Shown here: one piece after another, positions 1 to 64,000 of the stretch
Layout: each line of letters starts with the position of its first letter
Numbering within the stretch: position 1 is the first letter of the stretch
Virus record (IMG/VR): IMGVR_UViG_3300032331_003609
Location: 124,001-188,000 of that record
Strand: one strand, 5' to 3'
Length of the DNA stretch: 64,000 nucleotides
Notes under the pieces: generated by a model
Database searches by the model: none
The model's input: the letters and a program-made list of their open reading frames with translations, nothing else
What the model was told of the DNA's origin: nothing
Program-made: the position numbers and the translations under genes

Positions 1-1
1 A

Positions 2-400
2 GCAGTTGATCAAAACCCTGGTGAGATCACTCAACAGTATAAGAATGCTAAAAGATATTATGCAGGAGCAAGACCACAAAGAACCGGTCTTGATCTTACT
101 ATAAATTTTGAAGTTAACTTAGATGAAAACAATTCGATGTATGTTTTCAAAACTATGAGACAATGGGCAGATTTAATCTACAACCCATTAACAGGAGCAT
201 TGGGTCTTAAAAAAGACTATACTGGAAATATACTTATCAGTGTATTTAATAAAGCAGGCGACGTACACAGAAGAATAAGTTGCAAAGATTGCTTTATTAT
301 GACCCCATTATCACAAATGGATTTAAACTACACCAATACTAACTTGTTTGCTTTAAGAGTTACATGGGCAGTTGATTATTTCGATGACGTATTTATATAA
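2..400 (+). CDS. gp19: Tail tube protein, T4 gp19-like, paralog 1 (5'-truncated by window edge)
   Basis: The frame of track ORF 137..400 is open back to nt 2 (AVDQNPGEITQQYKNAKRYYAG...NFEVNLDENNSMYVFKTMRQWADLIYNPLTG). It aligns by eye along its length with 410..988. Confidence 0.75.
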   Translation, partial: AVDQNPGEITQQYKNAKRYYAGARPQRTGLDLTINFEVNLDENNSMYVFKTMRQWADLIYNPLTGALGLKKDYTGNILISVFNKAGDVHRRISCKDCFIMTPLSQMDLNYTNTNLFALRVTWAVDYFDDVFI

Positions 401-409
401 AAATAAAAA

Positions 410-988
410 ATGGCAGGATTACCACATTTTACTAGTGCAAAAGCGGCAGTAAGCCTTTACGAACCGGTATATTTAAACCAGTTCGAGGTTATTATTCAGC
501 CACCTGCTGCGGTTTCTAACCCAGCTGGTACTGCGGGAAGAACCTTAATGGTAGAGAATGTAACACAGATTGGCGGATTAGCAGTGGATAAAACTCCAGC
601 ACCAGTAATGCAAAACTATAAATTTGCAGGAAGAAGATACGCAGGTGCAGCAGTTGATGATACTGGTGTTAAGATCACAGTTAACTTTCAAACAAATTTA
701 GACGATAATAACTCTAACTATGTCCACAAGACACTTAGACAATGGAGTGATTTAGTTTATAACCCATTAACGGGTGCTATGGGAATTAAATCTAACTATG
801 CTGGCGGAACGTACATTCTAATTAGCATATTTAATAAACAAGGAGATGTTTTTAGAAGAATGAAATTCTTAAATTGCTTTCCGACTAAAGCTATAGATCC
901 TATGCCACTTACATATGACAATGGAGCAAATATGTACACGATTGCTGCTGAATTTAGAGCAGATTATTTTGAAGATGTGTTCAATTAA
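410..988 (+). CDS. gp19: Tail tube protein, T4 gp19-like, paralog 2
   Basis: 192 aa with typical gp19 pattern (N.FEV.I, ...LRQWSDLVYNP, FLNCFP, F..DYFE); lies upstream of baseplate hub genes. Confidence 0.8.
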   Translation: MAGLPHFTSAKAAVSLYEPVYLNQFEVIIQPPAAVSNPAGTAGRTLMVENVTQIGGLAVDKTPAPVMQNYKFAGRRYAGAAVDDTGVKITVNFQTNLDDNNSNYVHKTLRQWSDLVYNPLTGAMGIKSNYAGGTYILISIFNKQGDVFRRMKFLNCFPTKAIDPMPLTYDNGANMYTIAAEFRADYFEDVFN

Positions 989-1002
989 GAATTACTTAAA
1001 AT

Positions 1003-1010
1003 GATATATA
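1003..1010 (+). promoter_or_regulatory. Putative late promoter GATATATA abutting the terminator
   Basis: Exact copy of the motif recurring in front of structural genes. Confidence 0.45.
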
Positions 1011-1038
1011 AAAGGCTTATCCTACCGATAAGCCTTTT
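1011..1038 (+). terminator. Intrinsic terminator after the tail tube genes
   Basis: AAAGGCTTATC-ctacc-GATAAGCCTTT hairpin followed by T-run. Confidence 0.8.
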
Positions 1039-1041
1039 TAT

Positions 1042-1323
1042 TTGCACATCATTTTAAAAAGGAATAGAACTCCAACATGGACGACCCCGGTGATAGAAAA
1101 AACAATCAAAAAATACAAAGAAAAAGAAAAAAGACTAGTCTTTTACAAAGATACGTCCCTAATGTTAGCTATGTTCTTTCTCCCATTTGGCTACGACGCA
1201 TTGTTCAAGTTAATAATGGACATGAGTGGTTCATATTGGGTAGCAGATATTGTTTTTTATTCAATTTCAGGTTGCTTCTGGTTGTCGTATATCTTACTTA
1301 CGAAACGTTTAAGTAGAAAATAG
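1042..1323 (+). CDS. Small membrane protein with two predicted TM helices (start may be GTG 1090)
   Basis: Basic N-terminus, hydrophobic segments LMLAMFFLPFGY and WVADIVFYSISGCFWLSYILL, basic C-terminus. Confidence 0.55.
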   Translation: MHIILKRNRTPTWTTPVIEKTIKKYKEKEKRLVFYKDTSLMLAMFFLPFGYDALFKLIMDMSGSYWVADIVFYSISGCFWLSYILLTKRLSRK

Positions 1324-1362
1324 GATAAAACCCTTGCATTTTCTGAATTATATTTTGTCTTA

Positions 1363-1394
1363 GATACTAAAAGAGTATAGATAGATAAAATATA
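1363..1394 (+). promoter_or_regulatory. Variant ECF-type promoter GATACTA-N16-TAAAATATA
   Basis: Same spacing and -10 box as the 46165 copy; two differences from GAAACTT in the -35 box. Confidence 0.35.
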
Positions 1395-1404
1395 AAATAG
1401 CTTC

Positions 1405-2388
1405 ATGGAAGATAATTTAGACGAGATAGCTTTAAAGCATTTGTCACAAAAAGAAAGCGAAAGCGGATTAGAGTATGACAATATCCCAGAAATTCAAGAA
1501 CCCCCTAAATCTTTAGGTAAAGCTTCATTTGTCCAAGAGATCGAAGAAACAGCATTAGGAATGGAATCTCCATGGAAAAAGATTCCGTTTACAAATTTAC
1601 CCTCAGAAGGGTTTGGCTATCCTCCGGAAACTGAAATAACAATCAGATCAGCAGAGGTAGGAGAAATTCGTCATTTTTCAACAATAGATGAAAACGATCC
1701 TATTGATATAGATGATAAAATAAATCATATAATTTCTAAATGCTGTGTAATTAGATGGAAGGAAGGCGTTTTAAATTACATGGACATTTATCAAGAAGAT
1801 AGATTCTATATCTTTATGTCTGTCAGGGATTTGACATTTGTCAAAGGAGAGAACCGAATTTACATCCCTGTTCAAAAAACTTGCGATAAAGATGAGTGTC
1901 CTATTCCGAGCGATATAGAATTGACATCTGCTATACTTTCTAATTTTAAGCTGGATCTAAAATTAAAGAAATATTATGACCATGAAAATGGATTCTTTCA
2001 ATTGGTTCCAAAAAACGGGGATCCTGCAATTCAATTATTCATTCCTACAATAGGCGTTTCACAAAAAATTAGAAAAATCTTAAGAGATAAAGTGAATAGT
2101 GGAAAAAAGTATGACGAATCTTTTGCTAGCATGTCTCCCTTTATAATTCCAAATTGGAGGGATCTGTCAGAATCAGCATACGATGAATACGAAAGAATCT
2201 CCAAAGGATGGACATACACACAATTTGTATTAGCAGATACTATATCCAAACAAATAACTTTCGCAACTAAGAACACACTATCAGTTCAGTGTTCAAAATG
2301 CAGTGCTGAGGTCACTGCACCTATCCGATTTCGCGGCGGAATCAGATCCCTTTACATTGTTTCAGATATCTTTGGACAATTACTTTGA
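1405..2388 (+). CDS. gp26: Baseplate hub / tail assembly protein, T4 gp26-like
   Basis: I.IR...V.E motif, C-terminal C-x2-C (CSKC); position between tube and putative tape-measure genes. Confidence 0.6.
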   Translation: MEDNLDEIALKHLSQKESESGLEYDNIPEIQEPPKSLGKASFVQEIEETALGMESPWKKIPFTNLPSEGFGYPPETEITIRSAEVGEIRHFSTIDENDPIDIDDKINHIISKCCVIRWKEGVLNYMDIYQEDRFYIFMSVRDLTFVKGENRIYIPVQKTCDKDECPIPSDIELTSAILSNFKLDLKLKKYYDHENGFFQLVPKNGDPAIQLFIPTIGVSQKIRKILRDKVNSGKKYDESFASMSPFIIPNWRDLSESAYDEYERISKGWTYTQFVLADTISKQITFATKNTLSVQCSKCSAEVTAPIRFRGGIRSLYIVSDIFGQLL

Positions 2389-2563
2389 TATAAAGTATAA
2401 ATTTTCAAAGGACTTTAATATCAGCTTTAGTGAGCTTGAGAAGATGCCATATTTTGAATTTCAGATAATTCTAGATAAGATCAACGAGGCTATTGAAGAA
2501 AAGAATCAGAAAATAGTTCAGGAAAAAGACGGCATGGTACCTTTATTTAATTTAGGTAAGTAA
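2357..2563 (+). CDS. Small gp51-like hub assembly protein (no ATG; TTG 2357 or GTG 2303 start, or frameshift fusion to gp26)
   Basis: SLDNYF..KY....NISFSELEKMPYFE....LDKINEAIEE resembles the SLENYY...YSLTELENM.PWE pattern of T4-like phages; overlaps the gp26 3' end. Confidence 0.55.
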   Translation: MFQISLDNYFDIKYKFSKDFNISFSELEKMPYFEFQIILDKINEAIEEKNQKIVQEKDGMVPLFNLGK

Positions 2564-2599
2564 TAATCCTATCAATATATAGGGTAAATAAATTCCAAA

Positions 2600-4327
2600 T
2601 TGGCAGAAGAGCAATTACCAGATTTAAGCACAGACACTAAAAGGGTTGAACACTTCAATAAAAAGGTTGAAGAGTTTAGGAAAGAGAGCTCAGATGTTGC
2701 AGAGGCTCCTAAGCAAGCATTTGATATGGCAAGGCAGTATGCCCAACAACAGGTGTTTCCCCCGTTTGGGTTTATAGCATTTCCTGAAGATTCTAAGAAA
2801 CACACACCGGATGAGATGGGGATCGGTATAGCTGCGGGAAGAGTGTTATTTGGGGCTGCTAGATTCTTAGATGGTTTAAAAAAAGATTCCCCTGAAAATT
2901 TAGTACAAAAGGGGATAGACACTTATAAAGGATTTGATGATTCTACTGCAGTGAATGAATTAACAGGAGCCACCAGAATGTCTTTTGCAACAGTTAAAGA
3001 CGGTTTACAAGAAATAAAATCAGCAATTAGCGCTGATGATAAAGAAGCAGAAGATCCATTCGAAAAAAACCCGATCCTTAGCAAGTTAAACCCTGATGAT
3101 ATAGAAAATTTACTGGACTCTACGGTCCTTAAATTCATCAAAGAATTAGGTTTAAAAAGAGCAGATGAAGCTAGTGATAAACCAATATTAGATAAAGGTG
3201 AGGTATCATTCACAAAGGCAAAAGAACTTGCAGCTAAGACAAATCCGATTGCACCAACAAATATAGAGGCTTCAAAGTTAAACACAAAAGATGACCCTGA
3301 GTATATGGCTAGATTAGAAAAAGCCAAAAAGGAAGATGCTTTGATGGATTCTCTTGATACAAATAAAGCAGGAGCTAAAATTTCTCCCCGCGAGGGGAAA
3401 AAAACAGAGGCTAAGCCGGAGGGGATTAGAGCAACTGAAACCCCTGTTAATACACCTCCCGTAGCTCCAACAACCATAGAGAAAGCACAAAGTGAATTAG
3501 TAGCACTTAGCTCAAACGTAACTAGTAACGTAACTAATAATACAACTAGTAATGCAATCTCTGTTACACAAGATCCTGATGCAAAACCTAAACCTATATT
3601 AAAATCAGAAACACAGGTAAAACAGGAAGCACCAAAGCCAATAGTTACAAAACAAGATGCAACACCAGCGTCAACCAATCCTCCAATTGAAGCAAAGAGT
3701 GCGGGGACTGCTCCTGTTGGATTGGGAAATAAGAGCTCTGTTTCCGACGACGAAACCCCACTCCTAAAAATGCTAGGAGAAAGCATGGGAATGTCCGCAG
3801 ATGATATAGCTAAGATGTTTGCGGGTAAAGAAGACAACTTACAAAAGGGATTAGATCTTACATTTGGTTCTGAAGCAGAGGCAACAGGAATAAAATCAGA
3901 TCAGCCAGAAAATCCTGCTAAGTTTTTACCCGATGAACCTAAATCAACGATAGTTGAAAAAGCATCAAATGCTACAGTAGGACAAGCACAAAAAGTAGCT
4001 CAGCAAGCAACTGCTATTTCTACTGCCACAAAAACATCAGAACCTGTTAAGATTGCAGAGGCTACACCTACACCAAAACAAGAGCCTACACCAGAGCCTA
4101 CACCCGAACCAACACCTCCAGCCCCTGTTCAACCAGAGCAGACTAATACGGAATCTACGGGGACAGAATCTAAGGAATCCCCGGCACTTGAAACAAAAAC
4201 TCCAGAGGATAGTACAAATAAAGAGGCAGGTCCAAGTAATGATGATCTATTGAAAGTTATGAAGGAAATATTAAAAACTCTTCAAGGTCCGTTAATAGTT
4301 ACCGAGAGTACGCCTAAGTACTCATAG
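2600..4327 (+). CDS. 575-aa protein at the tape-measure/baseplate position with Pro/Thr/Glu/Lys-rich low-complexity C-half
   Basis: Long ORF with TTG start, PEPTPEPTP repeats near 4075-4120, AATATATA late-like box at 2574. Confidence 0.6.
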   Translation: MAEEQLPDLSTDTKRVEHFNKKVEEFRKESSDVAEAPKQAFDMARQYAQQQVFPPFGFIAFPEDSKKHTPDEMGIGIAAGRVLFGAARFLDGLKKDSPENLVQKGIDTYKGFDDSTAVNELTGATRMSFATVKDGLQEIKSAISADDKEAEDPFEKNPILSKLNPDDIENLLDSTVLKFIKELGLKRADEASDKPILDKGEVSFTKAKELAAKTNPIAPTNIEASKLNTKDDPEYMARLEKAKKEDALMDSLDTNKAGAKISPREGKKTEAKPEGIRATETPVNTPPVAPTTIEKAQSELVALSSNVTSNVTNNTTSNAISVTQDPDAKPKPILKSETQVKQEAPKPIVTKQDATPASTNPPIEAKSAGTAPVGLGNKSSVSDDETPLLKMLGESMGMSADDIAKMFAGKEDNLQKGLDLTFGSEAEATGIKSDQPENPAKFLPDEPKSTIVEKASNATVGQAQKVAQQATAISTATKTSEPVKIAEATPTPKQEPTPEPTPEPTPPAPVQPEQTNTESTGTESKESPALETKTPEDSTNKEAGPSNDDLLKVMKEILKTLQGPLIVTESTPKYS

Positions 4328-4343
4328 ATACATTTTTTATTAC

Positions 4344-4373
4344 GAAACTTTTTAACTATATTTGTATAGTATA
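4344..4373 (+). promoter_or_regulatory. Overlapping ECF-type (GAAACTT-N16-TAGTATA) and Bacteroidota -7 (TATATTTG, 4357-4364) promoters
   Basis: Both motifs are present 11-20 nt upstream of the 4385 start. Confidence 0.6.
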
Positions 4374-4384
4374 CTTAAAAAAAG

Positions 4385-4636
4385 ATGTCAGAGAGTAAAA
4401 AAACCTATATTGTATCAAAAGATCTTATTGAAAAGATCGTTGATTTTTTAGAAAACCCGTTCGATAACACAAAAGAATCTATAGAGATTCTTAAAAGCAA
4501 AGATTCTTTTACTGAAGATGAGATCAACAAAATAGTTGCTCTGTTAGGTAAATTTCCTGCTTATTCGGTATACCCAATAATTGATTTATTTAAAGGAAAT
4601 TTAAAAGTAGAAGAAATTGACCAGCAACAAGAATAA
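4385..4636 (+). CDS. Hypothetical protein
   Basis: 83-aa ORF, first gene after the promoter, overlaps the next gene. Confidence 0.7.
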   Translation: MSESKKTYIVSKDLIEKIVDFLENPFDNTKESIEILKSKDSFTEDEINKIVALLGKFPAYSVYPIIDLFKGNLKVEEIDQQQE

Positions 4637-5090
4637 CTACAAAGAACACACAGAAAAAGATTGTCAGGATCTAAAACAATTTAAATTAGATACTGTATAT
4701 CTAAAAATGGCTCAAGTGTGGGCATCTAACTCGCATTGCAAAAGAAGCCAGGTTGGATGTTTGGTGGTAAAAGATAAAACAATTATTTCCGATGGATATA
4801 ACGGAACTCCAACAGGATTTCCTAATATTTGCGAAGATGAAGATAATCAAACACTATCTTCTGTTCTTCATGCAGAAGCTAATGCTATAACAAAACTGGC
4901 AATGAATACAGTTACCTCAAACGGAAGTACAATGTACGTTACGCTATCTCCATGTTTTGATTGTTCGAAACTTATCATTCAATCCGGGATTAAAAGAATA
5001 GTCTTTTCTGAATTGTACAGAAAGATAGATTCTTTAGATTTGCTTAACCAGGCAGGTATTGAAATAATTTATATTAACTTACAACCCTAA
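4617..5090 (+). CDS. cd: dCMP deaminase (ComEB/Cd family)
   Basis: S.C.RSQVG, GYNG, HAEANAI and PC..C zinc motifs. Confidence 0.93.
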   Translation: MTSNKNNYKEHTEKDCQDLKQFKLDTVYLKMAQVWASNSHCKRSQVGCLVVKDKTIISDGYNGTPTGFPNICEDEDNQTLSSVLHAEANAITKLAMNTVTSNGSTMYVTLSPCFDCSKLIIQSGIKRIVFSELYRKIDSLDLLNQAGIEIIYINLQP

Positions 5091-5102
5091 ACCCAACACG
5101 AG

Positions 5103-5726
5103 ATGGCAAAAAGCATTCAAGACTTAGCAGAAAAATTTTTAGAAACAACTTTAGAGAAAGATTTTAAATATCTCTATGATCGAATTAAGCCTGGTTTATT
5201 AAATCATTGTAAATCTATTCTTATAGACGAAGAAATTGCTCAGGATGCAGTTTCAAAAACATTTGAAAAGATTTGGGTAAAGGTTGCTCAGTATGATCCA
5301 GCAAGGGGGAATTTTTCGACTTGGGCTTATAACATAGCTAGAAATGAATCCCTTCTTATAAAAAAGAATTCCAAAAAATTTACTCCTTTGGTTTATGAAT
5401 CAGTTGAACTGGAGGGGAGAGATTATGACGAATTCATTCCACTGTCAGACATTACGCCTGAAAGTATTTTTTCAGAGCCTGAATGGGAAATAAATAATAA
5501 AGAGGGTGGATTCGATGATTTATATGAAGTTGTATTGGAAAAGATGGAGCATTTACCAGCAATTTATAAAGATATCTTAATGGACAGAGAAATTCACAAA
5601 ATGAAGTATCAAGAAATTGCTGATAAATATAGTATGAAAAAAAGAGCAATAGCTACAAGGATCAGAAGAGCAAGAATTAAGATAAGAGAAATGTTCCCGG
5701 GTATTAAATTAAATTTTATTGACTAA
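5103..5726 (+). CDS. ECF-type (sigma70 group 4) RNA polymerase sigma factor
   Basis: Region 2 AQDAVSKTFEKIW...FSTWAYNIARN; region 4 LP..YKDIL..R.....KYQEIA......IATRIRRAR. Confidence 0.88.
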   Translation: MAKSIQDLAEKFLETTLEKDFKYLYDRIKPGLLNHCKSILIDEEIAQDAVSKTFEKIWVKVAQYDPARGNFSTWAYNIARNESLLIKKNSKKFTPLVYESVELEGRDYDEFIPLSDITPESIFSEPEWEINNKEGGFDDLYEVVLEKMEHLPAIYKDILMDREIHKMKYQEIADKYSMKKRAIATRIRRARIKIREMFPGIKLNFID

Positions 5727-6198
5727 TATGAAATCACTATTCTTTAGCATCTTTAAAATATTTGGCGTCATTAAGGACATCAAAAATTACATCTTTCTTA
5801 GAAAAATAATCAAGGACCAAATGATGGATTCTCCTCTTTGGGTTAAGAATAATCTAAGGGTTGATTGGATAGGAAGAATCTATACTGTAGTAAATCTTCC
5901 TCCTGAAGTAACAATGGCTCCTGATCTTCCAAAAGAACTCTGGCCTGCTTATTTAATAGATCAATCCAAAGGGTTGAACGAATATTTAACTTCATTAAAT
6001 TTACATGAGATTATAATTCCGGAATATAAAGAAATTCCGGATTCAACATCTTATCTTCTAGTTTACTATCCTTATTTTAGATCGTTTACAAAATGGTGGA
6101 TCTATACAAGGATAATTTTCTGGACATCCGTTGTATTAATACAACACTACACCCACTGGTTCTCTAACACGTATCAGTGGATAATATCACATTTTTAG
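5719..6198 (+). CDS. Hypothetical protein with C-terminal TM helix
   Basis: 159 aa; hydrophobic WWIYTRIIFWTSVVLI segment. Confidence 0.7.
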   Translation: MTNMKSLFFSIFKIFGVIKDIKNYIFLRKIIKDQMMDSPLWVKNNLRVDWIGRIYTVVNLPPEVTMAPDLPKELWPAYLIDQSKGLNEYLTSLNLHEIIIPEYKEIPDSTSYLLVYYPYFRSFTKWWIYTRIIFWTSVVLIQHYTHWFSNTYQWIISHF

Positions 6199-6201
6199 AA
6201 T

Positions 6202-6948
6202 TTGCAAAACTCAAAAATTGAAAGAAAAAGCTACTCGTGGGGAAGAGCTTACGAAGTTACGAGGGATAGTCATCCCAAGCTTATTTTACCTTCCGTTACA
6301 ACAGTTTTAAAGCTCGTCACTGAACCAAAATTCAAGCACTTAAGAGAAAAGTTTGGGGAAGCAAGATGGCAAAAAATACTTGACGATGCATCATATAGAG
6401 GAACTGTAATGCACAGTATGCTTGAAAACTTTCTGCTAGAATTTTCCACATCTAGGTCTATAGAAAAGTGCTTACAAATAGCACAAGCTACAGCAAAAGA
6501 CATAGAAGATAAAGAACCGCATAACTCAGGACTAATTAAAAAAGGCAGAGATTTATTTTGGAATTTCTATCACGAGAATTTCTGGGGGAATATTAAAACA
6601 GTGTTACATAATGAGCTTTTTCTTTGGAGTGATTTTAAAGGAGGCTGGGCAGGAGCAACCGATTTTATATTTGAAGACTATTTTGAAAATCACGTAGTTA
6701 TAGATTTTAAATCCTCATCATCACCAAAGGACGAAGATTCTGTTCTATCATATAAAATGCAAATATCTGCTTACATGTTTGCTTATGCGGAAAGATCCGG
6801 TGTTATACCCGATAGGGGAGAAATATGGATAGCAAATGAGAAAGATTCTAAGTTGCAAAGATTCATAGTAACAAAGGACGAGTTTAAAATATACCTCAGA
6901 CAATTTCTAGATTTACTTGCAGAATTTCAAAAAATACACGGGATTTAA
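6202..6948 (+). CDS. PD-(D/E)XK exonuclease (Cas4/RecB-like fold)
   Basis: LPSVTTVL, RGTVMH, GATD, IDFKSS, QISAY motifs. Confidence 0.85.
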   Translation: MQNSKIERKSYSWGRAYEVTRDSHPKLILPSVTTVLKLVTEPKFKHLREKFGEARWQKILDDASYRGTVMHSMLENFLLEFSTSRSIEKCLQIAQATAKDIEDKEPHNSGLIKKGRDLFWNFYHENFWGNIKTVLHNELFLWSDFKGGWAGATDFIFEDYFENHVVIDFKSSSSPKDEDSVLSYKMQISAYMFAYAERSGVIPDRGEIWIANEKDSKLQRFIVTKDEFKIYLRQFLDLLAEFQKIHGI

Positions 6949-6949
6949 C

Positions 6950-6980
6950 GAAACTTAACCCCCACAGAAACTAAAATATA
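6950..6980 (+). promoter_or_regulatory. ECF-type promoter GAAACTT-N15-TAAAATATA
   Basis: Seen directly upstream of the 6996 start. Confidence 0.5.
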
Positions 6981-6995
6981 AATAAAATTAAAAAC

Positions 6996-7448
6996 ATGTC
7001 AGAAGAAGTTTTACAAGAAGTAGTTATTGACGAAGCTAAAGTTGCTGCGTCCCAAAAAGCATTGGATGCTAAAATGGCAGAACTTTCTAATAAAGTTTAT
7101 GCAGTTTCGATGAACGCGGCATCATTGGAGGTATATTTCCAGGTAATTGAATCTATCAAATGGAAGGGTAAAGAAGGTTTAGGAATTTTAGAAATCACTA
7201 AGAAATTGAGCGAGGTAAAGGATAAGGGGATTTCAAATGATGCTATCTTTTTAAATGCTCTTACGATTGAAGCGAGTCATTATTTTTTAAACAGATACGA
7301 ATCGCAAGGAAGTAATACTGCAGAGGGATTTATTGATTTATTCAAAAAAATAGAGCAAGCGTTATCAGCAGTTTCGCAAGACAATAAAGATTTAGAGGAT
7401 CTTAATAAGGATTTAGCAGCTGCCCAACAAGGATTAGAAGCTGTATAA
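6996..7448 (+). CDS. Hypothetical alpha-helical/coiled-coil protein
   Basis: 150-aa ORF with A-rich leader and downstream terminator. Confidence 0.75.
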   Translation: MSEEVLQEVVIDEAKVAASQKALDAKMAELSNKVYAVSMNAASLEVYFQVIESIKWKGKEGLGILEITKKLSEVKDKGISNDAIFLNALTIEASHYFLNRYESQGSNTAEGFIDLFKKIEQALSAVSQDNKDLEDLNKDLAAAQQGLEAV

Positions 7449-7479
7449 TTAGACTTTTTTTACAGTTTTGCCCATATAT

Positions 7480-7507
7480 AGGCCTACTTTATTAAGTGGG
7501 CCTTTTT
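7480..7507 (+). terminator. Intrinsic terminator
   Basis: AGGCCTACTT-tatt-AAGTGGGCCT (one G-U pair) followed by TTTT. Confidence 0.7.
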
Positions 7508-7513
7508 CTTGTG

Positions 7514-7521
7514 GATATATA
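7514..7521 (+). promoter_or_regulatory. Late promoter GATATATA
   Basis: 23 nt upstream of the 7545 start. Confidence 0.65.
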
Positions 7522-7544
7522 AGGTTTAAGAATATAATAAAAGA

Positions 7545-9044
7545 ATGAAAGAGAATAAGATTTTTCCATGGTTAGTTGCAGTTGCTGCTGCTAGTATTTC
7601 TTTCTCTGCTGCTTTCTATTCAATTTTTGGTATAGGTAAGATGTTTGCAGGGGCTGCGACTAACGTTATGATAATGGCAACCAGTTTAGAATTTGCTAAA
7701 TTGGTGATTGCATCATTTCTATATAGATTTTGGAATGATGTAAATAGAGGTTTAAGAGCATATTTAACAATTGCTTGCTTTGTTTTAATACTTATAACAT
7801 CAGCAGGTATTTATGGATTTTTATCATCAGCTTATCAAGATACTGCAAATAAAGTAGAGAATTCAGACAAAAGCACCTTAGTAATAACCAAAAGGAAGGA
7901 CATGCTTCAGAAGCAGTTAGATCAGACAGAGAAGCAGTTGGAATTTAAGAGCACCAGACAGAATACGCTATCTGATATGAGAAGCAGACAGCAGTCAAAT
8001 GCTGATAATCTTATATCTAATAATAGATCCGTGTCTTCTGTTAGAACCCAGATGAATCAATTAGGTAAAGAGAGTAGCTTATTAGATAATGACATTAAGG
8101 TTTTACAGGACTCTATAACCTCAAAAACACAACAGATATCATCTTTAGATAATGAGATATTAGCAATATCGACAAATTCAGATTTAGCAAATGAGGTAGG
8201 ACCGTTAAAATACATAGCTAAATTAACGGGCAAAACTTTGGATCAGGTAGTAAACTGGTTTATAATTGCATTAATGCTCGTATTTGATCCATTAGCTATT
8301 GCCCTTGTTGTTGCAGCAAACTTTGTATTCTCCTATATAGGAGGAAAGAAAAAAGAAGCTGATGATTTTGAGGAATGGAAAAAAGAAAAAGCGGAAGAAG
8401 CTGCTAGACTGATAGCTGAAGAAGAAGCTAGATTAATAGCTGAAGAAGAGGCAAGAATAAAAGCTGAGGAAGAAGAAGCTGCTAGATTGATAGCTGAGGA
8501 AGAAGCAAGACTAATAGCTGAAGAGGAAGCAAGAATAAAAGCAGAGGAAGAAGAAGCTGCTAGATTGATAGCTGAGGAAGAAGCAAGACTAATAGCTGAA
8601 GAGGAAGCAAGATTATTAGCTGAAGAACAAGCAAGATTATTAGCTGACATAAAAGCTGCTAGATTACTTGCTGAAGAAGAAGCAAAAAGAGAAGCAGAAT
8701 GGGAGGAAATCATATCATTCTCTCCGGAAGAAGAGAATGCTTCTAAAAATTTCATTATTGGAGATACCCCGGTTAAACCTATAGAGGAATTTGTAGAAGA
8801 AACCGAATATTTCGTAGATTCTTACATAGAGAATGAATCTGAATATATTGCAGAGGATACATTCATCCCAGATGCTGAAACGGAGGCACCAGAAGAAGAA
8901 AAGGAAGAAGAAGATGGTGAATTTGGTGGTTATAAACTAGGAAACGTTTACGAAAAAAAATCGACCAACATAAAGGATTACGATAATATGAAAGATGTTC
9001 CTAGAGCCATCTTAGTAACTAAGGGTGATCCAACAAGATTATAA
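7545..9044 (+). CDS. Membrane protein: 3 N-terminal TMs, coiled coil, TM, charged E/A/R repeat helix, acidic tail
   Basis: Hydropathy pattern; EVGPLKYIA...FDPLAIALVVAA; EEEARLIA repeats. Confidence 0.8.
   Translation: MKENKIFPWLVAVAAASISFSAAFYSIFGIGKMFAGAATNVMIMATSLEFAKLVIASFLYRFWNDVNRGLRAYLTIACFVLILITSAGIYGFLSSAYQDTANKVENSDKSTLVITKRKDMLQKQLDQTEKQLEFKSTRQNTLSDMRSRQQSNADNLISNNRSVSSVRTQMNQLGKESSLLDNDIKVLQDSITSKTQQISSLDNEILAISTNSDLANEVGPLKYIAKLTGKTLDQVVNWFIIALMLVFDPLAIALVVAANFVFSYIGGKKKEADDFEEWKKEKAEEAARLIAEEEARLIAEEEARIKAEEEEAARLIAEEEARLIAEEEARIKAEEEEAARLIAEEEARLIAEEEARLLAEEQARLLADIKAARLLAEEEAKREAEWEEIISFSPEEENASKNFIIGDTPVKPIEEFVEETEYFVDSYIENESEYIAEDTFIPDAETEAPEEEKEEEDGEFGGYKLGNVYEKKSTNIKDYDNMKDVPRAILVTKGDPTRL
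8394..8690 (+). repeat. Tandem 78-bp (26-aa) repeat built from EEEARLIA units
   Basis: GAAGCTGCTAGAYTGATAGCT recurs at 8397, 8475 and 8553 (78-bp period). Confidence 0.85.
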
Positions 9045-9052
9045 GAAGAGAA

Positions 9053-9616
9053 ATGGCAAATATACTATCGACCGATCCAAGGAGTATTAAATATTTAGAT
9101 TGTAATCCGGAAAAGCAAAAGAAAATTGTTTTCGAAGGAGCATCGTTAAAGATTTTAATGGGATCTCAAGTTTTAGATACTGTCGATATGTCTTCTTTAT
9201 TCCATCCTGTTTCAATAAATGGCGGAAATTTTAAGAAGAGAATTTACATTCCATCTGACGGGTCCTATAATTTATATGGCGGAAATATAGCTCAGGATCA
9301 GGGTGAGGTTTCTTTGGTTGTTATAAGGGTTAGGTATGATAAAAGCATTCCTGAAGGAGATAGAGTAATATATTGGGAATATAAAGGAAATATATTTCCG
9401 TGTAAGAATCTAATGTTCTTAACGGGTAAAACACTGGATTCAATACCCCATAAAGGGTGGGATTTAGAACCGTATAATGCTGACGTTTCACCAGCTCCTG
9501 TTTTTTCCCCAGCATTAGATCCTCAACCAACATCTCCTGATTTATCTTTAGGAGGAATTAAAATAAATAACCCGACATTAAAAGAGGTTGAATTAGAAAT
9601 ATTAGTAATGAATTAA
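9053..9616 (+). CDS. Hypothetical, probably virion-associated protein
   Basis: 187-aa beta-rich ORF; GGI..NP....V.L.I end shared with the next gene's globular part. Confidence 0.7.
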   Translation: MANILSTDPRSIKYLDCNPEKQKKIVFEGASLKILMGSQVLDTVDMSSLFHPVSINGGNFKKRIYIPSDGSYNLYGGNIAQDQGEVSLVVIRVRYDKSIPEGDRVIYWEYKGNIFPCKNLMFLTGKTLDSIPHKGWDLEPYNADVSPAPVFSPALDPQPTSPDLSLGGIKINNPTLKEVELEILVMN

Positions 9617-10269
9617 TGGCAAAAGCACCACTTATATGTCAAGCAGACCTAGCAAATACACTTATTCAAGGAGGGCATTTTGACAGATGTACTTTTACTG
9701 TGACTAAGGATTCATCAGTGATGAATTCTTTTAGTTTTTGCGATTATTCATTGGATATAGATGACTTTTTTTCACAAAATGTAACACTGACTGGTGGAAG
9801 AGCATTTCTTCTTGATGATGCAGGTCTTGGTAATTCTTTTGGAGAGGTTAAATTCCTACTCATTAGTGCTAAGTATTCTTCATCATTCACAAGTGATAGC
9901 AACAAGTACATCCATTTAATTTATGAAGGAAAAACATACCCAATAGGAGCACTTCATATTTGGACAGGGCAACCAGGAGAAAGTGCAGGATCTGGTATAA
10001 CGCTAAATCCTAATGGATCCGGACTAACAAGTCCACAATTTAGTGAAGGCGGAATAGTTTTATATAATCCTCATGCAGGATCGGTAGATTTAAAAATAGT
10101 AATAGCATCAGGAGGACCAATTCTTTCCGCTGGTAGTGCATCATCAGGAACAAGCGGAACATCAGGAAGTACCTCCGGATCATCTGGATCAGCTGGATCA
10201 TCAGGATCATCAGGAGCTAACAGATTATATTACGGAACTAGCGGAACGATAATAACAATACAAACATAA
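9616..10269 (+). CDS. Hypothetical virion protein with short SGTSG repeat, distantly related to 9053..9616
   Basis: Both contain Y.GK.YP/Y.G.IFP..L....G and GGI...NP motifs; S/G/T repeat near 10140-10215. Confidence 0.7.
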   Translation: MAKAPLICQADLANTLIQGGHFDRCTFTVTKDSSVMNSFSFCDYSLDIDDFFSQNVTLTGGRAFLLDDAGLGNSFGEVKFLLISAKYSSSFTSDSNKYIHLIYEGKTYPIGALHIWTGQPGESAGSGITLNPNGSGLTSPQFSEGGIVLYNPHAGSVDLKIVIASGGPILSAGSASSGTSGTSGSTSGSSGSAGSSGSSGANRLYYGTSGTIITIQT

Positions 10270-10278
10270 GAAAGAATA

Positions 10279-10926
10279 ATGTCCTATCCTAATATAATAT
10301 TAACCACAGATCCTAATCTATCTTTTGCGCAATATGATTTTATTCAGATTGTTCATGATGAAAATAATTATATTGAAGCTAGGGTAGTAAGTTATAATTC
10401 TTCTACTGGTGAATTGATAGCAAGTCCTATTCATCATCACGGATCAGGAAGCTTTAATGACTGGAAAATTATGCTAGCGGGAGAACCAGGAACTGGAACT
10501 AGTGGTCAAGCAGGAGCATCGGGAACTTCTGGAACAAGTGGTACAGATGGTACTTCAGGAACTTCAGGCACAGATGGTACTTCTGGAACAAGTGGTACAG
10601 ACGGTACTTCAGGAACTTCAGGAACAAGTAATCTTCTTGCCTCTACAGAATGGAATATTGAAAGCGAATATCAAATCAGTAGCAACGAGCAACTTACATT
10701 CTCTGGGGACTATGTTCTTGATGATTCCTATTTATATATAGAAGGCAGTGACGAACAAGTAGAATATTCAGCGAATAAATTTTTTAAAAAAACTGGTAAA
10801 ATTTTCATCGGAGGTAATTTATTGCTCAAGAATTCACAGATAGAAAACGACGGAGAAATAAGTGTTGGAGGTGAAGTTATATTAACAGGTAATTCACAAA
10901 TAATAGGAACAGGAACAATAATATAA
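10279..10926 (+). CDS. Fibre-associated protein with Gly-X-Y (GTS/GTD) repeat
   Basis: [19 protein letters not shown] repeat at about 10490-10630. Confidence 0.75.
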
Positions 10927-10932
10927 AAAGAT

Positions 10933-13512
10933 ATGCAATACATTCAATTACAGGGACAGATAGCATCGGATCTGGATTTACCGATATCAGGAAGTTATAA
11001 TCTGTTTATAGATACTTCAGATAACTCTATTAAAGCGAAAGATTCTGATGGAGTTGTTCGTGGAGGGGGAATTTCATTAATAGAATTAACAAGATCTGAA
11101 ATTCAAACATTAGTGGACGAATCGGATCTTACCCCGGGTGCTTTTTACAAAATCACAGGCGTTGCAACTAAGGCATTTTATGATAGCATGGAATGGTCAT
11201 ACACTGGACCAGGTAATGAAATACAGGACGGTGGAACAACAATCATTCTACAAGCTACATCGTCCAAGACCCTATCTAAAAAAGGAATTGGCTTATTCTA
11301 TGTTCCAAACTATGAGGATCCTGACAACCCAACTAATGCTCCGGATTATAATTACTTAGTCTGGGATAATACACACAGATTAGATTTTACAAATCTGAGT
11401 GGTGTATTTGATCATGATGAATATGTTCAATTATATTCACAGGGAGAATCCACATCAACAGATGCATATTTGGTAGCAAACGTAGGAAATAATACCTTAA
11501 CCATTGTATATGATAGCTCCAGCGATACATTTTTAAATGACAGCAATAATTTTGGGGGATTAACAATAACAGGTGATTCCTCAGGGGCTACAGCAGATAT
11601 CACAGACAGCGAACGTATATCTTCATACAGTGCCAACGATAAAGTAATTTGGGGAGGTAGAGTTTGGAGAAATTTAAATGGAAATATCGGAAGCACGACT
11701 GGCGGATGGCCACTTGCTCAATTGACTTTAAATTCTGCTGATTGGGAGAAAGTTGCTTTCAACGAAACGGATTATACGATAGTTGCTGACCTAATTGAAT
11801 ATGAATTTGAATGGGATAATATTTCCTATAGAAAGAGCAAGAACAACAACGAGGTAACATGTATAGCAAAAGTAATGTTTGACAATTGGGGATATAACAC
11901 AATGAAGTATTTTCCTTGGGGACATTACCAAACACAAAATATAAGTATCAGCAATTCATATCTGGATGCATTTGTTAACTACCCTCACGATTCTTGGGCT
12001 AGTGAAATTAAGTTCGATGACTACGGTGGATTCAATGCACACTATTGGGGTCGTTCAACCGAAATATACAACATATCAGGAGACAAGGGTGCACACATGG
12101 TTAGTTTGAACCTAGGATACAACACAGAAATTAACAATATCAAATTGGGTATGGATGCTTATTTGTCTGACATCTATACTTATGATAACGACAACGGCAA
12201 TACTGCTATTTCGAATATTGTATTGGGTGATAATGCTTCTATTAACGATTGGGACGATACGATTTATATGTATAACGGATCATGGATGGAAAATTTAATC
12301 CTAGAAAATGATTCACACATTACTGATATTAACTTATATTCCAATGCATCAATCAGAGATTCTAAACTAGGAATTAATGCATATATCTCAGGAATTGGTA
12401 TGGACCCTTATGCAGCCTTTAGACAGGTTGAAATGGGAAATAGCAGTTACATTTCAAATATGAATATGAGTGTTAGTGCTTGTTTCAAAAGGGTTAAGAT
12501 GGGGATTGATAGTAATATCAATGCTATGTCTATTGGAGAAAACGGATATTTTAAACATATAGAAATGGGTGATGCCTCCTATATGTATTGCAACGGTATT
12601 GGAGATAATTCATATTTTCAATATGTCAATCTTGGAATAGATTCAGGAATTTATACAATAAATCAATCCAGCGGAAATTCCAATTTTGAATACGTAAATA
12701 CAGGAATTAACTCGGAAATATATAGTGTTTCTCTGGGTGAATATGGAGGATTTAGCAATATAGAATTGGGTATTAATAGCTCTATTAATGGCATTAACGC
12801 AACCGGGGATTACGCATATATTTCAAATATAAAGACATCAAATAATTCCTATATAAATTCTATCTATATGGGTGATAATTCCTATATAGCAAAGGTTGAT
12901 ATTGGAAGCGGATCTGGATTTAGCGGTATCGTATTGACTGCAAATTCACACATAGAGAATTTTCAAATTGGAAATGATTCTTCCTTCGGGGAATTCACAT
13001 TAACATCCGGTGCTGATCTTGTTGATTTTGAAATTGGCCAAGCTAGCGGATTTGGCGGATCTGCAATCTCATCAAATAAAAACTATGTAACAATCAGCAG
13101 GGGATTTACAAACATGTTGAATACACAGGTACAAAATGCTGAAAATACTAATGGGACTACTGGAAATCCTCTTATTGATTTTAGTAATAGAGGCATTGTA
13201 ACTATCGACATAACAGGATTAACAGCATCTCAGGGATTTGAATTACCGGATGGGGAATACGAGGGTCAAGAACTTACATTTGTATTAAAATCTGATGGAA
13301 CTCATACAATAGATTCTACTCAAATCAATATATGGACAACTAAATTGGTAACAAGTGGTGGAGGATATGGAGTATATGATAACACAGGTTCAACATATGC
13401 ATTTAGACCATTTGCAAGATGGTATAATAACGCTTGGGATTGGAGAAATGTAACCAAAGCAATTTGGACAGGTGGAGTATGGGTAACTGATGCAGAATCA
13501 TTCAACGATTAA
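10933..13512 (+). CDS. Putative tail spike / receptor-binding protein with parallel beta-helix
   Basis: Long run of ~11-aa units (NIVLGDNASIN, QVEMGNSSYIS, RVKMGIDSNIN, NIELGINSSIN) with Asn/Ile ladders. Confidence 0.7.
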   Translation: MQYIQLQGQIASDLDLPISGSYNLFIDTSDNSIKAKDSDGVVRGGGISLIELTRSEIQTLVDESDLTPGAFYKITGVATKAFYDSMEWSYTGPGNEIQDGGTTIILQATSSKTLSKKGIGLFYVPNYEDPDNPTNAPDYNYLVWDNTHRLDFTNLSGVFDHDEYVQLYSQGESTSTDAYLVANVGNNTLTIVYDSSSDTFLNDSNNFGGLTITGDSSGATADITDSERISSYSANDKVIWGGRVWRNLNGNIGSTTGGWPLAQLTLNSADWEKVAFNETDYTIVADLIEYEFEWDNISYRKSKNNNEVTCIAKVMFDNWGYNTMKYFPWGHYQTQNISISNSYLDAFVNYPHDSWASEIKFDDYGGFNAHYWGRSTEIYNISGDKGAHMVSLNLGYNTEINNIKLGMDAYLSDIYTYDNDNGNTAISNIVLGDNASINDWDDTIYMYNGSWMENLILENDSHITDINLYSNASIRDSKLGINAYISGIGMDPYAAFRQVEMGNSSYISNMNMSVSACFKRVKMGIDSNINAMSIGENGYFKHIEMGDASYMYCNGIGDNSYFQYVNLGIDSGIYTINQSSGNSNFEYVNTGINSEIYSVSLGEYGGFSNIELGINSSINGINATGDYAYISNIKTSNNSYINSIYMGDNSYIAKVDIGSGSGFSGIVLTANSHIENFQIGNDSSFGEFTLTSGADLVDFEIGQASGFGGSAISSNKNYVTISRGFTNMLNTQVQNAENTNGTTGNPLIDFSNRGIVTIDITGLTASQGFELPDGEYEGQELTFVLKSDGTHTIDSTQINIWTTKLVTSGGGYGVYDNTGSTYAFRPFARWYNNAWDWRNVTKAIWTGGVWVTDAESFND

Positions 13513-13541
13513 TAAAAACAAAATATAAATAAAAACAAATT

Positions 13542-13838
13542 ATGGCAAGATATACAACAAACCCAGATGCTAAAAGACCAGAGGGCGGTATTGAAGTAAC
13601 ACTTAGCAGCCCGATTGTAACACGTTCTTTTAGTGGATCAGAGATCAAAAGAGGAATTATCACAATCAAAAAATTCATGGACAATCCTGGTAGAAAAATA
13701 GTAGCAGCGATGACCGATGATAATAAATTATACGAATTATGGAAGGATGAAGCGTATGATGCTATTGGTGATTGGACAACTGAACAAGCAGTGGCAAGAC
13801 TTAAGGAATTAGCAGAAGCTGGAAATCCTGGAGCATAA
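13542..13838 (+). CDS. Small hypothetical virion protein
   Basis: 98-aa ORF in fibre cluster with A-rich leader; LWKDEAYDAIGDWT motif. Confidence 0.7.
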   Translation: MARYTTNPDAKRPEGGIEVTLSSPIVTRSFSGSEIKRGIITIKKFMDNPGRKIVAAMTDDNKLYELWKDEAYDAIGDWTTEQAVARLKELAEAGNPGA

Positions 13839-13853
13839 AAAACAAACAAAAAA

Positions 13854-15941
13854 ATGTTCGAAAGCAAATTAAATAGGGGTAAAGCGAATGGATATGCCCC
13901 GCTAGATTCAGAAGGGAAAGTTCCTGCTGATAGAATCCATGCGGGTGCTAGCGGAACATCTGGTGTATCCGGAACTTCAGGTACATCGGGATTGAATGGA
14001 TCACAAGGACTTAATGGTACATCAGGATCTGCAGGAACATCTGGTATATCAGGATCTGCAGGAACATCAGGAAGCGATGGAACTTCCGGTTCTAGCGGCA
14101 TAAATGGCACTAGCGGAACAAATGGCTCAAGCGGAACTTCAGGTTCTTCTGGAACATCAGGTTCTGGATTTGTTTGGAGAGGGGCGTGGCAACCAAGTCC
14201 AACAGTTTATGTAGGCGGTCAAGATGTAGTTTCATATACCGGAGGTTCATACATAAAGATTGGAGACGGTAATTCAGGTAGCGCACCGCCATTTGATTCA
14301 ATTCGTTGGAGCCCAATTGCAGAATCAGGAAGTTCTGGTGATAATGGGACAGATGGTAATGATTCTTCAAATAGCGGTAGATGGATTTATGCTGCCACTA
14401 TTACTCCTGGAAGTGGAAATTTTGGAACAGATGATCCTGTAATGAGTTTAATCGAATATGTCTACATAAATACAGATGAGGTAAACGGGGCAAATTATTC
14501 TACATGGCTTTCCGGAGTAGACAGTATACAGAACCTTGGTTACCCTGTCTATTTACAAATCACACAAGTAGGTTCTAACAATATTATTGGTATCTGGAGA
14601 GTTATATCCATTACTTCAACTGGTGGTGTTTACGAGTTTCAAGTTGATACGCCACTTGTGGCGAATGGTACTATAACTATATCAGATGTTTTTACAATAT
14701 CATGGGTATACAATGGGATAAGTGGTTCTTCAGGTTCAGCAGGAACTTCTGGCACTTCAGGTACGAGCGGTACATCAGGTACTACTGGAACTAGCGGTTC
14801 AAGCGGTTCAGCTGGCACCTCAGGTTCATCTGGTTCTGCTGGAACAAGTGGAACTTCAGGAACTTCTGGCACTTCAGGTACGAGTGGTACTTCCGGTTCT
14901 GCTGGAACTTCAGGTTCGAGTGGATCAGCTGGAACTAGCGGTACTTCGGGTTCTTCTGGATCTGCTGGAACGAGCGGTTCTTCAGGATCGAGTGGTTCAG
15001 CAGGTACAAGCGGTACTTCAGGATCAAGCGGTTCAGCAGGAACTTCAGGTACATCAACCCCCGGGCCACAGAATTATACACAAGTTTTAGGATCCCAAGT
15101 AAATAGTGTTAGCACAACAGGAATAACCATAATTTCAGGATCGATCACGACAACTGGCAATCCGGTCAAGATCCAAGTAACAGGTGATGCAAATCCACAA
15201 TCAGTATCAGGATGGGTGAGACTTCAAATATACAGAGAATCTACCCCTATAGGTAATATAATTCAATGCGAAACAGCAGGAAATAATGTAAATGTTCCTT
15301 ACTGTGTGGATTTTATAGATACCCCTGCAGCGGGTACCTACACATACTCAATGAGAACTGTTAGCGGTATTGCTGGAACATTCCAATTTGGAGAGGTAAA
15401 CGGGCCTACACTAAGTATGACTGAAATGGCGGGGGCAATTGGATCTTCAGGAACTTCCGGAGCTAATGGATTATCAGGTAGTTCTGGATCAAGCGGGGCA
15501 TCAGGAACGTCCGGAGCTAATGGATTGTCTGGTAGTTCTGGATCTTCCGGATCTACTGGAACATCAGGATCTACCGGTGCATCAGGAACATCGGGTACTT
15601 CATTCACCTCTCCATATTCCGGTAATCTAAATGGAACTGCAGGTCAATCCTGGATGTCGTCATTCGGAGCAACAACTTCAATAAACTGGAATAATGGAAA
15701 CGTACAAACACGTACACTTGCTGCTAGTGAGACGTTTACTTTTGCAAATCCACAAAACGGAGCAACTTATATTTTGGTAATAAAACAAGCAGCAGCTGGT
15801 AACTATACGATTACTTGGCCAACTATTAGTTGGATGGGGGGAGCACCTCCAACTATGACAACAACTGCTAATAAAACTGACATTTACACATTTGTATACG
15901 CTAATAGTACATATTTCGGATCTTACGCACAAAACTTCTAA
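13854..15941 (+). CDS. Modular tail fibre with three Gly-Thr/Ser-Ser repeat blocks separating globular domains
   Basis: N-terminal KANGYAPLDSEGKVP fibre motif; GTS/GSS blocks; C-terminal beta domain (GATYILVIKQ...YTITWP...W.GG..P). Confidence 0.8.
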   Translation: MFESKLNRGKANGYAPLDSEGKVPADRIHAGASGTSGVSGTSGTSGLNGSQGLNGTSGSAGTSGISGSAGTSGSDGTSGSSGINGTSGTNGSSGTSGSSGTSGSGFVWRGAWQPSPTVYVGGQDVVSYTGGSYIKIGDGNSGSAPPFDSIRWSPIAESGSSGDNGTDGNDSSNSGRWIYAATITPGSGNFGTDDPVMSLIEYVYINTDEVNGANYSTWLSGVDSIQNLGYPVYLQITQVGSNNIIGIWRVISITSTGGVYEFQVDTPLVANGTITISDVFTISWVYNGISGSSGSAGTSGTSGTSGTSGTTGTSGSSGSAGTSGSSGSAGTSGTSGTSGTSGTSGTSGSAGTSGSSGSAGTSGTSGSSGSAGTSGSSGSSGSAGTSGTSGSSGSAGTSGTSTPGPQNYTQVLGSQVNSVSTTGITIISGSITTTGNPVKIQVTGDANPQSVSGWVRLQIYRESTPIGNIIQCETAGNNVNVPYCVDFIDTPAAGTYTYSMRTVSGIAGTFQFGEVNGPTLSMTEMAGAIGSSGTSGANGLSGSSGSSGASGTSGANGLSGSSGSSGSTGTSGSTGASGTSGTSFTSPYSGNLNGTAGQSWMSSFGATTSINWNNGNVQTRTLAASETFTFANPQNGATYILVIKQAAAGNYTITWPTISWMGGAPPTMTTTANKTDIYTFVYANSTYFGSYAQNF
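14723..15057 (+). repeat. Uninterrupted G-(T/S/A)-(S/T/A) triplet repeat, about 110 aa
   Basis: [17 protein letters not shown]...; synonymous codons vary between units. Confidence 0.9.
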
Positions 15942-15947
15942 TTAAAT

Positions 15948-17297
15948 ATGATACTATATCCATTAGCATTTATATCAAGATCAACTTCTTTTGTAACGTC
16001 AGGAATGATTATGCAATTGGATGCTTATGATAGGGCAAGCTATTCCGGATCTGGCACCACAGTTAATGACCTAACAGGTTCGTATACTCACACTTTAACT
16101 GGTGCTTCATTCACAATTCTTGATGGAATTAGATGTTTTGCTTGCACGACAGGAAATAACAGGGTTGTTGTAAATGGAACCGGACCTACACTACCAACAA
16201 CAGGATATACATATATCACTTGGGCTAGATTAATGAGTAGTAATTCCGGATTTAGAACATTACTTTACACAAACTCCCCTAAATACACACCGATTACTAT
16301 CCCTAATGGGACAAGTACGTTGGGATATTGGGACAGCTCATTTAAGACTTCTGAATATGATGTCTCATCTTCCTCGGATACGTGGGTTCAATTTGCAGTA
16401 GTTGGAGATAGTTCATCCCAAACATTTTATATAAATGGTTCACAGGTAGGAAGTACAATTAATGCAGGTTCAGGCGGAAGAACACATTGGGGATGGGGCA
16501 ATAACGATACTGCAGGTCAACCCTGGGGGCATGTTGCTAATTTATTTCTTTATGATAGAAAATTATCTGTTGAAGAAATCATAGGAATGTATAACCACTT
16601 AGCACCAAGATTTGTAACACCGGTTACCTCTAATCTAGTTTTACATTATGATCCATATCAAAAACCTAGCTATGCTGGGTCGGGTGCAACCCTATATGAT
16701 TTAACAAGTAATGGTTTAAATGGAACACTTAGTAACACAACATATACAAGTCCATATTTAACTTATAATGGGTCAAGTTCACAAATTTCTGTTGCTGATA
16801 ATGCATTATTAGAGCCAGGAAGCGGGGATTGGACCATGGAGGTTTGGGTAAATCAATCAGTATCGGGTAACGATGTCGTGTTAGGAAAGTTTGATCCAGG
16901 TGGACTATCACAGGACGTAAGTTATAGTATTAGAACAACCAATACCACATATTACGCACAAATTGGTTCAGGCTCTGGTTCGGGGGCAACTCTATTTGTT
17001 AATAGTACTAACTATACGGGAACTATTGGTACGTGGTACCAGTTAGTTTATGTATTTACCAACGTAGCCGCTAATACACTCCAAACATTTGTCAATGGTG
17101 CAAGTATAGGCACGGTATCACACAGTTTAGCCAGTATATTAAATACCTCGGCTAACCTATACATAGGTTCATATAATAATGGTGAATTTGCACAGTGGTT
17201 CGACGGAAAAATTGGAATTGTAAGGATTTACAACAAGTCTCTTACTTCTACTGAGGTTCTAAACAACTATAATGCTGATAAATGGAAGTATCAGTAA
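15948..17297 (+). CDS. Tandem LamG / concanavalin A-like domain virion protein
   Basis: Two units starting L.LHYD/MQLDA..SY.GSG.T..DL; WYQLV, LYIG, G.IGIVRIYNKSLT..EV..NYNA. Confidence 0.85.
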   Translation: MILYPLAFISRSTSFVTSGMIMQLDAYDRASYSGSGTTVNDLTGSYTHTLTGASFTILDGIRCFACTTGNNRVVVNGTGPTLPTTGYTYITWARLMSSNSGFRTLLYTNSPKYTPITIPNGTSTLGYWDSSFKTSEYDVSSSSDTWVQFAVVGDSSSQTFYINGSQVGSTINAGSGGRTHWGWGNNDTAGQPWGHVANLFLYDRKLSVEEIIGMYNHLAPRFVTPVTSNLVLHYDPYQKPSYAGSGATLYDLTSNGLNGTLSNTTYTSPYLTYNGSSSQISVADNALLEPGSGDWTMEVWVNQSVSGNDVVLGKFDPGGLSQDVSYSIRTTNTTYYAQIGSGSGSGATLFVNSTNYTGTIGTWYQLVYVFTNVAANTLQTFVNGASIGTVSHSLASILNTSANLYIGSYNNGEFAQWFDGKIGIVRIYNKSLTSTEVLNNYNADKWKYQ

Positions 17298-17339
17298 ATA
17301 TTACATGGGATACAATTAATCGGATCCTTCTTAGTTTTT

Positions 17340-17408
17340 GATATATAATGGATATACTGACTTTAAACTCTGAATGCTTAAAAAATGGTTTTAGAACATA
17401 GATATATA
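17340..17408 (+). promoter_or_regulatory. Two GATATATA late promoters (17340-17347, 17401-17408)
   Basis: Exact motifs in the 132-bp intergenic region; the second is 21 nt before the 17430 start. Confidence 0.65.
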
Positions 17409-17429
17409 CAATAAAATAAATCCCTCAAA

Positions 17430-19679
17430 ATGGATAGAATTAATTTCGACGATAATCTGTCACAGATAAAAATGGAAAAGGCTAAAGCTGCTGCCACTCT
17501 TTTAAATGAGAGCTGGGGTGGTAACGGAGGTTTTATTCCAGGCGCTGCTGGCTCGTATACAGACGGTTTACAAAAAGAGATAGCTAATATGTCTACAGAA
17601 GACAGAAACCTAGCTAAACCTTCTTTTTCTGTTGGTGTGTTAGAAACAGCAATGGCTTTAAACAATACATCATTCACTGAATTGCCAGAAGCTAAGGTCC
17701 TGGTTGAGAAATACATCAATCATGCAGCGGTTAAAGGAATTTCTGAGGCTTACCTGATTGAATCAATGATCTCTGAATTGGAAAACTTTGCTTGGGAAAA
17801 GAATGTAAAATCTGCATTAAATACCCTAAAGAAAACATTTGAAAGCAATAGAAGAGAAATTGAAGTAGCAAAGGCTATTGAAGAAATTAATAGATCAGCA
17901 GGTAGAGATTTATTTTCTGGTATTGTTGAATCAATGAGAAATTGGTTAGCAGCAGATCAAAGAATTTCAGAAAGTCTTTTAAGAGACCTTAAGAAATGGG
18001 GATTTAACCCAACAGTTAGAAATCTAGTTGAGAAGGTATCTTATTTGGAGAATAACAGCTCAAGCAGATTTAGTATTAAAGTAGCATCTGATACATGCAG
18101 TGTCAGCCCTATTATTGCTCCAAGTTTAGTTACTGAAAGTTCTTCAATATTTGTAACATCTGATAGATTCTTCAGAGCTACAGAAGAAGGAGTATCTGTA
18201 ATGGAAAGAGCAGAAGCTTCAAAACTTCCTGGTAAATTCTTAAATGCAGTTTTAGCACTTTCTAATCCAAATGTTAAAGTTAACGAAAGTGGTTTAGATC
18301 TTTATATAGGTAAAAATAAAATCTCTGTTGTTTTTGAAAGTGAAACAGATACTAAAAATATTTTCTTCAACGGTAAAAGAGTAGCAGAAGATAAATTAGG
18401 ATTCACATTATCTTTTGAATTAAGAAATGGCTTCCAAGGATCTGCTAATGCAATTGAAAATGCAGTTCAAGTAGTAGAAGCTGCTAACTATCTTTCTGAA
18501 ATTGATTTTGGTAAAAAGATCTCTTCTAAAATCTACGAAGGAGTAGAAGCTAACGTATTTAAATTTGGCGAAAAGGTTTACGTTCATAAAGTAAACCCTG
18601 CTATGAGAAAGAACGAGCTTTTAGAAGGAAACGGCAATCAAGCAGTTAATATAGTAAAAGAATTCTTAGGATTTGATCTTTCTGAATCTATGACAGAAGT
18701 TTTAGAAAAAGAAGAAAGAATCTTAGCTATCATGAAGAATGACAAAGAATCTATCAAGAAAAACCTATCTATCGTAGAGAGCGAAATGAACAAGATTGCT
18801 AAAGCACTTGAATCAAATCCTTCTTTACAAAATTCTGATGAAATTAAAGAAGCTCAAGTAATGCTTAGCAATGAGTCTACTGCATTAAAATCTAAATGGA
18901 ATCAAATCTCAGTTGAGATTGAAAGATTCGAAAAAGGAGCTAAGAAGGTATCTAAAATCTCTGAAAACGAAGGATATGGTATTAACACCGATGTTAAAAT
19001 AAACAGAAACGGAGAAAAAGGTAGAGTTGTAGGTGTAAATGGTAATTCTAAAACATACACAGTTATGTTTGAGAATGGAAAAACCGGAGAATTTTTCTTC
19101 AATGATGTAACTGATATCTCAGATGAAATTAACAACATTGAATTACAACCAGTTAATGATTTACAAGAAGAGGAAACAAACGAATCAGCTGAAGCTAACT
19201 TAGCAGAAGCACCGGACACAACTGCAGCAGGATCAGCAAAAGATATTGACGATTTAAATGCTCACAATTTAGCAAATTTAGATGTTAAAGGTGGTAAGAA
19301 ATTAAAAGAAGATCCAAAAGGAACTTCTGGTAAACATGAATTAGCAACTGCTCCTGAGCACACAGCAAAGACAGGAAAGAAATTCGTTCAAAAAGAAAAG
19401 AATGCTAACTTAGCTGATGCACCACATAGCACATCTGCTGGATCAGCAAAAGATATTGAAGATTTAAAAGCTCACAATTTAGCAATTATCGAGTCTCAAA
19501 AGAATGCTAACTACGAAAAAGCACCTTCTGGCAAGAAAGAGAAAGTTAAAAAATTAGTTCTTGGTAAAAAAGGAACTTTGGCTAAAGCACCAGGTAATAG
19601 CAAGCATAACGGTAAAGGTGATCACGAGCCTCTTAATAGAGCAACCCTATCTAAAGCACCGTCTACAAAAAAAAAGTAA
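17430..19679 (+). CDS. Large head-associated protein (prohead core / internal head-like), 749 aa
   Basis: Late promoter; many L/I/V-x-E sites (LLNES, IVES, VTES, ISEN); coiled coil, SH3/KOW-like segment, C-terminal LA.AP repeats; lies in the head module. Confidence 0.7.
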   Translation: MDRINFDDNLSQIKMEKAKAAATLLNESWGGNGGFIPGAAGSYTDGLQKEIANMSTEDRNLAKPSFSVGVLETAMALNNTSFTELPEAKVLVEKYINHAAVKGISEAYLIESMISELENFAWEKNVKSALNTLKKTFESNRREIEVAKAIEEINRSAGRDLFSGIVESMRNWLAADQRISESLLRDLKKWGFNPTVRNLVEKVSYLENNSSSRFSIKVASDTCSVSPIIAPSLVTESSSIFVTSDRFFRATEEGVSVMERAEASKLPGKFLNAVLALSNPNVKVNESGLDLYIGKNKISVVFESETDTKNIFFNGKRVAEDKLGFTLSFELRNGFQGSANAIENAVQVVEAANYLSEIDFGKKISSKIYEGVEANVFKFGEKVYVHKVNPAMRKNELLEGNGNQAVNIVKEFLGFDLSESMTEVLEKEERILAIMKNDKESIKKNLSIVESEMNKIAKALESNPSLQNSDEIKEAQVMLSNESTALKSKWNQISVEIERFEKGAKKVSKISENEGYGINTDVKINRNGEKGRVVGVNGNSKTYTVMFENGKTGEFFFNDVTDISDEINNIELQPVNDLQEEETNESAEANLAEAPDTTAAGSAKDIDDLNAHNLANLDVKGGKKLKEDPKGTSGKHELATAPEHTAKTGKKFVQKEKNANLADAPHSTSAGSAKDIEDLKAHNLAIIESQKNANYEKAPSGKKEKVKKLVLGKKGTLAKAPGNSKHNGKGDHEPLNRATLSKAPSTKKK

Positions 19680-19930
19680 ACACAATTTCTGAACATAGAA
19701 AAGAGTTCGTTTCCGAAGGTATAGGAAGCGAACTCTCTTTTTTTGCAGAGGATCTGACAAAGACCATAGGTAAATTGAAGGAATTAGAAACAACCAGTCA
19801 CTCTAACAGTAAGATAGGATTGAAGACCATACAAGACAGCATAAAAAAACTTGTGGCTTTAGAGGAAGATGTAACTAGACAAATGGAAACATTAGAAGGT
19901 CATTTCTCTCAAGAAAATAATACAGACTAA
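19676..19930 (+). CDS. ATG-less 84-codon open frame, candidate -1 frameshift extension of 17430..19679
   Basis: VNTISEHRKEFVSEGIGSELSFFAEDLTKTIGKLKELETTSHSNSKIGLKTIQDSIKKLVALEEDVTRQMETLEGHFSQENNTD*; frame open from 19655; fills the whole gap before gp55. Confidence 0.55.
   Translation, partial: VNTISEHRKEFVSEGIGSELSFFAEDLTKTIGKLKELETTSHSNSKIGLKTIQDSIKKLVALEEDVTRQMETLEGHFSQENNTD
19702..19744 (+). terminator. 13-bp stem-loop plus T-run (terminator or attenuator) inside the candidate extension frame
   Basis: AGAGTTCGTTTCC-gaaggtata-GGAAGCGAACTCT (one G-U pair) then CTTTTTTT. Confidence 0.65.
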
Positions 19931-19935
19931 ACCAA

Positions 19936-20292
19936 ATGGAGTATGTTAAAAACAAAGATCTAAAAAGAGCGATATTAGAATCAAAAGAGAATGGAAAATT
20001 AACCGCAGAAACGGTTAAAATGTTTACTTTAATAGTAAATGGTCTTTCAAAAACAAAATCCTATCGGGATATTGAAGATAAAGAAGATTGCATAGCATTT
20101 GGAATGGAGGATTTAATTAAATATTGGGACAGATTTGATCCAGCTAAATCCGATAATCCATTTGCATTTATTTCACAAATTGCCAAAAACGGAATGCAAA
20201 AAGGTTGGAAAAAAATACATTCAACCAGGTCTATAAAAACCATCCCCTTTTCTAGACTTACAAGGGATGATAATCAAAATTATAATGTCTAA
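19936..20292 (+). CDS. gp55: Late-transcription sigma factor, T4 gp55-like
   Basis: YVKNKDL...LIVNGLS...SY...EDCI..G.E.LIKY...FDP.KSDNPFAFISQIA.NG matches the gp55 pattern (YVNNKEL...LIAEGLS...NFD..K..NPHAYITQ). Confidence 0.85.
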   Translation: MEYVKNKDLKRAILESKENGKLTAETVKMFTLIVNGLSKTKSYRDIEDKEDCIAFGMEDLIKYWDRFDPAKSDNPFAFISQIAKNGMQKGWKKIHSTRSIKTIPFSRLTRDDNQNYNV

Positions 20293-20779
20293 AACCAATA
20301 TAAAAAATGTCAAACCTAATGGCAGATTTAAATCGGGAAAATTCGTACCAAGAAATCCCGAGAAGTATATTGGCGATATTCACAACATAATCTATAGATC
20401 ATCATGGGAAGGGAGATTTTGTATGTATTGCGATCAGAATCCTAGCATCTTAAAATGGGCTTCAGAAGCGGTGCAAATAGAATATTGGAATCCCATTGAT
20501 AAAAAAACCCACATTTACCACCCCGATTATTACATAAAGGTTCAAAAAAGGGATATGTCAACTGAGGATTGGATTATTGAAATAAAACCATCTTCCCAAT
20601 ATCAGTTAGAAAAAAAACCAGTTTTAAAAGAACCGATGACGGAAAAGAGAATTAGATCTCATAACGATCAAATGCAAATATGGATCGTGAACAGAGCTAA
20701 ATTTGATGCTGCAATGAATTTTGCAAAGTTTAATGGATATAAGTTTGGAGCCATAGATGAAAATTTCATTTTTAGATAA
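20267..20779 (+). CDS. gp4: Head completion nuclease, T4 gp4-like (TnsA-type fold)
   Basis: GKF.P.NPEKYIGD...I.YRSSWE..F...CD.NP.ILKWASE; YHPDYY; IEIKP. Confidence 0.9.
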   Translation: MIIKIIMSKTNIKNVKPNGRFKSGKFVPRNPEKYIGDIHNIIYRSSWEGRFCMYCDQNPSILKWASEAVQIEYWNPIDKKTHIYHPDYYIKVQKRDMSTEDWIIEIKPSSQYQLEKKPVLKEPMTEKRIRSHNDQMQIWIVNRAKFDAAMNFAKFNGYKFGAIDENFIFR

Positions 20780-21351
20780 TGGATTTTAAAATAGAAATAA
20801 GAGATGCTATAGAGAAAGCTGGATCCCCTGCAAAATTAGCGGAGGAAAGTTTTTTGAATTATTCAAAGAACTATGCAGTACTTACTAGTTCAGAGTCGCT
20901 TAGGAGTTTAGTTCAGGGAAAGATCTACACATTTTATTATGATTCAGATATTAAGGCAGATAAGGGATTTGTTAATAGAAGACCCGTAGTGTTCTTTGAA
21001 TCAAAAGAGATAACCCCATCAAAAAGCATAATAAAAGGAATAGACATGATCTTGCTAAGTCCAAAAGACAGAAAGAATTTCTTCATCCGATTACATTCTA
21101 TTTATGGTAAAATCATGGATCAGAACGAAAAAAGAGATAGATCTGCGCACATGCCTTTAAGATTTGACCCCTCAGTATTAGAAACTTTAATGGGAGGTAT
21201 CAAGTATAATCATGCATACACCGGATACAAAATGGAAAAAATAAAAGGATTAAAGGAAATAGAAAGAGAGGAGTGGAGATATTTAGTCTATCTAAACACC
21301 AAATCTATTGAGGGGGCTGATTTGAACGATATATACAACAAATATCAATAA
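20779..21351 (+). CDS. gp2: DNA end protector, T4 gp2-like
   Basis: GKIYTFYYD...RPVV...G..M..L.PK.R pattern; synteny gp4-gp2-portal. Confidence 0.65.
   Translation: MDFKIEIRDAIEKAGSPAKLAEESFLNYSKNYAVLTSSESLRSLVQGKIYTFYYDSDIKADKGFVNRRPVVFFESKEITPSKSIIKGIDMILLSPKDRKNFFIRLHSIYGKIMDQNEKRDRSAHMPLRFDPSVLETLMGGIKYNHAYTGYKMEKIKGLKEIEREEWRYLVYLNTKSIEGADLNDIYNKYQ
21328..21335 (+). promoter_or_regulatory. Late promoter GATATATA inside the gp2 3' end
   Basis: 15 nt before the portal-1 ATG. Confidence 0.55.
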
Positions 21352-22943
21352 TGGCAGGATTTTTAGGAGATAATAGGAGCAATCCATTTTTTAGTAACGT
21401 TCTAAATAACCTTAGAAAAATAGGTTCTTTTGGAATGAGCTATGGTGACATGGTTGTTAAAAACTCCCAAGCGGTAGGTACTACCGAGGCAATGTTCTTA
21501 AAACAGGGCGGAATTCAGGATGAAAATTTCTTATATGCTTTAAGAAAGGCAGATACCACAGCTAAACAATACATAGCTTATTTTGATAGGGATTACATCA
21601 ATAAGAAAACATATCTTAGAAGCTTTGCACTTAATCCTGAAATAGAATTTATTTTAGATACCGTTTGCGACGAAGCTATTGTATATGATGATAAAAACTT
21701 CTTTTCATATTTTGTATCAACAGATATCAAGGGTATTGGCGAAGAGATGGAACAGCAAATACAAGACAGATATAAAGAAATTTATAGCTTATTTGGCTTT
21801 AATGAAGGAATCTCTGCATGGCACTTTTTTAGGAACTTTTTAATTGATGGGATATTAGCATTTGAAATCATATTTGACTCGAGGGGAAAGAATATTATAG
21901 GATTTAAAGAATTAGATCCTGCATCCTTATTGCCTTCCGTCGAAAAACAACTTGACGGTAATTTCGTAGAATGCTGGATTCAATACCCAGACAATCCCTC
22001 TTTATCTAGAAAATTGTACGATTCACAGATTATTTATATTTCATACGCTAAGGGAAATACAACAACAAGAGTAAGTTATGTAGAAAGATTGATTAGATCT
22101 TTTAATCTATTAAGAATTATGGAGCATACCAGAGTAATTTGGAATGTTATGAATTCATCATATAGAATGACAATGACTGTTCCAGTAGGAACAAAATCCC
22201 CGCAAAAAGCAAAACAATCATTAGCTGAGCTGATGAGCATCTATAAAGAAGATATTAGTCTTAATCAAGATAGCGGTGAGCTTTTTGTGAACGGAAAACC
22301 AAACATTCAGTTCTTTAAAAATTATCTGATGCCGTCTACTCCCAACGGAACACCTGATATAACACCATTAGCAGGAAGCGGAGATGCAACACCTTTTAGC
22401 GATTTAAAAGCTTTAGCATATTTTGCAGATAAGCTTAAATTAGATTCTAAAATTCCATATTCAAGATTTGATAGAGAGGATAGAGGTACACAGGGTACAT
22501 TCAGTGGTAACGCAGAAGGATTAGATCAAGAAGAGATAAGATTCTTTAAATTCATTACAAGATTAAGATCCATCTATCAAGATATACTTCTAAAACCTTT
22601 ATGGATACAATTTTGCTTGGATCATCCAGAGCATAAAAGGGATTTTATGGTTAAGAGCCAATTCGGTTTAGATTATGTTAAAGATAATTCTTTTGCTGAA
22701 ATAAAATATATGGAGATCCTCAATGCAAGAAAAGATCAAGTAACTAAAATTGCAGGTCTTTTAGATGCTGACGGAACACCGTATTTCTCGTTGAATTATG
22801 TACTAGACAAGTATCTTGGAATGACCGATGATGATAAGATAGCTAACGAGAAAGCAAAAGAGGCAGCAGAGAAGAAGAAAAAAGAGAAGGAGAAAGAAGC
22901 AGGAGAAGCAGGAGAAGCACCAGAAGGAGAATTTAAACTTTAA
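21351..22943 (+). CDS. gp20: Portal vertex protein, T4 gp20-like, paralog A
   Basis: PEIEFILD..CDEAIVYD, FR..LIDG.L.F, ELDP, SY.ERLIRSFNLLRIME...VIW, KA.Q....LM..YK, EEIRFFKFI.RLR. Confidence 0.9.
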   Translation: MAGFLGDNRSNPFFSNVLNNLRKIGSFGMSYGDMVVKNSQAVGTTEAMFLKQGGIQDENFLYALRKADTTAKQYIAYFDRDYINKKTYLRSFALNPEIEFILDTVCDEAIVYDDKNFFSYFVSTDIKGIGEEMEQQIQDRYKEIYSLFGFNEGISAWHFFRNFLIDGILAFEIIFDSRGKNIIGFKELDPASLLPSVEKQLDGNFVECWIQYPDNPSLSRKLYDSQIIYISYAKGNTTTRVSYVERLIRSFNLLRIMEHTRVIWNVMNSSYRMTMTVPVGTKSPQKAKQSLAELMSIYKEDISLNQDSGELFVNGKPNIQFFKNYLMPSTPNGTPDITPLAGSGDATPFSDLKALAYFADKLKLDSKIPYSRFDREDRGTQGTFSGNAEGLDQEEIRFFKFITRLRSIYQDILLKPLWIQFCLDHPEHKRDFMVKSQFGLDYVKDNSFAEIKYMEILNARKDQVTKIAGLLDADGTPYFSLNYVLDKYLGMTDDDKIANEKAKEAAEKKKKEKEKEAGEAGEAPEGEFKL

Positions 22944-22946
22944 TAA

Positions 22947-24680
22947 ATGGCAGGATTCATTGACAATTTTTCACAGAGTAACCCAAACATGGGGCGTATA
23001 CTCAAAGCCGTAAGTAAAATCGGAAGCTTCGGAATGGAGTATAAAGATCTTGTTGTGAAAAATTCTCAAGCAATTGGGGTTTCAGAAGCAATGATGAGAC
23101 AAAAATTAGCATTAACAGATTCTGATGAGGATTTTATTTTTAGCCTTGCAGCTGCAGATACCACTAGTAGAAAATACATTGCTTATTTTGATAAAGATTA
23201 TCCATACAAAAGAGATTTTTTAAGAAGCTTTGCACTTAATGCCGAGATAGAATGGATTTTAGACATCCTTGCTGATGAAGCTATAGTTTATGATGACAGA
23301 AATTTTTGCTGCAGTCTATCACTGGTTAATATGGATCTAAAGGATGAAATAGCAGACTCATTGAGGGAGAACTTTAGAAAGATCTATGTCTCCCATGGAT
23401 TTAACAACGGAATTTCAGCTTGGCAGTATTTTAGACAATTTTTAATAGATGGATTTTTATCTTTTGAAATAGTTTATTCAGATGATGGAAAACAAATAGT
23501 AGGATTTAAAGAATTAGATCCAGTTTCATTGACCCCATCTGTAGAGAGAAACCCTGGAGGACAAACTGTTCAAATATGGTATCAGTACTATGGAGACAGT
23601 GTTAGAGAAAGAAAGCTATATGATGCTCAGGTCATATATGTTTCTTTTGCAAATGGTAATGGCACAAGCAGAACAAGTTATGCTGAAAGATTAATTAGAT
23701 CCCATAATCTTCTAAAGATAATGGAGCATACCAGAATCATTTGGAATGTTATGAATGCTTCTTTCCGATTGAAGATGACTATCCCGGTTGGTTCTAGATC
23801 TCCTCAAAAAGCAAAAGAGACATTAGGGGAATTGATGAACATGTATAAGGAGGATATTAAACTTAATACTGATTCCGGAGAATTAAGTATTAACGGACGT
23901 CCAAATTTACAATTTTATAAGAACTATCTTTTCCCTGTCCAAGGAGGAGAATCACCTAAAATAGAGACTATTAATAATGCAGGGCCAAACTTAAATGTTA
24001 TAGATGCTGTGGTTTATTTCTTCAATAAATTAAAAGCAGATTCTAAGATACCATTTAATAGATTCGCTGCTAGATCTGGTGGAACCGTAGGAACATATAA
24101 GATAGGAGCAGAATCTGCAGAAAGGGATGAAATCAGATATAATAAATTCATTAATAGAATTAGATCAATCTATCAAGAGATCATACTAAAACCATTATGG
24201 ATTCAGATGACTTTGGATTATCCTGAACTTGATAAGGATTCTATATTTAGATCCCAATTAGGGCTTAAATTTAACTCCGATAATCAGTTTGGTGAATCTA
24301 AAGAGATAGAACAACTAATTAAGAAAATAGATTTTATAGCAGGACTTTCTGAAATTAAAGAAAAGAAAGGCGAAGAAGAACTTCCTTATTTTAGCCAGGA
24401 TTTTCTTATAGATAAATTTTTAGGATTGACCAACGAAGATAGAAGGGTTAATAATATTTACAAGAAAAAGGAGGAGGAGGAAGGCAAAGCAGCAGCTGCA
24501 ATTTCAGGATCTGCTACACCAGCACCAGCAGGTGGAGGTGACACAGCAACTCCAGCAGCAGAAACTGGAGGCGATGAAGCAGCACCAGCAGCTGAAGCCC
24601 CTGCGGAAGAAGCACCAGCAGCAGAAGCCACACCAGCACCAGCACCAGCAGCAGCAGCAACAGAGACTGAAGCACCTTAA
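22947..24680 (+). CDS. gp20: Portal vertex protein, T4 gp20-like, paralog B with Ala/Pro/Glu-rich tail
   Basis: Same motifs as paralog A along the full length (RDEIRYNKFI.RIR); C-terminal PAAEAPAEEAPAAEA tail. Confidence 0.9.
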   Translation: MAGFIDNFSQSNPNMGRILKAVSKIGSFGMEYKDLVVKNSQAIGVSEAMMRQKLALTDSDEDFIFSLAAADTTSRKYIAYFDKDYPYKRDFLRSFALNAEIEWILDILADEAIVYDDRNFCCSLSLVNMDLKDEIADSLRENFRKIYVSHGFNNGISAWQYFRQFLIDGFLSFEIVYSDDGKQIVGFKELDPVSLTPSVERNPGGQTVQIWYQYYGDSVRERKLYDAQVIYVSFANGNGTSRTSYAERLIRSHNLLKIMEHTRIIWNVMNASFRLKMTIPVGSRSPQKAKETLGELMNMYKEDIKLNTDSGELSINGRPNLQFYKNYLFPVQGGESPKIETINNAGPNLNVIDAVVYFFNKLKADSKIPFNRFAARSGGTVGTYKIGAESAERDEIRYNKFINRIRSIYQEIILKPLWIQMTLDYPELDKDSIFRSQLGLKFNSDNQFGESKEIEQLIKKIDFIAGLSEIKEKKGEEELPYFSQDFLIDKFLGLTNEDRRVNNIYKKKEEEEGKAAAAISGSATPAPAGGGDTATPAAETGGDEAAPAAEAPAEEAPAAEATPAPAPAAAATETEAP

Positions 24681-24712
24681 TTGAAACATTTTTTATAATC
24701 GGGTTTTTTATT

Positions 24713-24720
24713 TACATTTG
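24713..24720 (+). promoter_or_regulatory. Bacteroidota-type -7 promoter box TACATTTG
   Basis: TAnnTTTG 18 nt upstream of the ligase ATG. Confidence 0.6.
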
Positions 24721-24738
24721 ACCTGTAAATAAACAAAC

Positions 24739-26058
24739 ATGCATAAAGAATTAGAACTGTTATTAGAAATAGAAGGATCCACTGGTGAGGGATCCCAAAA
24801 AAGAAAACAGGAGCTTATCTCCTCTAATCTAACTCCAGAATTGGAGTATATCCTATCAATCTGTTTTGATCCATTTGTTACGACAAAGCTACACAAGCTT
24901 AATTACGGGGATACAGATTCTCAAGAAAATCCAAACCTTTTCAATGAATTCGTTTCATTATGCGAGGAGCTTAAGAAAGCACCAGCGATAAACGACAATC
25001 TAAGGACCAAGGCTGAACGTTTGATTGAATCTACTGGTTATCATACAGAATTAAATAAAGTACTCGCTAAGGTGCTTACAAAGCGAATGAATATAGGGGT
25101 GGGTGCTAAACTCATTAATAAAGCAGTCGGAAAAGAACTAATTCCTGATCCTAGCCTAATGCTAGCAGAAGATGATCATAAAGCCATCGATAAATGGAAT
25201 TCTATTGTTTGTGAAGAAAAATATGATGGCGTTAGGGTTATTTGTGTAATAGAAGACCGAATTCCTAAATTCTATACTAGAGCATTCAATGAACTGAATA
25301 GCAAATTTCTTTCTAAAATAGCAAACCAACTATTAATCATTTCAGAAGGAATAGATGGTATTTTTTTCGACGGGGAGCTTACAGATTTAGACAGGAAGGG
25401 GGTTAGTGGAAAAGTTAATCAAATGTTAAAGGGATCACCAAAAGAGTCCATAGGTGACGATCTTCTTTTTAACACATTCGATATAGATCCTATTACATCT
25501 ATTAGGAACGGCAAGGGAACTACCGCATACACAGAACGTAGAGATTTATTAGAAAAGCTTTTTCAAAATACAGAAACACCTAATATAGTTTTAGCAAGAA
25601 AATGGGAAGCAAAGACCAAGGAGGAATTAATGCCAATTTATGATCAAATAGTAGCTAATGGAGGTGAAGGAGTTATTATGAAAGATCCATCCCATGTATA
25701 TGAATGTAAAAGATCTAAATCTTGGATTAAATTTAAGGAAGTAGAAGATTGTGATTTAGAAGTTACTGGTTGGTATCCCGGTGAAGGAAAAAGGGAAGGA
25801 TTTATTGGAGGATTTAATTGTAAAGATGCATCAGGGGAATATCAGGTAAAAGTTGGATCTGGATTTACAGAAGCAGATCTTATTTCTCTATCTAAAAATC
25901 CTGATTCTTTGATTGGTAGAATTGTAACATTACAATATAACGTCCCTATAGAAGATAAGAACGGTAGTAAATCTTTATTCTTACCTAGATTTATAGAAGT
26001 TAGAAGTGATAAGACAGAACCAGAAAACCTAGTAACAAGATTTAACGAAAAGAAATAA
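24739..26058 (+). CDS. gp30: ATP-dependent DNA ligase (T4 gp30-like)
   Basis: EEKYDGVR (KxDG), FDGEL, GGEGVIMK, WIKFK, OB domain VGSGF...LFLPRF. Confidence 0.95.
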   Translation: MHKELELLLEIEGSTGEGSQKRKQELISSNLTPELEYILSICFDPFVTTKLHKLNYGDTDSQENPNLFNEFVSLCEELKKAPAINDNLRTKAERLIESTGYHTELNKVLAKVLTKRMNIGVGAKLINKAVGKELIPDPSLMLAEDDHKAIDKWNSIVCEEKYDGVRVICVIEDRIPKFYTRAFNELNSKFLSKIANQLLIISEGIDGIFFDGELTDLDRKGVSGKVNQMLKGSPKESIGDDLLFNTFDIDPITSIRNGKGTTAYTERRDLLEKLFQNTETPNIVLARKWEAKTKEELMPIYDQIVANGGEGVIMKDPSHVYECKRSKSWIKFKEVEDCDLEVTGWYPGEGKREGFIGGFNCKDASGEYQVKVGSGFTEADLISLSKNPDSLIGRIVTLQYNVPIEDKNGSKSLFLPRFIEVRSDKTEPENLVTRFNEKK

Positions 26059-27002
26059 TGATCAATATTCTATTAACAGAGAAATTAAGACCAAAAGAAC
26101 TAAAGCACATGATCCTTCCAGAAAGGATTAAAGATGCTTTTCAAAACGGGCTACAGCAAAATGTTCTATTGACAGGATCACCAGGATCTGGTAAAACATC
26201 TCTTGCTAAAATATTATCTGCGGATTCTCCACGGCTTTTTATTAACGTTTCTGACGAAAGCTCGGTTGATACAGTTAGGGAAAAAATAGTAGGATTTTGT
26301 TCTACTATCTCTATTATGAACGAAGAGAATGCTATGAAGGTTGTAGTACTGGATGAGTTTGATGGTGCATCTGATCAATTCTATAAAGCCCTCAGAGGAA
26401 CAATAGAAAAATTCGCTAAGACCACTAGATTTGTTGCAACGTGTAACTGGATCAATAAAGTTCCTGCTCCGATGCAAAGTAGATTTCAGGTTTTTATTTT
26501 TGATCCAGTAAATAAGGAAGAGGAAGAAGATCTAAGGAATCAATGGAGATCCAGAATTAGATTGATCCTAACAAAGATGAATATTTCTATAGACGATAAT
26601 GCATTAAATTCTTTTGTTAAGAAATATTATCCAGATATGAGATCTGGATTGAATTGTATTCAAAGATGGCAAATTCAAGGATTAGATTCCATAACAGAAG
26701 AAAAGGTTTCTGAATCATCTTGGGATTACGAAGAACTATATGAAATGATCTTTCAAAAATTGGATCCAGTAAAAAGCTATCAGGTTATAGTTGGACAGTA
26801 CTCTAATTCAGTTGGAGAAATTATGGAATCTTTAGGAAGAGAATTCATAGAATGGGTAAAAGAAAAAAAACCCGGAAAAGTTCAGATGATTCCAGCATCT
26901 ATGATCCTTATTGCGCAGCACCAGGCTCAAAGAAACCAGGTAATTGATCCAGTTGTTAGTCTTTTGTCCTTATTCTATTCTTTACAAAAATTAACACAGT
27001 AG
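26058..27002 (+). CDS. gp44: Clamp loader large subunit (gp44 / RFC AAA+)
   Basis: EKLRP, GSPGSGKTS, INVSDE..VD.VR.KI, LDEFD, SRF, YPDMR. Confidence 0.92.
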   Translation: MINILLTEKLRPKELKHMILPERIKDAFQNGLQQNVLLTGSPGSGKTSLAKILSADSPRLFINVSDESSVDTVREKIVGFCSTISIMNEENAMKVVVLDEFDGASDQFYKALRGTIEKFAKTTRFVATCNWINKVPAPMQSRFQVFIFDPVNKEEEEDLRNQWRSRIRLILTKMNISIDDNALNSFVKKYYPDMRSGLNCIQRWQIQGLDSITEEKVSESSWDYEELYEMIFQKLDPVKSYQVIVGQYSNSVGEIMESLGREFIEWVKEKKPGKVQMIPASMILIAQHQAQRNQVIDPVVSLLSLFYSLQKLTQ

Positions 27003-27473
27003 ATGAGAAGTAAAATAGTAATTGTTGGCAGAGGAGGTTCGGGTAAAGATTTTCTGAGAAAAAAATTCGAATCAAGAGGATTTAAATACTGTGTTTCGTG
27101 TACAAGCAGACCTATTAGGGAAAACGAAGAAGATGGAAAGGATTATAGATTTACAGACGTTCAATTTTTTGAGAATAACTTTCTTAAGTTCTATGAGATT
27201 GATGAGTTCAATGAATGGAAGTACGGAACTTTGATAGAGGATTTTGAGAATTCAAATTTATTTATTATGACCCCAAGAGGGGTTAATCACATAAAACCAG
27301 AAGACAGAGCAAATTGCTTTGTTATATTTATAGATCCGGATAAACAAACAATAAAGAAAAGACTTCTTGAAAGAAGAGACGCAGATTCAGCTGACAGAAG
27401 AATAGAAGCTGATGACAAGGATTTTTTCGAATTTTCCAACTATGATATGAGGGTAACAAATCACGATTTTTAA
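27003..27473 (+). CDS. gmk: Guanylate kinase
   Basis: GRGGSGKD, TSRPIRENEEDGKDY.F, YGT. Confidence 0.9.
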   Translation: MRSKIVIVGRGGSGKDFLRKKFESRGFKYCVSCTSRPIRENEEDGKDYRFTDVQFFENNFLKFYEIDEFNEWKYGTLIEDFENSNLFIMTPRGVNHIKPEDRANCFVIFIDPDKQTIKKRLLERRDADSADRRIEADDKDFFEFSNYDMRVTNHDF

Positions 27474-27474
27474 T

Positions 27475-28605
27475 ATGGTTAGTGTAATTATAGACGGCAA
27501 TTATCTTTTTCATAAGACCTTTGCTATATTTTCAGATTTTGGTGCTAAACAACCAGGTGAGGTTCTTTCTCAAGAAGCTGATCAGGGTATGTTTATGAGA
27601 AAGATAATGACAGATCTTTGTTATTCCCTAAATCAAATCCCGGTAAATGGACATGTAATATTTTGTAAGGATTCTAGATCTTGGAGAAAGGATTTGAAAA
27701 TAGAGAGAGCTGACTATAAAGGATCTAGGGTAAAGGACGAAAAAGTAGATTGGGGATCATTCTTTGATCTAATGGACGAATTTGGAAAATTCTTAGAATT
27801 AAGTGGATATATTTATTCTAAATCTAACGGAGCAGAAGGAGATGATTTACTTTGGTTTTGGAATCAAAAGTTGAGAGGACTAGGTCATAACGTTGTGGTA
27901 TATTCAGGAGACAAGGATAGTCATCAATTAGTTGGGTGTGAAGATACCTGGACTATATGTTGGAATGCTAATTCAAAAAATAATAAAATATTTTGCCCAA
28001 ATAATTGGAAAGAAGATTATCTTGATAAAGAAAGAGAAACGTCTATTTTTAATTTGGACTTTATAGCTGATAATGAAAAGGATAAAATAATGAATTTAAT
28101 ATCATCAGCTACATTAGAATATACTGATCCTATCAGATTGCTATTTGAAAAGATTCTAACCGGAGATAAGGGTGATGATGTTCCAAGCGTTTTTTCCTAT
28201 GAAAAAACACCAGGTAAGATTTTTAAATTGACAAAGGCAAAAGCAGAATCTATCTATGAAAGTTTTAAACAATCAGGATGGGGAAATTCTAGACTAGAAG
28301 ATGTATGGAAAGAAGTCGAGTTCCTAGATTGGATTTCTGGTTATGTTTTAAGATCTTTAAATTACACAGACAACGGAAATAATCGTAAAGAGGTATCTAA
28401 TAACTATCAAGAAAATGCACAGTTAGTTTGGTTATCAGACCAGGTAATTCCAGAGAAGGTTTTAGCTGATATGGAATTTACATACACTACTACAGATCTT
28501 GCGGTTAAACCCGTATTAATAGATAAGAAAAATTTAATTGGCAGATCGAGATGGGATCAATACGAAGCTCCTTCTGCATTTAATCCTTTTAAGAGTTTTA
28601 AATAA
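27475..28605 (+). CDS. rnh: 5'-3' exonuclease / RNase H (FEN family)
   Basis: IIDGN, D..SWRK, YKGSR, EGDD, SGDKD..QL, GDKGDDVP. Confidence 0.88.
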   Translation: MVSVIIDGNYLFHKTFAIFSDFGAKQPGEVLSQEADQGMFMRKIMTDLCYSLNQIPVNGHVIFCKDSRSWRKDLKIERADYKGSRVKDEKVDWGSFFDLMDEFGKFLELSGYIYSKSNGAEGDDLLWFWNQKLRGLGHNVVVYSGDKDSHQLVGCEDTWTICWNANSKNNKIFCPNNWKEDYLDKERETSIFNLDFIADNEKDKIMNLISSATLEYTDPIRLLFEKILTGDKGDDVPSVFSYEKTPGKIFKLTKAKAESIYESFKQSGWGNSRLEDVWKEVEFLDWISGYVLRSLNYTDNGNNRKEVSNNYQENAQLVWLSDQVIPEKVLADMEFTYTTTDLAVKPVLIDKKNLIGRSRWDQYEAPSAFNPFKSFK

Positions 28606-29003
28606 TGGAATTATTCGACATTTTAAAAGCATTTTTTGATGATGAAAAATGGAAAGAAGTATCTAGTTATGACAAATCTAGGAATTTCTTTATGATCAAC
28701 AGAATGATGGGAATTGCATTTCCTTTACAGTCCAATGCGTTTAATAACACTAAAATAGATCCAGTTTCAGTGGTAGATTACTGGAAAGAAGCATTAAGCA
28801 CCAAATATAAAGCGCCTCCAGGATGGTTTTTTACTTCAACTAAGAAGAAAGAAAAATCCGAATCATTTTCCCCAGAAGAAGAGGTTTCAGAATTTATTAG
28901 ATTTAGGTATGAAATTTCCAGTAGAGAAATCAAGGATCTAGGTAAATATTTTCCAAAGCAGTTTAAAGAATTTTCTAAATCGATTAAAGATCTACTAGGT
29001 TAG
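28605..29003 (+). CDS. gp62: Probable clamp loader small subunit (gp62-like)
   Basis: FFMINRMMG...N..N and FIRFRYEISSREI resemble the gp62 PF.INR.LS / V..YY.YS..KA motifs. Confidence 0.55.
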   Translation: MELFDILKAFFDDEKWKEVSSYDKSRNFFMINRMMGIAFPLQSNAFNNTKIDPVSVVDYWKEALSTKYKAPPGWFFTSTKKKEKSESFSPEEEVSEFIRFRYEISSREIKDLGKYFPKQFKEFSKSIKDLLG

Positions 29004-29021
29004 TACTGCTTATTTTCTGCG

Positions 29022-29029
29022 GATATATA
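29022..29029 (+). promoter_or_regulatory. Late promoter GATATATA
   Basis: 19 nt before the 29049 start. Confidence 0.65.
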
Positions 29030-29048
29030 AGTAAAGTATCAACCAGAA

Positions 29049-29975
29049 ATGACAGAACTAACAGAATTAAATCTACAATCCATTTTAAATTCGCCGGATT
29101 ATAGGTTATCAACAGAAAAGAATTTTAACCAAATACAGGAAGCTATAGATTTGCTTCAATCTGCATTTGGTATTCAATTCGAGCCCAATCCCGCTATAAA
29201 TTCACAAAATGCATCATTTGCAATAGGGGTGCTAAAGGGTAATTCAGTTAAACTTCCACTAACAGGAGCAACTAAGATTAGTCTAGATGGAACAAACGGG
29301 GGAATAACTGGATCTTCTATAAATGTTTCTAAAAATTCTTATGTTGGTGGAGATCTTTTGCTTTATAATGATTCTGGTAGTGACGGTAGAATTAAATTCT
29401 CGGTGGACAAAGTTAATGATGAGATTAAGGTACCAGAGGTTGGTCAAATAAGATTTACAGGTAGCGCATTTCAGGGATATGCAGTTCAAGATGAGGTTTC
29501 TTCTAAATTTTCTTTCACTATAGGATCTACAGGAAGTGGAAATTTCACATTATCTTATGCTGGGTCTGCGATTTTAACAATAGCTTGGCAAGGAACAGCG
29601 CATTCAACCGCTAATAAAATAGTTTCTGAAATAGCAGATCTCTCTGATATAGCAAATGCAAACGGACCGGCAATAAAGGCATCATCTTCAATAAATACAG
29701 TAACCATCGAATCGTTACCTGGATTTGCATCAGCAATGAATAGTGTTGCAGTTTCAGTATCTGCTTCGGGTATGACAATTACGCCTTCCTCAGGTAATAT
29801 GACGGGAGGTATAGATGGAACAGCGAGATGGGTAAATTTCTTTAACGGTGAAACTGTTCTTTACACACCGGGTACACCTAGTAGTTGGAATGGTACAGCA
29901 CCTACAACCTTACAAGGAGCTATAGACAGATTAGCGGCATTAGTTAAAACATTAAACAGCGGAACCGGGGCTTAA
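29049..29975 (+). CDS. Probable virion structural protein (beta-rich, fibre/vertex-like)
   Basis: Late promoter; G/S/T-rich; C-terminal WNGTAPTTLQGAIDRLAA helix. Confidence 0.65.
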   Translation: MTELTELNLQSILNSPDYRLSTEKNFNQIQEAIDLLQSAFGIQFEPNPAINSQNASFAIGVLKGNSVKLPLTGATKISLDGTNGGITGSSINVSKNSYVGGDLLLYNDSGSDGRIKFSVDKVNDEIKVPEVGQIRFTGSAFQGYAVQDEVSSKFSFTIGSTGSGNFTLSYAGSAILTIAWQGTAHSTANKIVSEIADLSDIANANGPAIKASSSINTVTIESLPGFASAMNSVAVSVSASGMTITPSSGNMTGGIDGTARWVNFFNGETVLYTPGTPSSWNGTAPTTLQGAIDRLAALVKTLNSGTGA

Positions 29976-30008
29976 TATTTAAATAGCAAAATAAACGACA
30001 GTACTAAT

Positions 30009-30539
30009 ATGTCTAAATTAACAGAGGTAGATAAAAAAATAATAGATGGTGTAATATCATCTATTGACTGGGGTCAAATAGTTAAATTCTATAAGATACT
30101 AGACAGAAGAATCGGATATGAGCAGGTTAGAATAAAAGGCATAGAAAGAAGTTCTAAAATAACAATAGATTCTGCAAAAGAAGAATTGTACAAGGTTTTA
30201 GAATATGTTATTGAAGGGGATATCCCCGAAATGTCATATGGACCTTGGGCAATTATTTGGGTTAATGGAGAATGGGAAATTATAGAGAGCATACAGGTGA
30301 ACGAAGACGAACCTGCTGAAGAAATTCAAATCCCTATTATGGAATCTAAACTTCAGGTTCATTTTGTACCACAGAGTGTAACAATGAAAGAAGAAGTTGA
30401 TTTTCCCCAAGAATTTTTTCAGATGGATGATATGATAGTTTTAGAAGGAAGACTTAAAGAATGCGTTGAAGAAGAAGATTATGTACTAGCTGGAAAGATA
30501 AGGGACGTTCTTGATGAACTTAATAAAAGAAAAAAATGA
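30009..30539 (+). CDS. Hypothetical protein with C-terminal UVR (UvrB/C) motif
   Basis: LEGRLKECVEEEDYVLAGKIRDVL matches L...L..A...E.YE.AA..RD. Confidence 0.7.
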   Translation: MSKLTEVDKKIIDGVISSIDWGQIVKFYKILDRRIGYEQVRIKGIERSSKITIDSAKEELYKVLEYVIEGDIPEMSYGPWAIIWVNGEWEIIESIQVNEDEPAEEIQIPIMESKLQVHFVPQSVTMKEEVDFPQEFFQMDDMIVLEGRLKECVEEEDYVLAGKIRDVLDELNKRKK

Positions 30540-31459
30540 GCATTAAAAAATTAAACGAGCAATTTGCTCAGACATTTAGCGGTGATGGATTTAATAGCTC
30601 TAATGGGGTTTTTAAAGTTAAGTATAAGGCTTTTGATGATTTATCAAAAGCTAAAGGAAGAGAAATAAATCCTTATGACCATATTAAAGGTGAAGAGTAT
30701 CAAATAGGTGATATAGTTTTAGCAAGGCTAAGTGGAAATAGCAAAAAGAAGAGGATAAAAGCTGAAGTTATATCATCAATAAGAACTGATGATGGTAAAG
30801 GAACTGAATTTAAAATCAGAAGTTTAGTATCAAAAAAGATTTACACTGTTCCTTCGTATGCCCTTGATTTTTATGAGGACAGAGGACATAGGGGCGGAAG
30901 TCATTCCGGAGCTAGTACTATTAGCAATAAAGAAAAATTCCTAAACTCGTTGAAATACAATAATGGTAATTTTATTTGGGGATCTTTAGAATCTAAAAAT
31001 AATAATATGAGAACTGATATGCTATTAAAAGAAGGTGATTCTGTTTCGGAAAGACCTAGCATCATAGATCCTTCTATAAATGTTGTACTAATAGATACCA
31101 ATCATCCGGACTATAATCTTCATATAGAGAATTTTAAAAAGCTTGGAGGTATTTACACTATCCCAGAGAATAAAAGTATTTATATACACAAAGAAGATCC
31201 TAATTTTTCTAAATTCAATGATAACCATTTAACTGTTATAGAAGCAGTAGAAATTGCAAAGATGCTATCTAAAGAATCATCTGTTGACGAAAAATATAGT
31301 GACGTCCTTGCTGCTCAAATTCTAAGAAACAAAGGACACAAGGATGCATATAAGATTATAGCTTCCAATTTTTTAAAGAAGCATGGAATTTCTTACGGGG
31401 AGGCAGTTGACGAATTAGCGCCCTCTATGAAAAACCATCTACCAGAAAAAGAAATGTAA
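30536..31459 (+). CDS. Hypothetical protein with SH3/KOW-like segment
   Basis: YQIGDIVLA...KAEVI...FKI; N-terminal IKKLNE. Confidence 0.7.
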   Translation: MSIKKLNEQFAQTFSGDGFNSSNGVFKVKYKAFDDLSKAKGREINPYDHIKGEEYQIGDIVLARLSGNSKKKRIKAEVISSIRTDDGKGTEFKIRSLVSKKIYTVPSYALDFYEDRGHRGGSHSGASTISNKEKFLNSLKYNNGNFIWGSLESKNNNMRTDMLLKEGDSVSERPSIIDPSINVVLIDTNHPDYNLHIENFKKLGGIYTIPENKSIYIHKEDPNFSKFNDNHLTVIEAVEIAKMLSKESSVDEKYSDVLAAQILRNKGHKDAYKIIASNFLKKHGISYGEAVDELAPSMKNHLPEKEM

Positions 31460-32163
31460 TGTCCATTGATAGAATAAGAAGAATACCATTCCCAGAAAAT
31501 ATAACTAATAATAATTCTCTCACTATTGATTCAGAAAAATTTAAAAACAGAGATATCGGGGAGTACAGTAAATTTGTCAATAAGCATTCTAATGAATCAT
31601 TTATAGTTTGTGCATGTGGCGTTTCTCTAAACGATTATGACAATTTTGATAACCACATAACTATTGGGGTAAATGATGCAGGTAAGAAAGTCTGGTGTAA
31701 ATATCTGGTTGTAGTTAACGAGCCAAGCACCTTTAAATTTAAAAGATGGCCAGACGTTCAAAGTAATAACTCAGAATTTGTTTTTACCCACATGAAAACT
31801 TTACCTATTGATAATCCGGAAGGAAGAATAATAAAGGTAAATCTCGGAAAATATGAAGGCGTAGATCTAGACAATTATGGATTTATAGATTACACTACCA
31901 ATTCACCATATATGGCTATAGTTATAGCATATCAAATGGGAGCTAGAAAAATAGCATTGGTTGGAGTCGATTTTACAATGAATCACTTCTTTGGTGAAAC
32001 AGGAAAACACCAGATAATGAGAGAAATAGAGAGGGTGAAGGAACAATATTCGGTTCTTGGAAAAGCATTAACGGAAAAAGGTATTAAAATAGCAAACCTG
32101 TCAAAAGACAGTCTTATTGAGTCGTGGCCCAAAATGACACTGCAAGAATTCGAAACTATATAG
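31459..32163 (+). CDS. GT29/Maf-type (DUF115-like) Rossmann sugar-transferase-like protein
   Basis: IVCACGVSL, TIGVND, TNSPYMAI.IAYQMGARKIALVGVDF. Confidence 0.7.
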   Translation: MSIDRIRRIPFPENITNNNSLTIDSEKFKNRDIGEYSKFVNKHSNESFIVCACGVSLNDYDNFDNHITIGVNDAGKKVWCKYLVVVNEPSTFKFKRWPDVQSNNSEFVFTHMKTLPIDNPEGRIIKVNLGKYEGVDLDNYGFIDYTTNSPYMAIVIAYQMGARKIALVGVDFTMNHFFGETGKHQIMREIERVKEQYSVLGKALTEKGIKIANLSKDSLIESWPKMTLQEFETI

Positions 32164-32180
32164 GGTTTAAAAATTATAAT
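32152..32180 (+). promoter_or_regulatory. ECF-type promoter GAAACTA-N16-TATAAT
   Basis: Ends 4 nt before the 32185 ATG, so the transcript may be leaderless. Confidence 0.45.
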
Positions 32181-32184
32181 ACTT

Positions 32185-32952
32185 ATGAGCGATCAAAAGA
32201 CGGGATTATTAATAAGATTTCCCCTAAGCCCAAAGAAAGGAAAAAAATCCACATACACAGTTTCTTTCTACGGCTTTATGGAAAGAAAAATAGCTGAGGG
32301 AATTAATCTGGGGTACAAATGTTTTATCTTCGAAGTATCTGACGATGATTTCGATGTCCTTGATTTTGAGGTACATGGGGATATTAGACAATCCTTAAAT
32401 TCTTACATACGGGAAGGAATAAGATTGGCAATCTATATAAAGGTAAAAAAATATCTAACATCCGATTCTATTGACGAAATAAATGAAGCACACAGTCAAA
32501 TAACTACGTGCTTGAATTTTGTTAAAAACTTTACTATATCAGATCCTCAAGAATTTCCTATCATTTTACATGTTGGAGGTGCTAAAGGGGATAGGAGAGG
32601 TACCATGGAAGATTTTTGTAAAAAAATAGAAAAATTATTTAATCCAGACGATATCCTGAGTCTTGCTGTTGTTAATGACGAGAAGCCAAGTCTTTTCTCG
32701 GTCAAAGATCTTCTTCCCGGCGTATTTTATAAAATAAGAATTCCTATAGTTTTTAGATCAACGTCATATCCAACTAATCAAGGGAACCTGACACTTAATG
32801 AATCACTATTCCTAGCAGCTTCCACGTGGAAGAGAACGATCAATCCTATTTTTGTTTACCTTCCAGGGAACACCCAAATCAACGGGGATCAAACTAAGCC
32901 ATTTGGTTTAGAATTAGATTTTGTCTTTGATAACAGATTACCCGAACCATAG
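32185..32952 (+). CDS. UV-damage endonuclease (UvsE/UVDE) homolog lacking several catalytic residues
   Basis: IILHVGGAKGD...F......LAVVNDEKPSLFSVKDL..GV...IRIPIVF aligns to UVDE, but ENDD is VNDE and DYHHH is RSTSY. Confidence 0.75.
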   Translation: MSDQKTGLLIRFPLSPKKGKKSTYTVSFYGFMERKIAEGINLGYKCFIFEVSDDDFDVLDFEVHGDIRQSLNSYIREGIRLAIYIKVKKYLTSDSIDEINEAHSQITTCLNFVKNFTISDPQEFPIILHVGGAKGDRRGTMEDFCKKIEKLFNPDDILSLAVVNDEKPSLFSVKDLLPGVFYKIRIPIVFRSTSYPTNQGNLTLNESLFLAASTWKRTINPIFVYLPGNTQINGDQTKPFGLELDFVFDNRLPEP

Positions 32953-32978
32953 CATTTTATTGTCTCGAGGATTTCTTT

Positions 32979-32986
32979 TATATTTG
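32979..32986 (+). promoter_or_regulatory. Bacteroidota-type -7 box TATATTTG
   Basis: 17 nt before ATG 33004. Confidence 0.6.
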
Positions 32987-33003
32987 TGAAAACAAATAAG
33001 GAT

Positions 33004-33825
33004 ATGCCTGAAATCAGCGAAGTAAGAATAATGTCAGACTTTATCAATAAAGTCTCTTCTAAGGTTGACTATTTTATTGGGATCTCTAAAAACCCAGAGC
33101 ACAAAAGCAAAACAATTCTAGTTATTCCGTTTGACCATTTTCAGATTAAAGCATATTCCAGGGGAAAGGAATTGATGATTCGGTTTATAAATCTGGATTT
33201 TTCATATTCTGACATAACCGATTCTAAGCCCCTAGTTTTTACCATGGGTATGAGTGGCAACTGGAATTATTCAAAGAATATGTTTGAAATACCTAAGCAC
33301 ACACATTTTATGATTATGGGTTCTGATGGTAGTGTATTAGGAATGAATGATGTCAGAAGATTTGCCCGTTGGGATTGGCGCAGCTGGAATTCTGAAAGGG
33401 GTCATGATCCTGTTCAGGAGACAGAACTTTTTAAAAAAAATATCTTAGAAAATTTAATGAAGGACAGGGTATTTCAAAAACCTATCTTTGAAGTCATGAT
33501 GAATCAAAAATATTTCAACGGGGTTGGAAATTATCTAAGAGCTGAGATTCTGGGTAGGATAGATTTAGATCCGAGAATATCTGCTAGTGATTATATTACT
33601 CGAGCGGGAGATAAATTTTTTAATATGACAGAAAAAATAATTGTTGAATCATATGAACTTGGGGGAGGTCAATTTAAGGACTGGTATAATCAAGCAGATT
33701 TAGAAAAAAAGAAAAGTAAAGAATTTCAAGCATGGATGCAATTCTATTTCAATAAAGATAGTTGCGTTCCTATCAAAGATAAAAACGATCGTAATTTTTG
33801 GATTGATAAAAAATGGCTAATATGA
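33004..33825 (+). CDS. nei: Fpg/Nei DNA glycosylase/AP lyase, NEIL1-like, zincless finger
   Basis: True start M-P-E (catalytic Pro2/Glu3) at 33004; RGKEL, MGMSG, D.RRF.RW, H2TH FNGVGNYLRAEIL; no Cys4 finger. Confidence 0.92.
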   Translation: MPEISEVRIMSDFINKVSSKVDYFIGISKNPEHKSKTILVIPFDHFQIKAYSRGKELMIRFINLDFSYSDITDSKPLVFTMGMSGNWNYSKNMFEIPKHTHFMIMGSDGSVLGMNDVRRFARWDWRSWNSERGHDPVQETELFKKNILENLMKDRVFQKPIFEVMMNQKYFNGVGNYLRAEILGRIDLDPRISASDYITRAGDKFFNMTEKIIVESYELGGGQFKDWYNQADLEKKKSKEFQAWMQFYFNKDSCVPIKDKNDRNFWIDKKWLI

Positions 33826-34517
33826 TAAGTAAAGACACACTTAAAAAAATTCTATATTTTGATATAGAAACTGCCGGAATTAAAGAAACGTTTTCCGATC
33901 TAAAAAATTCAGATCCTAGACTTGCAAAGATTTGGGAAAAAAGATGTGTCTGGCTAAGAAAGAATTCTGGGGATGAATACAAGGAAGCAACAGAAGATCA
34001 ATTATGGGCAGACAAATCATCATTACATCCAGAATTTGCTAAAGTTGTTTGTATTAGCTTTGGAGCATATAATGGCGATGATGTTAAAATCCAATCAGTT
34101 ATAGGAGAGGAGAATGAAATTCTTGCAAATGCTAATAAGATTTTTAATAATGCAGTATCAAAAGGCTGGAAACTCGGGGGTCACACAATTAAGAATTTTG
34201 ACATACCCTTTGTTGGAAAAAGAATGATCATAAACAGAATAGATCCCTCGCCTTTGATTGGCCAATTAAACAGAAAACCCTGGGATTCTCCAGTAATAGA
34301 TATTTCAGAGATTTTTGCTTTTGGTGGATATGGCCAAACTCATTCTTCTTTGGATCTCATGTGCTCAGTCTTTGGTCATGAATCACCTAAAGATGAAATG
34401 GACGGATCTCTTGTCCATTCATATTTTCACTCAGGAAGAATAGAAGAAATAAAGAAATATTGCGAAATGGACGTTAAGTATCTTATAAAATGCTACGAGT
34501 CATTCTCTTTCGAATAG
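33813..34517 (+). CDS. DEDD 3'-5' exonuclease (PolB-exo2-like)
   Basis: FDIET, LHPEF.K..CI, GH.IKNFDIPF, SLD.M, I..YC..DV. Confidence 0.85.
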   Translation: MANMISKDTLKKILYFDIETAGIKETFSDLKNSDPRLAKIWEKRCVWLRKNSGDEYKEATEDQLWADKSSLHPEFAKVVCISFGAYNGDDVKIQSVIGEENEILANANKIFNNAVSKGWKLGGHTIKNFDIPFVGKRMIINRIDPSPLIGQLNRKPWDSPVIDISEIFAFGGYGQTHSSLDLMCSVFGHESPKDEMDGSLVHSYFHSGRIEEIKKYCEMDVKYLIKCYESFSFE

Positions 34518-34533
34518 CATAGCACACACTATG

Positions 34534-34541
34534 GATATATA
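34534..34541 (+). promoter_or_regulatory. Late promoter GATATATA
   Basis: 15 nt before GTG 34557. Confidence 0.65.
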
Positions 34542-34556
34542 CAATAAAATATCCGG

Positions 34557-35303
34557 GTGGTCAATCGTATTAAAAATTTTAAACAGTGGATTTTAAATGA
34601 GGGTGAATTCTATCAGAATGAGCTTAATACCCTTTTTTGGACCAATTCTCAGTTTGATCCCTCTATAAGAGAAAAGCTACTTCAGATCGCTAATGAATTT
34701 TATCAAACGTTCAAATTAGAAATCCCAATCTCCGATATTCAATTAACTGGATCTTTAGCTAACTATAACTGGACACCTAAGTCAGATCTTGACGTTCACG
34801 TCCTAATAGATTTTTCTAAACTTAATCCAGATATTGCTTTAGTTAAAAAGGGAATAGACGGACAAAGATTTATCTGGAACTTAAGACATAATATAGTTAT
34901 GAGAGGACATGATGTTGAATTATATCTTCAAGACGTAAACGAGCCTCACATAGCTTCTGGTCTATTTTCTCTTTTAAATAACGAATGGATAAGAATCCCT
35001 AAGTATAATCCGCCCCAAATAGATGAAATGGATGTGCAAAAGAAGTTTGAGGGAATAGTAAATGATATAGATCAATTAAATGCTAATCTTGAAAGCGGAA
35101 GTTCAGCTATATCTCCGAGGGAGCTTTATGACCATTCAGAAAAGGTTAAATCTAGAATCATGAAAATGAGAAAAGAGGGTCTTGCAGAGAGGGGGGAATT
35201 CTCTGTAGAAAATTTAGTGTTTAAAAAGCTCAGAAACGAAGGATATATACAGAATCTTATCGACCTAATATCCAGGTCATACGAGAAAATTTATAACGAA
35301 TAA
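34557..35303 (+). CDS. Pol-beta superfamily nucleotidyltransferase with capsid-targeting-like N-terminus
   Basis: LTGSLANYNW...SDLDVH (GS..DxD) and DVELY; N-terminus IKNFKQWILNE. Confidence 0.8.
   Translation: MVNRIKNFKQWILNEGEFYQNELNTLFWTNSQFDPSIREKLLQIANEFYQTFKLEIPISDIQLTGSLANYNWTPKSDLDVHVLIDFSKLNPDIALVKKGIDGQRFIWNLRHNIVMRGHDVELYLQDVNEPHIASGLFSLLNNEWIRIPKYNPPQIDEMDVQKKFEGIVNDIDQLNANLESGSSAISPRELYDHSEKVKSRIMKMRKEGLAERGEFSVENLVFKKLRNEGYIQNLIDLISRSYEKIYNE
35242..35249 (+). promoter_or_regulatory. GATATATA inside the NTase 3' end, possible promoter of 35315..37840
   Basis: Exact motif 65 nt upstream of the next start. Confidence 0.4.
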
Positions 35304-35314
35304 AAACCAAAAAG

Positions 35315-37840
35315 ATGTCAGGAATTTACAAAGGATACAATCCTATTTTCGAATCAATGAAGCAAGAGCTTTTTGAGGAGGAAACTAAAATAGACGTAGA
35401 TGCACTTATTAGAGCTATCTACGACACTTTTGTTAACCTAATAGTTAATGGAACAGACGAGGCAGTTAAAACTCCTGATGGATTTAAAGCATACATGGAA
35501 AAGGCTTTACAAGCCAGCTCTTTAAATGGTATTCAGGCTGAATTTGAAAAAAGAATAGATTTAATGGCTGCTACTGATAAAAGTCAAGCAGAAGCATTAA
35601 ACCAATCTAGATCCTATATTGGACAATTATTCTCATCATTAAAATCTGCAGTAGGTGAAGATTCCAAAGGTCTACAAAAAGCTATAGATAAAATGACATC
35701 TTTAATGGGATCTACAATAACTAGTTTTCAATCAGTTCAGGTTGAACTTCAAAAGAACGAAAGCTTAGTTAGCAGATACTTAATGGAAGATAATGAGCAA
35801 TTAACAGGAGAGGAAGCAGATTCTGAAGATGGATTAGCAGATAAATGGTATACCCAATTATCTAAAAATCTTTTAGACAGCGCAACGTCTTTTAAAGGAG
35901 AAACAGCATCTGCCATGGCTAGCAAAAATTTAGCTGGCAATTCCGAGGTTCAGAATTTTTCTCAATCTTCTCAGCAATATCTGGAGCAAGCAAAGCAATT
36001 AGCAATATCAGGGGGTAGGAGAGGATTATTTCAAACAGGAAAACTCCAAACAGCTTCAGGTCCTATGAAAGCTAAAGATTATAGAGTAAAGGCTCAAAAT
36101 CTTGTCAATGAGATAATCAGACAAAGAGAAGAATTTAGAAAATTAAATTACAAACTATCTAATATTCCTGCACCAACAAATCCAATCGTGGTTTGCCCAA
36201 CAGGTATGGCGTTTGATGTAGCAAAAAATGCTTGCGTATTTGTTACCGTTCCTGTAGTTAATACAGGAGGAGGAGGCGGGGACACTAAACCACCAAGGCC
36301 AAAGCCAACACCAGTTACAACTGGATGTACTTTTCCAGTTGCTATAGGAGCATCTAAATGCTCGGAGGTAGCAGCACTTCAAGGTAAATTGATTAGTATG
36401 GGATCTTGTATGGCTGATATCTTAAATGCAGCAGGGGGAGCAGATGGAAGATATGGTAAAGTAACAGCTAAGTTAGCAAACATCACTTATGCTTATATGA
36501 TGAAGTCAAATTCATTTAATGCAGCAGGAGAATTAACCCAAGAAATGTATAATGCTATAATGGCAGGAGGCCAGGTAATATACCAACAGCCACCAACAGC
36601 AGTGAAAGATTCATTAGACGTTTCTAAAGTTTTAGAAAACAAAACATTTGAAAAAGAACATCAAACAGGGACACCAGTTTTATCATTTGGTGATTTCTCT
36701 AAGATCCTAACAGAAGCTGTCTATTTAACTGAAGATGCAGGTATTCCTAATACATCAAGAAGCATAGCATCTTGTATATGTTCAACATATCAATCTGGAA
36801 ATATAGATCCAAATTGCTTCTCAATTGTCCCAGTACCAGTTCCAAACCCTACAGGAGGAACAGGAGCAACAGGAGGAACAGAGCCAATACCGGGTCAAGC
36901 AGATTGGAAAGGACTTAAATATGTTAATAGTGGATCTTATCCGGTTTCATTCGACGAAAGTCTTTTAAGTTTCTGGACCAAAGAAATAATAATTGATGCT
37001 TTAACATTCTGGGCACCAGGAGGAACATACGCTCTAAAAGCAGGAGCAACGGGTCTTAAATCATTAGGTATCAAGGGAGCCTCTAAAGCTGGAATGACAA
37101 AATTAGCTACTAAATTGGCAGCTAGCGCATCAACTAAAGCAGCTACACTAGGAACTGAAAAAGTAGCTTCTAAATTAGCTAACGTTTCTGCAGGATATTT
37201 TGCTAAATATGGTAGAATTCCTATCGCAAAGAGAACAGCAGCTGGACTTCTTGGAGGAACGGTTGGTGGTGCATTCTTTGACTTCATAGCGGGAAGAGAC
37301 ACTTTTGTTATCACATCAGTAGAAGGATTTGTAGAAAGAAACATGATAATGGGAATAGCTAAGGGTCTGACAAATACACTTGATGGATACTGCAGTGATG
37401 ACGATTGGGCATGCATAACACAGGTTTTAGCTATTACTAAAGGCGGTTGGACAGTGGACGAGGATGATAAAGCAGTATCAATTTGGTCACAGCTTAAGAA
37501 ATTCTACATGGAATCAGAAGGCGAGGAATTAATAGACGATATAAAGAGTGTTAAAGCTAAATTTGGAGATGTTGAAGGATATCCTAATGTTAAATCACTT
37601 TCTCCGCTTGCAAGTGTATCTGATCTTGATTGGGATTTAGCAAAAGCTGAGACTAATAGATTTGTTGATGCTCTTGAAAGAAACGAATCTAAGCTAGCGG
37701 AAAACCTTGCTAAACTTCCTGAAAAGTACGTTCAAGCATTCGTAGAGGGTGCTTATGATGAGATTGATGAAGAAGGAGAAGCAACTTCTGCTGACGGAAA
37801 AGAAGCTCCGGAGGAAAAAGCAATAAACAAACCTCAATAA
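35315..37840 (+). CDS. 841-aa putative internal/ejection protein with peptidoglycan-binding-like motif and hydrophobic Gly/Ala segment
   Basis: YNPIFES N-terminus; EVAALQ.KL...GADG.YG..T motif; AAGLLGGTVGGAFF segment. Confidence 0.7.
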   Translation: MSGIYKGYNPIFESMKQELFEEETKIDVDALIRAIYDTFVNLIVNGTDEAVKTPDGFKAYMEKALQASSLNGIQAEFEKRIDLMAATDKSQAEALNQSRSYIGQLFSSLKSAVGEDSKGLQKAIDKMTSLMGSTITSFQSVQVELQKNESLVSRYLMEDNEQLTGEEADSEDGLADKWYTQLSKNLLDSATSFKGETASAMASKNLAGNSEVQNFSQSSQQYLEQAKQLAISGGRRGLFQTGKLQTASGPMKAKDYRVKAQNLVNEIIRQREEFRKLNYKLSNIPAPTNPIVVCPTGMAFDVAKNACVFVTVPVVNTGGGGGDTKPPRPKPTPVTTGCTFPVAIGASKCSEVAALQGKLISMGSCMADILNAAGGADGRYGKVTAKLANITYAYMMKSNSFNAAGELTQEMYNAIMAGGQVIYQQPPTAVKDSLDVSKVLENKTFEKEHQTGTPVLSFGDFSKILTEAVYLTEDAGIPNTSRSIASCICSTYQSGNIDPNCFSIVPVPVPNPTGGTGATGGTEPIPGQADWKGLKYVNSGSYPVSFDESLLSFWTKEIIIDALTFWAPGGTYALKAGATGLKSLGIKGASKAGMTKLATKLAASASTKAATLGTEKVASKLANVSAGYFAKYGRIPIAKRTAAGLLGGTVGGAFFDFIAGRDTFVITSVEGFVERNMIMGIAKGLTNTLDGYCSDDDWACITQVLAITKGGWTVDEDDKAVSIWSQLKKFYMESEGEELIDDIKSVKAKFGDVEGYPNVKSLSPLASVSDLDWDLAKAETNRFVDALERNESKLAENLAKLPEKYVQAFVEGAYDEIDEEGEATSADGKEAPEEKAINKPQ

Positions 37841-37844
37841 TAGA

Positions 37845-37852
37845 GATATATA
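37845..37852 (+). promoter_or_regulatory. Late promoter GATATATA of the protease-capsid operon
   Basis: 19 nt before ATG 37872. Confidence 0.7.
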
Positions 37853-37871
37853 GTAAAATAAATAAAATAGA

Positions 37872-39953
37872 ATGAGTCTTAACCCTGAATTCGTTTTGGT
37901 CTTGGAAAAATCTTCACATAACCTGAAGTCCGAGAAGAATGGTAACGAATATTATCTTGAAGGTATAGCAGCAGTGTTTGGTAAAGAGAATTCAAACCAA
38001 AGAATCTACGAGGAAAGAGAATATCTTCCCCATTTGCAATATTTAAAAGAAAAGATAGAACAAAAAAGATTAGTAGGTGAATTAGATCACCCTAAGGAAT
38101 TTGATGTGTCTTTAAAGAATATTTCACACCTAGTTGAAGAGCTTGCTTATGATCAAGAGAATAGAACTTTAAGAATTAAAGTTAGACTTTTAGATACACC
38201 AGCAGGTAAAATAGCTAAATCTTTAGTTGATGCTGGTATTCCAGTTTCTATCTCATCAAGAGCAGCAGGCAACGTGATGGAAAACAAAAAAGTACAAATT
38301 AAGAAGATTTTTACCTATGATCTAGTTGCTGATCCTGGATTTGAGAATGCTCAATTAGAAAGAGTTTACGAAAGCTATGGATACAATCTTAACGAAAAGT
38401 CAAAAAATGAATCCATTTTAAATGGTCTTCCTTTGATGAACGAAAGCTTAGGATTAGAAAATGATTCAAATTTTAAGATATATAGAATCAAAGATCAAGA
38501 TAAGATACAAAAGCTTCTAGATAAGGAGCCAAATAAGAGTTTAATCATGGAAAATAATTTCGTTACAGCGGAAGAAATGAATGGATATTCTAAACTAATC
38601 AAAAAAGAAATGGACACTATTAAAGGGTCTATTGAATCATTGAAAGGGATTAAAGAATCTTCCAAAATAACAGAATCATCTTCTCTTGAGGAAAGAGTTG
38701 GTAAGTTAGAAAAGTATGCTGATTATTTAGCAGAAAACCTAGAGGCATCTATTAAGTATGGTGAATACCTAGCTGAAAATTTAGAAGATTCAGTTTCTTA
38801 TTCTAAGTATCTTGCAGAGAACCTAGACAAATCTATTTCTTATGCAAAATATCTTGCTGAGCATTTAGATCACAATATCTCTTATTCTGAGTACATTGCA
38901 GAGAACGTTGACAACAACGTAACAGCAGTTAAAGGTCTAACAGAGAAAGTTGATCAATCTATTGCTTATGCAGAATATGTAGCAGAGAACGTAGACAAGA
39001 ACATTAAGTATAGCGAATACCTTGCTGAAAACTTAGATAAGAACATCTCTTATTCTGAGTATCTTGCTGAGAACGTAGATAAGAACATTTCTTATTCTGA
39101 GTACTTAGCAGAAAACCTAGATAAAGGTTTAGCTTATAGCGAATACTTAGCTGAGAAATTAGATAAGAACATTTCTTATTCTGAGTACTTAGCAGAAAAC
39201 CTAGATAAAGGTTTAGCTTATTCTGATTATCTTGGTGAGAACCTAGATAAGACAGTTCATTACAGTGAGTATATCGCTGAAAAATTAGCTAACAACATCA
39301 GCTATGCAGAATACATCGCTGAGTCTGTAAATGCAGCTTCAGGAACCGCAGAGGTAAAAGAAGCAGTAACAAAAGCAATTTCTGAAAACACAAGAACTTC
39401 AGGATATGCAGGAGATTACACAGAGATCTCTTCTAAAATTGACAATTTATTGAACACTGTCGGTAAACAAAAGACAGAAGAAATAGCAGAAAATAAGAAC
39501 TATCCTTTCTTAAAGCTTATGGGCGAACAAGGACAAAGAGAATTTTTATCACTGCACGAAGGCCAAAAACAAAAGGTCGCCAAATCCTTAAACGAAAACA
39601 ATTACTCATCCGAAAAAGAGGTAGTTGAAATTATGGGTAAAACTCTGAATGAGCAAAATCAATCCGGAGAAAAATTCCTAGATTTAATGCCAGAAAAATA
39701 CAAAACTACATGGGAGAATATGAATGAGTCTCAAAAGGCCTCTATATTAGCTCAAAGTAAGTTTCATAAATTGGATACTCCTTACCAAATCCAGAATTTC
39801 TGGGCTACAAGAGGTATTGCAGTTACCAAGGCAAATATCGAAAGAATAGACGAATCCCAAGAACAAATAACCGCAGCTCCTCAGCCAAAGGGAATATCTA
39901 GAGAATATTTAGATAATCTTTCTGAAGCTTTAGCTGTTAGGTTTAAAAAATAA
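37872..39953 (+). CDS. gp21: Prohead protease (gp21, U9 family) fused to gp22-like scaffold
   Basis: LEGIA...N.N.RIY, GELDHP, NISH, LDTPAGKIAK.L, ISSRA.G, TYDLVADPGF; then about 500 aa helical scaffold directly before gp23. Confidence 0.93.
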   Translation: MSLNPEFVLVLEKSSHNLKSEKNGNEYYLEGIAAVFGKENSNQRIYEEREYLPHLQYLKEKIEQKRLVGELDHPKEFDVSLKNISHLVEELAYDQENRTLRIKVRLLDTPAGKIAKSLVDAGIPVSISSRAAGNVMENKKVQIKKIFTYDLVADPGFENAQLERVYESYGYNLNEKSKNESILNGLPLMNESLGLENDSNFKIYRIKDQDKIQKLLDKEPNKSLIMENNFVTAEEMNGYSKLIKKEMDTIKGSIESLKGIKESSKITESSSLEERVGKLEKYADYLAENLEASIKYGEYLAENLEDSVSYSKYLAENLDKSISYAKYLAEHLDHNISYSEYIAENVDNNVTAVKGLTEKVDQSIAYAEYVAENVDKNIKYSEYLAENLDKNISYSEYLAENVDKNISYSEYLAENLDKGLAYSEYLAEKLDKNISYSEYLAENLDKGLAYSDYLGENLDKTVHYSEYIAEKLANNISYAEYIAESVNAASGTAEVKEAVTKAISENTRTSGYAGDYTEISSKIDNLLNTVGKQKTEEIAENKNYPFLKLMGEQGQREFLSLHEGQKQKVAKSLNENNYSSEKEVVEIMGKTLNEQNQSGEKFLDLMPEKYKTTWENMNESQKASILAQSKFHKLDTPYQIQNFWATRGIAVTKANIERIDESQEQITAAPQPKGISREYLDNLSEALAVRFKK
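38712..39341 (+). repeat. 15 tandem 42-bp (14-aa) repeats, consensus SYSEYLAENLDKNI
   Basis: Counted in translation from KYADYLAENLEASI to SYAEYIAESVNAAS; unit 6 is degenerate. Confidence 0.92.
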
Positions 39954-39968
39954 ACATTTTTATAGAAA

Positions 39969-41726
39969 ATGCAACTTATCAATCAACATGAAATCTATGA
40001 AACCTGGGCACCAATATTGGAAAGCAAAACAGGTATTCAAGAGAGAGGTAAATTAGACTGGTTAACTAAATACTGTCATTACCACTCATTAAACGAATCT
40101 GCCGGAGCGTATAACTCTTTAGGCGTATTAAACGGTATGGGCCAAGTATCTCCTGCTTCTAACGTAGGTTTATCTGGCGGTCCTGCTGGCTTTTATGCAG
40201 GCGGATCTTATTCTGGAACTGGTCTTGGTTCTGGCGATAAATTCCCTTCTCTTTTACCTTTAGCTATTCAAGTAGCTGCTAAAACAGTAGGTTTTGATAT
40301 CGTTCCAGTTATCCCAATGAGCGGTCCTACAGGCGTATTATCATACTTAGACTATGTTTACGCAGGTGGTAAATTATCTGGTACTGACTCTGTATCTCCA
40401 TACACAGCAAACACTCCAGATTTAATTAAAGTTCCAACAACAACAGCTTCTCCAGTTACTGGTTTAGCAGTAGGAACCACTTACCTTTTAGGTGCTTCTG
40501 GTCTTTCTTCAACAAAAGACTTAGACTCTGCAGGTGTAGGTGCTTTAGTAGCTGGTAAATTCGTCGGTAGTTCAAGAATCGATGGTTTCCCAATTTTCCA
40601 AGTGGTAGCATTAACTGTAGGTTTCTCTATTGCTGACGCAATCGGGGCAGACGCAGTTATTTACTCTGGTTCATATAATACAGGTACAAAGGTTTATACA
40701 ATCTCTGCAACAGTAGGATATGCAAACGGTGCTGCTCAATTAGTTAAAACTTTAGAAGATCACGTACAAGGATTTACTGGTTCTGGCGTTGCTAACGACG
40801 GTACATGGTCTGGTCCTTATGTAGACGGTACTAAAGCTTACGATCCAATGTCAAGAGGAACTGCAGAAGGCACTTACTTCAAGTCATTAGGTCTTTCTAC
40901 ATTCACTAAGTTTGTAGAGGCTGGTACATTCCAAGTTGCTGCTTCTGTTACAACTGAGCAAATCCAAGATTTGAACAAGCAATTCGGTATCGACGTAGTT
41001 TCTATGATCGAGAACGCACTTGTTAACGAGGTTTCTCAAGCGATCAACAAGCACATCTTATCTAGAGCATTTGCTTTAGGTTGGTCTAACCACTATGAAT
41101 TTGCAAACACCGAATTAGGTGGAGCATCTTCTGCTTCTCTAAACATCAATTTAAATATTGGTTCTGGTGGAGCTTCAACCGCATCTTTCATCGGTAAGGA
41201 CAATGGATCTTTAACAATCTATACTCCTGGCGATATTGCTACAGGCGGATACGAGAACCAATCAACTGTACAAAGAAGATTATTCTCAAGAATCTTGGCT
41301 GCTGCTAACGTAGTAGCAAACAGAGGAAGAAGAGGACCTGCTAACTTTATTGTTACTAACGCTCAGGTAGCTTCTGCTTTACAAGATATTTCACAATTCA
41401 CATTTGCTCCTTTTACAAACACGTTAACTCAAAATAACGGTACTTTATATCCAGTTGGTTCAATCGCTGGTATGACCGTTTATGTTGATCAAAACATGTC
41501 TTTTGGCGATACGAGAGTATTAGTTGGAAGAAAAGGTGCTGATGACGAACCAGGTATGAAATTTATGCCTTACATGATGGCTGAGTCAATTCAGACTATC
41601 TCTGAAGGTACAATGTCACCTAAAATTGCAGTTAAGTCTAGATACTCTTTAGTAGAGGCTGGACATCATCCTCAAACAATGTACTTATGCTTCAAAGCTA
41701 TAGTACCTGCAACTGGTATCGCTTAG
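39969..41726 (+). CDS. gp23: Major capsid protein, T4 gp23-like
   Basis: W.PIL, VGFDIVPV.PMSGPTG, Q.AA..T.EQIQDL...GID...., NF.V...VAS.L, G...G..VYVD, G.KF.PY, SRY.L; strong codon bias. Confidence 0.96.
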   Translation: MQLINQHEIYETWAPILESKTGIQERGKLDWLTKYCHYHSLNESAGAYNSLGVLNGMGQVSPASNVGLSGGPAGFYAGGSYSGTGLGSGDKFPSLLPLAIQVAAKTVGFDIVPVIPMSGPTGVLSYLDYVYAGGKLSGTDSVSPYTANTPDLIKVPTTTASPVTGLAVGTTYLLGASGLSSTKDLDSAGVGALVAGKFVGSSRIDGFPIFQVVALTVGFSIADAIGADAVIYSGSYNTGTKVYTISATVGYANGAAQLVKTLEDHVQGFTGSGVANDGTWSGPYVDGTKAYDPMSRGTAEGTYFKSLGLSTFTKFVEAGTFQVAASVTTEQIQDLNKQFGIDVVSMIENALVNEVSQAINKHILSRAFALGWSNHYEFANTELGGASSASLNINLNIGSGGASTASFIGKDNGSLTIYTPGDIATGGYENQSTVQRRLFSRILAAANVVANRGRRGPANFIVTNAQVASALQDISQFTFAPFTNTLTQNNGTLYPVGSIAGMTVYVDQNMSFGDTRVLVGRKGADDEPGMKFMPYMMAESIQTISEGTMSPKIAVKSRYSLVEAGHHPQTMYLCFKAIVPATGIA

Positions 41727-41750
41727 TATTAATTAAGTTAACCTTTAATA

Positions 41751-41780
41751 AAAAGCCTCTGAGAGATCAGAGGCTTTTTT
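41751..41780 (+). terminator. Intrinsic terminator after gp23
   Basis: AAAAGCCTCTGA-gaga-TCAGAGGCTTTT followed by further Ts. Confidence 0.9.
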
Positions 41781-41804
41781 TATTCTCTTTCGAATCTATT
41801 GTGG

Positions 41805-41812
41805 GATATATA
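41805..41812 (+). promoter_or_regulatory. Late promoter GATATATA
   Basis: 16 nt before ATG 41829. Confidence 0.7.
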
Positions 41813-41828
41813 AAGAAAAAGTTTACAT

Positions 41829-42941
41829 ATGAAGCTTATTGAAAATTTTAAATCATATAGTGATTGCAAAGAAGCATTAATAGAATCGTATGGTGATATT
41901 GATATTGCAAAAACCAAATTAATTAAAAAGGGATATTCATCGGATGATTTAGACGAAAGTTTAAATGCAATCAAAGAATCATTAGGCGATAAGATTATTA
42001 ACTTTTTTTCTAAAAATCTAGGGGGTGGTATTTCTAAAATAGACAGAATACTAAGAGATATAAAAGAAGAAGAAATTAGATTTATCAGGGACGAGCATGA
42101 AGCAGAATCTAAATTCTATAAATTAAGCACAGCACTAGGACAATTAAAAAGGGATAAAGCAGACAAGTCGGAAATGGATCAATATGTTATTAAATTGAAT
42201 AAGATTCAAAAATTAATAAGAGATTTAGTTTCTTCACACAGCTCTATTATGGATAGCCTAGAAAAACAAATAGATGTTCTAACTAATAAGAAGAATAGAA
42301 GAAGCGAGTACTATAACTTAAAAAGAGCAGAGGATGCTGTAGAGACTAAAAAACTAAGAGCAGAATTTAAAAAGAAGCTTATTAGTCAAGAAGATGATTC
42401 TGAGTACTTAAAAGATATTCAAAAGATTCTTGGAAATCCCAAAGATGCAGAGAAAGATTTAGAAAAAGCTAAGGAGAACCTAGCTAAAGAAAAAGGTGAA
42501 ATAGGAGCAAGCGACGAGGTTTCTAGAATGTCACCAGATAAGATAGAAAATATCTTGAGTGAATATCATAAAGAAATTATGGCTTCGCTCAAAGACGTTA
42601 AAGACTATACAGAAAAATCATTAGACAGGATTCAAGAGCTTTCTGATAATAAGAAAATGAATCAAGGAGCTTATAACAGTATGAAAAATACATTTGAATC
42701 TAAGATAAGTAAGATTTCTAAGTATGTTGAAGAAGCTAAGAGTAAAATATCACAAATAGGAACTTCCGATGAAGAGATAGGAGAAGATTCAAATAAAGCA
42801 ATAACTTATCTTTTGAACCTGGAAAAAGCAGTTACCAATATAAAGTATTATACTTGGCCAGCTGATGATCTTTCTAAAGAGAAAAAAGAGATTCAATCTG
42901 CTTTAGAAGTAGTAGAAGACGAAATACAAAAAGCAGCTTAA
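41829..42941 (+). CDS. Charged coiled-coil putative internal head protein
   Basis: MKLIENFKSY N-terminus; K/E-rich helical composition. Confidence 0.75.
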   Translation: MKLIENFKSYSDCKEALIESYGDIDIAKTKLIKKGYSSDDLDESLNAIKESLGDKIINFFSKNLGGGISKIDRILRDIKEEEIRFIRDEHEAESKFYKLSTALGQLKRDKADKSEMDQYVIKLNKIQKLIRDLVSSHSSIMDSLEKQIDVLTNKKNRRSEYYNLKRAEDAVETKKLRAEFKKKLISQEDDSEYLKDIQKILGNPKDAEKDLEKAKENLAKEKGEIGASDEVSRMSPDKIENILSEYHKEIMASLKDVKDYTEKSLDRIQELSDNKKMNQGAYNSMKNTFESKISKISKYVEEAKSKISQIGTSDEEIGEDSNKAITYLLNLEKAVTNIKYYTWPADDLSKEKKEIQSALEVVEDEIQKAA

Positions 42942-43768
42942 TGAAGAAGTACTCAGACTTCATATTGGACGATTCCCTTAATGAAGGTTTTCTAAAGAAC
43001 CTCTTTGGAAAAATAGGATCTTTCCTCAAGGGCAGTAAAAGATCTATTTTAGATAAGATTTCTAAAATGAAAGATGCCGAAAAGGAATTCATCAATAAAT
43101 CTGATGAATTAAATTATGATATCTTTTCTTCAGAACTAGGAAGAAACCAAGATCCAAATTCAAGACAAAGAGCATTGATGAGCAAAAGAGCACTTGAAGC
43201 TATAAGGCTTGCAAAAAATGGTGAAATAAATTTCATAGTAAAGGAAGTGAAAGAAATATGCGGTTCTGATCCTTCCCTTGCAAATTTTTACAATCAACAA
43301 AAAATGCTAGCAGACACAGAGCTTGCACAATATGCCTATGAGAAAGCCAAAAAATTTAAAGATAATGATTATGAGAGGGATTTTTATAATCAATGGAAAA
43401 CTTTAGACTCCGAGGTTCAAAAGGTTAAATTTGACAGTTTTGAAGATGAAGAAGACACTGTTGCTAATTTAGGAATGTTTGATCTTCCGTTAAAAGAATT
43501 TGTTAGTCAAATACAAGGATTACCTAAATCTGACATAGCTCAATTATTAAGCGATGCAAATGATTTAAAATGGAAAATTGCTGACGATTATAGAAAAAAA
43601 TCAATGAGCATTCGCGAATTAAAAAATAGATCATATAGATCCGGCGATATATCCTCTTTTAATTTTTCAAGAGAGAAGTTTGAAGAAATGAAAAATATAT
43701 ACAGAAAGGCTAATGTCTCTATAGACAATAAAATATCAATGCTAAAAAACAGATTAAAGAATATATAA
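42941..43768 (+). CDS. Charged coiled-coil putative internal head protein, related to 41829..42941
   Basis: MKKYSDFILDDSLNE|G; a FF/FL-...-I..I...E.EFI pattern is shared with the preceding gene. Confidence 0.75.
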   Translation: MKKYSDFILDDSLNEGFLKNLFGKIGSFLKGSKRSILDKISKMKDAEKEFINKSDELNYDIFSSELGRNQDPNSRQRALMSKRALEAIRLAKNGEINFIVKEVKEICGSDPSLANFYNQQKMLADTELAQYAYEKAKKFKDNDYERDFYNQWKTLDSEVQKVKFDSFEDEEDTVANLGMFDLPLKEFVSQIQGLPKSDIAQLLSDANDLKWKIADDYRKKSMSIRELKNRSYRSGDISSFNFSREKFEEMKNIYRKANVSIDNKISMLKNRLKNI

Positions 43769-43779
43769 TATAAAAAAAG

Positions 43780-46143
43780 ATGAAAAATAACATCTATAAC
43801 CCACTTTTTGAAAGCTTGCTTAAAAAAGTAAACGATTACGAAAATCCACAAGGCATCTCAGAACAAGATGGTGCGGTGAAAGGAACTATTTTTAGCGACT
43901 ATATGAAAGCTATGTCTCAATTAGGTTCTAAATTGGTTGCACAATATGCCAATGCTATTCAGACCTATCCTAAGACTGCTGTTAAGACTGAATACATGAA
44001 AACCTTTACTGATAAATTAAAGGCCATTGAAAGCTCTATAGATATTACAAAAACACCATCTATCCAATTGGATGCTTTATTTAACAATGTTAAAACTGAG
44101 GCAACAGCATTTTTTGGATTGGGTGCTAAAGAAGATAAAAATCTTGTTAAATACCTAGAGCCATGGAGAGATGCATTTAGAACAGGATTTCAACTTTATA
44201 CCCAAGCATTTAAAAGCTTAATGGAATATGTTAAAAAACAAGAAGAGAGTGGCCAAGCTAAAATTAGCGAAACTGAAAAGGGTATGATGAAAGCAGGTGT
44301 TAGTAAATTTATTGCATCACTTACTGCATCTTTTGAAAAAAACAAGACAATCACAGATACTAAATGGGGAGAACCCGTTGTTGGTGAGTCTTTAGTTAGA
44401 GATAACTCAGTTATAGAAAAACTAATTCAAAACAAAATATGCGTTGATTTTAACACCTTTAATACAGTAGTTAATGAAGCTAAAGAGGATAGAATTGCAA
44501 GAAGAGCAGCAAAATCAGCAAGGGTTAATATAGAAGTATTACAGGCAAACATTTCAAATGTTCTAAACCAAATAGGAGGGAGACTTGGAGATCCGGCTAA
44601 AGCTAATTTTAAATCTCTAGCAATGGCTCCTGAATTTAACAAGATTGCAAACACTCTAGTTTCTATCCAAGACGAATTGTCAATTGATAGGTCAGAATTA
44701 AAGAATGTTCAATTTGATGATTTAGATAAACAAATTGCCAATCTAACGGATCTATTCAAGACTAAAAAAGATTCTTATGATAAGACATATTCTGAAGAAG
44801 AAAAAACACTAAGAAGTTCTAAAACATTAGAAATTGCAACACCAGAGGTTGCCAAGTTTATTGCAGACGGAGATGCTCAATTCGATGCATTATCAGATCT
44901 GGCTCAAAACGGAGCTAATCTTTTCTCTGCAGATATTGAAAAAGCAAAACAAGATAAATCACAAGCAGATAAAATAAAGGGAGAATCTCAACCAAAGAAT
45001 CCAGGCAAGAAAGACGGAGAGGTACAAAAAGGTCAAGACGGAGCAGATTGGAAATGGGACGCTAAAGCAAAGGTTTGGAATAAAGTAGAAGTTGCTGATC
45101 CTGTTTCTACCTCAAATATTAAAATTGCATCACCGATTAAAAAAGGTGCTAAAGGTGATCAGGTTAAAGCAGTTCAGCAATTGATCATGGATAAAATGGG
45201 TACAAAATTGAAAGATGTACCTCAGTATAAGAAATTTGCTAAATACGGAGCAGATGGTATATTCGGAGGATCCACAGCATCTTTAGTTCCTGCGATGAAA
45301 GGGGCGTTAGGGTTAAAAGACACTTCTTCTGATATTACACAGGAATTGGTTGATAAATTATCAGCAGTTATTAAAGAATCATTTGTTTTCGAACAAGATT
45401 TCGATATGGACGTTTTTAATAAAATCATAGGAAGCGGAGGGGGAGGAGACACCAAACCAGCAAAGGGAAGTTCGGGTGCAGGATCACCTATAAATTCTGC
45501 AGCTTTTAAATGTATTAAAGCTAAGGAAACTACAGAATTTGCAATGAAGGGAGGAAAAGCAGTGGTAACAAGGGCAACTACTGGAAATATTCACGAATTT
45601 AAAGCAGACGGAAGTTATAGAATTTACATAAAAAGTGAGGATAAATGGAAAAGGGGTGTTTGGAGTTGTGCGGGTAATTCTTATCAAGCAACAATAGAAG
45701 GAGGCGAAGTCTATCTTGGTGATTATCAGAATTTTAAAAGTGAAATTGATAAATCGCAAAAAGTAGCAGCAGAAGCAGCAGCTAAAAAAGCAGCAGAACA
45801 GATTGCTAGTGCTAGAGTAATTTGTCAGATTCTCCTTCAAGCAATGGCAGGTGCTAGTGAAGATGAGGGAACAGTTTATAAAACATTCCAGGATAAAATC
45901 ACAACCAAGGAGATGTTTAATACTGTTGAGGCCCAGTGGAATTCGCTTTGGCCAAGTAAAGCTGATATGAACGGCACGATGATATCAGCTAAATCAAAAA
46001 GTTGGGAAGAACTTAAGAAAGCGTGTGCATTTACTGGAACAAAGAATGGATTTAGCTTTAGAAACATATTTACACAGTTTTTTAGTTCTTCTGAAATAGC
46101 TAGATTGAATCAATATTTACCAGCAGGGGTTAAAGCAATTTAA
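43780..46143 (+). CDS. 787-aa putative internal/ejection protein with peptidoglycan-binding-like motif
   Basis: YNPLFES N-terminus; IKKGAKGDQVKAVQQ...YGADGIFG..T motif. Confidence 0.72.
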   Translation: MKNNIYNPLFESLLKKVNDYENPQGISEQDGAVKGTIFSDYMKAMSQLGSKLVAQYANAIQTYPKTAVKTEYMKTFTDKLKAIESSIDITKTPSIQLDALFNNVKTEATAFFGLGAKEDKNLVKYLEPWRDAFRTGFQLYTQAFKSLMEYVKKQEESGQAKISETEKGMMKAGVSKFIASLTASFEKNKTITDTKWGEPVVGESLVRDNSVIEKLIQNKICVDFNTFNTVVNEAKEDRIARRAAKSARVNIEVLQANISNVLNQIGGRLGDPAKANFKSLAMAPEFNKIANTLVSIQDELSIDRSELKNVQFDDLDKQIANLTDLFKTKKDSYDKTYSEEEKTLRSSKTLEIATPEVAKFIADGDAQFDALSDLAQNGANLFSADIEKAKQDKSQADKIKGESQPKNPGKKDGEVQKGQDGADWKWDAKAKVWNKVEVADPVSTSNIKIASPIKKGAKGDQVKAVQQLIMDKMGTKLKDVPQYKKFAKYGADGIFGGSTASLVPAMKGALGLKDTSSDITQELVDKLSAVIKESFVFEQDFDMDVFNKIIGSGGGGDTKPAKGSSGAGSPINSAAFKCIKAKETTEFAMKGGKAVVTRATTGNIHEFKADGSYRIYIKSEDKWKRGVWSCAGNSYQATIEGGEVYLGDYQNFKSEIDKSQKVAAEAAAKKAAEQIASARVICQILLQAMAGASEDEGTVYKTFQDKITTKEMFNTVEAQWNSLWPSKADMNGTMISAKSKSWEELKKACAFTGTKNGFSFRNIFTQFFSSSEIARLNQYLPAGVKAI

Positions 46144-46164
46144 TTTTACATTTTTTATCTAGGG

Positions 46165-46196
46165 GAAACTTTAGTACATTTGGGATATAAAATATA
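46165..46196 (+). promoter_or_regulatory. Overlapping ECF-type (GAAACTT-N16-TAAAATATA) and Bacteroidota -7 (TACATTTG, 46175-46182) promoters
   Basis: Both motifs precede the 46203 ATG. Confidence 0.6.
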
Positions 46197-46202
46197 AATT
46201 TT

Positions 46203-46742
46203 ATGTCCCTTTTTGTTATTGAAGGAGCTAGAAAATCTGGTAAAACACATTTTGTTAGTTCCCAAAGTTGGATCCCCGTATTTAAATTTGATTTCAATGG
46301 ATTGTACACATCCTTGGATCTTCCTGCAGAGGGTGAAAAAACTCACCATATTGGACTGGGTAAGGAGCTAATGGTTCAGCAACTAAACAGGGATGGTTTT
46401 CTTTCAGATCTAATGATGGACCGGGGAATTATTACTAATTCAGTCTGGGGTATTCTAAATAAAAGGGTAAGCAAAAAATCTGTTTATAAAGAGCTAGATT
46501 ATATGCTTGAAAACAATCTTTTTAAAGACACCTTCTTTTTTTTAATCACTGGAACATCCCCAGAGAATAGAGAGAAAGATGTTTGGGATTATATGGACAA
46601 GAAGATTCCTGAAGAAAGTGCTCTTTTTATAGAACTTGGAAATTATCTTTCAGAAAGAGGGGTAAAGATTCAGACAATCGAAAATAAATTTGATGCTGAA
46701 TCACTCTCTGCATTCCAAACTATAATTAAAAACCTTAAATAA
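46203..46742 (+). CDS. P-loop (deoxy)nucleoside monophosphate kinase, thymidylate kinase-like
   Basis: VIEGARKSGKT Walker A; MDRG motif. Confidence 0.75.
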   Translation: MSLFVIEGARKSGKTHFVSSQSWIPVFKFDFNGLYTSLDLPAEGEKTHHIGLGKELMVQQLNRDGFLSDLMMDRGIITNSVWGILNKRVSKKSVYKELDYMLENNLFKDTFFFLITGTSPENREKDVWDYMDKKIPEESALFIELGNYLSERGVKIQTIENKFDAESLSAFQTIIKNLK

Positions 46743-46743
46743 T

Positions 46744-48177
46744 ATGTGTGGAATACTAATTGCTCATAATCCCTCCGAGGAAAGAATTAAGTCAATATCG
46801 CACAGGGGTATCGAATATTCCACACACTCAGATGCATCGGGATTAACCCTATGCCATCACAGATTGCCTATCCAAACAGCAATAGGTGACGGTTGGATTC
46901 AACCGGTCGAGATATCGAAAGACAAGTACCTTCTATTCAATGGCGAAATTTTTAATTATCCCACGGAGCTATATGATTCAGATACTGCGTATCTAGCTAG
47001 TCTTTTTTCTACCTGCCTAGACTTTTCATCACTTGAGATGTTTAGTGCTCTCTACGAGCCCCATATTAAGAGCTGGGATGGTTTCTGGGCTATTTGTCTG
47101 GTTGATATGAAGACAAAGAACGTTATTTGTTTTACAGACCCTCTAGGTAAGAAGTGCCTATACTATAATGATCTTGGAGAAATCTGCTCTGAAATGAAAG
47201 GACTTATTAATAGTGCTTCTTTCTTAGATAGATCCTTTATGGGCGGTGTAAGAAAATGGGGGTATGTTCCTAATGAATCTACCCCATTTGAAAACATCCA
47301 GAAGATCCGACCAAACTACTTTTATCAATGGAATTTTGCTGCTCCAGACTTCAAGAAGCTATATGGTCCCTATTTCTCATTTAAACCCCCCAAATTTGAG
47401 TTTAATTCTGAGGATGAGATGTTAGATTGGGTTTGGAACAAAGTTGAAGCAGCGACAAAGAATAGACTGTTAAGCTTGGACTATCCTATATCCATCCTGC
47501 TTTCAGGAGGTCTGGATTCATCTATCATTGGTGGGCTTCTTCTTAAGCTAGGTGCGGATGTTAGTTGGTATACCATAAACAACGGACCGGACAATGATTA
47601 TGTCAGAGAATGCGAGAATTATTGGGGTATTAAAGTAAACCAATTGGAATATACAATGAACGAAGATAGTATTAATCTGGATGAATTGTATTTTAAGTGG
47701 AATGAATCTCCTATAGATTTAGGCAGCGTGGTACCACAGTACCTGCTATTTGATGCGATTAAAAAAGGAACAGACACTAGAATAGTCCTATCAGGGGACG
47801 GAGCAGATGAAATGTTTGGAGGATATAGAAGGATAGATGAGTACGACTCACAAGGATCTGATGTTTTCCATGAATTAACATATTACCATTTACCAAGACT
47901 TGATAAAATGAGCATGGCACACACATTAGAGCTTAGAAATCCTTTTCTGAATTTAGAGCTTCTTCAAATGGCACTAAATCTTCCGATGGATTTAAGGAAA
48001 CATAAGACCATTCTTAAGAAAGCATTCAAAGGATTGGTTCCAGATTCTGTTATAGAAAGAAAAAAGCATCCATTAAAGAATGAAAGAATAGTGAAAGATC
48101 CTATGGAATATAGAATAGAAGCTATTGAAAGCTTTAAAAAGGGATACAGCGATTTTTTAGAAAGAGGAGAATATTAA
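46744..48177 (+). CDS. asnB: Asparagine synthase-like glutamine-dependent amidotransferase (AsnB family)
   Basis: N-terminal MCGI, HRG, H.RL.I, FNGEIFNY, LLSGGLDSS, LSGDGADEMFGGY, LELRNPFL. Confidence 0.93.
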   Translation: MCGILIAHNPSEERIKSISHRGIEYSTHSDASGLTLCHHRLPIQTAIGDGWIQPVEISKDKYLLFNGEIFNYPTELYDSDTAYLASLFSTCLDFSSLEMFSALYEPHIKSWDGFWAICLVDMKTKNVICFTDPLGKKCLYYNDLGEICSEMKGLINSASFLDRSFMGGVRKWGYVPNESTPFENIQKIRPNYFYQWNFAAPDFKKLYGPYFSFKPPKFEFNSEDEMLDWVWNKVEAATKNRLLSLDYPISILLSGGLDSSIIGGLLLKLGADVSWYTINNGPDNDYVRECENYWGIKVNQLEYTMNEDSINLDELYFKWNESPIDLGSVVPQYLLFDAIKKGTDTRIVLSGDGADEMFGGYRRIDEYDSQGSDVFHELTYYHLPRLDKMSMAHTLELRNPFLNLELLQMALNLPMDLRKHKTILKKAFKGLVPDSVIERKKHPLKNERIVKDPMEYRIEAIESFKKGYSDFLERGEY

Positions 48178-49661
48178 TAAAGCTCAATTCCTGCTAGAGA
48201 ATCACCTTTTGCATTAAGTGGTGAATAATCTTCTGGTTCATCCGTCAAAAGAAACGTCTTACTTGCATCGACAACTAAACCAGCTATTCCCATAAATCCC
48301 CTGTTAATTAGTATCGGAGTACTTTTGTTAGTTCTATCAACAATAGAAAATTTAACCTTCTTGTAAACCATTTCCCCGAATTCAATATCTAAAAGAATAA
48401 CTGGCCTTTTATCAGTTTGATCCCCAACTTCTGCATGGGAATATTCCATTATTCTGTTACTAAAGGATTTACCCCCAACTGTCCAATTTAAAAATCCATC
48501 AACCTCTTCTGAAAAATCTGCATGAAGAGAACACGCAATAGATCCGTTGCCAGTATCTAATTTACCTATAAATTTGCCAACCCCCTTGATATCAAAGCTC
48601 TCTCTAAATCCCACCATTTTTCGAGGATAATTCCAGTTCTTTTTATCAAGTATAAAATCTAAGATAATTCCTGTTACGTCAAGACCCGTTGCTTTTTCTA
48701 TGCCGTCAGTTCCTGGTGATGCGTTTACTTCTAAAACATATGGTATACCAGTATTTTTTCCAATAATAATATCAACACCACACCACGAGCATTCAGTTGC
48801 TTTAGCAGCTCCTATTGCTATTTTTTCTATCTCTTTAGATATTTCTACTGCCTCTGCTACCCCACCTAAAGACACGTTTGTTCTAAAGTCATTCTCTATT
48901 CTGTGTCTTTTCATAGAGGCTATAATTGTATAATCATCCCCGTCGCCTGTAGAATTTCTAGATCCAACTACGTGTATTCTTAAATCAAAGTCAGCTTCTA
49001 TTTTTTCTTGGACTATTAATTCAGTTTCTGGCGAAAGCTTCCATATTGTTTGTAAAGTTGAGAAAAGAGACGTTTTAGAATCTATCTGAAATACACCTAT
49101 TCCTTTGGTGCCGCTTAATGTTTTTACTACAATAGGGTATTTTCCCCCGATTTTACTCATAGCATTTTCTATATCATCCTCTGATGATATTAAAGCAGTT
49201 TTTGGTGTCGGTATTCCTTTTTCTTGGAGTTTTTGAACAGTGTCTAACTTATCTTCACAAAGAAGTACAGATCTTGGTGAATTCACTGATACAAATCCAA
49301 GAGATTCAAGTTTTTCAAAAAATTTAACAGCTGCTGTTGAGTTTATTGATGATCTTCTAGCAAGTATTGCTGTATTTTTAATATCAATCTCATACTTGTT
49401 GTTGCTTCCTTTATTTCTAATAAAGAAGCTTCCTGTTTCACTTTTTTCGATTTCCCCCTGCGATGTGTTAATTATGATGCATTTAAATCCTAAAGAAGTG
49501 GATTTCTCCATCATTTTTTTAACAGTTGGAGCAAGATAGTTTTTTCTTGATTCTAATTTGGTTGTAAGAATCACAAGGGAAATAGGCTTTTTTGAGCCTA
49601 TCTTTAGATTCTCAGCTCCCTGAAAAACAAAATCATCTTCTTTGGTCAATAAATTATCCAT
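48174..49661 (-). CDS. rimK: RimK-family ATP-grasp ligase fused to C-terminal retropepsin-like (RimB/ATP-dependent Zn-protease family) domain
   Basis: DKL.T...L...GIP.PKT, P.VVK...G..GIGV, DLR..V.G, FR.NVS.GG, GVDII, LEVN.SPG; then KLDTGNG...SLHA...RPVI.LD..F...FSIVDR...ILINR.FM. Confidence 0.9.
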   Translation of the reverse strand: MDNLLTKEDDFVFQGAENLKIGSKKPISLVILTTKLESRKNYLAPTVKKMMEKSTSLGFKCIIINTSQGEIEKSETGSFFIRNKGSNNKYEIDIKNTAILARRSSINSTAAVKFFEKLESLGFVSVNSPRSVLLCEDKLDTVQKLQEKGIPTPKTALISSEDDIENAMSKIGGKYPIVVKTLSGTKGIGVFQIDSKTSLFSTLQTIWKLSPETELIVQEKIEADFDLRIHVVGSRNSTGDGDDYTIIASMKRHRIENDFRTNVSLGGVAEAVEISKEIEKIAIGAAKATECSWCGVDIIIGKNTGIPYVLEVNASPGTDGIEKATGLDVTGIILDFILDKKNWNYPRKMVGFRESFDIKGVGKFIGKLDTGNGSIACSLHADFSEEVDGFLNWTVGGKSFSNRIMEYSHAEVGDQTDKRPVILLDIEFGEMVYKKVKFSIVDRTNKSTPILINRGFMGIAGLVVDASKTFLLTDEPEDYSPLNAKGDSLAGIELY

Positions 49662-49678
49662 CTAAAACTTAATTGATC

Positions 49679-49686
49679 TATATATC
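49679..49686 (-). promoter_or_regulatory. Late promoter GATATATA for the RimK fusion
   Basis: TATATATC on +, 17 nt before the minus-strand ATG. Confidence 0.65.
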
Positions 49687-49696
49687 CTTGGCAAAT

Positions 49697-49726
49697 AAAA
49701 AAGGAGATCTTTGAGGATCTCCTTTT
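49697..49726 (-). terminator. Intrinsic terminator between the Glu-rich gene and rimK
   Basis: AAAAGGAGATC-6 nt-GATCTCCTTTT perfect inverted repeat with T-run on the minus strand. Confidence 0.8.
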
Positions 49727-49749
49727 GTTTATTTTGTTTTAATTTATTG

Positions 49750-50331
49750 TTAATTGAAAAATCTATTAAAAGCAGGGTTTAAAATTTCTTCAGATTCTTC
49801 TTCTTCATGATCCATTTCCTCGCCTTCTTCCATTTCTTCGTGGGTCATTTCTTCTCCTTCCTCCATTTCTTCATCTTCTTCCATTTCTTCCTCATTGACA
49901 TCCGCTTCATCTTCTAGTTCTTCCTCCTCATTATACTCATCTAGGTCAATTTCTTCCTCTTCACCATCCTCTTCATCCTCATCTTCTTCGTTCATATTTT
50001 CTTCCATATCTTCCTCTTCTTCCATACTTTCTTCTTCTTCCTCTTCTTCCATACTTTCTTCTTCTTCCTCTTCTTCTTCCTCGTTATCTGTCATATCATC
50101 AGAAGTGGTATCATCGTCCATATCAAATGAGGAATCTACTCCATCAGTTTCTTCATCTTCTTCTTCTGTTTCATCGTCAGTAGGAATTGAATCTGCACCA
50201 CCATCGGTTTCAGTTTCTTCTTGATCTGCTGTATCTGCAGTGTCCATATCCATTTCTGTATTGTCTTGACCAAGTGTTCCTTCAGTGTATTGTTTAGAAA
50301 ACTCCTCAAAACTTAATATCTTTTTTTCCAT
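49750..50331 (-). CDS. Extremely acidic poly-Glu/Asp protein, putative internal head or core protein
   Basis: 193 aa with runs such as EEEEEEEESMEEEEEEESMEEEE; MEKKILSFEEF N-terminus; GATATATA 18 nt upstream. Confidence 0.8.
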   Translation of the reverse strand: MEKKILSFEEFSKQYTEGTLGQDNTEMDMDTADTADQEETETDGGADSIPTDDETEEEDEETDGVDSSFDMDDDTTSDDMTDNEEEEEEEEESMEEEEEEESMEEEEDMEENMNEEDEDEEDGEEEEIDLDEYNEEEELEDEADVNEEEMEEDEEMEEGEEMTHEEMEEGEEMDHEEEESEEILNPAFNRFFN

Positions 50332-50349
50332 TTTTGAATTATTTATATC

Positions 50350-50357
50350 TATATATC
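50350..50357 (-). promoter_or_regulatory. Late promoter GATATATA
   Basis: 18 nt upstream of the 50331 ATG. Confidence 0.65.
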
Positions 50358-50376
50358 TTTTTGCGTGATCGCATTC

Positions 50377-50610
50377 TTATTCTGCACCCCCTGATTCTAC
50401 TGCTCCGTTGCCTGGATAATCTATCTTAGATTGATTTTTAAAAATAGCGTCCCCATAACCAACATACTCGTAAGGTTTTTCTAATTTAATTTCATGAAAA
50501 GGGGATCTATCCTCTTTACTCATGTTCTTAGGATTCCATGGGTCTGCTATAACTTTTAAGAAGTCTTTAAACTCTAAGATCTCCCTCTTTTTTACGTTTT
50601 TCTGATGCAT
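50377..50610 (-). CDS. Small putative internal head protein
   Basis: 77 aa; ILEFKDFLK motif similar to neighbours. Confidence 0.6.
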   Translation of the reverse strand: MHQKNVKKREILEFKDFLKVIADPWNPKNMSKEDRSPFHEIKLEKPYEYVGYGDAIFKNQSKIDYPGNGAVESGGAE

Positions 50611-50624
50611 CTTTTCTTTTTTTA

Positions 50625-51323
50625 TTATCCTAGTCCTAAAAGACTTAATATTCCAGTATTAGTACTACCTGTTCCGTCGGTCGATTTGGCTGATGTTTTA
50701 GCTGCAGTAGCTAAATCTTTTTCTGAGAATTTTCCGCCTCCAAATATACTTTTGAATGATGTTCCTTCCCCACAAACTATTCCCTCTAATTTAGTTTCTA
50801 GCATAGTTGCAAAAGCGGTAGAGTTTATATAGGTAGTTAATGCCTCTCTTGTTGAAGCTACAAAAGTACCTCCTAAACCAGATTCAAAATTAATGTTTAT
50901 TCCTAATCCTCTAGAAAGTATAAGTGAGATAGCTTTTTCTTCTATTGTTTCTGTTAATCCTAATGTTATTGCTTTTGTCCAATATTTACAAGATCCTGCC
51001 CCGAAATAACTACCAATGTGCATAAATGAGATATTTTCCACTATATTCTTTGCAAATTCACTCATAAACCCACCGTCGTTTGGTAATCCGAATTTGTCCA
51101 AAAGCCATCCAGCAGCATAGTTTTTTAGTCTATCTTCAAATCCACCCATTAATTTACCGCCTAGACCGCTAATTAAATCCCAAAGGCCTTCATTTATTTG
51201 ATCTACTGATTCACCTTTGTGCAGCATATCATTATAATGAGCTTCTAAACCTTCCACTATTCTGAAATATTCTTCGTCTGTTACATTAACCTTTGTAAAT
51301 TCTGAATATTTGATGACTTTCAT
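50625..51323 (-). CDS. Putative internal head / membrane-active protein (true start MKVIKYSEF at 51323)
   Basis: GATATATA 17 nt upstream of this ATG; amphipathic Gly-rich helices (GLWDLISGLGGKLMGG; GILSLLGLG). Confidence 0.75.
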   Translation of the reverse strand: MKVIKYSEFTKVNVTDEEYFRIVEGLEAHYNDMLHKGESVDQINEGLWDLISGLGGKLMGGFEDRLKNYAAGWLLDKFGLPNDGGFMSEFAKNIVENISFMHIGSYFGAGSCKYWTKAITLGLTETIEEKAISLILSRGLGININFESGLGGTFVASTREALTTYINSTAFATMLETKLEGIVCGEGTSFKSIFGGGKFSEKDLATAAKTSAKSTDGTGSTNTGILSLLGLG

Positions 51324-51340
51324 TTCTACTTTATTTTTAT

Positions 51341-51379
51341 TATATATCTCTTCTATAATAATAAAACCAAAGATATATA
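51341..51379. promoter_or_regulatory. Divergent pair of GATATATA late promoters (51341-51348 minus, 51372-51379 plus)
   Basis: Back-to-back exact motifs between divergent genes. Confidence 0.7.
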
Positions 51380-51400
51380 ACCATATAATCAAGTCACCCA

Positions 51401-51973
51401 TTGAAACACCTTCTAAGTTATAGAGATTTATTTGAAAGTACCTCTGCTGGATCCCAGGATAGGGGATCTTCAGATGTGCCTCCGTTCAAGTTTGCTATAA
51501 ACTTCGACCCTAGACTAGGATACACTAAAAACGATTTTGTGCAGGATTTGACTGAGATCTATTTGGGATATCCATTAAAGGACCGTAGAGATCTTATGGA
51601 TGCTGTTTTTAAAAGCGCTGGTGTTTTTAAAATATCAGACATTCAGGATCTTCCGCAGGACAGGGTAGATAAATTAATCAAAAGCGTAGAAGAGTATATG
51701 GAAAGTAAATCCGAGTATAAATTAGAAATACTTCCAGACGGGTTTATTCTTTGCTTTGAGGGGCTTAAACACCGAAAAAGAACTTGTGATGTTTATTACT
51801 CCCCGACGGAAAGAAAAGTAAAAATATCATATACCGACGCCTATCCAGAAAATGAAGAGATAATAATTGGGATAGATGGATTTTCTCCTATATCAGTAGG
51901 AGTTGATAATAACGATTTTATGGCGACGGTTGAAAAGTGCGATGATTATGCTAAAAAGTCTAATCCCTTATAG
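51401..51973 (+). CDS. Hypothetical protein with capsid-targeting-like N-terminus (TTG start)
   Basis: MKHLLSYRDLFE|S; late promoter 21 nt upstream. Confidence 0.7.
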   Translation: MKHLLSYRDLFESTSAGSQDRGSSDVPPFKFAINFDPRLGYTKNDFVQDLTEIYLGYPLKDRRDLMDAVFKSAGVFKISDIQDLPQDRVDKLIKSVEEYMESKSEYKLEILPDGFILCFEGLKHRKRTCDVYYSPTERKVKISYTDAYPENEEIIIGIDGFSPISVGVDNNDFMATVEKCDDYAKKSNPL

Positions 51974-52696
51974 CATAGAAAGATAATCCCTATAATTATT
52001 AACTATAAATTCTATTGACTTGTCTTTCATAACCTCAAATGATATTTCATCTTCGCCCTTGGCCTTTTGCAAATCCACAATAATAAAACAATCGGTATAC
52101 TTAGAAAAGTTTTTGATCTCCTTTTCAAAAAAGTTATAGATTTTTCTGTCAGACTTTGTATACTCGGGTAACGGGTCCATCAATTCGCTTAACAAAAGAC
52201 CTACCTGCTCAACCTCATCAACTTTAATAATAGAAAACAACCAAGAGTAAATTTTCATTTTCTTGTTCTTGTTATTTCTCATAACAACATATCCGCGGTC
52301 TTTAGAGAAAAAATCCTCATTGTGTATTCTGAACTCTAAAGATTTTTCTATTTCTTCGAGGTAGGGATTTAACTTCTCCATAAAATTGTCTAACACCTCT
52401 AATGTTCCGTCTAATATAAGTGGAACTTCTTCATTCTCGTCGACAAGTGTTATTAGTTCATGGGTTTTCTCTATTTCGTCCTGGGTCATATTTTTAACAG
52501 TCTTATCACTAAGTCTATTAAACTTTTGAAAACTTTTTACATCATTGTAAACCCTGGTTATTTTTTGGATTTGCTCTGAGTATTTTTTCTTGCCAAGATC
52601 AGTTTCCACAGATTGCAGAAAATCCATCAGAATATAATACTTATGCTCTGCATCTATAGGATCTTGTAAAAACCAATATGGTTGTAAATTTTTCAT
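51968..52696 (-). CDS. Conserved hypothetical protein
   Basis: 242 aa; WF...PID.EHK.YIL..FLQ N-terminal motif. Confidence 0.75.
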   Translation of the reverse strand: MKNLQPYWFLQDPIDAEHKYYILMDFLQSVETDLGKKKYSEQIQKITRVYNDVKSFQKFNRLSDKTVKNMTQDEIEKTHELITLVDENEEVPLILDGTLEVLDNFMEKLNPYLEEIEKSLEFRIHNEDFFSKDRGYVVMRNNKNKKMKIYSWLFSIIKVDEVEQVGLLLSELMDPLPEYTKSDRKIYNFFEKEIKNFSKYTDCFIIVDLQKAKGEDEISFEVMKDKSIEFIVNNYRDYLSML

Positions 52697-52767
52697 TGCT
52701 TACTACTATAATATATAACCCAAAACGTGACGGATTCCTCTCATAAAAAAAATATTTCTCGTTTTTG

Positions 52768-52796
52768 GAAACTTTCCACTAAAACACAACTAAGAT
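52768..52796 (+). promoter_or_regulatory. ECF-type promoter GAAACTT-N16-TAAGAT
   Basis: Upstream of the first glycosyltransferase gene. Confidence 0.45.
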
Positions 52797-52842
52797 TGTT
52801 ATCTATTAACATCCTGGGTTATGAATATATCTATAGTCTCTT

Positions 52843-53430
52843 ATGAGCCCCTTTCTAGTAATAGCTTATTATACCTTAGGAAACCCTTACCAGCAACTCT
52901 CGGAAAATCTTACAAAATCTTGTAAAGAATTTAATCTACCCCATTTTTTAAAACCAATAGAAGACTTAGGGTCTTGGGAAAAGAACACACACTATAAAGC
53001 AAACTTTATCAGTGACTGTTTAGAAAGATTCTCAGAAAATCTAGTTTATGTAGACGTTGATGCAGAGTTTAAAAGATATCCAGATCTATTTGAATCTTTA
53101 GATTGCGATATAGCATACAGGACAGAGAATTTTAGATGGAGACAGAACGAAGCTTTAAGTGGAACAATCTTTATAAGAAATAATGATAAGGTAAGATCCC
53201 TAGTTAATCTTTGGAAATCGATCAATGAATTAACCCCAGCTATCAGAAATAAGCCAGACACATGGGAACAGGCTAATCTGCAAAGGGCAACCCAACAGAG
53301 CCCCGAAATAATCTATGAAAATCTGCCGCCGGAATATACCTATATTTTTGATCATACAAAAACAATGTATCCTAGTATTTCTCCAGTGATAGAACACTTT
53401 CAAGCATCTAGAAAATCTCGATCAAATTAA
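52843..53430 (+). CDS. GT-A fold glycosyltransferase
   Basis: W..N..YK..FI...L, YVDVDA (DxD), LSG.IF, WEQ..LQ, I.HFQASR. Confidence 0.8.
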   Translation: MSPFLVIAYYTLGNPYQQLSENLTKSCKEFNLPHFLKPIEDLGSWEKNTHYKANFISDCLERFSENLVYVDVDAEFKRYPDLFESLDCDIAYRTENFRWRQNEALSGTIFIRNNDKVRSLVNLWKSINELTPAIRNKPDTWEQANLQRATQQSPEIIYENLPPEYTYIFDHTKTMYPSISPVIEHFQASRKSRSN

Positions 53431-53463
53431 CAATAATGAGGATTTTGGATCATAAACATGAAT

Positions 53464-53471
53464 GATATATA
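53464..53471 (+). promoter_or_regulatory. Late promoter GATATATA at the head of the glycosylation operon
   Basis: 18 nt before ATG 53490; downstream genes overlap or abut through 62530. Confidence 0.65.
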
Positions 53472-53489
53472 AAAAGCGTAACCCATAGA

Positions 53490-54620
53490 ATGTTATCAGG
53501 AAAAATAAGTAAGATACGAAAAATTTGGAATCCTATTAAGGATTTTATTAAACCCGAATTGGATATAAATGATACCCCGAAGAATCCGGGTGTTACCGGC
53601 AATACATCAAACGTTACTGTTAAACATAAGATCATCAGCTATTATGCTGATTATGAAGAAAGAAAATATTATAAGGGATTTGCCAAAGCACTTATAGAGA
53701 GGTGCAAAGGATTTGGCTTGGACTATGATATTGCAGAAATTGAATCCAGAGGAAACTATGGAGATAATTGTCTAATGAAGCCTGAGTTTATCCTTGAAAA
53801 ATTAAAGCAGTATAAAAAACCTCTAATATGGATGGATTGCGACACCGACTTTAGAGAGCCGTTTGATCATTTCAATGAGGTTACAGAGGATATAGGAATG
53901 GCAACTCATAGCGGGAATATTGAGGGAATCAAAGCATCCCCCTTATATTTAAATTACACTAAAGGTGCTTTTAGAATAATAAGAGAGTGGGTGATTCATT
54001 GTAGAGAATGTTATGATAATGGTATAGTCGAATTAGATCATGACGCATTAAAGCACTACGTACTAGATACAATTAAAGGATCATATTCGATATACATACT
54101 AAATAAAAATTGGAACGACTTTGTACATGGGCGTTATATTTGGAATGGGAACTCAAAAGTCGAAGGCAAGGTACAGACCCATAGACAGGTAGGTGTTACA
54201 GATGATGTAAGAAGATCCTACTCACAAAATGCTAAGACATTTAAAATTATATTCAAATCGGAGACACCAGAGGATTTTAAATCTGGGTTGATCTTCTTAG
54301 ATCAATTTTCAGATAGATCCAGAATTAATTTTATTTTTAAAAAGAAGCTTTTAGCCGAATCTATAGATAATGATGATTTTGCTAGACTTAAAATAGAATC
54401 TGGCGGATTGATATACTTTGATCCCTCCGTTCTTGATTCTATTGAACCAGGAAAATCCGATATTATTATAGAAGCTACAAACGTCACAAGCATAGAGCAA
54501 GATTGGGATCTTAAAATTATATCGAGTATAGACACGGAACAAAATCCACTTGATGATTTATTTTTTGATTCAAAAGAAGGGGGAGTTAGAATAAAAACAT
54601 ATAAAAAACTATGGAGCTAA
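53490..54620 (+). CDS. GT-A glycosyltransferase (paralog of 52843..53430) with degenerate C-terminal domain
   Basis: NCLMKPEFIL..L, WMDCD, ASPLY, DHDAL. Confidence 0.75.
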   Translation: MLSGKISKIRKIWNPIKDFIKPELDINDTPKNPGVTGNTSNVTVKHKIISYYADYEERKYYKGFAKALIERCKGFGLDYDIAEIESRGNYGDNCLMKPEFILEKLKQYKKPLIWMDCDTDFREPFDHFNEVTEDIGMATHSGNIEGIKASPLYLNYTKGAFRIIREWVIHCRECYDNGIVELDHDALKHYVLDTIKGSYSIYILNKNWNDFVHGRYIWNGNSKVEGKVQTHRQVGVTDDVRRSYSQNAKTFKIIFKSETPEDFKSGLIFLDQFSDRSRINFIFKKKLLAESIDNDDFARLKIESGGLIYFDPSVLDSIEPGKSDIIIEATNVTSIEQDWDLKIISSIDTEQNPLDDLFFDSKEGGVRIKTYKKLWS

Positions 54621-55471
54621 TAAAAGGCATAGGAATGCCATTTCCTGAGAATTATTCTTCATGCTCTAATCTGCCGCCAAAAGAATTTTGCTGGACTAGT
54701 AAGGAGGGTATAGCAGATATCTATATTGATGATAAAATAATGGACGGGTTACAAACTCCTAAGAGTAATTCTAAATTTGGATGGCTTTGTGAATCTAGAG
54801 AGATCGCTATAGATATTTTTAATACTATATTACAAAATCCTAAAAAATTCAAAGAAAAATATGCAGGTATTTTTACGTGTGATGAGACTTTATTAGGGTG
54901 TGATTCTTTATTCATATATGCACCACCAGGATCTAATCTTCCGTGGACCAAGCCTGAAGAAATATCAATTTATGAAAAAAGTAAACTATGCTCTATGTTA
55001 TGCTCGCCTAAGGCAAGAACAGAAGGGCATAAACTCAGACTAGAAGTAGCAAAGACCCTAATGAATAGATTGGATTTATTCGGAGGTGCCCATGGATCCC
55101 CTAGAATAGGTGAGGGATTTGGACCAAAGCAGGATTGGTGGAGATCTAAATTACCAGCTTTAAAAGATTACATGTTTTCAATTGTTTTCGAAAATGCTGT
55201 TTATGACAAGTATTACACTGAAAAAATAACAGACTGTTTTGCAACAGGGACAATTCCAGTTTATTGGGGAACTAAAAAAGTGGTAGAGGATTTTAATTCT
55301 GATGGAATTATATTTTATGATGAACTGGGTTCAATAGAAGATCTAAATGAAGAATTATATCTTTCTAAATCAGATTCAATCAAAGATAATTTAGAAAGAG
55401 TCAGATCATTAAAGTCTGGAGATGATTGTGTTTATTCTGCTATAAAAACAATTCAAAATGCAGAAAAATAA
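54611..55471 (+). CDS. GT10-like (fucosyltransferase-type) glycosyltransferase
   Basis: K...LKDYMFSIVFEN....YYTEKITDCF.TGTIPVYWG. Confidence 0.82.
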   Translation: MELIKGIGMPFPENYSSCSNLPPKEFCWTSKEGIADIYIDDKIMDGLQTPKSNSKFGWLCESREIAIDIFNTILQNPKKFKEKYAGIFTCDETLLGCDSLFIYAPPGSNLPWTKPEEISIYEKSKLCSMLCSPKARTEGHKLRLEVAKTLMNRLDLFGGAHGSPRIGEGFGPKQDWWRSKLPALKDYMFSIVFENAVYDKYYTEKITDCFATGTIPVYWGTKKVVEDFNSDGIIFYDELGSIEDLNEELYLSKSDSIKDNLERVRSLKSGDDCVYSAIKTIQNAEK

Positions 55472-56096
55472 AACTATCTTAGTAACCCAATTTTACATTC
55501 CCGATGACGTTAAAAGATATCAGGAATTAAAGTATTGTGTGAAAGAGAATATTTCCAATACACTAATAGATCAAATTGTTTTGGTTGTTGAAAGGGGAAC
55601 TTCTGATAGACTGATCCCATTCCACGAGAAAATAAAAATTAATTGGATAGAAAATAGGCCAACATACCAAGATCTTTTTAAGATAGCAAAAAAAACACTC
55701 GGAAACAAAAAAGGATTAATGGTAATATCTAATAGTGATATTTTTTATGATGAAGATTGTATTTCTAAAATGTATGAAAAAATTTCCAATCAAGAACCCC
55801 TAGCCCTTTCAAGATGGGAATTCAAAATAGGAAGCAACCCGGTTCATCATGATACTTGGGACAGTCAAGATACGTGGGTGTTTAAGGATTATATTCTTCC
55901 TGGAAAATATGCTATAAATTTAGGAATACCTGGATGTGATAACAAAATAGCTTACGAGCTTCAAAAGGCTGGATATATGGTTAAGAATCCATCTAAGTCT
56001 ATAAAATCCTATCATTATCACACATCAGAGCATAGAACATATAATGAAGAAGATAGAATTTCTGGACCTTATCTTTTTATAAACACTGAAGAATGA
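55458..56096 (+). CDS. Putative GT-A-like glycosyltransferase
   Basis: R.QEL..C...N, RPTY, ISNSDI, LSRWE, SQDTW.F, G.PGCDN.IA. Confidence 0.65.
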   Translation: MQKNKTILVTQFYIPDDVKRYQELKYCVKENISNTLIDQIVLVVERGTSDRLIPFHEKIKINWIENRPTYQDLFKIAKKTLGNKKGLMVISNSDIFYDEDCISKMYEKISNQEPLALSRWEFKIGSNPVHHDTWDSQDTWVFKDYILPGKYAINLGIPGCDNKIAYELQKAGYMVKNPSKSIKSYHYHTSEHRTYNEEDRISGPYLFINTEE

Positions 56097-56743
56097 GTAA
56101 AATAGATTTAAAAAAAATAACTGCGGTTTGTATAGACGGAAGACCCTATGATAAAGAAAGGTATGAGAGGTATAGTGTTATTCTTAATTTCTTTCTAACA
56201 AACGCGGAATTTACATCTATACAAATGATATCCACACACGATCCAGAAATAGAAGGTGTTTCTCATACAAGAATAAAAGAATTTGGAATATCTGATTATT
56301 CAAGATTCTGCTTGCATCATTTATCAGATTGGGTTAATTCTGAGTTTTGCCTTATTTTTCAGGATGATGGATTTATACTCAACCCTAGTTTATGGAACGA
56401 TTCTTTTTATGAGTATGATTATATAGGATCTCCTTGGCCTCTTTATATAGGTTGGCCGGTAGAGGGACAACAAGTAGGAAATGGTGGATTTTCACTCAGA
56501 AGTAAAAGGCTTTTAGAATTTACTAAAACATTTACCGGGCACACCACTGAGAATGAAGACACCTATATAATTTCTGCTAAAAGAAAAGATATAGAAGATG
56601 AAGGATTAAAAATTGCTCCTTTAGAAATTGCTCGACTTTTTTCGATTGAGAATAGTTTAGACCCCGAGCATCGTTTAGATACATGCTTTGGATTTCACGC
56701 CAAGCATTTATTAGATGATGCAATAAAAATGATACAACAATGA
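56093..56743 (+). CDS. Putative glycosyltransferase (DUF5672-like)
   Basis: LIFQDDGF, YDYIGSPW, VGNGGFSLRSK, ED, FS.E, FGFH. Confidence 0.75.
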   Translation: MSKIDLKKITAVCIDGRPYDKERYERYSVILNFFLTNAEFTSIQMISTHDPEIEGVSHTRIKEFGISDYSRFCLHHLSDWVNSEFCLIFQDDGFILNPSLWNDSFYEYDYIGSPWPLYIGWPVEGQQVGNGGFSLRSKRLLEFTKTFTGHTTENEDTYIISAKRKDIEDEGLKIAPLEIARLFSIENSLDPEHRLDTCFGFHAKHLLDDAIKMIQQ

Positions 56744-57468
56744 AAGTAATGGCATATTATCCAGTTCACTATGGAGCTGAGTATTTTAATGCATCTATTA
56801 AATCAATAGATGAACAGGTTGAGAAAATCCTAATTCTTTATACGCCTAAACCTAGTTATGGCCACGGAACAGAAAAGCAATGCCCGGAAACAGAAGATGA
56901 ATTAAAAGAGATAGCATTTGGATCTTCCAACAAAATAGAATGGGTGACAGTAGATGCTGGTAATGAAGGAAATCACCGGGCATTAGCATTTACCAATGCA
57001 TCTGAATATGATATCATGCTAACTCTAGATACCGATGAGGTTTGGGAGTCTACTTCTTTAGAAAGATGTATTCAAGAAGCATATGACGGAGAAGCATGGA
57101 GAAGAAATATTTCCGGATTTATTCATTTTTGGAAATCTTTCAATTGGGCATGTCAAGATGGTTTTGAGCCTGCTAGAATTTTTAATCTAAAAAGAAAAAA
57201 TAATTTAGAGGTTCCAATTAACGGTACAATCTATCATTTTGGGTATGCTCAATCTAAAAAAATAATGGATTACAAGTTTGATATTCACGGACACAAGAAT
57301 GAACTTAAAGAAGGATGGTTAGAAAATACATACTATGGATGGGAACCTGGAAAACTAGATCTTCATCCAACATGTGGGGTTTGGCCAGAAGCTAAACTGT
57401 TTGATAAAAACACACTCCCTGATATTTTAAAATCACATCCAAATTTTGATAAAGAAATAATTTCATGA
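56740..57468 (+). CDS. GT2-like glycosyltransferase
   Basis: LTLDTDEVW DxD motif; IYHFGY. Confidence 0.75.
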   Translation: MKVMAYYPVHYGAEYFNASIKSIDEQVEKILILYTPKPSYGHGTEKQCPETEDELKEIAFGSSNKIEWVTVDAGNEGNHRALAFTNASEYDIMLTLDTDEVWESTSLERCIQEAYDGEAWRRNISGFIHFWKSFNWACQDGFEPARIFNLKRKNNLEVPINGTIYHFGYAQSKKIMDYKFDIHGHKNELKEGWLENTYYGWEPGKLDLHPTCGVWPEAKLFDKNTLPDILKSHPNFDKEIIS

Positions 57469-58400
57469 GAAAAAAGCTTTTATACATTCCTTTAGATTAT
57501 TGTAGACATGCTGAGAGTGATTCAATATTTAACTCCATGTTATCTGGATTTAATACCCAATTTGAAGCTCGTGTTTTTAAAAATATGGAGGAATCTATTT
57601 TATTTAATCCGGACCTTGTTTATATGCACGGTAATGCCATTTCGATTGAAGAATGTCATTTGCTTAAAAAATCAACTAATGCTTTTTTTACCATATGGGT
57701 AGGTGACGTTAGATATGCACCTTTACCCGAGGCAATGAGCATGATTGATGTTGCAAATCTCTATTTATTTCCATTTAAAGGAGAACAATTAAAATCTTTT
57801 TCCCGAATCCTTAATACACCTTGTGAATATCTTTTTGAGGTATTTGATGATAGGCAGATTAGAGATGTAAAGGAGATATCTTCTGGAAGAATAGTATTTG
57901 TTGGCAATGTTTATGAGCATTTTCCAGGGGGTGAAGAAAGAATATCTCTCGTAAAATTTATTGGGAAACATGCTCCTGAATTAGAGTATTATGGATCATT
58001 CCCATATGAGAGTAATTCAGCAAAAGGGGGAATAGATTTCTCAAATGTTCCAGACTTATATAATTCATCATATTTAACTATTGCACATAATAATAGAAAT
58101 GATATAGATGGGTATTTTACTCACCGTAACTTAATAGCGCTAGCATCAGGCTCATGTGTATTGATGAAATATTTTCCTGGTATAGAGGAATTCTTTATTA
58201 ATTGGGAGCATTGCGTTTATTATAAAACAAATTATGAATTATTGGATGTAATTGAATTTTTAAAAAGAAACCCAGACATAAGAAATAAAATTGCTAAAAG
58301 CGGAAATACATATGTTAGGGAAAATTATCTAAATGCTAATTTTGCCTATAAGTATAATGAAATTTTAAATAAAATAAAAAAGCTAAATCATGAAAGATAA
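57465..58400 (+). CDS. GT-B glycosyltransferase (CgeB/DUF3880-like)
   Basis: W.GD.R, IVFVGN, ER, R....LASG, G.EE.F....H.VYY, IAK.G..YV. Confidence 0.78.
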   Translation: MRKKLLYIPLDYCRHAESDSIFNSMLSGFNTQFEARVFKNMEESILFNPDLVYMHGNAISIEECHLLKKSTNAFFTIWVGDVRYAPLPEAMSMIDVANLYLFPFKGEQLKSFSRILNTPCEYLFEVFDDRQIRDVKEISSGRIVFVGNVYEHFPGGEERISLVKFIGKHAPELEYYGSFPYESNSAKGGIDFSNVPDLYNSSYLTIAHNNRNDIDGYFTHRNLIALASGSCVLMKYFPGIEEFFINWEHCVYYKTNYELLDVIEFLKRNPDIRNKIAKSGNTYVRENYLNANFAYKYNEILNKIKKLNHER

Positions 58401-58917
58401 AATAAAAAAATATTCTCTCCATTGGGCTTTAGGTGGAAATGATGCGAACGGAGGACTGGAACAAAATGCTTATGAACTTGAAAAGCTTTGTGAATTTATA
58501 AAGGAAAAAAATATTAAAACCTACACAGAGATAGGGTGTGCTGCTGGACAGCTCCTAAGATTTATGAGGGATGAATTTGAACTTGATACAACGGGAATTA
58601 CTTTAGAACCAAGGGATACTCATAAAGATCTACCCATAATACACGGAAGTTCCAGAGATCCTGAAATAATAAAAACTGCAAAGCCGTGTGATCTTTATTT
58701 CATAGACGGAGATCATTCTTATTTAGGAGTTAAATCTGATTATTTGAATTATAAAGGTCTTTGTAAATACATGGCATTTCACGACATATTAGGGCAAAGA
58801 GACTGTGAAGGGGTTTCCCAATTTTGGAATGAAATAAGAAATGAATATGAATTTATAGAATTTATAGATCCTAATAGGGATATAGCTAGTGGAATCGGAA
58901 TTATTAAAATAATATAA
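58390..58917 (+). CDS. Class I SAM-dependent methyltransferase (Methyltransf_24-like)
   Basis: EIGC..G, FIDGDHSY.GVK.D, AFHDI, V..FW. Confidence 0.82.
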   Translation: MKDKIKKYSLHWALGGNDANGGLEQNAYELEKLCEFIKEKNIKTYTEIGCAAGQLLRFMRDEFELDTTGITLEPRDTHKDLPIIHGSSRDPEIIKTAKPCDLYFIDGDHSYLGVKSDYLNYKGLCKYMAFHDILGQRDCEGVSQFWNEIRNEYEFIEFIDPNRDIASGIGIIKII

Positions 58918-58919
58918 AA

Positions 58920-59954
58920 ATGGAAACTGTAATTATAACCGGATCCTGTGGATTAATTGGAAGTGAAGCTGTTAAATTCTTTCATACACAAGGATTTAAA
59001 ATAATTGGAATTGATGATGATTCTCGAGCTAAATTTTTTGGAAAAGAAGCAAGTACAAATGGGATGCTTTCTCAATTAAAAGAACTTAAAAATTACCAGC
59101 ATCTTTCAATTAATATTTCATCTTATCAAGATCTACAGACTAGTTTATCCAGCATTAAAGATTTAAAGATGATTATTCATACAGCTGCTCAACCTTCTCA
59201 TGATTGGGCAGCAACAAATCCGTTTGCAGATTTTAATGCAAATGCACTTGGTACCTTAAACATGCTAGAAATAACAAGAAATTATTTTCCAGAGGTAGTT
59301 TTTATCTTTACTTCTACTAATAAAGTTTATGGAGATTTACCTAATACTATAACAGAATACACAGAATCTAATTCTAGATTTAATCCGGTTAATTCTGATT
59401 TTATAGAAAAAGGAATTAACGAAAACCTATCAATAGATCAATGTAAGCATTCTTTATTTGGTGTATCAAAAGCTTACGGGGATTTAATAACACAGGAATA
59501 TGGAAAATACTTTGGATTAAAAACTGGCACATTCAGAGGTGGATGCTTAACTGGACAAAATCATTCAGGTGTTAAGGCTCATGGATTTTTATCTTATCTA
59601 GTAAAATGTGCAATGACAGGAGAAAAATATTACATTAATGGATACAAAGGAAAACAAGTTAGAGATAACATACACTCTAGTGATGTTGTCTCCGCCTTTT
59701 ATGAATTTTATAAAAATCCTAATCCCGGTGAAGTCTATAATATAGGAGGAGGAAATCTTTCAAACTGCTCAATTCTAGAAGCTATTGAATTAATTCATGA
59801 AATATCAGGTAAAAGAGTAGACTATGAATTACTTGAAACACCAAGAGAAGGCGACCATATTTGGTATATTAGTGATATGACAAAATTTAGAAATGATTAT
59901 CCAAATTGGATTCAAAAATATGACCTAAGAAAAATAATAAAAGAAATGATATGA
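58920..59954 (+). CDS. NAD-dependent sugar epimerase, CDP-paratose 2-epimerase (RfbE)-like
   Basis: ITGSCGLIG, HTAAQPSH, STNKVYGD, S.FGVSK, FR.GC.TG, GKQVRD..H. Confidence 0.88.
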   Translation: METVIITGSCGLIGSEAVKFFHTQGFKIIGIDDDSRAKFFGKEASTNGMLSQLKELKNYQHLSINISSYQDLQTSLSSIKDLKMIIHTAAQPSHDWAATNPFADFNANALGTLNMLEITRNYFPEVVFIFTSTNKVYGDLPNTITEYTESNSRFNPVNSDFIEKGINENLSIDQCKHSLFGVSKAYGDLITQEYGKYFGLKTGTFRGGCLTGQNHSGVKAHGFLSYLVKCAMTGEKYYINGYKGKQVRDNIHSSDVVSAFYEFYKNPNPGEVYNIGGGNLSNCSILEAIELIHEISGKRVDYELLETPREGDHIWYISDMTKFRNDYPNWIQKYDLRKIIKEMI

Positions 59955-60580
59955 TTAGTATAGTTTTTCCCCACGCTATGAACAAAGAGAATGATGCGGT
60001 TCTCCAATTGAAATTAAAAATGTTAGAAGAGAATTCCACTTACCCCTATGAGGTTATGGTTTTATCCAACACAGGAAGACCTGATTTAGTTTATGAATCA
60101 TGGGATTGGATGATGAGAAGAGCTAAATATGACCTGGTTCTATGGGATAATTCAGATATAACATATGCTCCAAAATTCATGGATAATATTATCAAACACA
60201 AAGATGATGCAGATTGGTTAGGACTCGAATTAATTGAATGTGGAGCCATAGGAGTGGCTGCAACCAACATCCATCAAGATTTTGGAAGAACAGCAAATTC
60301 TTTCAATAGATCAGAATTTGAAAAATGGGTGGAAGAATATTCTAAAGATCGCCCATCAATAAGAGAAGGATTTTGCTGGTACTCTCCTTCAGTTTGGAAG
60401 AAAGAATGGTACATTAAAATAGGTGGTTTTAACTTCTCAAAGCCATTTCCTCACCCGAATGATTCTGAGTTTAGAGAGAAGTGTATAGCAGCAGGATCAA
60501 CATTTGCTGTTGTTAATTCTTTTGCATATCATTTTCAAAGAGCAGGAGAAAATAGGGGAGAAAAACCAGAAAGAGAATAA
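59951..60580 (+). CDS. GT2-like glycosyltransferase
   Basis: ISIVFP, LWDNSD, GGF...P....DSEF, YHF. Confidence 0.65.
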   Translation: MISIVFPHAMNKENDAVLQLKLKMLEENSTYPYEVMVLSNTGRPDLVYESWDWMMRRAKYDLVLWDNSDITYAPKFMDNIIKHKDDADWLGLELIECGAIGVAATNIHQDFGRTANSFNRSEFEKWVEEYSKDRPSIREGFCWYSPSVWKKEWYIKIGGFNFSKPFPHPNDSEFREKCIAAGSTFAVVNSFAYHFQRAGENRGEKPERE

Positions 60581-60590
60581 TCAATGATAT

Positions 60591-61526
60591 ATGAAAAAAA
60601 ATATTGCAATATTTGGATCAACAGGATTAGTTGGTTCTAACATTCTTAAAAAAATAGACACCGAAAAATATAAGGTTTATGCTCCTTCGAGAAAGGAGCT
60701 AGATCTTTTCGATCAGGAAAAGGTCCTAGATTGGTTCTTTGAAAATAAAATGGAATATGTAATCATTGCAGCTGCTAGGGTTGGAGGAATAGTTGCTAAT
60801 TCAACATACCCTACAGAATTCTTGCATGAGAATCTCACAATCCAAAATAATATTATAATGTCTGCTTTAAAGAGCGATGTCAAAAATCTTATATTTCTAG
60901 GATCTTCTTGCATTTATCCGAGAGAATGCCCACAACCAATTAAGGAAGAATATCTACTAACTGGTCCTTTAGAGAAGACAAATAAATCCTATGCCTTGGC
61001 AAAGATTGCTGGTATTCAATTATGTGATTCGATCAAAGAACAATACGGAAATAATTACTATTCTTTAATGCCGTGTAATCTTTATGGTCCGGGTGATAAT
61101 TTTGATCTAGAAGCTTCCCATGTTATTCCGGGAATGATTAGAAAAATTGAAAGCGCTAGAGACAACAATCAACCAACGCTTAAACTACTCGGAACAGGAA
61201 GACCCCTTAGAGAATTTCTTTATGTGGAAGATCTAGCAGAAGCTGTAATATTCATGTTAGAAAACTATAACGGAAAAGATGGTTTAATTAACGTTGGAAG
61301 CGGTTCTGAAATCACGATAAAAGATCTAGCAAATATAATTTCACGTGTCATAGGATATAAAGGTGAAATTCTTTTTGATACTGAGGGATTAGACGGAACA
61401 CCCAGAAAGGTAATGGACAATTCTAAAATAGAATCGCTTGGATGGAAACCCCAAATGACATTAGAAACAGGAATAACCGAAACAGTAAAATGGTATTGGG
61501 ACAATAAGGATAAAATTAGAAAATGA
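60591..61526 (+). CDS. fcl: GDP-L-fucose synthase
   Basis: G..GLVGS, AAARVGGI.AN, LGSSCIYP, YALAK, MPCNLYGP.DNF, SHVIPG, REFL.VEDLA, DG.PRK. Confidence 0.96.
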   Translation: MKKNIAIFGSTGLVGSNILKKIDTEKYKVYAPSRKELDLFDQEKVLDWFFENKMEYVIIAAARVGGIVANSTYPTEFLHENLTIQNNIIMSALKSDVKNLIFLGSSCIYPRECPQPIKEEYLLTGPLEKTNKSYALAKIAGIQLCDSIKEQYGNNYYSLMPCNLYGPGDNFDLEASHVIPGMIRKIESARDNNQPTLKLLGTGRPLREFLYVEDLAEAVIFMLENYNGKDGLINVGSGSEITIKDLANIISRVIGYKGEILFDTEGLDGTPRKVMDNSKIESLGWKPQMTLETGITETVKWYWDNKDKIRK

Positions 61527-62530
61527 AAATAGCATTAATAACAGGAGTAAATGGACAGGATGGGTCATATTTAGCAGAGTTGCTTCTTGACAAGGGATAT
61601 ATGGTTCATGGAACAATTAGAAGGTCTTCTTCTTTTAACTCGGGAAGAATAGAACACTTTAGAGAGCATTCAAATTTCAAGAGACACTATATGGATCTAA
61701 CTGATCCAGGAAGTGTATCCCACGTAATTTCTGAATTAAAGCCTGACGAGATTTATAATTTAGCTGCTCAGAGCCATGTAAAAATTTCTTTTGAAATTCC
61801 AAACTATACCGGACAGGTAGATGCTATGGGTACATTAAATGTTCTGGAAGCAATTCGTGTTCATTCACCAAATTCTAAATTATACCAAGCATCAACCTCC
61901 GAGCTTTATGGAAAAGTTCAGGAAACACCTCAGACTGAAACGACCCCATTCTATCCAAGATCTCCATACGGAGTTGCAAAACTATATGGATATTGGATTG
62001 TTAAAAACTACAGGGAGTCTTATAATCTATTTGCATGTAACGGAATTCTTTTTAATCACACCTCTCCGAGAAGAGGTGAAAACTTTGTTGAGAAGAAAAT
62101 TATAGATTCCCTATGTCAAATTAAAAAAGGAAAGACAGATATACTAACTCTTGGAAATCTTTCTGCTAGAAGGGATATAGGACACGCAAAAGAATACGTT
62201 GAAGGTATGTGGAGAATGCTTCAATTAGAATCCCCCGAAGATTTCGTACTAGCAACAGGCAAGACTCACTCTATTAAAGAAATGGTTGATATGGTTTGTC
62301 AAAAATTAGATATTGATATAGATTGGAAGGGCGGGGGTGAAAGAGAAATTGCAATTGATAAATCCTCTGGAGGAATTATTATAGGAATAGATCCTAAGTA
62401 TTATAGACCAGCTGAAGTAGAGCTTTTACAAGGTGATTCAGCTAAAGCTAAAAAAGTATTAGGATGGGAACCAAAACTATCTCTGTCAGAAATATTTGAT
62501 GAGATGATAGCAGAATCACTAAAGGATTAG
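61523..62530 (+). CDS. gmd: GDP-mannose 4,6-dehydratase
   Basis: ALITG.NGQDGSYLAE.LL, YNLAAQSHV, QASTSELYG, PRSPYGVAK, NGILFNH.SPRRG, RD.GHA.EYV, RP.EV..L.GD. Confidence 0.97.
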   Translation: MKIALITGVNGQDGSYLAELLLDKGYMVHGTIRRSSSFNSGRIEHFREHSNFKRHYMDLTDPGSVSHVISELKPDEIYNLAAQSHVKISFEIPNYTGQVDAMGTLNVLEAIRVHSPNSKLYQASTSELYGKVQETPQTETTPFYPRSPYGVAKLYGYWIVKNYRESYNLFACNGILFNHTSPRRGENFVEKKIIDSLCQIKKGKTDILTLGNLSARRDIGHAKEYVEGMWRMLQLESPEDFVLATGKTHSIKEMVDMVCQKLDIDIDWKGGGEREIAIDKSSGGIIIGIDPKYYRPAEVELLQGDSAKAKKVLGWEPKLSLSEIFDEMIAESLKD

Positions 62531-62760
62531 TGATTAGTGTTTGATACGATTTCATTGGCTTTCAAAAGATCTTCTACTGTTTTAACTGTGTATATTGTTT
62601 GGCCAGGTACACCCCAGTCTTTTTGTTCACCCCAATTGATAAATCCTTGATGTGTGATATGGTTTCCTGAATTATAAGAAAAATCGTGATGTCCTTCTTT
62701 CGAAGACGCCTGTTCAAACTCATCCCTAGATGAAATATTTTTATATCCGTATTTTTCCAT
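62527..62760 (-). CDS. Small hypothetical protein
   Basis: 77-aa ORF; ATG overlaps the stop of the upstream minus-strand gene. Confidence 0.6.
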   Translation of the reverse strand: MEKYGYKNISSRDEFEQASSKEGHHDFSYNSGNHITHQGFINWGEQKDWGVPGQTIYTVKTVEDLLKANEIVSNTNH

Positions 62761-63338
62761 TATTTCTTTTTCTTTCTTAAGTTAGCTTTTGCCTGCTTGT
62801 AAAGTGCCTTATCTCCCATTTTAGATGTCTTACCCCCTGTAACAAACGAGTTAACCCTAGCCATTGCCCATTGTTGAGGATTAGTTCCTGGTATATGTCC
62901 TATTTTCCAAGCAGCATATCCTCTTTTCCACACTTTTTTTAAAATACCTAATGGGAATCTAGTTTTTTCGGATTTCTTTTTAAGTGCTTTATTTACTGGG
63001 CTAGAAACAGAATCTACACCCTCATTAAGATTGTCCAGGTTATGCTCCTCTTTTAGTTCATTAAAAACCTCCCAGGTTGCAATCTCTACTGCTTCATTGA
63101 ATCCTTCAAAACCTAATATTTTGCTGTTTTTATTTTCTCCAAACATTTTCTTGTATTTATTTGTGTATTGGCTAGTTTTTGTGCCAACTTTTTTACCTTT
63201 GCCTGCCTTTCCTGATTTATAATCTGCATCCCATTCAGTGTATGCTGAGGGATCATTATCAGCCTTATCCTTATTATCTTTAATCTCCCTTTTCATTATT
63301 CGGGGATTTTTGGTGAGATATTTCTTAGGTACTTTCAT
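62760..63338 (-). CDS. Basic virion-type protein with C-terminal domain resembling DUF5824-like proteins (true start MKVPKK at 63338)
   Basis: PLGILKKVWKRGYAAWKIGH.PG..PQQWAMARVNSF..GGKT; GATATATA 9 nt upstream. Confidence 0.7.
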   Translation of the reverse strand: MKVPKKYLTKNPRIMKREIKDNKDKADNDPSAYTEWDADYKSGKAGKGKKVGTKTSQYTNKYKKMFGENKNSKILGFEGFNEAVEIATWEVFNELKEEHNLDNLNEGVDSVSSPVNKALKKKSEKTRFPLGILKKVWKRGYAAWKIGHIPGTNPQQWAMARVNSFVTGGKTSKMGDKALYKQAKANLRKKKK

Positions 63339-63347
63339 AATTGTTTT

Positions 63348-63355
63348 TATATATC
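63348..63355 (-). promoter_or_regulatory. Late promoter GATATATA
   Basis: TATATATC on +, just upstream of the 63338 ATG. Confidence 0.6.
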
Positions 63356-63455
63356 CTGAAATAAATGCTTTTAATCTTCTATAATAAACTGGAAGAAAGA
63401 AAATAAAAGCCTTCATGGCCGCATGTTCAAAAAACTCAAGAAAATAATACAAATT

Positions 63456-64000
63456 ATGACAGATAAGGATATTTCCGAATTGAGGGAAGAATATTCCGTT
63501 TTTTCGTATCAGTGGATAAAAGGGGATAATATTTCACAAACCCAACATTTTGAAGATTTAATAGAGGAAGGTGGAAGAAAATACATCTTATTTTCGGATA
63601 AATCTAGAATAGCATTAGATCTATTAGATGAGTATATGATTAAGGTTGAAAGGGGGTTTGAAGAAATAATTCCAACATCCGATGTTAAGCTAGTATCCCA
63701 AACAGATCTTTCCCAAAACAAGGGGGTAAAAAAGAGGGATGCTCAGGAAATTAAAACCCAAGCCGTAGAAGGAAATCCTATTTTTGCTCTTTTATCAAAG
63801 CAAAAAGAAAACTGGGTAGATGTTGATCTAAAGCTCAGTATTAATCTGCCTCCTAGAAGTTTATGGGACGTTTTAATGGGTTCGTTTGATGAAGCGGAAA
63901 AGGATATTTTAGAGTACGTTACTAAAGACCTTGATATAGAGGTAGTCCGCCAATCTCTGAGGGAATCTATAAAGGATATATATAAAAAGCAAAAAACAAT
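63456..64000 (+). CDS. Hypothetical protein, 3'-truncated (absent from the ORF track)
   Basis: Manual translation MTDKDISELREEYSVFSYQWIKGDN...NPIFALLSKQK...LSINLPPRSLWDVL..., open to the window end; alternative ATG at 63423. Confidence 0.75.
   Translation, partial: MTDKDISELREEYSVFSYQWIKGDNISQTQHFEDLIEEGGRKYILFSDKSRIALDLLDEYMIKVERGFEEIIPTSDVKLVSQTDLSQNKGVKKRDAQEIKTQAVEGNPIFALLSKQKENWVDVDLKLSINLPPRSLWDVLMGSFDEAEKDILEYVTKDLDIEVVRQSLRESIKDIYKKQKT

Follow-up and report, generated by a model that had tools for sequence, protein, structure and literature searches.

A conserved tandem pair of portal genes in a clade of uncultured freshwater jumbo phages

Introduction

Tailed phages and herpesviruses package their DNA through the portal, their most conserved machine, which is taken to be a homo-dodecamer encoded by a single gene. 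Why, then, would a phage carry two? This question was raised by a 64,000-nucleotide stretch of DNA (hereafter the window), positions 124,001 to 188,000 of the IMG/VR record IMGVR_UViG_3300032331_003609. A first-pass annotation, made from the sequence alone, reported two full-length, divergent portal genes in tandem, the second with an Ala/Pro/Glu tail of ~60 amino acids. It proposed that retaining both implies a heteromeric ring, a second specialised vertex, or alternative packaging and ejection portals. We asked whether the pair is real, whether it is conserved, and which of these readings the evidence favors. The reported observation was correct, and its interpretation was partly supported: both copies appear to be retained for a reason, but the choice among the three mechanisms rests on circumstantial evidence.

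Results

Two complete portal genes lie side by side

The window belongs to an uncultured freshwater jumbo phage, a 245-kb record with T4-like head genes and Bacteroidota-style translation signals. The features of the locus, in window coordinates, are as follows.

19936..20292 (+), gp55-like late sigma factor, the first gene of the tightly packed run that ends with portal B; it overlaps the next gene
20267..20779 (+), gp4-like head-closure (head completion) protein
20779..21351 (+), gp2-like DNA end protector, whose stop overlaps the start of portal A (TAATG)
21328..21336 (+), GATATATAC, a promoter-like element 23 nt upstream of the ATG of portal A
21351..22943 (+), portal paralogue A (530 aa), the upstream or first copy
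22329..22397 (+), A residues 327-349, the clip tip and channel-facing loops
22836..22940 (+), C-terminal tail of A (residues 496-530), Lys/Glu-rich and ending in EFKL
22941..22949 (+), junction TAA TAA ATG, a double stop followed directly by the start codon of B
22947..24680 (+), portal paralogue B (577 aa), the downstream or second copy
24492..24677 (+), C-terminal tail of B (residues 516-577), an Ala/Pro/Glu/Thr/Gly low-complexity repeat with no terminal motif

A and B are 51% identical and 70% similar over 534 aligned residues (E = 0). Both match Pfam Portal_T4 (PF07230) almost end to end, A with 223.7 bits (E = 5e-66, profile positions 7-429 of 433) and B with 214.8 bits (E = 2.5e-63, positions 9-426), against a curated gathering cut-off of 22.9. 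Both also match PHROG 213 'portal protein' and, in phmmer searches of PDB chains (3ja7, 6uzc and 9lu6), the solved T4 gp20, with E = 2.7e-18 for A and 2e-17 for B. We predicted monomer structures with AF2 from 33-sequence alignments, but the models were of low confidence (pLDDT 52.7 and 53.7), too poor for interface analysis. Their secondary-structure order fits gp20, and all top-50 Foldseek PDB hits were portal proteins with T4 gp20 first (E = 9e-16 and 2.5e-19), albeit with TM-scores of only 0.3-0.4.

The surrounding genes place the pair in a head-morphogenesis module. The three upstream genes match PHROG 234 'late sigma transcription factor' (E = 6.5e-16), PHROG 218 'head closure' (E = 4e-42) and PHROG 429 (E = 3.5e-6), and the genes for the major capsid protein (MCP; gp23-type) and the protease/scaffold (gp21-type; window 37872-39953) lie 13-15 kb downstream. 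Tenacibaculum phage PTm1 has the same order of end protector then portal, and a homologue of the head-closure gene also flanks the single portal of a related contig, L037.

Because the two ORFs are in the same frame, we considered whether they are a read-through fusion or contain a recoded stop, as related huge phages such as Lak recode TAG. Here the stop is a double TAA, a detail absent from the first-pass annotation, and the genome uses all three stops normally. In relatives a stop is always present between the copies, the spacer is 2-9 nt and the relative frame varies. To exclude an assembly artefact, we searched other samples; contigs from other samples and years span the junction, including a 1,250-nt contig from an independent 2017 freshwater metagenome with 2 mismatches.

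The pair arose by one ancient duplication and both copies are constrained

We found 66 distinct tandem pairs in related viral contigs, always in the order A then B, and no copy was lost wherever there was room to see it. In phylogenies, first copies formed one clade (SH-aLRT 99) and second copies another (97), with mirrored topologies that include the deep lineages (contigs L175 and L184-L190) and clade supports of 97-100. This indicates one ancient duplication and rules out recent or repeated events. Single-portal relatives formed sister and outgroup lineages, but when we tried to date the duplication relative to the single-portal clade, the three-way split of first copies, second copies and singles could not be resolved (AU p = 0.42-0.48).

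Absence of a copy from close relatives and relaxed selection had both been named in advance as grounds for rejecting a functional pair, and we found neither. Both copies are under strong purifying selection, with dN/dS of about 0.014 for A and 0.019 for B. Their per-domain entropy profiles are the same, with stem helix alpha5 and the clip most conserved in both (Spearman 0.57). Against this, one 5-kb contig (L157) has an in-frame TAG in the first copy. That both copies are retained for a reason is nonetheless well supported.

A single promoter-like element precedes the pair

The window element is a copy of a conserved motif, GATATATA, which is shared with virion genes. Genome-wide, 21 of 46 GATATATA copies lie 15-40 nt upstream of a same-strand start codon, against 0.65 expected. 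The element is conserved upstream of the first copy in 26 of 29 lineages and upstream of the second in 0 of 29. Together with the short spacer, this makes the pair look bicistronic, although co-transcription is inferred here from motif positions and gene spacing. On the third ground named in advance for rejection, an unexpressed copy, the only metatranscriptome holding this phage gave one 255-nt contig in A and nothing solid in B, data too thin to show transcription of B, and DNA carry-over cannot be excluded. A scan for sigma-70 promoters and terminators and for the T4 late-promoter word TATAAATA returned matches at chance level, and a hairpin after B was not significant (z = -1.4).

Other head genes are single-copy

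To determine whether the whole head module had been duplicated, we searched the genome for its other components. It has one MCP, one protease/scaffold and one terminase (found by the Terminase_6N model; Terminase_6C found nothing), and no portal of another family was found. We also examined 1,516 deposited phage records with a gp20-type portal, none of which has two full copies. Searches of the open-access literature for two, duplicated, paralogous or hetero-oligomeric portals found no phage precedent; phage G has one portal.

The copies differ in putative ring-contact elements and in their tails

The post-duplication stems are short (0.27 and 0.22), and only 5 sites, all conservative, are diagnostic across the whole clade. 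The crown group has 46 fixed differences, enriched in the clip, tunnel loop, second wing segment and crown. Eleven type-II sites lie in the clip, concentrated at A residues 327-349, the densest cluster of fixed A-versus-B differences, which in the crown group includes a 2-aa insertion. This stretch corresponds approximately to the T4 gp20 inner clip loop and channel loop, as judged from the phmmer alignment and PMC4493910. This placement rests on an alignment of roughly 20-25% identity and may be off by several residues.

The tail of B is real, as first annotated: 62 aa, with 42% Ala, 16% Pro, 13% Glu, 11% Thr and 10% Gly and a net charge of -10, encoded by imperfect 15/30/33-nt tandem repeats at 24516-24676. 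It is predicted to be disordered (pLDDT below 30), and its length varies among relatives more than 96% identical. A also has a tail, which the first-pass annotation had not noted, of 35 aa with a conserved EFKL carboxy-terminus. The hydrophobic-x-Leu terminus is kept in the first copy in 57 of 62 pairs, in the first copy only in 54 of 62 and in at least one copy in 59 of 62. It is also kept in single-portal relatives and, in similar form, in more distant huge phages, and in the deep lineages both copies still carry it.

Discussion

Our analysis shows that this lineage duplicated its gp20-type portal gene once, long ago, and has since kept both copies side by side in a fixed order under strong purifying selection, with a single promoter-like element in front of A and B starting a few bases after the stop of A. 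What the two proteins do is inferred, as are the expression of B, the presence of both proteins in virions, their stoichiometry and any contact between them. Because the two proteins are presumably made together, each keeps every portal domain under the same constraint, and the phage has only one MCP, one protease/scaffold and one terminase, we suggest that both are most likely subunits of the single portal vertex. They would probably co-assemble into a mixed dodecamer, of which the simplest form is an alternating A6B6 ring. We hold this reading tentatively, with a probability of about 0.45.

Divergence was gradual and symmetric, the pattern expected when a homomeric ring drifts into an obligate heteromer and not that of abrupt neofunctionalisation. 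In the window's subgroup the fixed differences lie in the clip tip, the channel and tunnel loops and the crown, which in T4 gp20 contact neighboring subunits, the DNA, the terminase and the neck; the clip beta-sheet, tunnel loops and salt bridges form the inter-subunit contacts (PMC4493910). As the same regions also bind terminase, neck and DNA, however, divergence there fits two separate rings with different partners equally well, and there is no direct evidence that A and B touch each other or that both are in virions. In this view the interior-facing tails then split roles. A would keep the ancestral acidic tail with its hydrophobic-x-Leu carboxy-terminus, which may be a docking motif for an internal partner such as the scaffold or core, whereas B would have replaced it with a variable, negatively charged, disordered tail. 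We also considered that an A6B6 ring directly matches a six-fold neck, but this idea was weakened because in T4 the 12-to-6 step lies between gp13 and gp14, below the portal.

The strongest alternative, which we consider unlikely but do not exclude, is that A and B form two separate homo-dodecamers with different jobs. One would be the true portal at the unique vertex, and the other would sit elsewhere or act at another time: stacked inside the head as an anchor for core or DNA, at a second specialised vertex, or with the two as separate packaging and ejection portals. Both copies keep all portal domains and could each form a ring, the differences in the clip tip and channel loops could reflect different external partners, and the distinct tails point to different interior contacts. 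However, no duplicated partner set was found in the genome, the short post-duplication branches and few clade-wide diagnostic sites indicate no early burst of specialisation, and both copies of the deep lineages share the same C-terminal motif. No tailed phage is known to have two portal vertices, and nothing we found speaks for a second vertex or for separate packaging and ejection portals.

Less likely still, one copy might be a portal-derived assembly factor and not a virion component: a template or chaperone that nucleates or limits ring formation, a regulator of portal incorporation, or a decoy for host defenses that sense portal proteins. Co-expression with the portal would suit such a factor, T4 needs a dedicated chaperone, gp40, for portal assembly (PMC4493910), and the loss of the ancestral C-terminal motif in B of the crown group could mark loss of an interior contact. 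But the clip, stem, tunnel loop and wing are constrained just as strongly in both copies, which is unexpected for a protein that never binds capsid, terminase, neck or DNA, and dN/dS values are equally low. We infer that a decoy resembling the portal would add to, not reduce, detection by portal-sensing immunity.

It is also improbable that the copies are redundant, dosage-related or conditionally alternative, with either protein alone building a working portal and both kept for yield or for different hosts or conditions. Both do look fully competent, and jumbo-phage genomes hold other tandem paralogue pairs. Yet a capsid needs only 12 portal subunits, redundant copies should be lost in some lineages but none of the 66 distinct pairs shows loss over more than one substitution per site, and a single promoter-like element with a 2-9-nt spacer argues against differential regulation. 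Finally, an artefact or decay product (an assembly duplication, a fusion or recoded stop, or a pseudogene) is refuted by the double TAA, the varying spacer and frame, the independent contigs spanning the junction, the 51% identity, which is not that of an assembly repeat, and the purifying selection on both copies.

A deep, species-rich clade that has kept two diverged portal genes as what appears to be one expression unit challenges the one-gene rule. If this clade builds an obligate A6B6 portal, a possibility we rate slightly below the main reading, it would be the first tailed-virus portal that is not a homo-oligomer, with intrinsic six-fold alternation in its clip, channel loops and interior tails. 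The pair also makes testable a long-standing structural question, how a 12-fold ring copes with 5-fold capsid, 5-fold motor and 6-fold tail partners, as a ring with two alternating subunit types would show which contacts can be split between subunits. The case is a clean natural example of how a homomeric viral machine may gain complexity by duplication. Practically, counting portal genes as single-copy markers, as in g20 surveys or viral genome completeness and binning, would over-count these phages.

Comparison with known systems

A conceptual precedent for different DNA entry and exit openings is Mimivirus, with its distinct exit and packaging portals (PMC2430901), but it is an unrelated virus with unrelated proteins, and its openings are not portal-protein paralogues. 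Homomeric rings that became obligate hetero-oligomers after duplication, such as V-ATPase proteolipid rings, CCT and proteasome rings, match the evolutionary pattern seen here, with one duplication, both copies retained everywhere, slow symmetric divergence and no early burst of change; this analogy concerns mode of evolution only.

The closest sequence relatives, 34-51% identical, are single-portal huge phages: the clade of contigs L037 and L176-L183, LR756500, LR756501/4, Lak phages, and contigs L193-L195 binned into MAGs. They share the MAGF N-terminus, a disordered tail with a hydrophobic carboxy-terminus, and the gp2-like gene upstream. They have one portal gene, in genomes or contigs up to 735 kb, and a second portal is therefore not a requirement of large capsids.

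The reference for the family is T4 gp20 (PF07230; PDB 3JA7, 6UZC, 9MKB), with the same domain order of N-terminal segment, wing, stem, clip, tunnel loop and crown. T4 and every other deposited phage record examined with this family have one portal gene that builds a homo-dodecamer, whereas here two paralogues about 51% identical are kept as a unit, both with long disordered C-terminal tails that T4 gp20 lacks. The nearest phage precedent for structural sub-functionalisation by duplication is T4 gp23/gp24 (the gp24 vertex is described in PMC4493910), in which a virion structural gene was duplicated and both copies were retained for non-equivalent positions in one particle. That case concerns the capsid shell, with hexamers versus pentameric vertices, and not the portal ring, while in the present genome the MCP is single-copy and it is the portal gene that is paired.

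Two adjacent, full-length portal genes in an uncultured jumbo phage

A first-pass annotation of the window had proposed that it carries two complete but divergent T4 gp20-type portal genes in tandem, the second with an additional Ala/Pro/Glu-rich tail. We found that this observation was correct, with both open reading frames lying exactly where they had been placed:

21351-22943, + strand: portal A, 530 aa
22947-24680, + strand: portal B, 577 aa

The two proteins align end to end at 51% identity and 70% similarity. Each matches Pfam Portal_T4 (PF07230) over nearly the whole profile (E = 5e-66 for A and 2.5e-63 for B), and each also matches PHROG 213 'portal protein' and the solved T4 gp20 chains (E about 1e-18). 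AF2 monomer models of the two proteins were of low confidence (pLDDT about 53); their secondary-structure order fits gp20, and every one of the top 50 Foldseek PDB hits for both is a portal protein, with T4 gp20 first. The extra tail of B is 62 aa long (Ala 42%, Pro 16%, Glu 13%, Thr 11%, Gly 10%), has a net charge of -10, and is encoded by imperfect 15/30/33-nt repeats.

Because the two ORFs share a frame in the window, and because related huge phages recode stop codons (Lak has 6 in-frame TAG), we asked whether A and B might be read through as a single protein. The junction reads TAA TAA ATG, and the genome uses all three stops (TAA 180, TAG 53, TGA 32) with 94% coding density under the standard code. 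In relatives a stop is always present between the copies, the spacer is 2-9 nt, and the frame of B relative to A changes. A read-through fusion is thus excluded. An independent 2017 freshwater metagenome also contains a 1,250-nt contig spanning the junction with 2 mismatches, and the phage recurs in freshwater metagenomes from 2016 to 2025.

Genomic context

The window corresponds to bases 124001-188000 of a 244,850-bp linear IMG/VR record estimated to be 86% complete. The portal pair closes a tightly packed run of late genes, comprising a gp55-like late sigma factor, a gp4-like head-closure protein, a gp2-like DNA end protector, portal A and portal B, and is followed by a DNA ligase and a clamp loader. 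Our searches of the genome identified one terminase, no portal of another family, and a single copy of each of two further head genes:

37872-39953 (window): gp21-type protease/scaffold gene
39969-41726 (window): gp23-type MCP gene

Only 5% of the 265 ORFs in the genome have a Shine-Dalgarno core upstream, below the 12% background, a pattern typical of Bacteroidota and their phages that fits a Bacteroidota host. One two-portal relative (contig L191) is binned in a Saprospirales MAG and a single-portal one (contig L195) in a Flavobacteriaceae MAG, which provides only a weak hint of the host. There are no tRNA genes in the window. Auxiliary genes at window 48174-49661 (-), 31459-32163 and 27003-27473 include a RimK-like 'ribosomal protein S6 glutaminyl transferase' homologue, a sialyltransferase-like protein and a guanylate kinase.

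The genome also holds several other tandem paralogue pairs (genome 81123-86602, 69827-76086 and 123828-124988 (window 410-988); window 13854-15941). These are collagen-like tail-fibre genes (60% identical, with a third member in the window that explains the local GC of 0.43), two radical-SAM proteins (36%), a 470-480-aa pair (31%) and a 190/192-aa pair (52%), together with a five-member nucleotide-sugar epimerase-like family.

A single ancient duplication with both copies retained

To determine how widely the pair is conserved, we scanned IMG/VR with A, B, an alignment, and the portal protein of the single-portal contig L037. These scans yielded 66 distinct tandem pairs, always in the order A then B, and no contig of the clade lacks a copy where there is room to see it. 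The 7 single-portal loci with enough room all belong to outgroup lineages. One 5-kb relative contig (L157:2515-2525) has an in-frame TAG inside the first copy (within NYLMP-stop-STNGTP), which could reflect a sequencing error, a defective variant or local suppression; it is the only interrupted copy seen among the pairs catalogued.

In maximum-likelihood trees, all first copies form one clade (SH-aLRT 99) and all second copies another (97), including those of the deep two-portal lineages L175 and L184-L190, from contigs of 22-373 kb, and the two topologies mirror each other. There was therefore one ancient duplication, followed by co-divergence through more than one substitution per site. A clade of single-portal huge phages (L037 and L176-L183, including a 482-kb contig) forms a three-way split with the two copy types that AU tests could not resolve (p = 0.42-0.48), so that this clade either predates the duplication or lost a copy early. 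More distant relatives, including LR756500, LR756501/4, Lak, and contigs up to 607 kb, have one full portal, indicating that the second copy is not a requirement of large capsids. The 735-kb huge phage LR756501.1 (L092) has, in addition, a 101-aa ORF (15166-15351) far from its full-length portal that matches only the C-terminal end of the portal profile (positions 374-431) and may be a remnant of another portal copy. Among 1,516 deposited phage records with a gp20-type match, none has two full-length copies.

We next asked whether either copy shows relaxed selection, which, like its absence from close relatives, had been named beforehand as an outcome that would refute the proposal. For orthologue pairs with unsaturated dS, median dN/dS is 0.014 for A and 0.019 for B. 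Per-domain sequence entropy is nearly the same in first and second copies, respectively: 0.27 and 0.27 bits in stem helix alpha5, 0.51 and 0.68 in the clip, 0.84 and 0.91 in the first wing segment, and 1.35 and 1.14 in the crown, with per-site entropies that correlate (Spearman 0.57). Neither copy has a relaxed domain, and each therefore behaves as a protein that still has to fit capsid, channel, terminase and neck.

A promoter-like element precedes the first copy only

A GATATATA(A/C/G/T) element is a genuine positional signal in this genome. Of its 46 genome copies, 21 lie 15-40 nt upstream of a same-strand start codon, against 0.65 expected; copies occur at window 21328-21336, 7514-7522, 17401-17409, 29022-29030, 37845-37853, 41805-41813, 53464-53472 and elsewhere. 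Among the genes that GATATATA precedes are portal A, the protease/scaffold gene, and a 749-aa ORF (window 17430-19679) with no PHROG match, which carries internal direct repeats in its C-terminal third (…AGSAKDI[DE]DL.AHNLA…) and a basic tail and may be an internal head or virion protein. The element resembles the T4 late promoter TATAAATA, although the exact T4 word is not itself enriched, and the genome encodes a gp55-like sigma factor; that the element is a late promoter is an inference. It is conserved 20-30 nt upstream of the first portal copy in 26 of 29 lineages, even though it lies inside the preceding gene, and is absent upstream of the second copy in all 29. Together with the 2-9-nt spacer, this suggests a bicistronic, probably translationally coupled unit, as inferred from sequence alone; the one metatranscriptome with this phage gave a 255-nt contig in A and nothing solid in B.

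Divergence between the two copies

Across the whole two-portal clade, only 5 sites are diagnostic, all of them conservative changes, and the post-duplication stems are short (0.27 and 0.22), so there was no early burst of change. In the window's crown group, 46 sites are fixed differently in A and B. None of these lies in stem helix alpha5. They are enriched in the clip (11 sites, mostly A residues 327-349, with a 2-aa insertion in A), the tunnel loop, the second wing segment and the crown, and several change charge, for example Asp336 in A against Lys338 in B, and Asp441 against Lys441. By a manual tally of the outgroup columns, B keeps the outgroup residue at roughly 22 of these sites and A at roughly 8. 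Based on the alignment to T4 gp20, which is approximate at about 20-25% identity, the clip cluster corresponds to the inner clip loop and channel loop. In T4 the ring is held together by the clip beta-sheet (one strand from one subunit, two from its neighbour), by tunnel-loop contacts and by salt bridges, and the clip also binds the terminase and neck (PMC4493910).

The C-terminal tails differ as well. A disordered tail ending in a hydrophobic-x-Leu/Phe carboxy-terminus looks ancestral, as the single-portal clade has it (…FKL, …FEL, …FNL) and more distant huge phages end in similar hydrophobic termini (…NFDF, …MGF). Of 62 pairs with both ends visible, 54 keep the motif only in the first copy, 3 in both (deep lineages), 2 only in the second (L175 and L191), and 3 in neither. 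The replacement of the motif in B by Ala/Pro/Glu repeats is therefore a later sub-functionalisation within the window's subgroup. In T4 the crown and C-terminus face the capsid interior (PMC4493910), and we infer that the motif may dock an internal partner such as the scaffold or core. Tail length varies even among relatives more than 96% identical, and a few two-portal lineages have replaced both tails: L113 and L158 carry long Ser/Thr-rich tails with no hydrophobic terminus in both copies, whereas L161 and L163 end in …GDMGTI or …GDMGEI, which resembles the …MGF ends of distant single-portal contigs. The tails evolve fast and repeatedly.

A possible mixed portal ring

Our analysis establishes that there was one ancient duplication, that both copies are universally retained in fixed order under strong and equal constraint, that the pair has a single promoter-like element, and that the other head genes are single-copy. 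From these findings we infer, tentatively and with a probability of about 0.45, that both proteins are subunits of the one portal vertex and co-assemble into a mixed dodecamer, the simplest form of which would be A6B6; expression of B, its presence in virions and contact between A and B are all part of this inference. Slow symmetric divergence is what a homomeric ring drifting into an obligate heteromer would produce, and co-translation from one message would supply similar amounts of each protein.

The first-pass annotation had suggested a heteromeric ring, a second specialised vertex, or alternative packaging and ejection portals, and this interpretation is only partly supported. We found nothing that favours a second vertex or separate packaging and ejection portals, although in the absence of particle data these cannot be excluded. 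More broadly, two separate rings with different roles or places are possible but unlikely. It is less likely still that one copy acts as a non-virion assembly factor, and doubtful that the copies are redundant or conditionally alternative. An artefact is all but ruled out.

Comparison with known portals

The idea that an A6B6 ring would match six-fold tail symmetry is attractive but speculative, as in T4 the 12-to-6 step lies between the gp13 dodecamer and the gp14 hexamer, below the portal (PMC12929587). The conserved two-gene arrangement is not known from any deposited phage record that we searched or from the literature searched. The two proteins are themselves ordinary members of a well-known family, and what sets this clade apart from those records is that it keeps two such genes side by side; a heteromeric portal, if confirmed, would be a first for tailed viruses.

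What the first reader, a model, noticed from the sequence alone, without database searches (positions are those of the whole stretch)
33004..33825. A bacteriophage glycosylase that resembles animal NEIL1
The sequence tracks human NEIL1 as I recall it more closely than bacterial Fpg/Nei. Phage: SRGKEL, FTMGMSG, DVRRFARWD..WNSERG..PVQE..LFKKNIL.NL...VFQKPIFEVMMNQKYFNGVGNYLRAEIL, and a zincless WMQFY...IKDKNDRNFW end. NEIL1: ARGKEL, FRFGMSG, DIRRFGRWD...WQPGRG.CVLQEY..FRENVLRNL...FDRPICEALLDQRFFNGIGNYLRAEIL, and DRHGRTIW. A phage member of this clade would bear on the origin of eukaryotic NEIL1 and on phage repair of oxidised or modified pyrimidines.
Basis: partly seen in the sequence, partly recalled or inferred. 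Interest (0 to 1): 0.75.

Follow-up and report, generated by a model that had tools for sequence, protein, structure and literature searches.

The report
Phage NEIL1-type DNA repair glycosylase
A large freshwater bacteriophage encodes an intact DNA-repair enzyme that matches animal NEIL1 far better than any bacterial Fpg or Nei, and it belongs to a big family in hundreds of phages that is the closest known non-eukaryotic relative of NEIL1.

Summary
Window 33004-33825 (+) encodes a 273-aa protein starting MPEISE. It matches human NEIL1 at E 5e-28, against 3e-7 for the best bacterial Fpg.

A profile of the phage family hits NEIL1 at 8.6e-70 (238 bits, full length). Fpg, mimivirus Nei1, Nei, NEIL3 and mimivirus Nei2 all score 84 bits or less.

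The AlphaFold model (pLDDT 94.5) matches NEIL1 crystal structures at TM about 0.85, including a zincless finger that holds one cysteine.

The catalytic Pro2, Glu3 and Lys55, the void-filling Met83, Arg118 and Phe120, the H2TH motif and the finger arginine Arg263 are invariant in a 32-member family alignment.

The host record is a 245-kb T4-like phage found in lake metagenomes. At least 419 IMG/VR contigs carry relatives. A few Candidatus Poribacteria genomes carry chromosomal copies.

In 41 of 80 loci a UvdE UV-damage endonuclease gene lies directly upstream. dN/dS is about 0.07.

In an ML tree the family joins animal, choanoflagellate and euglenid NEIL1 against Fpg/Nei (100/99). Whether eukaryotic NEIL1 is nested in the phage forms or sister to them is unresolved (AU p 0.52).

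It is a new member of a known kind, with real evolutionary interest.

The parts
33004..33825 (+). NEIL1-type (zincless-finger) Fpg/Nei-family DNA glycosylase/AP lyase gene, 273 aa plus stop
   Evidence: PF01149 scores 38.2 bits, over its cut-off. NEIL1 scores 5e-28 (single sequence) and 8.6e-70 (family profile). The AF2 model has pLDDT 94.5 and TM about 0.85 to NEIL1 structures.
33004..33372 (+). N-terminal beta-sandwich catalytic domain (aa 1-123). It holds Pro2, Glu3, Glu6, Lys55, Met83, Arg118 and Phe120.
   Evidence: Pfam PF01149 covers aa 1-123. These residues are invariant in alignment A1. R118 and F120 align position for position with human R118 and F120.
33403..33675 (+). H2TH DNA-binding domain (aa 134-224) with the motif QKYFNGVGNYLRAEIL
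   Evidence: Pfam PF06831 covers aa 134-224 at E 3.5e-5, below the gathering score. Q168, N172, G173, G175, N176 and Y177 are invariant. The model shows helices H140-218.
33712..33807 (+). Zincless finger (aa 237-268): a beta-hairpin with Arg263 and only one Cys
   Evidence: This stretch aligns to human NEIL1 252-281, with R263 opposite R277. The model has strands 254-258 and 264-268. The region holds one Cys, against four in all zinc-finger outgroups. PF09292 scores 15.3 bits, below its cut-off of 25.
32998..33002 (+). AAGGA, a Shine-Dalgarno-like motif 1 nt before the ATG at 33004
   Evidence: Read directly from the sequence. The spacing is unusually short, so this is weak evidence.
32185..32952 (+). 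UvdE-like UV-damage endonuclease gene immediately upstream
   Evidence: PF03851 scores 35 bits, over its cut-off of 24. A UvdE homologue lies directly upstream on the same strand in 41 of 80 related viral loci, with a gap of 24-59 nt. The same pairing occurs in L002 and L116.
33813..34517 (+). PolB-exo-like 3'-5' exonuclease gene that overlaps the glycosylase stop by 13 nt
   Evidence: phrog_25228 scores 5.5e-34 and PF10108 scores 2.2e-12. A homologue is present in 45 of 80 loci.
34557..35303 (+). Nucleotidyltransferase-fold ORF of unknown role, the conserved fourth gene of the block
   Evidence: phrog_36119 scores 9.6e-37. Pfam NTase hits are weak and below cut-off. A homologue is present in 35 of 80 loci at a fixed distance. 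The AF2 model is poor, pLDDT 67.
27475..28605 (+). 5'-3' exonuclease / flap endonuclease gene, a possible downstream repair step
   Evidence: PF02739 scores 41.7 bits. A homologue lies within 6 kb in 30 of 80 loci.
24739..26058 (+). ATP-dependent DNA ligase gene, a possible sealing step
   Evidence: PF01068 scores 6.7e-21 and PF14743 also hits. A homologue lies within 6 kb in 28 of 80 loci.

Best explanation
The gene encodes a functional bifunctional DNA glycosylase/AP lyase of the NEIL1 subfamily of the Fpg/Nei (H2TH) superfamily, carried by a large T4-like freshwater phage.

Proposed mechanism:
- After the initiator Met is removed, the secondary amine of Pro2 attacks C1' of a flipped-out damaged base. 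Glu3 and Lys55 assist.
- A Schiff-base intermediate forms, and the strand is cut by beta,delta-elimination.
- Met83, Arg118 and Phe120 fill the gap left in the helix.
- The H2TH motif and Arg263 of a zincless beta-hairpin hold the phosphates around the lesion.

By analogy with NEIL1, the likely substrates are oxidised or saturated pyrimidines, formamidopyrimidines and hydantoins, possibly also in single-stranded or fork DNA.

The gene sits in a conserved block, UvdE - glycosylase - 3'-5' exonuclease - NTase, with a FEN and a ligase nearby. The phage therefore probably brings its own short excision-repair route for sunlight damage (UV dimers plus photo-oxidised bases) to its DNA. UvdE, an Nfo-like enzyme reported to clean 3'-blocking ends, or the exonuclease would remove the 3'-phosphate left by the lyase.

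What is shown: homology, fold, conserved residues, synteny and purifying selection. What is inferred: enzymatic activity, substrate range and the hand-over to UvdE.
For: - Sequence: NEIL1 scores 5e-28 against 3e-7 or weaker for Fpg and Nei. The family profile scores 8.6e-70 against NEIL1 over 256 of 263 positions; the next best score is 84 bits. In the reciprocal direction, tuatara NEIL1 hits the phage forms at 174-178 bits and 36-38% identity, and Fpg/Nei at 53 bits or less.
- Fold: pLDDT 94.5. The top 50 PDB matches are all human NEIL1, with TM 0.75-0.90 (0.80-0.87 for the near-complete chains).
- Residues: P2, E3, E6, K55, M83, R118, F120, N172-Y177 and R263 are invariant in 32 diverse members. 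There is no Cys4 site.
- Selection: dN/dS is 0.06-0.08 against five relatives. No indels appear in three other lake data sets.
- Context: a UvdE gene lies directly upstream in 41 of 80 loci, an exonuclease is present in 45 of 80, and one T4-like contig carries DenV in the neighbouring position instead.
- UvdE activities on AP sites and 3'-blocking ends are described in PMC8307549.
- Habitat: sunlit fresh water, in at least 10 studies.
Against: - No biochemical data exist for any member of the phage family.
- The window protein alone misses Pfam's gathering scores for H2TH and Neil1-DNA_bind.
- Lesion-pocket residues of human NEIL1 are not conserved. K/R242 aligns with Gly221, Y244 with Phe223 and R257 with Gln242, so the substrate range may differ.
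- The metatranscriptome run held no contig on the gene, which is uninformative either way.
- No PNK-type 3'-phosphatase and no PolA or PolB polymerase was detected in the 86%-complete record, so the pathway downstream of the lyase is conjecture.
Confidence: 0.8

Rival explanations
1. The enzyme is used in phage-host conflict and not for repair. For example, it could excise a base from host DNA or from a modified or foreign DNA, or process a phage-specific modified pyrimidine.
For: Phages do use glycosylases and nucleases against host DNA (general knowledge). The lesion-pocket residues differ from human NEIL1. The neighbouring exonuclease and NTase have no assigned role.
Against: The tight, widespread pairing is with UvdE, or with DenV in one contig. 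Both are dedicated UV-lesion enzymes. Chromosomal copies sit among housekeeping genes in Poribacteria and are the only Fpg/Nei-family gene found there. I looked for no base-modification genes, so none can be cited in support.
Confidence: 0.1
2. It is an ordinary bacterial-type Fpg (8-oxoG/Fapy glycosylase) or Nei picked up from the host, and the NEIL1 likeness is superficial.
For: It belongs to the same superfamily, and Pfam's best hit is the generic Fapy_DNA_glyco domain. Other phages (SP-10, phage G) do carry true zinc-finger Fpg genes.
Against: There is a gap of about 150 bits between NEIL1 and every Fpg or Nei in the profile search. It has no zinc finger. It separates from Fpg/Nei at 100/99 in the tree. 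Identity to the phage Fpgs is only 25-28%.
Confidence: 0.03
3. It is a eukaryotic NEIL1 fragment that reached the contig through mis-assembly or contamination, or through a very recent capture from a eukaryote.
For: The best-characterised relatives are animal proteins.
Against: The GC content and strand match the neighbours. The gene overlaps the next phage gene by 13 nt. The same locus was recovered in many independent lake data sets. Hundreds of phage contigs carry relatives with conserved synteny. Identity to any eukaryote is only 33-34%. It has no C-terminal tail and no introns.
Confidence: 0.02
4. It is a catalytically dead DNA-binding relic.
For: None specific. The activity is untested.
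Against: All catalytic and DNA-contact residues are invariant across the family. dN/dS is about 0.07.
Confidence: 0.03

Closest known systems
Human/metazoan NEIL1 (endonuclease VIII-like 1; PDB 1TDH, 5ITX, 6LWx)
   Same: - Two-domain Fpg/Nei fold with a zincless finger, TM 0.80-0.87 over the whole protein.
- About 30% identity to human NEIL1 and 33-34% to other animal NEIL1s.
- Same residues at P2, E3, E6, K54/55, M81/83, R118, F120, the H2TH motif and the finger Arg (R277/R263).
- They form one family in the tree.
   Different: - It lacks the roughly 100-aa disordered C-terminal interaction tail; the protein ends 10 residues after the finger arginine.
- It lacks an insert of about 15-20 aa between the H2TH motif and the finger.
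- Position 5 is Ser and not the usual Pro.
- The pocket residues K/R242, Y244 and R257 are Gly, Phe and Gln.
- It is encoded by a bacteriophage in an operon with UvdE.
Mimivirus Nei1 (MvNei1, L315; PDB 3A42, 3A45, 3VK7), the characterised viral 'NEIL1 orthologue'
   Same: It is a virus-encoded, zincless-finger Fpg/Nei enzyme.
   Different: It is much more distant. The phage-family profile scores it at 84 bits (1e-22), the same as bacterial Fpg, against 238 bits for NEIL1. The literature places MvNei1 outside the metazoan Neil1 clade (PMC3188539). Its host is a eukaryote.
Bacterial Fpg/MutM and Nei (E. coli, L. lactis, Geobacillus), and the Fpg genes of Bacillus phages SP-10 and G
   Same: Same superfamily, the same N-terminal Pro/Glu chemistry and the same H2TH motif.
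   Different: They have a Cys4 zinc finger in place of the zincless hairpin. Identity is only 25-28%. They are separated at 100/99 in the tree.
Chromosomal NEIL1-like genes of Candidatus Poribacteria (for example L007, L008)
   Same: Same family, 39-41% identity, about 270 aa and zincless. They cluster inside the short (phage-type) forms.
   Different: They sit among bacterial housekeeping genes with no UvdE neighbour. They were found in only 4 of 101 sampled genomes of that phylum.

Membership tests
Fpg/Nei (H2TH) glycosylase superfamily | N-terminal Met-Pro-Glu, with Pro2 as nucleophile and Glu3 as catalytic acid | tested here: met
   The protein starts MPEISE. M1, P2, E3 and E6 are invariant in 32 members.
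Fpg/Nei (H2TH) glycosylase superfamily | Pfam Fapy_DNA_glyco N-terminal domain above the gathering score | tested here: met
   PF01149 scores 38.2 bits against a cut-off of 25.5. The genome search gives 38.8 bits.
Fpg/Nei (H2TH) glycosylase superfamily | Helix-two-turn-helix motif | tested here: met
   PF06831 hits at E 3.5e-5 (24.2 bits), below its cut-off of 34.7. The motif residues N172, G173, G175, N176 and Y177 are invariant, and the modelled helices superpose on NEIL1.
NEIL1 subfamily | Zincless finger: a beta-hairpin without Cys4 that carries the DNA-binding Arg (human R277) | tested here: met
   The finger region holds one Cys, against four in the zinc-finger outgroups. R263 aligns with R277 and is invariant. 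The model shows a hairpin at 254-268.
NEIL1 subfamily | Pfam Neil1-DNA_bind (PF09292) above the gathering score | tested here: not met
   The window protein scores 15.3 bits against a cut-off of 25. Many family members do carry the precomputed PF09292 hit, and the family profile aligns through this region to NEIL1.
NEIL1 subfamily | Void-filling triad Met81, Arg118 and Phe120 | tested here: met
   M83, R118 and F120 are invariant in the family and aligned to the human residues.
NEIL1 subfamily | Groups with bona fide NEIL1 to the exclusion of Fpg, Nei and other subfamilies | tested here: met
   The family plus eukaryotic NEIL1 separates from Fpg/Nei at 100/99. The profile scores NEIL1 at 238 bits and Fpg, MvNei1, plant Fpg, Nei, NEIL3 and MvNei2 at 84 bits or less. 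NEIL2, NEIL3, MvNei1 and plant Fpg could not be put in the tree because no sequence handle was available.
NEIL1 subfamily | Lesion-recognition loop residues of human NEIL1 (K/R242, Y244, R257) | tested here: not met
   These align to G221, F223 and Q242. The alignment within loops is approximate.
NEIL1 subfamily (metazoan form) | Long disordered basic C-terminal tail that binds partner proteins | tested here: not met
   The protein is 273 aa and ends 10 residues after the finger arginine. The eukaryotic members are 311-568 aa.
NEIL1 subfamily | Glycosylase with beta,delta-lyase activity on oxidised pyrimidines, Fapy lesions and hydantoins, and poor activity on 8-oxoG | not testable with these tools
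   This needs enzyme assays.
Bacterial Fpg / Nei | C-terminal Cys4 zinc finger | tested here: not met
   There is a single Cys in the C-terminal 37 aa.

The most novel reading that the evidence does not exclude
Eukaryotic NEIL1 arose from this zincless family of aquatic phages (and a few bacteria), through transfer of a phage- or bacterium-borne gene into an early eukaryote. On this reading the phage proteins are living relatives of the NEIL1 ancestor and not a side branch.

- The free ML tree, rooted on Fpg/Nei, nests a single eukaryotic clade inside the phage forms.
- The root-proximal phage forms keep Pro5, as both outgroups and eukaryotes do.
- A tree with phage forms and eukaryotes as sister groups fits equally well (AU p 0.52).
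Probability: 0.3. Interest if true: 0.75.

Novelty: new member of a known kind. Interest (0 to 1): 0.55.

Why it matters
NEIL1 has been treated as a metazoan clade ('MeNeil1'). Its only viral counterpart was the distant mimivirus Nei1 (PMC3188539). Eukaryotic H2TH glycosylases are usually assumed to have come from bacteria through mitochondria (PMC8307549).

Here a very large, diverse and strongly conserved phage family, plus a patchy bacterial offshoot, turns out to be the nearest relative of NEIL1 outside eukaryotes. This has three consequences:

- It gives a concrete set of sequences for testing where NEIL1 came from.
- It offers small, tail-less, probably easy-to-express NEIL1-type enzymes for structure and function work.
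- It shows that freshwater and marine phages carry a combined UV (UvdE) and oxidised-base (Nei) repair cassette. That bears on how virions and replicating phage DNA survive sunlight.

It does not reveal a new mechanism.

Tried and rejected
- **GenBank phages (50,697 records).** Only distant zinc-finger Fpg genes at 28% identity or less, and no nucleotide match to the region. BFVD viral structures likewise held only Fpg-type hits at 21% identity or less.
- **Expression.** One lake metatranscriptome holds short contigs on the upstream genes but none on the glycosylase, so nothing can be concluded.
- **Promoter and terminator scan.** No better than shuffled sequence for promoters, so not used.
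- **3'-end-cleaning kinase/phosphatase and repair polymerase in the phage.** PF08645, PF00136 and PF00476 found nothing in the 86%-complete record.
- **Structure of the conserved NTase-fold neighbour.** The AF2 model is too poor (pLDDT 67) for a fold search, so I dropped it.
- **Polarity of phage versus eukaryote.** The free tree nests eukaryotes among the phage forms, but the AU test does not reject reciprocal monophyly, so I make no claim of direction.
- **GTG start at 32986.** Rejected because it would bury the catalytic Pro, and every homologue starts at MPE.
- **Literature.** I found no paper on NEIL1-type enzymes in phages or Poribacteria in the searchable library. A jumbo-phage survey lists only DenV and UvdE as sporadic repair genes. 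Absence from this library is not proof that the family is undescribed.
- **Tree composition.** NEIL2, NEIL3, MvNei1 and plant Fpg could not be added because no tool gave me their sequences by reference. I used PDB profile scores in their place.

Full report
**1. What is there**

Window 33004-33825 (+) is an intact ORF of 273 codons that begins MPEISEV. The ORF lister starts it at a GTG at 32986. That start would put six residues in front of the Pro that must be N-terminal in Fpg/Nei enzymes, and all homologues begin at MPE, so I take 33004 as the start. An AAGGA lies just upstream.

The window is bases 124001-188000 of a 244,850-bp IMG/VR virus record, estimated 86% complete. It carries two T4 gp20-type portal genes, a prohead protease, a gp23 capsid gene, an ATP-dependent ligase, a clamp-loader-like ATPase and a FEN. 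It is therefore a large T4-like phage. Near-identical DNA occurs in lake and freshwater metagenomes from more than ten studies.

**2. Is the NEIL1 likeness real?**

Yes, by four independent measures.

- **Single-sequence search of the PDB.** Human NEIL1 scores 5.1e-28 (colinear over 1-194, plus the C-terminal finger). E. coli Fpg scores 2.7e-7, mimivirus Nei1 1e-6 and E. coli Nei 0.017.
- **Family profile (32 diverse phage-type members).** NEIL1 scores 8.6e-70 (238.6 bits), with profile positions 1-256 of 263 against residues 1-282. The runners-up are L. lactis Fpg and MvNei1 at about 1e-22 (84 bits), plant Fpg 3e-21, E. coli Nei 2e-13, NEIL3 3e-9 and MvNei2 4e-9.
- **Fold.** An AlphaFold2 model with pLDDT 94.5 and pTM 0.91 has human NEIL1 as all of its top 50 PDB matches. 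TM is 0.75-0.90 (0.80-0.87 for the near-complete chains), over about 275 columns at about 30% identity.
- **Reciprocal search.** A vertebrate NEIL1 (Sphenodon, P0260) hits phage-type proteins at 174-178 bits and 36-38% identity, full length. It hits Fpg/Nei at 53 bits or less.

**3. Functional residues**

The following are invariant in alignment A1 (window-protein numbering):

- M1, P2, E3 and E6
- G54, K55 and E56
- G82 and M83
- D116, R118 and F120
- R132, Q168, N172, G173, G175, N176 and Y177
- P190
- R263

These correspond to the NEIL1 nucleophile and acid (P2, E3), K54, the void-filling M81, R118 and F120, the H2TH motif, and the zincless-finger R277 (alignments).

The finger region has one cysteine, whereas all zinc-finger outgroups have four. 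The model shows the expected hairpin at residues 254-268.

There are four differences from human NEIL1:

- There is no C-terminal tail.
- An insert of about 15-20 residues between the H2TH motif and the finger is absent.
- Position 5 is Ser and not Pro.
- The human lesion-loop residues K/R242, Y244 and R257 align with Gly221, Phe223 and Gln242.

The gene is under strong purifying selection: dN/dS is 0.057-0.082 against five relatives. It has no indels in three other lake assemblies.

**4. How widespread it is**

- The 90%-clustered protein collection holds at least 958 relatives. JGI names many of them 'endonuclease VIII-like 1', and many carry PF09292.
- The exhaustive search of 50% representatives gives 969 hits at E 1e-3 or better, and 85 at 1e-30 or better.
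- IMG/VR holds 419 contigs that encode relatives, some over 300 kb long.
- The nearest ESM-Atlas clusters are 84-95% viral (Uroviricota).
- Three short forms were traced to contigs. Two (P0160, P0177) lie in phage-like gene contexts; the third (P0187) sits alone on a 1-kb contig that gives no context.

By contrast, one genome from each of 185,579 prokaryotic species yields only 11 loci, all in MAGs. Seven of these are in Candidatus Poribacteria.

The Poribacteria copies are chromosomal. They have conserved bacterial neighbours: sulfatases, an RlmL-type methyltransferase, YkuD, PhoH, CorC and others. They are the only PF01149 gene in those MAGs. They are also patchy: 4 of 101 sampled genomes of the phylum have one, while 9 others gave only a weak match (E 1e-8 to 1e-16). 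The eight of those that I read are canonical zinc-finger Fpg/Nei genes.

GenBank phages and the BFVD viral structure set contain no close relative.

**5. Genomic context and likely role**

The gene directly upstream, 32185-32952, is UvdE-like (35 bits, over its cut-off). The gene downstream, 33813-34517, overlaps the glycosylase stop by 13 nt and is a PolB-exo-like 3'-5' exonuclease. It is followed by an NTase-fold ORF.

Counts among 80 related viral loci:

| Neighbour | Loci with it |
|---|---|
| UvdE homologue immediately upstream, same strand, gap 24-59 nt | 41 |
| 3'-5' exonuclease | 45 |
| NTase-fold ORF | 35 |
| FEN | 30 |
| Ligase | 28 |

One T4-like contig has T4 DenV in the position next to the glycosylase instead.

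UvdE incises at UV dimers. It is also reported to cut AP sites and to clean 3'-blocking ends (PMC8307549).

My best reading is a phage-borne sunlight-damage repair cassette. The NEIL1-type enzyme removes photo-oxidised bases and nicks by beta,delta-elimination. UvdE or the exonuclease restores a 3'-OH. FEN, a polymerase and the ligase finish the repair. The steps after homology, fold and synteny are inference.

**6. Phylogeny**

The tree has 93 rows and was built with IQ-TREE under LG+C20+F+G4 (PMSF). The bootstrap had not fully converged.

- The phage-type forms plus eukaryotic NEIL1 (86 rows) separate from E. coli Fpg and Nei, phage Fpgs and zinc-finger Nei-like proteins at 100/99.
- All eukaryote-length sequences form one clade at 100/94.
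- The labelled members of that clade are Sphenodon, amphioxus, sea urchin, Hydra, a tardigrade, three molluscs, a crab, two choanoflagellates (one on a 1.9-Mb Salpingoeca scaffold) and a euglenid.
- The window protein sits with P0036 (100/97) and P0062 (97/81) among the phage forms.

With the outgroup root, the eukaryotic clade is nested among the phage forms. The root-proximal phage forms (P0160, P0187, P0227) share Pro5 with the outgroups and with eukaryotes. Only 19 of 100 phage-type forms keep Pro5.

However, a tree constrained to keep all short forms together is not rejected, and its likelihood is slightly better (AU p 0.52, delta lnL 2.67). So 'one family with NEIL1' is solid. 'NEIL1 descends from phage forms' is open.

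Rows left out of the trees:

- From both trees: fragments and sequences lacking a recognisable N-terminus or finger (listed).
- From the careful tree: about 40 redundant or very long-branched rows (listed in the script).

**7. Comparison with what is known**

The protein works like, and by most defining features is, a NEIL1-type enzyme. It fails three features: the metazoan C-terminal tail, the Pfam PF09292 threshold for this single sequence, and the human lesion-loop residues.

The literature I could search treats Neil1 as a metazoan clade, with MvNei1 lying outside it (PMC3188539). I found no paper on phage or Poribacteria NEIL1-like genes. Automatic annotation has, however, already given the family the right name.

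**8. Verdict**

The finding is a real feature and was correctly read. It is a new member, in fact a large phage-borne branch, of a known enzyme kind.

It is interesting mainly for the origin of NEIL1 and for phage photodamage repair, not for a new mechanism. Interest 0.55.

Noticed in passing
window 21351-22943 and 22947-24680: Two tandem paralogues of the T4 gp20-type portal protein (Pfam Portal_T4, 5e-66 and 2.5e-63). This is unusual for a tailed phage.
   Followed up: no
window 13854-15941: A 695-aa protein with collagen triple-helix repeats lies in the only GC-rich stretch of the window (GC 0.43 against about 0.34). It is followed by a Laminin_G_3 lectin-fold protein. It is probably a fibre.
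   Followed up: no
window 34557-35303: An NTase-fold ORF (phrog_36119, with weak MTPAP-like and NTP_transf_2 hits). It is conserved as the gene after the exonuclease in 35 of 80 related loci. The AF2 model is too poor (pLDDT 67) to assign a function.
   Followed up: partly
whole record G000 (244,850 bp): No Pfam PolA, PolB-polymerase or PNK 3'-phosphatase domain was detected, although a stand-alone PolB-exo-like exonuclease is present. The record is 86% complete, so the polymerase may be missing or divergent.
   Followed up: partly
L007 6001-6813, L008 6001-6828 (Candidatus Poribacteria MAGs): Chromosomal NEIL1-like genes in conserved bacterial synteny. They are the only Fpg/Nei-family gene in those MAGs. 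The distribution within the phylum is patchy (4 of 101 genomes), which suggests transfer between phages and this lineage.
   Followed up: partly
L114 (Campylobacter phage A11a, MG065691, UNVERIFIED record): Its Fpg-like ORF is identical to E. coli K-12 MutM in my alignment. This points to contaminating E. coli sequence in that record.
   Followed up: no
L116 9878-10321: A related phage contig encodes an SmpB homologue (the tmRNA partner) a few genes from its UvdE/glycosylase pair.
   Followed up: no
window 33379-33403: A dense cluster of substitutions in other lake populations. It falls in the loop just after the RRFARW intercalation motif (aa about 126-134), while the rest of the gene is conserved.
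   Followed up: no
window 48174-52696: A block of minus-strand genes with inverted GC skew interrupts an otherwise plus-strand window.
   Followed up: no
L119 10819-11190: In a 114-kb T4-like contig the glycosylase is followed directly by a T4 endonuclease V (DenV, Pyr_excise) gene instead of being preceded by UvdE. The UV-repair partner differs but the pairing logic is the same.
   Followed up: partly

What the first reader, a model, noticed from the sequence alone, without database searches (positions are those of the whole stretch)
34557..63338. A family of capsid-targeting-like N-terminal peptides marks about ten probable packaged proteins
Unrelated late genes share a K-x-(I/L)-x-x-(F/Y)-x-x-(F/W/Y) leader ending at a (L/I/F)-x-E site. 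Examples: IKNFKQWILNE (34557), MKLIENFKSY (41829), MKKYSDFILDDSLNE (42941), MEKKILSFEEF (50331), EILEFKDFLK (50610), MKVIKYSEF (51323), MKHLLSYRDLFE (51401), and internal KILGFEGFNE (63338 gene). A second class YNP(I/L)FES occurs at 35315 and 43780. These resemble the T4 capsid targeting sequence MKTYQEFIAE, removed by gp21 after Glu. Most have GATATATA promoters. This predicts a large injected proteome.
Basis: partly seen in the sequence, partly recalled or inferred. Interest (0 to 1): 0.7.

Follow-up and report, generated by a model that had tools for sequence, protein, structure and literature searches.

The report
Capsid-targeting-like leader peptides in jumbo phage
Roughly one protein in ten of this uncultured freshwater jumbo phage begins with the same short peptide, which resembles the tag phage T4 uses to load proteins into its head and then cuts off. 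If it works the same way, the sequence alone may show which proteins the virus carries into its host.

Summary
The window lies in a 245-kb IMG/VR phage record with a T4-type head module: an S77/gp21-like protease and a gp23-like capsid protein. About 25 of its 282 ORFs start with M-K-x-[LI]-x-x-[FY]-x-x-[FYWL]. The strict pattern occurs 22 times against 2.3-2.9 expected. A PSSM trained on two relatives finds 18 N-termini at 8 bits or more against about 0.1 expected.

The carriers are unrelated beyond residue 25. The signal is at amino-acid level. Two near-complete relatives show the same excess (23 vs 3.2; 36 vs 4.7).

Orthologues at 15-30% identity keep the leader. In one family the only invariant residue is the Glu of the following [LIV]-N-E site. 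The same kind of site is conserved in the capsid-protein propeptide (homologous to T4 gp23's) and just after the protease domain.

Best reading: a T4-like capsid-targeting propeptide removed by the prohead protease. Packaging and cleavage remain untested. Likeness to the T4 tag is at pattern level only. Two of the listed examples are internal, not N-terminal.

I rate this a new variant of a known kind, of moderate to high interest.

The parts
30536..31459 (+). 307-aa protein with a short form of the leader (LNE8|Q).
   Evidence: In the family of 53 members, 30 of 36 distinct N-termini read M-K-[YH]-I-K-x-[IL]-[ND]-E. No Pfam or PHROG family.
34557..35303 (+). 248-aa nucleotidyltransferase-fold protein. 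Leader at residues 1-15 (window 34557-34601), ending LNE15|G.
   Evidence: weak NTP_transf_2/MTPAP-like match, phrog_36119 at 1e-36; 36 of 43 distinct orthologue N-termini keep the leader, and the conserved domain begins after it. GATATATA lies at 34534-34541.
35315..37840 (+). 841-aa head-module protein of unknown family with the class-2 motif Y-N-P-I-F-E13|S.
   Evidence: orthologues at 26-30% identity keep [IL]-Y-x-G-x-N-[PFL]-[IV]-[FY]-E-[SQ]. No Pfam or PHROG hit. Atlas search gave nothing usable.
37872..39953 (+). Prohead protease (gp21/S77-like, residues about 17-165) fused to a long C-terminal extension. Candidate self-cleavage sites at RVYE167|S and MNE191|S.
   Evidence: PF03420 at 7.6e-9, phrog_207 at 1.9e-35; aligns to the T4 gp21 structure 5jbl. 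(alignment A1): H86, S128, S129, E167-S168 and N190 are invariant in 32 sequences; E191 and S192 are at least 90% conserved. Many relatives also have [LI]-N-E near the N-terminus.
39969..41726 (+). Major capsid protein (gp23-like). Propeptide region holds conserved sites PILE18|S and SLNE43|S.
   Evidence: PF07068 at 7e-39; residues 6-60 align with the T4 gp23 propeptide (T4 W-K-P-L-L-E-G against W-A-P-I-L-E-S). H-S-L-N-E-S-A is identical in all 39 distinct relatives.
41829..42941 (+). 370-aa protein immediately after the capsid gene. Canonical leader, then ALIE19|S.
   Evidence: syntenic in every relative, and the leader is kept while the rest falls to about 30% identity. PSSM score 11.4 bits. 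GATATATA at 41805-41812.
42941..43768 (+). 275-aa all-helical protein. Its leader M-K-K-Y-S-D-F-I-L-D is closest to the T4 IPIII tag, followed by SLNE15|G.
   Evidence: (alignment A2, 30 sequences at 14-58% identity): E15 is the only invariant column. AF2 mean pLDDT 84, long helices, residues 1-28 below 50. T4 tags read from the T4 genome.
43780..46143 (+). 787-aa head-module protein with the class-2 motif Y-N-P-L-F-E11|S.
   Evidence: close relatives keep N-P-L-F-E-S-L. More distant ones have F-x-x-L-M-E-[SD]. No family hit.
49750..50331 (-). 193-aa hyper-acidic protein with the leader shifted by one residue (M-E-K-K-I-L-S-F-E-E-F).
   Evidence: GATATATA at 50350-50357. The acidic tail is reminiscent of the T4 core protein gp67.
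50377..50610 (-). 77-aa protein with a leader-like motif at residues 10-19. Doubtful member.
   Evidence: the motif and its 9-residue N-terminal extension are conserved in 30 distinct orthologues. No Glu site follows. No promoter motif.
50625..51323 (-). 232-aa protein. Leader, then IVE24|G and INE45|G, then a Gly-rich amphipathic segment.
   Evidence: start chosen 17 nt after GATATATA (51341-51348). 21 of 37 distinct orthologue N-termini match the leader regex, and most are followed by [VLI]-N-E.
51401..51973 (+). 190-aa protein with TTG start. Canonical leader ending LFE12|S.
   Evidence: PSSM score 15.2 bits. GATATATA at 51372-51379, divergent from the promoter of the neighbouring gene.
62760..63338 (-). 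DUF5824 protein with an internal leader-like stretch (window 63093-63122), followed by FNE, FNE and LNE sites. Doubtful member.
   Evidence: PF19141 at 2e-13. for the motif. GATATATA at 63348-63355.
34534..34541 (+). Example of the GATATATA promoter-like element. Others lie at 37845, 41805, 51372 and 53464 (+) and at 49679, 50350, 51341 and 63348 (-).
   Evidence: 18 matches against 5.4 expected; 38 of 46 genome-wide copies have an ORF start within 60 nt downstream; leader genes carry it more often than other genes, odds ratio 3.7, p = 5e-4.

Best explanation
The leader is a T4-type capsid-targeting propeptide. It is a short N-terminal peptide in fixed register from Met1 (K2, L/I at 4, F/Y at 7, aromatic or Leu at 10).

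Proposed mechanism, all inferred: the leader docks its carrier onto the assembling prohead core. The gp21-like prohead protease then removes it by cutting after a Glu in a hydrophobic-x-Glu site, most often [LIV]-N-E followed by G, S or A. The mature proteins stay in the head or, for scaffold-like members, are degraded. Those that stay would enter the host with the DNA.

Shown here: the motif, its excess over chance, its conservation, its link to late-type promoters, the conserved Glu sites, and the T4-type head module.

Inferred only: binding to the core, cleavage, packaging and injection.

The class-2 motif N-P-[IL]-[FY]-E-S on the two large head-module proteins resembles the capsid protein's own propeptide site. 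It may use the same protease, and possibly the same docking surface.
For: 1. Excess over chance in fixed register.
- 22 observed against 2.3-2.9 expected.
- Aromatic enrichment only at positions 7 and 10 in three genomes.
- A PSSM trained on relatives G002 and G004 finds 18 G000 N-termini at 8 bits or more, against 0-0.1 expected.

2. The carriers are unrelated. Only one pair of 27 gives a BLASTP hit beyond residue 25.

3. The selection is on amino acids. Codons at the conserved positions follow genome-wide synonymous usage.

4. The feature is clade-wide. G002 has 23 against 3.2 expected and G004 has 36 against 4.7. Orthologues at 15-30% identity keep the leader. The MoxR-like AAA+ orthologue in G001 keeps it at 33% identity.

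5. The leader is coupled to Glu sites.
- [LIVF]NE lies in residues 6-26 of 8 of 35 leader proteins against 4 of 247 others, p = 9e-6.
- P2 is Asn in 34% of leader sites against 9% elsewhere.
- E15 is the only invariant column in alignment A2.

6. The same site types are conserved where T4 is cut.
- The capsid propeptide is homologous to T4 gp23's, and SLNE43|S is invariant.
- RVYE167|S and NE191|S follow the protease domain.
- T4 gp22, gp67, gp24 and gp21 show L/I-x-E near their N-termini.

7. In the T4 CTS, residues 4 and 7 carry targeting and residues 8 and 10 carry processing (PMC9026906). That register is the same as here. The T4 IP tags were read from the genome.

8. Leader genes are enriched for the promoter motif that also precedes the portal and protease genes, among others.

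9. Residues 1-28 of the 275-aa protein are modelled as disordered ahead of a confident helical body.
Against: - There is no proteomic or biochemical evidence. These phages are uncultured.
- The PSSM scores T4 IPI, IPII and IPIII at -4 to -11 bits, no better than the top 3-14% of random windows. Homology with the T4 tag is therefore not shown.
- [LIV]NE is not enriched genome-wide: 0.92 per 1000 aa against 0.87 expected.
- 43% of non-leader proteins also have some [LIVMF]xE within residues 7-30. The cleavage-site argument therefore rests on position, P2 preference and conservation.
- Some carriers would be unusual capsid cargo: a MoxR-like AAA+ ATPase, a VWA/metallopeptidase-like protein and a thioredoxin. 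The thioredoxin's leader is absent from relatives.
- The more distant relatives examined (PTm1, LR756500) show few leaders near their capsid genes.
Confidence: 0.6

Rival explanations
1. The leader is a prohead core or scaffold assembly motif only. Its carriers co-assemble inside the prohead, and are then cleaved, degraded and expelled. There would then be little or no injected proteome.
For: - The best-conserved carriers lie directly after the capsid gene in every relative.
- The 275-aa one is an all-helical protein.
- One carrier is hyper-acidic, like the T4 core protein gp67.
- In T4, gp22, gp67 and gp68 are cut to pieces by gp21 (PMC5694885).
Against: - Many carriers lie far from the head module and have enzyme folds: a nucleotidyltransferase, a lysozyme-like protein, an AAA+ ATPase, and a VWA/metallopeptidase-like protein.
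- No internal clusters of Glu sites were found in them.
- hhalign found no relation between the 275-aa family and T4 gp22.
Confidence: 0.17
2. The leader is an amphipathic N-terminal docking helix for something other than the capsid, such as the membrane, a chaperone or ATPase, or another phage assembly. Its likeness to the T4 tag would be convergent.
For: - The K/R plus aromatic pattern at i, i+3 and i+6 is typical of amphipathic helices.
- Carriers include an AAA+/VWA pair and many small proteins in regions without structural genes.
- The T4 tags do not score with the PSSM.
Against: - This does not explain the conserved Glu directly after the leader, which is the only invariant column in A2.
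- It does not explain the sharing of [LIV]NE and [IV][FY]E sites with the capsid propeptide and the protease.
- It does not explain the concentration of carriers around the head genes.
Confidence: 0.15
3. The signal acts on the mRNA or on translation initiation. Examples would be an AT-rich start region, or a link with the phage's bS21 gene or with leaderless late transcripts. It would not act on the protein.
For: - Codons 2-13 of leader genes are slightly more AT-rich (GC 0.273 against 0.319). Lys and Leu codons lean mildly towards A/T.
- The promoter motif often ends only 4-6 nt before the ATG.
- The genome encodes bS21.
Against: - Phe, Tyr and Ile codons at the conserved positions follow background synonymous usage (p = 0.16-0.7).
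- The conserved classes are amino-acid classes: F/Y/W at positions 7 and 10, L/I/V at position 4.
- The register is kept across orthologues whose DNA has diverged.
Confidence: 0.04
4. The pattern is chance, hidden paralogy, or wrong start codons.
For:
- Several starts (GTG, TTG, an internal ATG) had to be chosen.
- A relaxed regex also picks up signal peptides and other false positives.
Against: - The excess is about tenfold over three kinds of control, in three genomes.
- BLASTP finds no paralogy beyond residue 25 except in one pair.
- The chosen starts sit behind the promoter motif and, at 34557 and 51323, match the N-termini of orthologues.
Confidence: 0.02

Closest known systems
T4 capsid targeting sequence (CTS) of internal proteins IPI, IPII and IPIII (Mullaney and Black 1996, as reviewed in PMC9026906)
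   Same: - A 10-19-residue N-terminal tag starting M-K, with the key hydrophobic or aromatic residues at positions 4 and 7.
- Shared by otherwise unrelated proteins.
- Ends at an L/I-x-E site for the gp21 protease.
- The genome has homologous gp21- and gp23-type genes.
- One leader here (window 42941) matches the IPIII tag at M1, K2, Y4, F7 and I8.
   Different: - The consensus differs: L/I rather than Y/F at position 4, a third aromatic at position 10, and a preferred [LIV]-N-E site 3-9 residues further on.
- T4 tags do not score with the leader PSSM.
- There are about 25-36 carriers per genome, against a handful in T4.
- The carriers include enzyme-like proteins.
- Function is untested here.
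Long propeptides of head and ejection proteins in phiKZ-like giant phages (SPN3US, phiKZ, 201phi2-1; PMC5694885, PMC7411985)
   Same: - Jumbo phages with a gp21-related prohead protease that trims many internal head proteins after Glu.
- The propeptides are thought to target proteins into the prohead.
- The set of packaged proteins is large.
   Different: - Those propeptides are mostly over 100 residues long, with no short leader shared across them.
- The one SPN3US cleavage site seen in the passages read is ALE-111. The motif itself is not stated there.
- The capsid genes of that lineage are not the closest relatives found here. Those are Lak-type and Tenacibaculum-type phages.
gp21 cleavage sites in T4 structural proteins (gp23, gp24, gp22, gp67, gp68, gp21)
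   Same: - The capsid propeptide here aligns with that of T4 gp23, including the P-[IL]-[IL]-E-[GS] site.
- The class-2 motif N-P-[IL]-F-E-S resembles S-I-F-E-S in T4 gp22.
- Sites lie at the protease's own termini, as proposed for gp21.
   Different: - The likely maturation site of the capsid protein (SLNE43|S) lies about 20 residues upstream of the position equivalent to T4 E65|A66.
- Asn at P2 is a preference not evident in the T4 sites read here.

Membership tests
T4-type capsid targeting sequence | Short tag at the extreme N-terminus, in fixed register from Met1 | tested here: met
   Position-specific enrichment only at residues 4, 7 and 10 in three genomes. The anchored pattern is in about tenfold excess.
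T4-type capsid targeting sequence | Carried by otherwise unrelated proteins | tested here: met
   All-against-all BLASTP without the first 25 residues finds one related pair among 27. The carriers have diverse domains or none.
T4-type capsid targeting sequence | Ends at a prohead-protease site (hydrophobic-x-Glu) | tested here: inconclusive
   A site is present in 62 of 81 leaders against 43% of other proteins. P2 Asn is enriched and E15 is the only invariant column in A2. Cleavage itself has not been observed.
T4-type capsid targeting sequence | Genome encodes a gp21-family protease and a gp23-family capsid protein with a cleavable propeptide | tested here: met
   PF03420 and phrog_207, PF07068, alignments to 5jbl and to full-length T4 gp23, and conserved catalytic His and Ser.
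T4-type capsid targeting sequence | Sequence similarity to the T4 IP tags | tested here: not met
   The leader PSSM scores T4 IPI at -4.2, IPIII at -5.2 and IPII at -11.0 bits. Only the pattern M-K-x-hydrophobic-x-x-aromatic is shared.
T4-type capsid targeting sequence | The tag is sufficient for incorporation into proheads and is removed during maturation | not testable with these tools
   This needs virion N-terminomics or reporter fusions. The one structure-prediction attempt (protease domain plus leader) gave no verdict.
phiKZ-type giant-phage propeptides | Long propeptides (about 100 residues or more) on internal head proteins | tested here: not met
   Candidate Glu sites lie at residues 8-45, and the conserved domains start right after them.
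Secretion or lipoprotein signal peptides | Uncharged hydrophobic core of 10 or more residues after a basic N-terminus | tested here: not met
   The leaders are charged and amphipathic. True signal and lipoprotein peptides exist in the genome and were filtered out separately.

The most novel reading that the evidence does not exclude
A whole clade of uncultured freshwater jumbo phages, probably infecting Bacteroidota, marks 7-10% of its proteome with a fixed-register capsid-targeting propeptide. That is 20-36 proteins per genome, including a nucleotidyltransferase, a lysozyme-like protein and an AAA+/VWA pair. If so, the packaged and injected proteome could be read directly from sequence. A second signal class on two very large head proteins would imitate the capsid protein's own propeptide.
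Probability: 0.45. Interest if true: 0.75.

Novelty: new variant of a known kind. Interest (0 to 1): 0.62.

Why it matters
- Packaged, ejected proteins are a phage's first weapons inside the cell. In T4 they include an anti-restriction protein and an ADP-ribosyltransferase. For uncultured jumbo phages there is at present no way to tell which genes encode such proteins.
- A sequence-readable loading tag would give a candidate list for a whole clade: about 80 proteins in three genomes here.
- It would point to fast-evolving host-takeover factors. Between genomes whose capsid proteins are 95% identical, carriers are 52-81% identical.
- It would extend the T4 CTS principle, which is already used for protein delivery, to a distant lineage with a different consensus.

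Tried and rejected
- **Protease-leader complex.** I folded the protease domain (A1, residues 1-163) with a 26-residue leader. The result was no verdict, score 0.00. It counts neither for nor against binding.
- **Relation to the T4 scaffold.** A profile comparison of the 275-aa family with T4 gp22 gave probability 0.4%. A Pfam scan of all 30 family members gave only scattered weak hits.
- **Fold searches.** I searched the 275-aa model against viral and PDB libraries. Only generic helical-repeat matches came back, none at E of 0.001 or better.
- **ESM Atlas.** Searches for the 841-aa and 275-aa proteins scored below 0.9 and were uninformative.
- **More distant relatives.** I scanned 25-42 kb around the capsid genes of Tenacibaculum phage PTm1, LR756500 and Lak-A2. 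There were at most one or two leader-like N-termini. Lak is poorly called under code 11. How far beyond this clade the system reaches is therefore open.
- **Lake metatranscriptomes.** Contigs of four runs laid on 37800-43800 cover the protease and capsid genes, and next to nothing of the leader genes downstream. Contigs show presence, not absence, and those genes diverge fast, so no conclusion follows.
- **Genome-wide site enrichment.** I considered [LIV]NE enrichment as evidence for cleavage. It is not enriched genome-wide.
- **Thioredoxin as cargo.** I downgraded it, because orthologues lack the extension.
- **Literature.** No paper in the library links capsid targeting with metagenomic huge or jumbo phages. 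The 'moraphage' and bS21-phage papers do not mention such leaders.

Full report
**Context**

The window is bases 124001-188000 of a 244,850-bp IMG/VR virus record, estimated 86% complete. It uses the standard code: long ORFs cover 81% of the record and all three stop codons are used.

The flagged region holds a T4-type head module.
- 37872-39953 encodes a 693-aa protein. Its N-terminal part is a gp21/S77 prohead protease (PF03420 7.6e-9; phrog_207 1.9e-35). It aligns to the T4 gp21 structure 5jbl.
- 39969-41726 encodes a gp23-type major capsid protein (PF07068 7e-39).

The nearest named relatives of the capsid protein are an uncultured 462-kb phage (44% identity), the Lak megaphages (39%) and Tenacibaculum phage PTm1 (32%). 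IMG/VR holds at least 228 contigs of closer relatives, and 80 loci with capsid identity of 99-63% were fetched. Lake and freshwater metatranscriptomes contain the capsid and protease genes.

**The observation**

- Six are true N-termini. One uses GTG, one uses TTG, and one is an internal ATG that lies 17 nt behind a promoter-like motif.
- Two are internal: residues 10-19 of the 77-aa protein, and residues 73-82 of the DUF5824 protein.

A gene call over the whole record shows the motif is much more common than 'about ten'. About 25 of 282 ORFs begin with M-K-x-[LI]-x-x-[FY]-x-x-[FYWL] or a version shifted by one or two residues.

The strict anchored pattern is met by 22 called N-termini.
- The rate at internal positions predicts 2.3.
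- Shuffling residues 2-30 gives 2.9 +/- 1.7, maximum 9 of 1000.
- A few of the 22 are signal peptides.

A regex-free count gives the same picture. Among proteins without a hydrophobic N-terminus, aromatic residues are enriched only at positions 7 and 10, and L/I/V at position 4. All neighbouring positions sit at background. This holds in this genome and in two relatives fetched whole: G002 (250 kb) and G004 (373 kb, with terminal repeats).

Those relatives carry 23 and 36 strict leaders against 3.2 and 4.7 expected. A PSSM trained only on the relatives finds 18 N-termini in this genome at 8 bits or more, where internal windows predict 0-0.1. Two of the 18 are membrane-type false positives.

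**What kind of signal it is**

The carriers are not paralogues. Without their first 25 residues, only one pair of 27 gives a BLASTP hit.

The constraint is on amino acids. Phe, Tyr and Ile codons at the conserved positions follow genome-wide synonymous usage. Lys and Leu show only the mild A/T lean usual at 5' ends.

Positions the regex leaves free are also biased: K2 49%, H/N3 48%, K5 36%, E8 33%.

The leader is linked to a promoter-like element.
- GATATATA occurs 18 times in the window against 5.4 +/- 2.6 in shuffles.
- 38 of 46 genome-wide copies have an ORF start within 60 nt downstream.
- It precedes the first portal gene, the protease gene and several large ORFs whose function I did not determine.
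- Leader genes carry it or a one-base variant more often than other genes (19/35 against 60/247, p = 5e-4). Most of the rest sit second in an operon.

**Conservation**

In the 80 related loci, the two genes directly after the capsid gene are syntenic everywhere. Both always start with a leader, although the proteins fall to 15-30% identity.

In an alignment of 30 members of the 275-aa family, the only invariant column is E15, the Glu of the S-L-N-E|G site that ends the leader.

Other families behave the same way.
- The nucleotidyltransferase family keeps the leader in 36 of 43 distinct N-termini. Its conserved domain begins right after the leader.
- The 232-aa family (50625-51323) also keeps it.
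- Outside the head region, the MoxR-like AAA+ carrier has an orthologue in relative G001 at 33% identity that keeps leader, V-N-E|G site and promoter.
- The thioredoxin's N-terminal extension is absent from four relatives, so that member is doubtful.

**Link to the prohead protease**

Leaders are followed by hydrophobic-x-Glu sites more often than other N-termini (62/81 against 424/993). They show a marked preference for Asn at P2 (34% against 9%) and for Ser or Ala at P1'. [LIVF]NE lies in residues 6-26 of 8/35 leader proteins against 4/247 others (p = 9e-6).

The tripeptide itself is not enriched genome-wide. The signal is therefore positional.

The same two site types are conserved exactly where a T4-like protease is expected to cut.
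- The capsid protein's N-terminus aligns with the T4 gp23 propeptide, W-A-P-I-L-E-S against T4 W-K-P-L-L-E-G. H-S-L-N-E43|S-A is identical in all 39 distinct relatives.
- R-V-Y-E167|S is invariant directly after the protease domain, and in [LIVM]-N-E191|S the Asn is invariant and the Glu and Ser at least 90% conserved. Many relatives also have [LI]-N-E within the protease's first ten residues.
It resembles both the capsid site and S-I-F-E-S in T4 gp22.

**Comparison with T4**

Read from the T4 genome, IPII and IPIII begin M-K-T-Y-Q-E-F-I-A-E and IPI begins M-K-T-F-K-E-F. gp22, gp67, gp24 and gp21 have L/I-x-E near their N-termini.

Published mutagenesis places capsid targeting at residues 4 and 7 of the CTS, and processing at residues 8 and 10 (PMC9026906). 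That is the register found here. The leader at 42941 shares M1, K2, Y4, F7 and I8 with IPIII.

However, the PSSM of this clade's leaders does not recognise the T4 tags (-4 to -11 bits). I therefore claim 'works like' with moderate confidence, and do not claim sequence-level membership.

**Cargo**

Carriers with a recognisable fold are:
- the nucleotidyltransferase (34557);
- a lysozyme/endolysin-like protein;
- a Fib_succ_major-domain protein;
- a MoxR-like AAA+ ATPase next to a DUF2201 metallopeptidase/VWA protein;
- a second DUF2201 fragment at the contig end;
- the doubtful thioredoxin.

The rest have no family. Other points bear on what the carriers are.
- The 275-aa protein is modelled as long helices, with residues 1-28 at low confidence.
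- The 193-aa protein is hyper-acidic, like the tail of T4 gp67.
- Carriers evolve fast. Where the capsid protein is 95% identical, they are 52-81% identical.

Some carriers are therefore probably core or scaffold components rather than injected effectors. The evidence does not separate the two fates.

**Verdict**

The motif family is real, statistically secure and clade-wide.

The best explanation is a T4-like capsid-targeting propeptide removed by the gp21-like protease (confidence about 0.6). The main rivals are a core-assembly motif without an injected proteome, and an unrelated docking helix.

No paper in the searchable library describes such leaders in metagenomic jumbo phages. I rate it a new variant of a known kind.

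Noticed in passing
window 21351-22943 and 22947-24680 (+): Two tandem paralogous portal-protein genes (phrog_213, 6e-65 and 5e-59) with similar N-termini. Only the first is preceded by GATATATA.
   Followed up: partly
G000:C1:18947-19141 (outside the window; locus L082): The phage encodes a ribosomal protein bS21 (PF01165, 3e-13). Unlike in the published bS21 phage clades, it does not lie beside the head genes.
   Followed up: partly
genome-wide; in the window e.g. 17401-17408, 41805-41812, 63348-63355: The promoter-like GATATATA ends either 4-6 nt or about 14-23 nt before the start codon. The short class would give leaderless or nearly leaderless late mRNAs. No Shine-Dalgarno sequences are evident upstream of the genes.
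   Followed up: no
window 46744-48177 (+) and 48174-49661 (-): An asparagine-synthase-like gene and a RimK-type ATP-grasp gene flank the head module. The ATP-grasp protein has a weak Zn-protease-like C-terminus. The ATP-grasp gene carries the late-type promoter motif. Possible peptide-ligase chemistry on virion or ribosomal proteins.
   Followed up: no
window 49750-50331 (-): A 193-aa protein whose residues from about 40 to 185 are almost entirely Asp, Glu, Met and Thr, behind a leader. It is reminiscent of the acidic tail of T4 core protein gp67, or of DNA-mimic proteins.
   Followed up: partly
window 41829-43768 and 50625-51323; loci L002-L081: Right after the putative cut site, three carrier families share a Gly-rich amphipathic segment (N-F-G-G, G-K-I-G-S-F or L-G-G-x-F types). 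This hints at a second conserved element, or at distant common ancestry.
   Followed up: no
window 53490-62530 (+): A run of about ten co-oriented genes follows the head region. The two I inspected by eye have N-termini that look like Rossmann-fold (NAD-dependent sugar epimerase/dehydratase-type) proteins (58920-59954, 61523-62530). The run starts with a GATATATA-preceded gene. No family search was run, so a sugar-modification role is only a guess.
   Followed up: no
window 32986-34517 (+): An Fpg/Nei-type DNA glycosylase (PF01149) and a PolB-like 3'-5' exonuclease (PF10108) sit immediately upstream of the head module.
   Followed up: no
window 37800-41726: Contigs from lake and freshwater metatranscriptomes (2017-2025 runs) match the protease and capsid genes at 95-100% identity. 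Close relatives of this phage are therefore widespread, and apparently transcribed, in lakes.
   Followed up: partly
window 51341-51379: Two GATATATA motifs lie back to back on opposite strands, 24 nt apart. They drive divergent leader-bearing genes, one of which has a TTG start.
   Followed up: no
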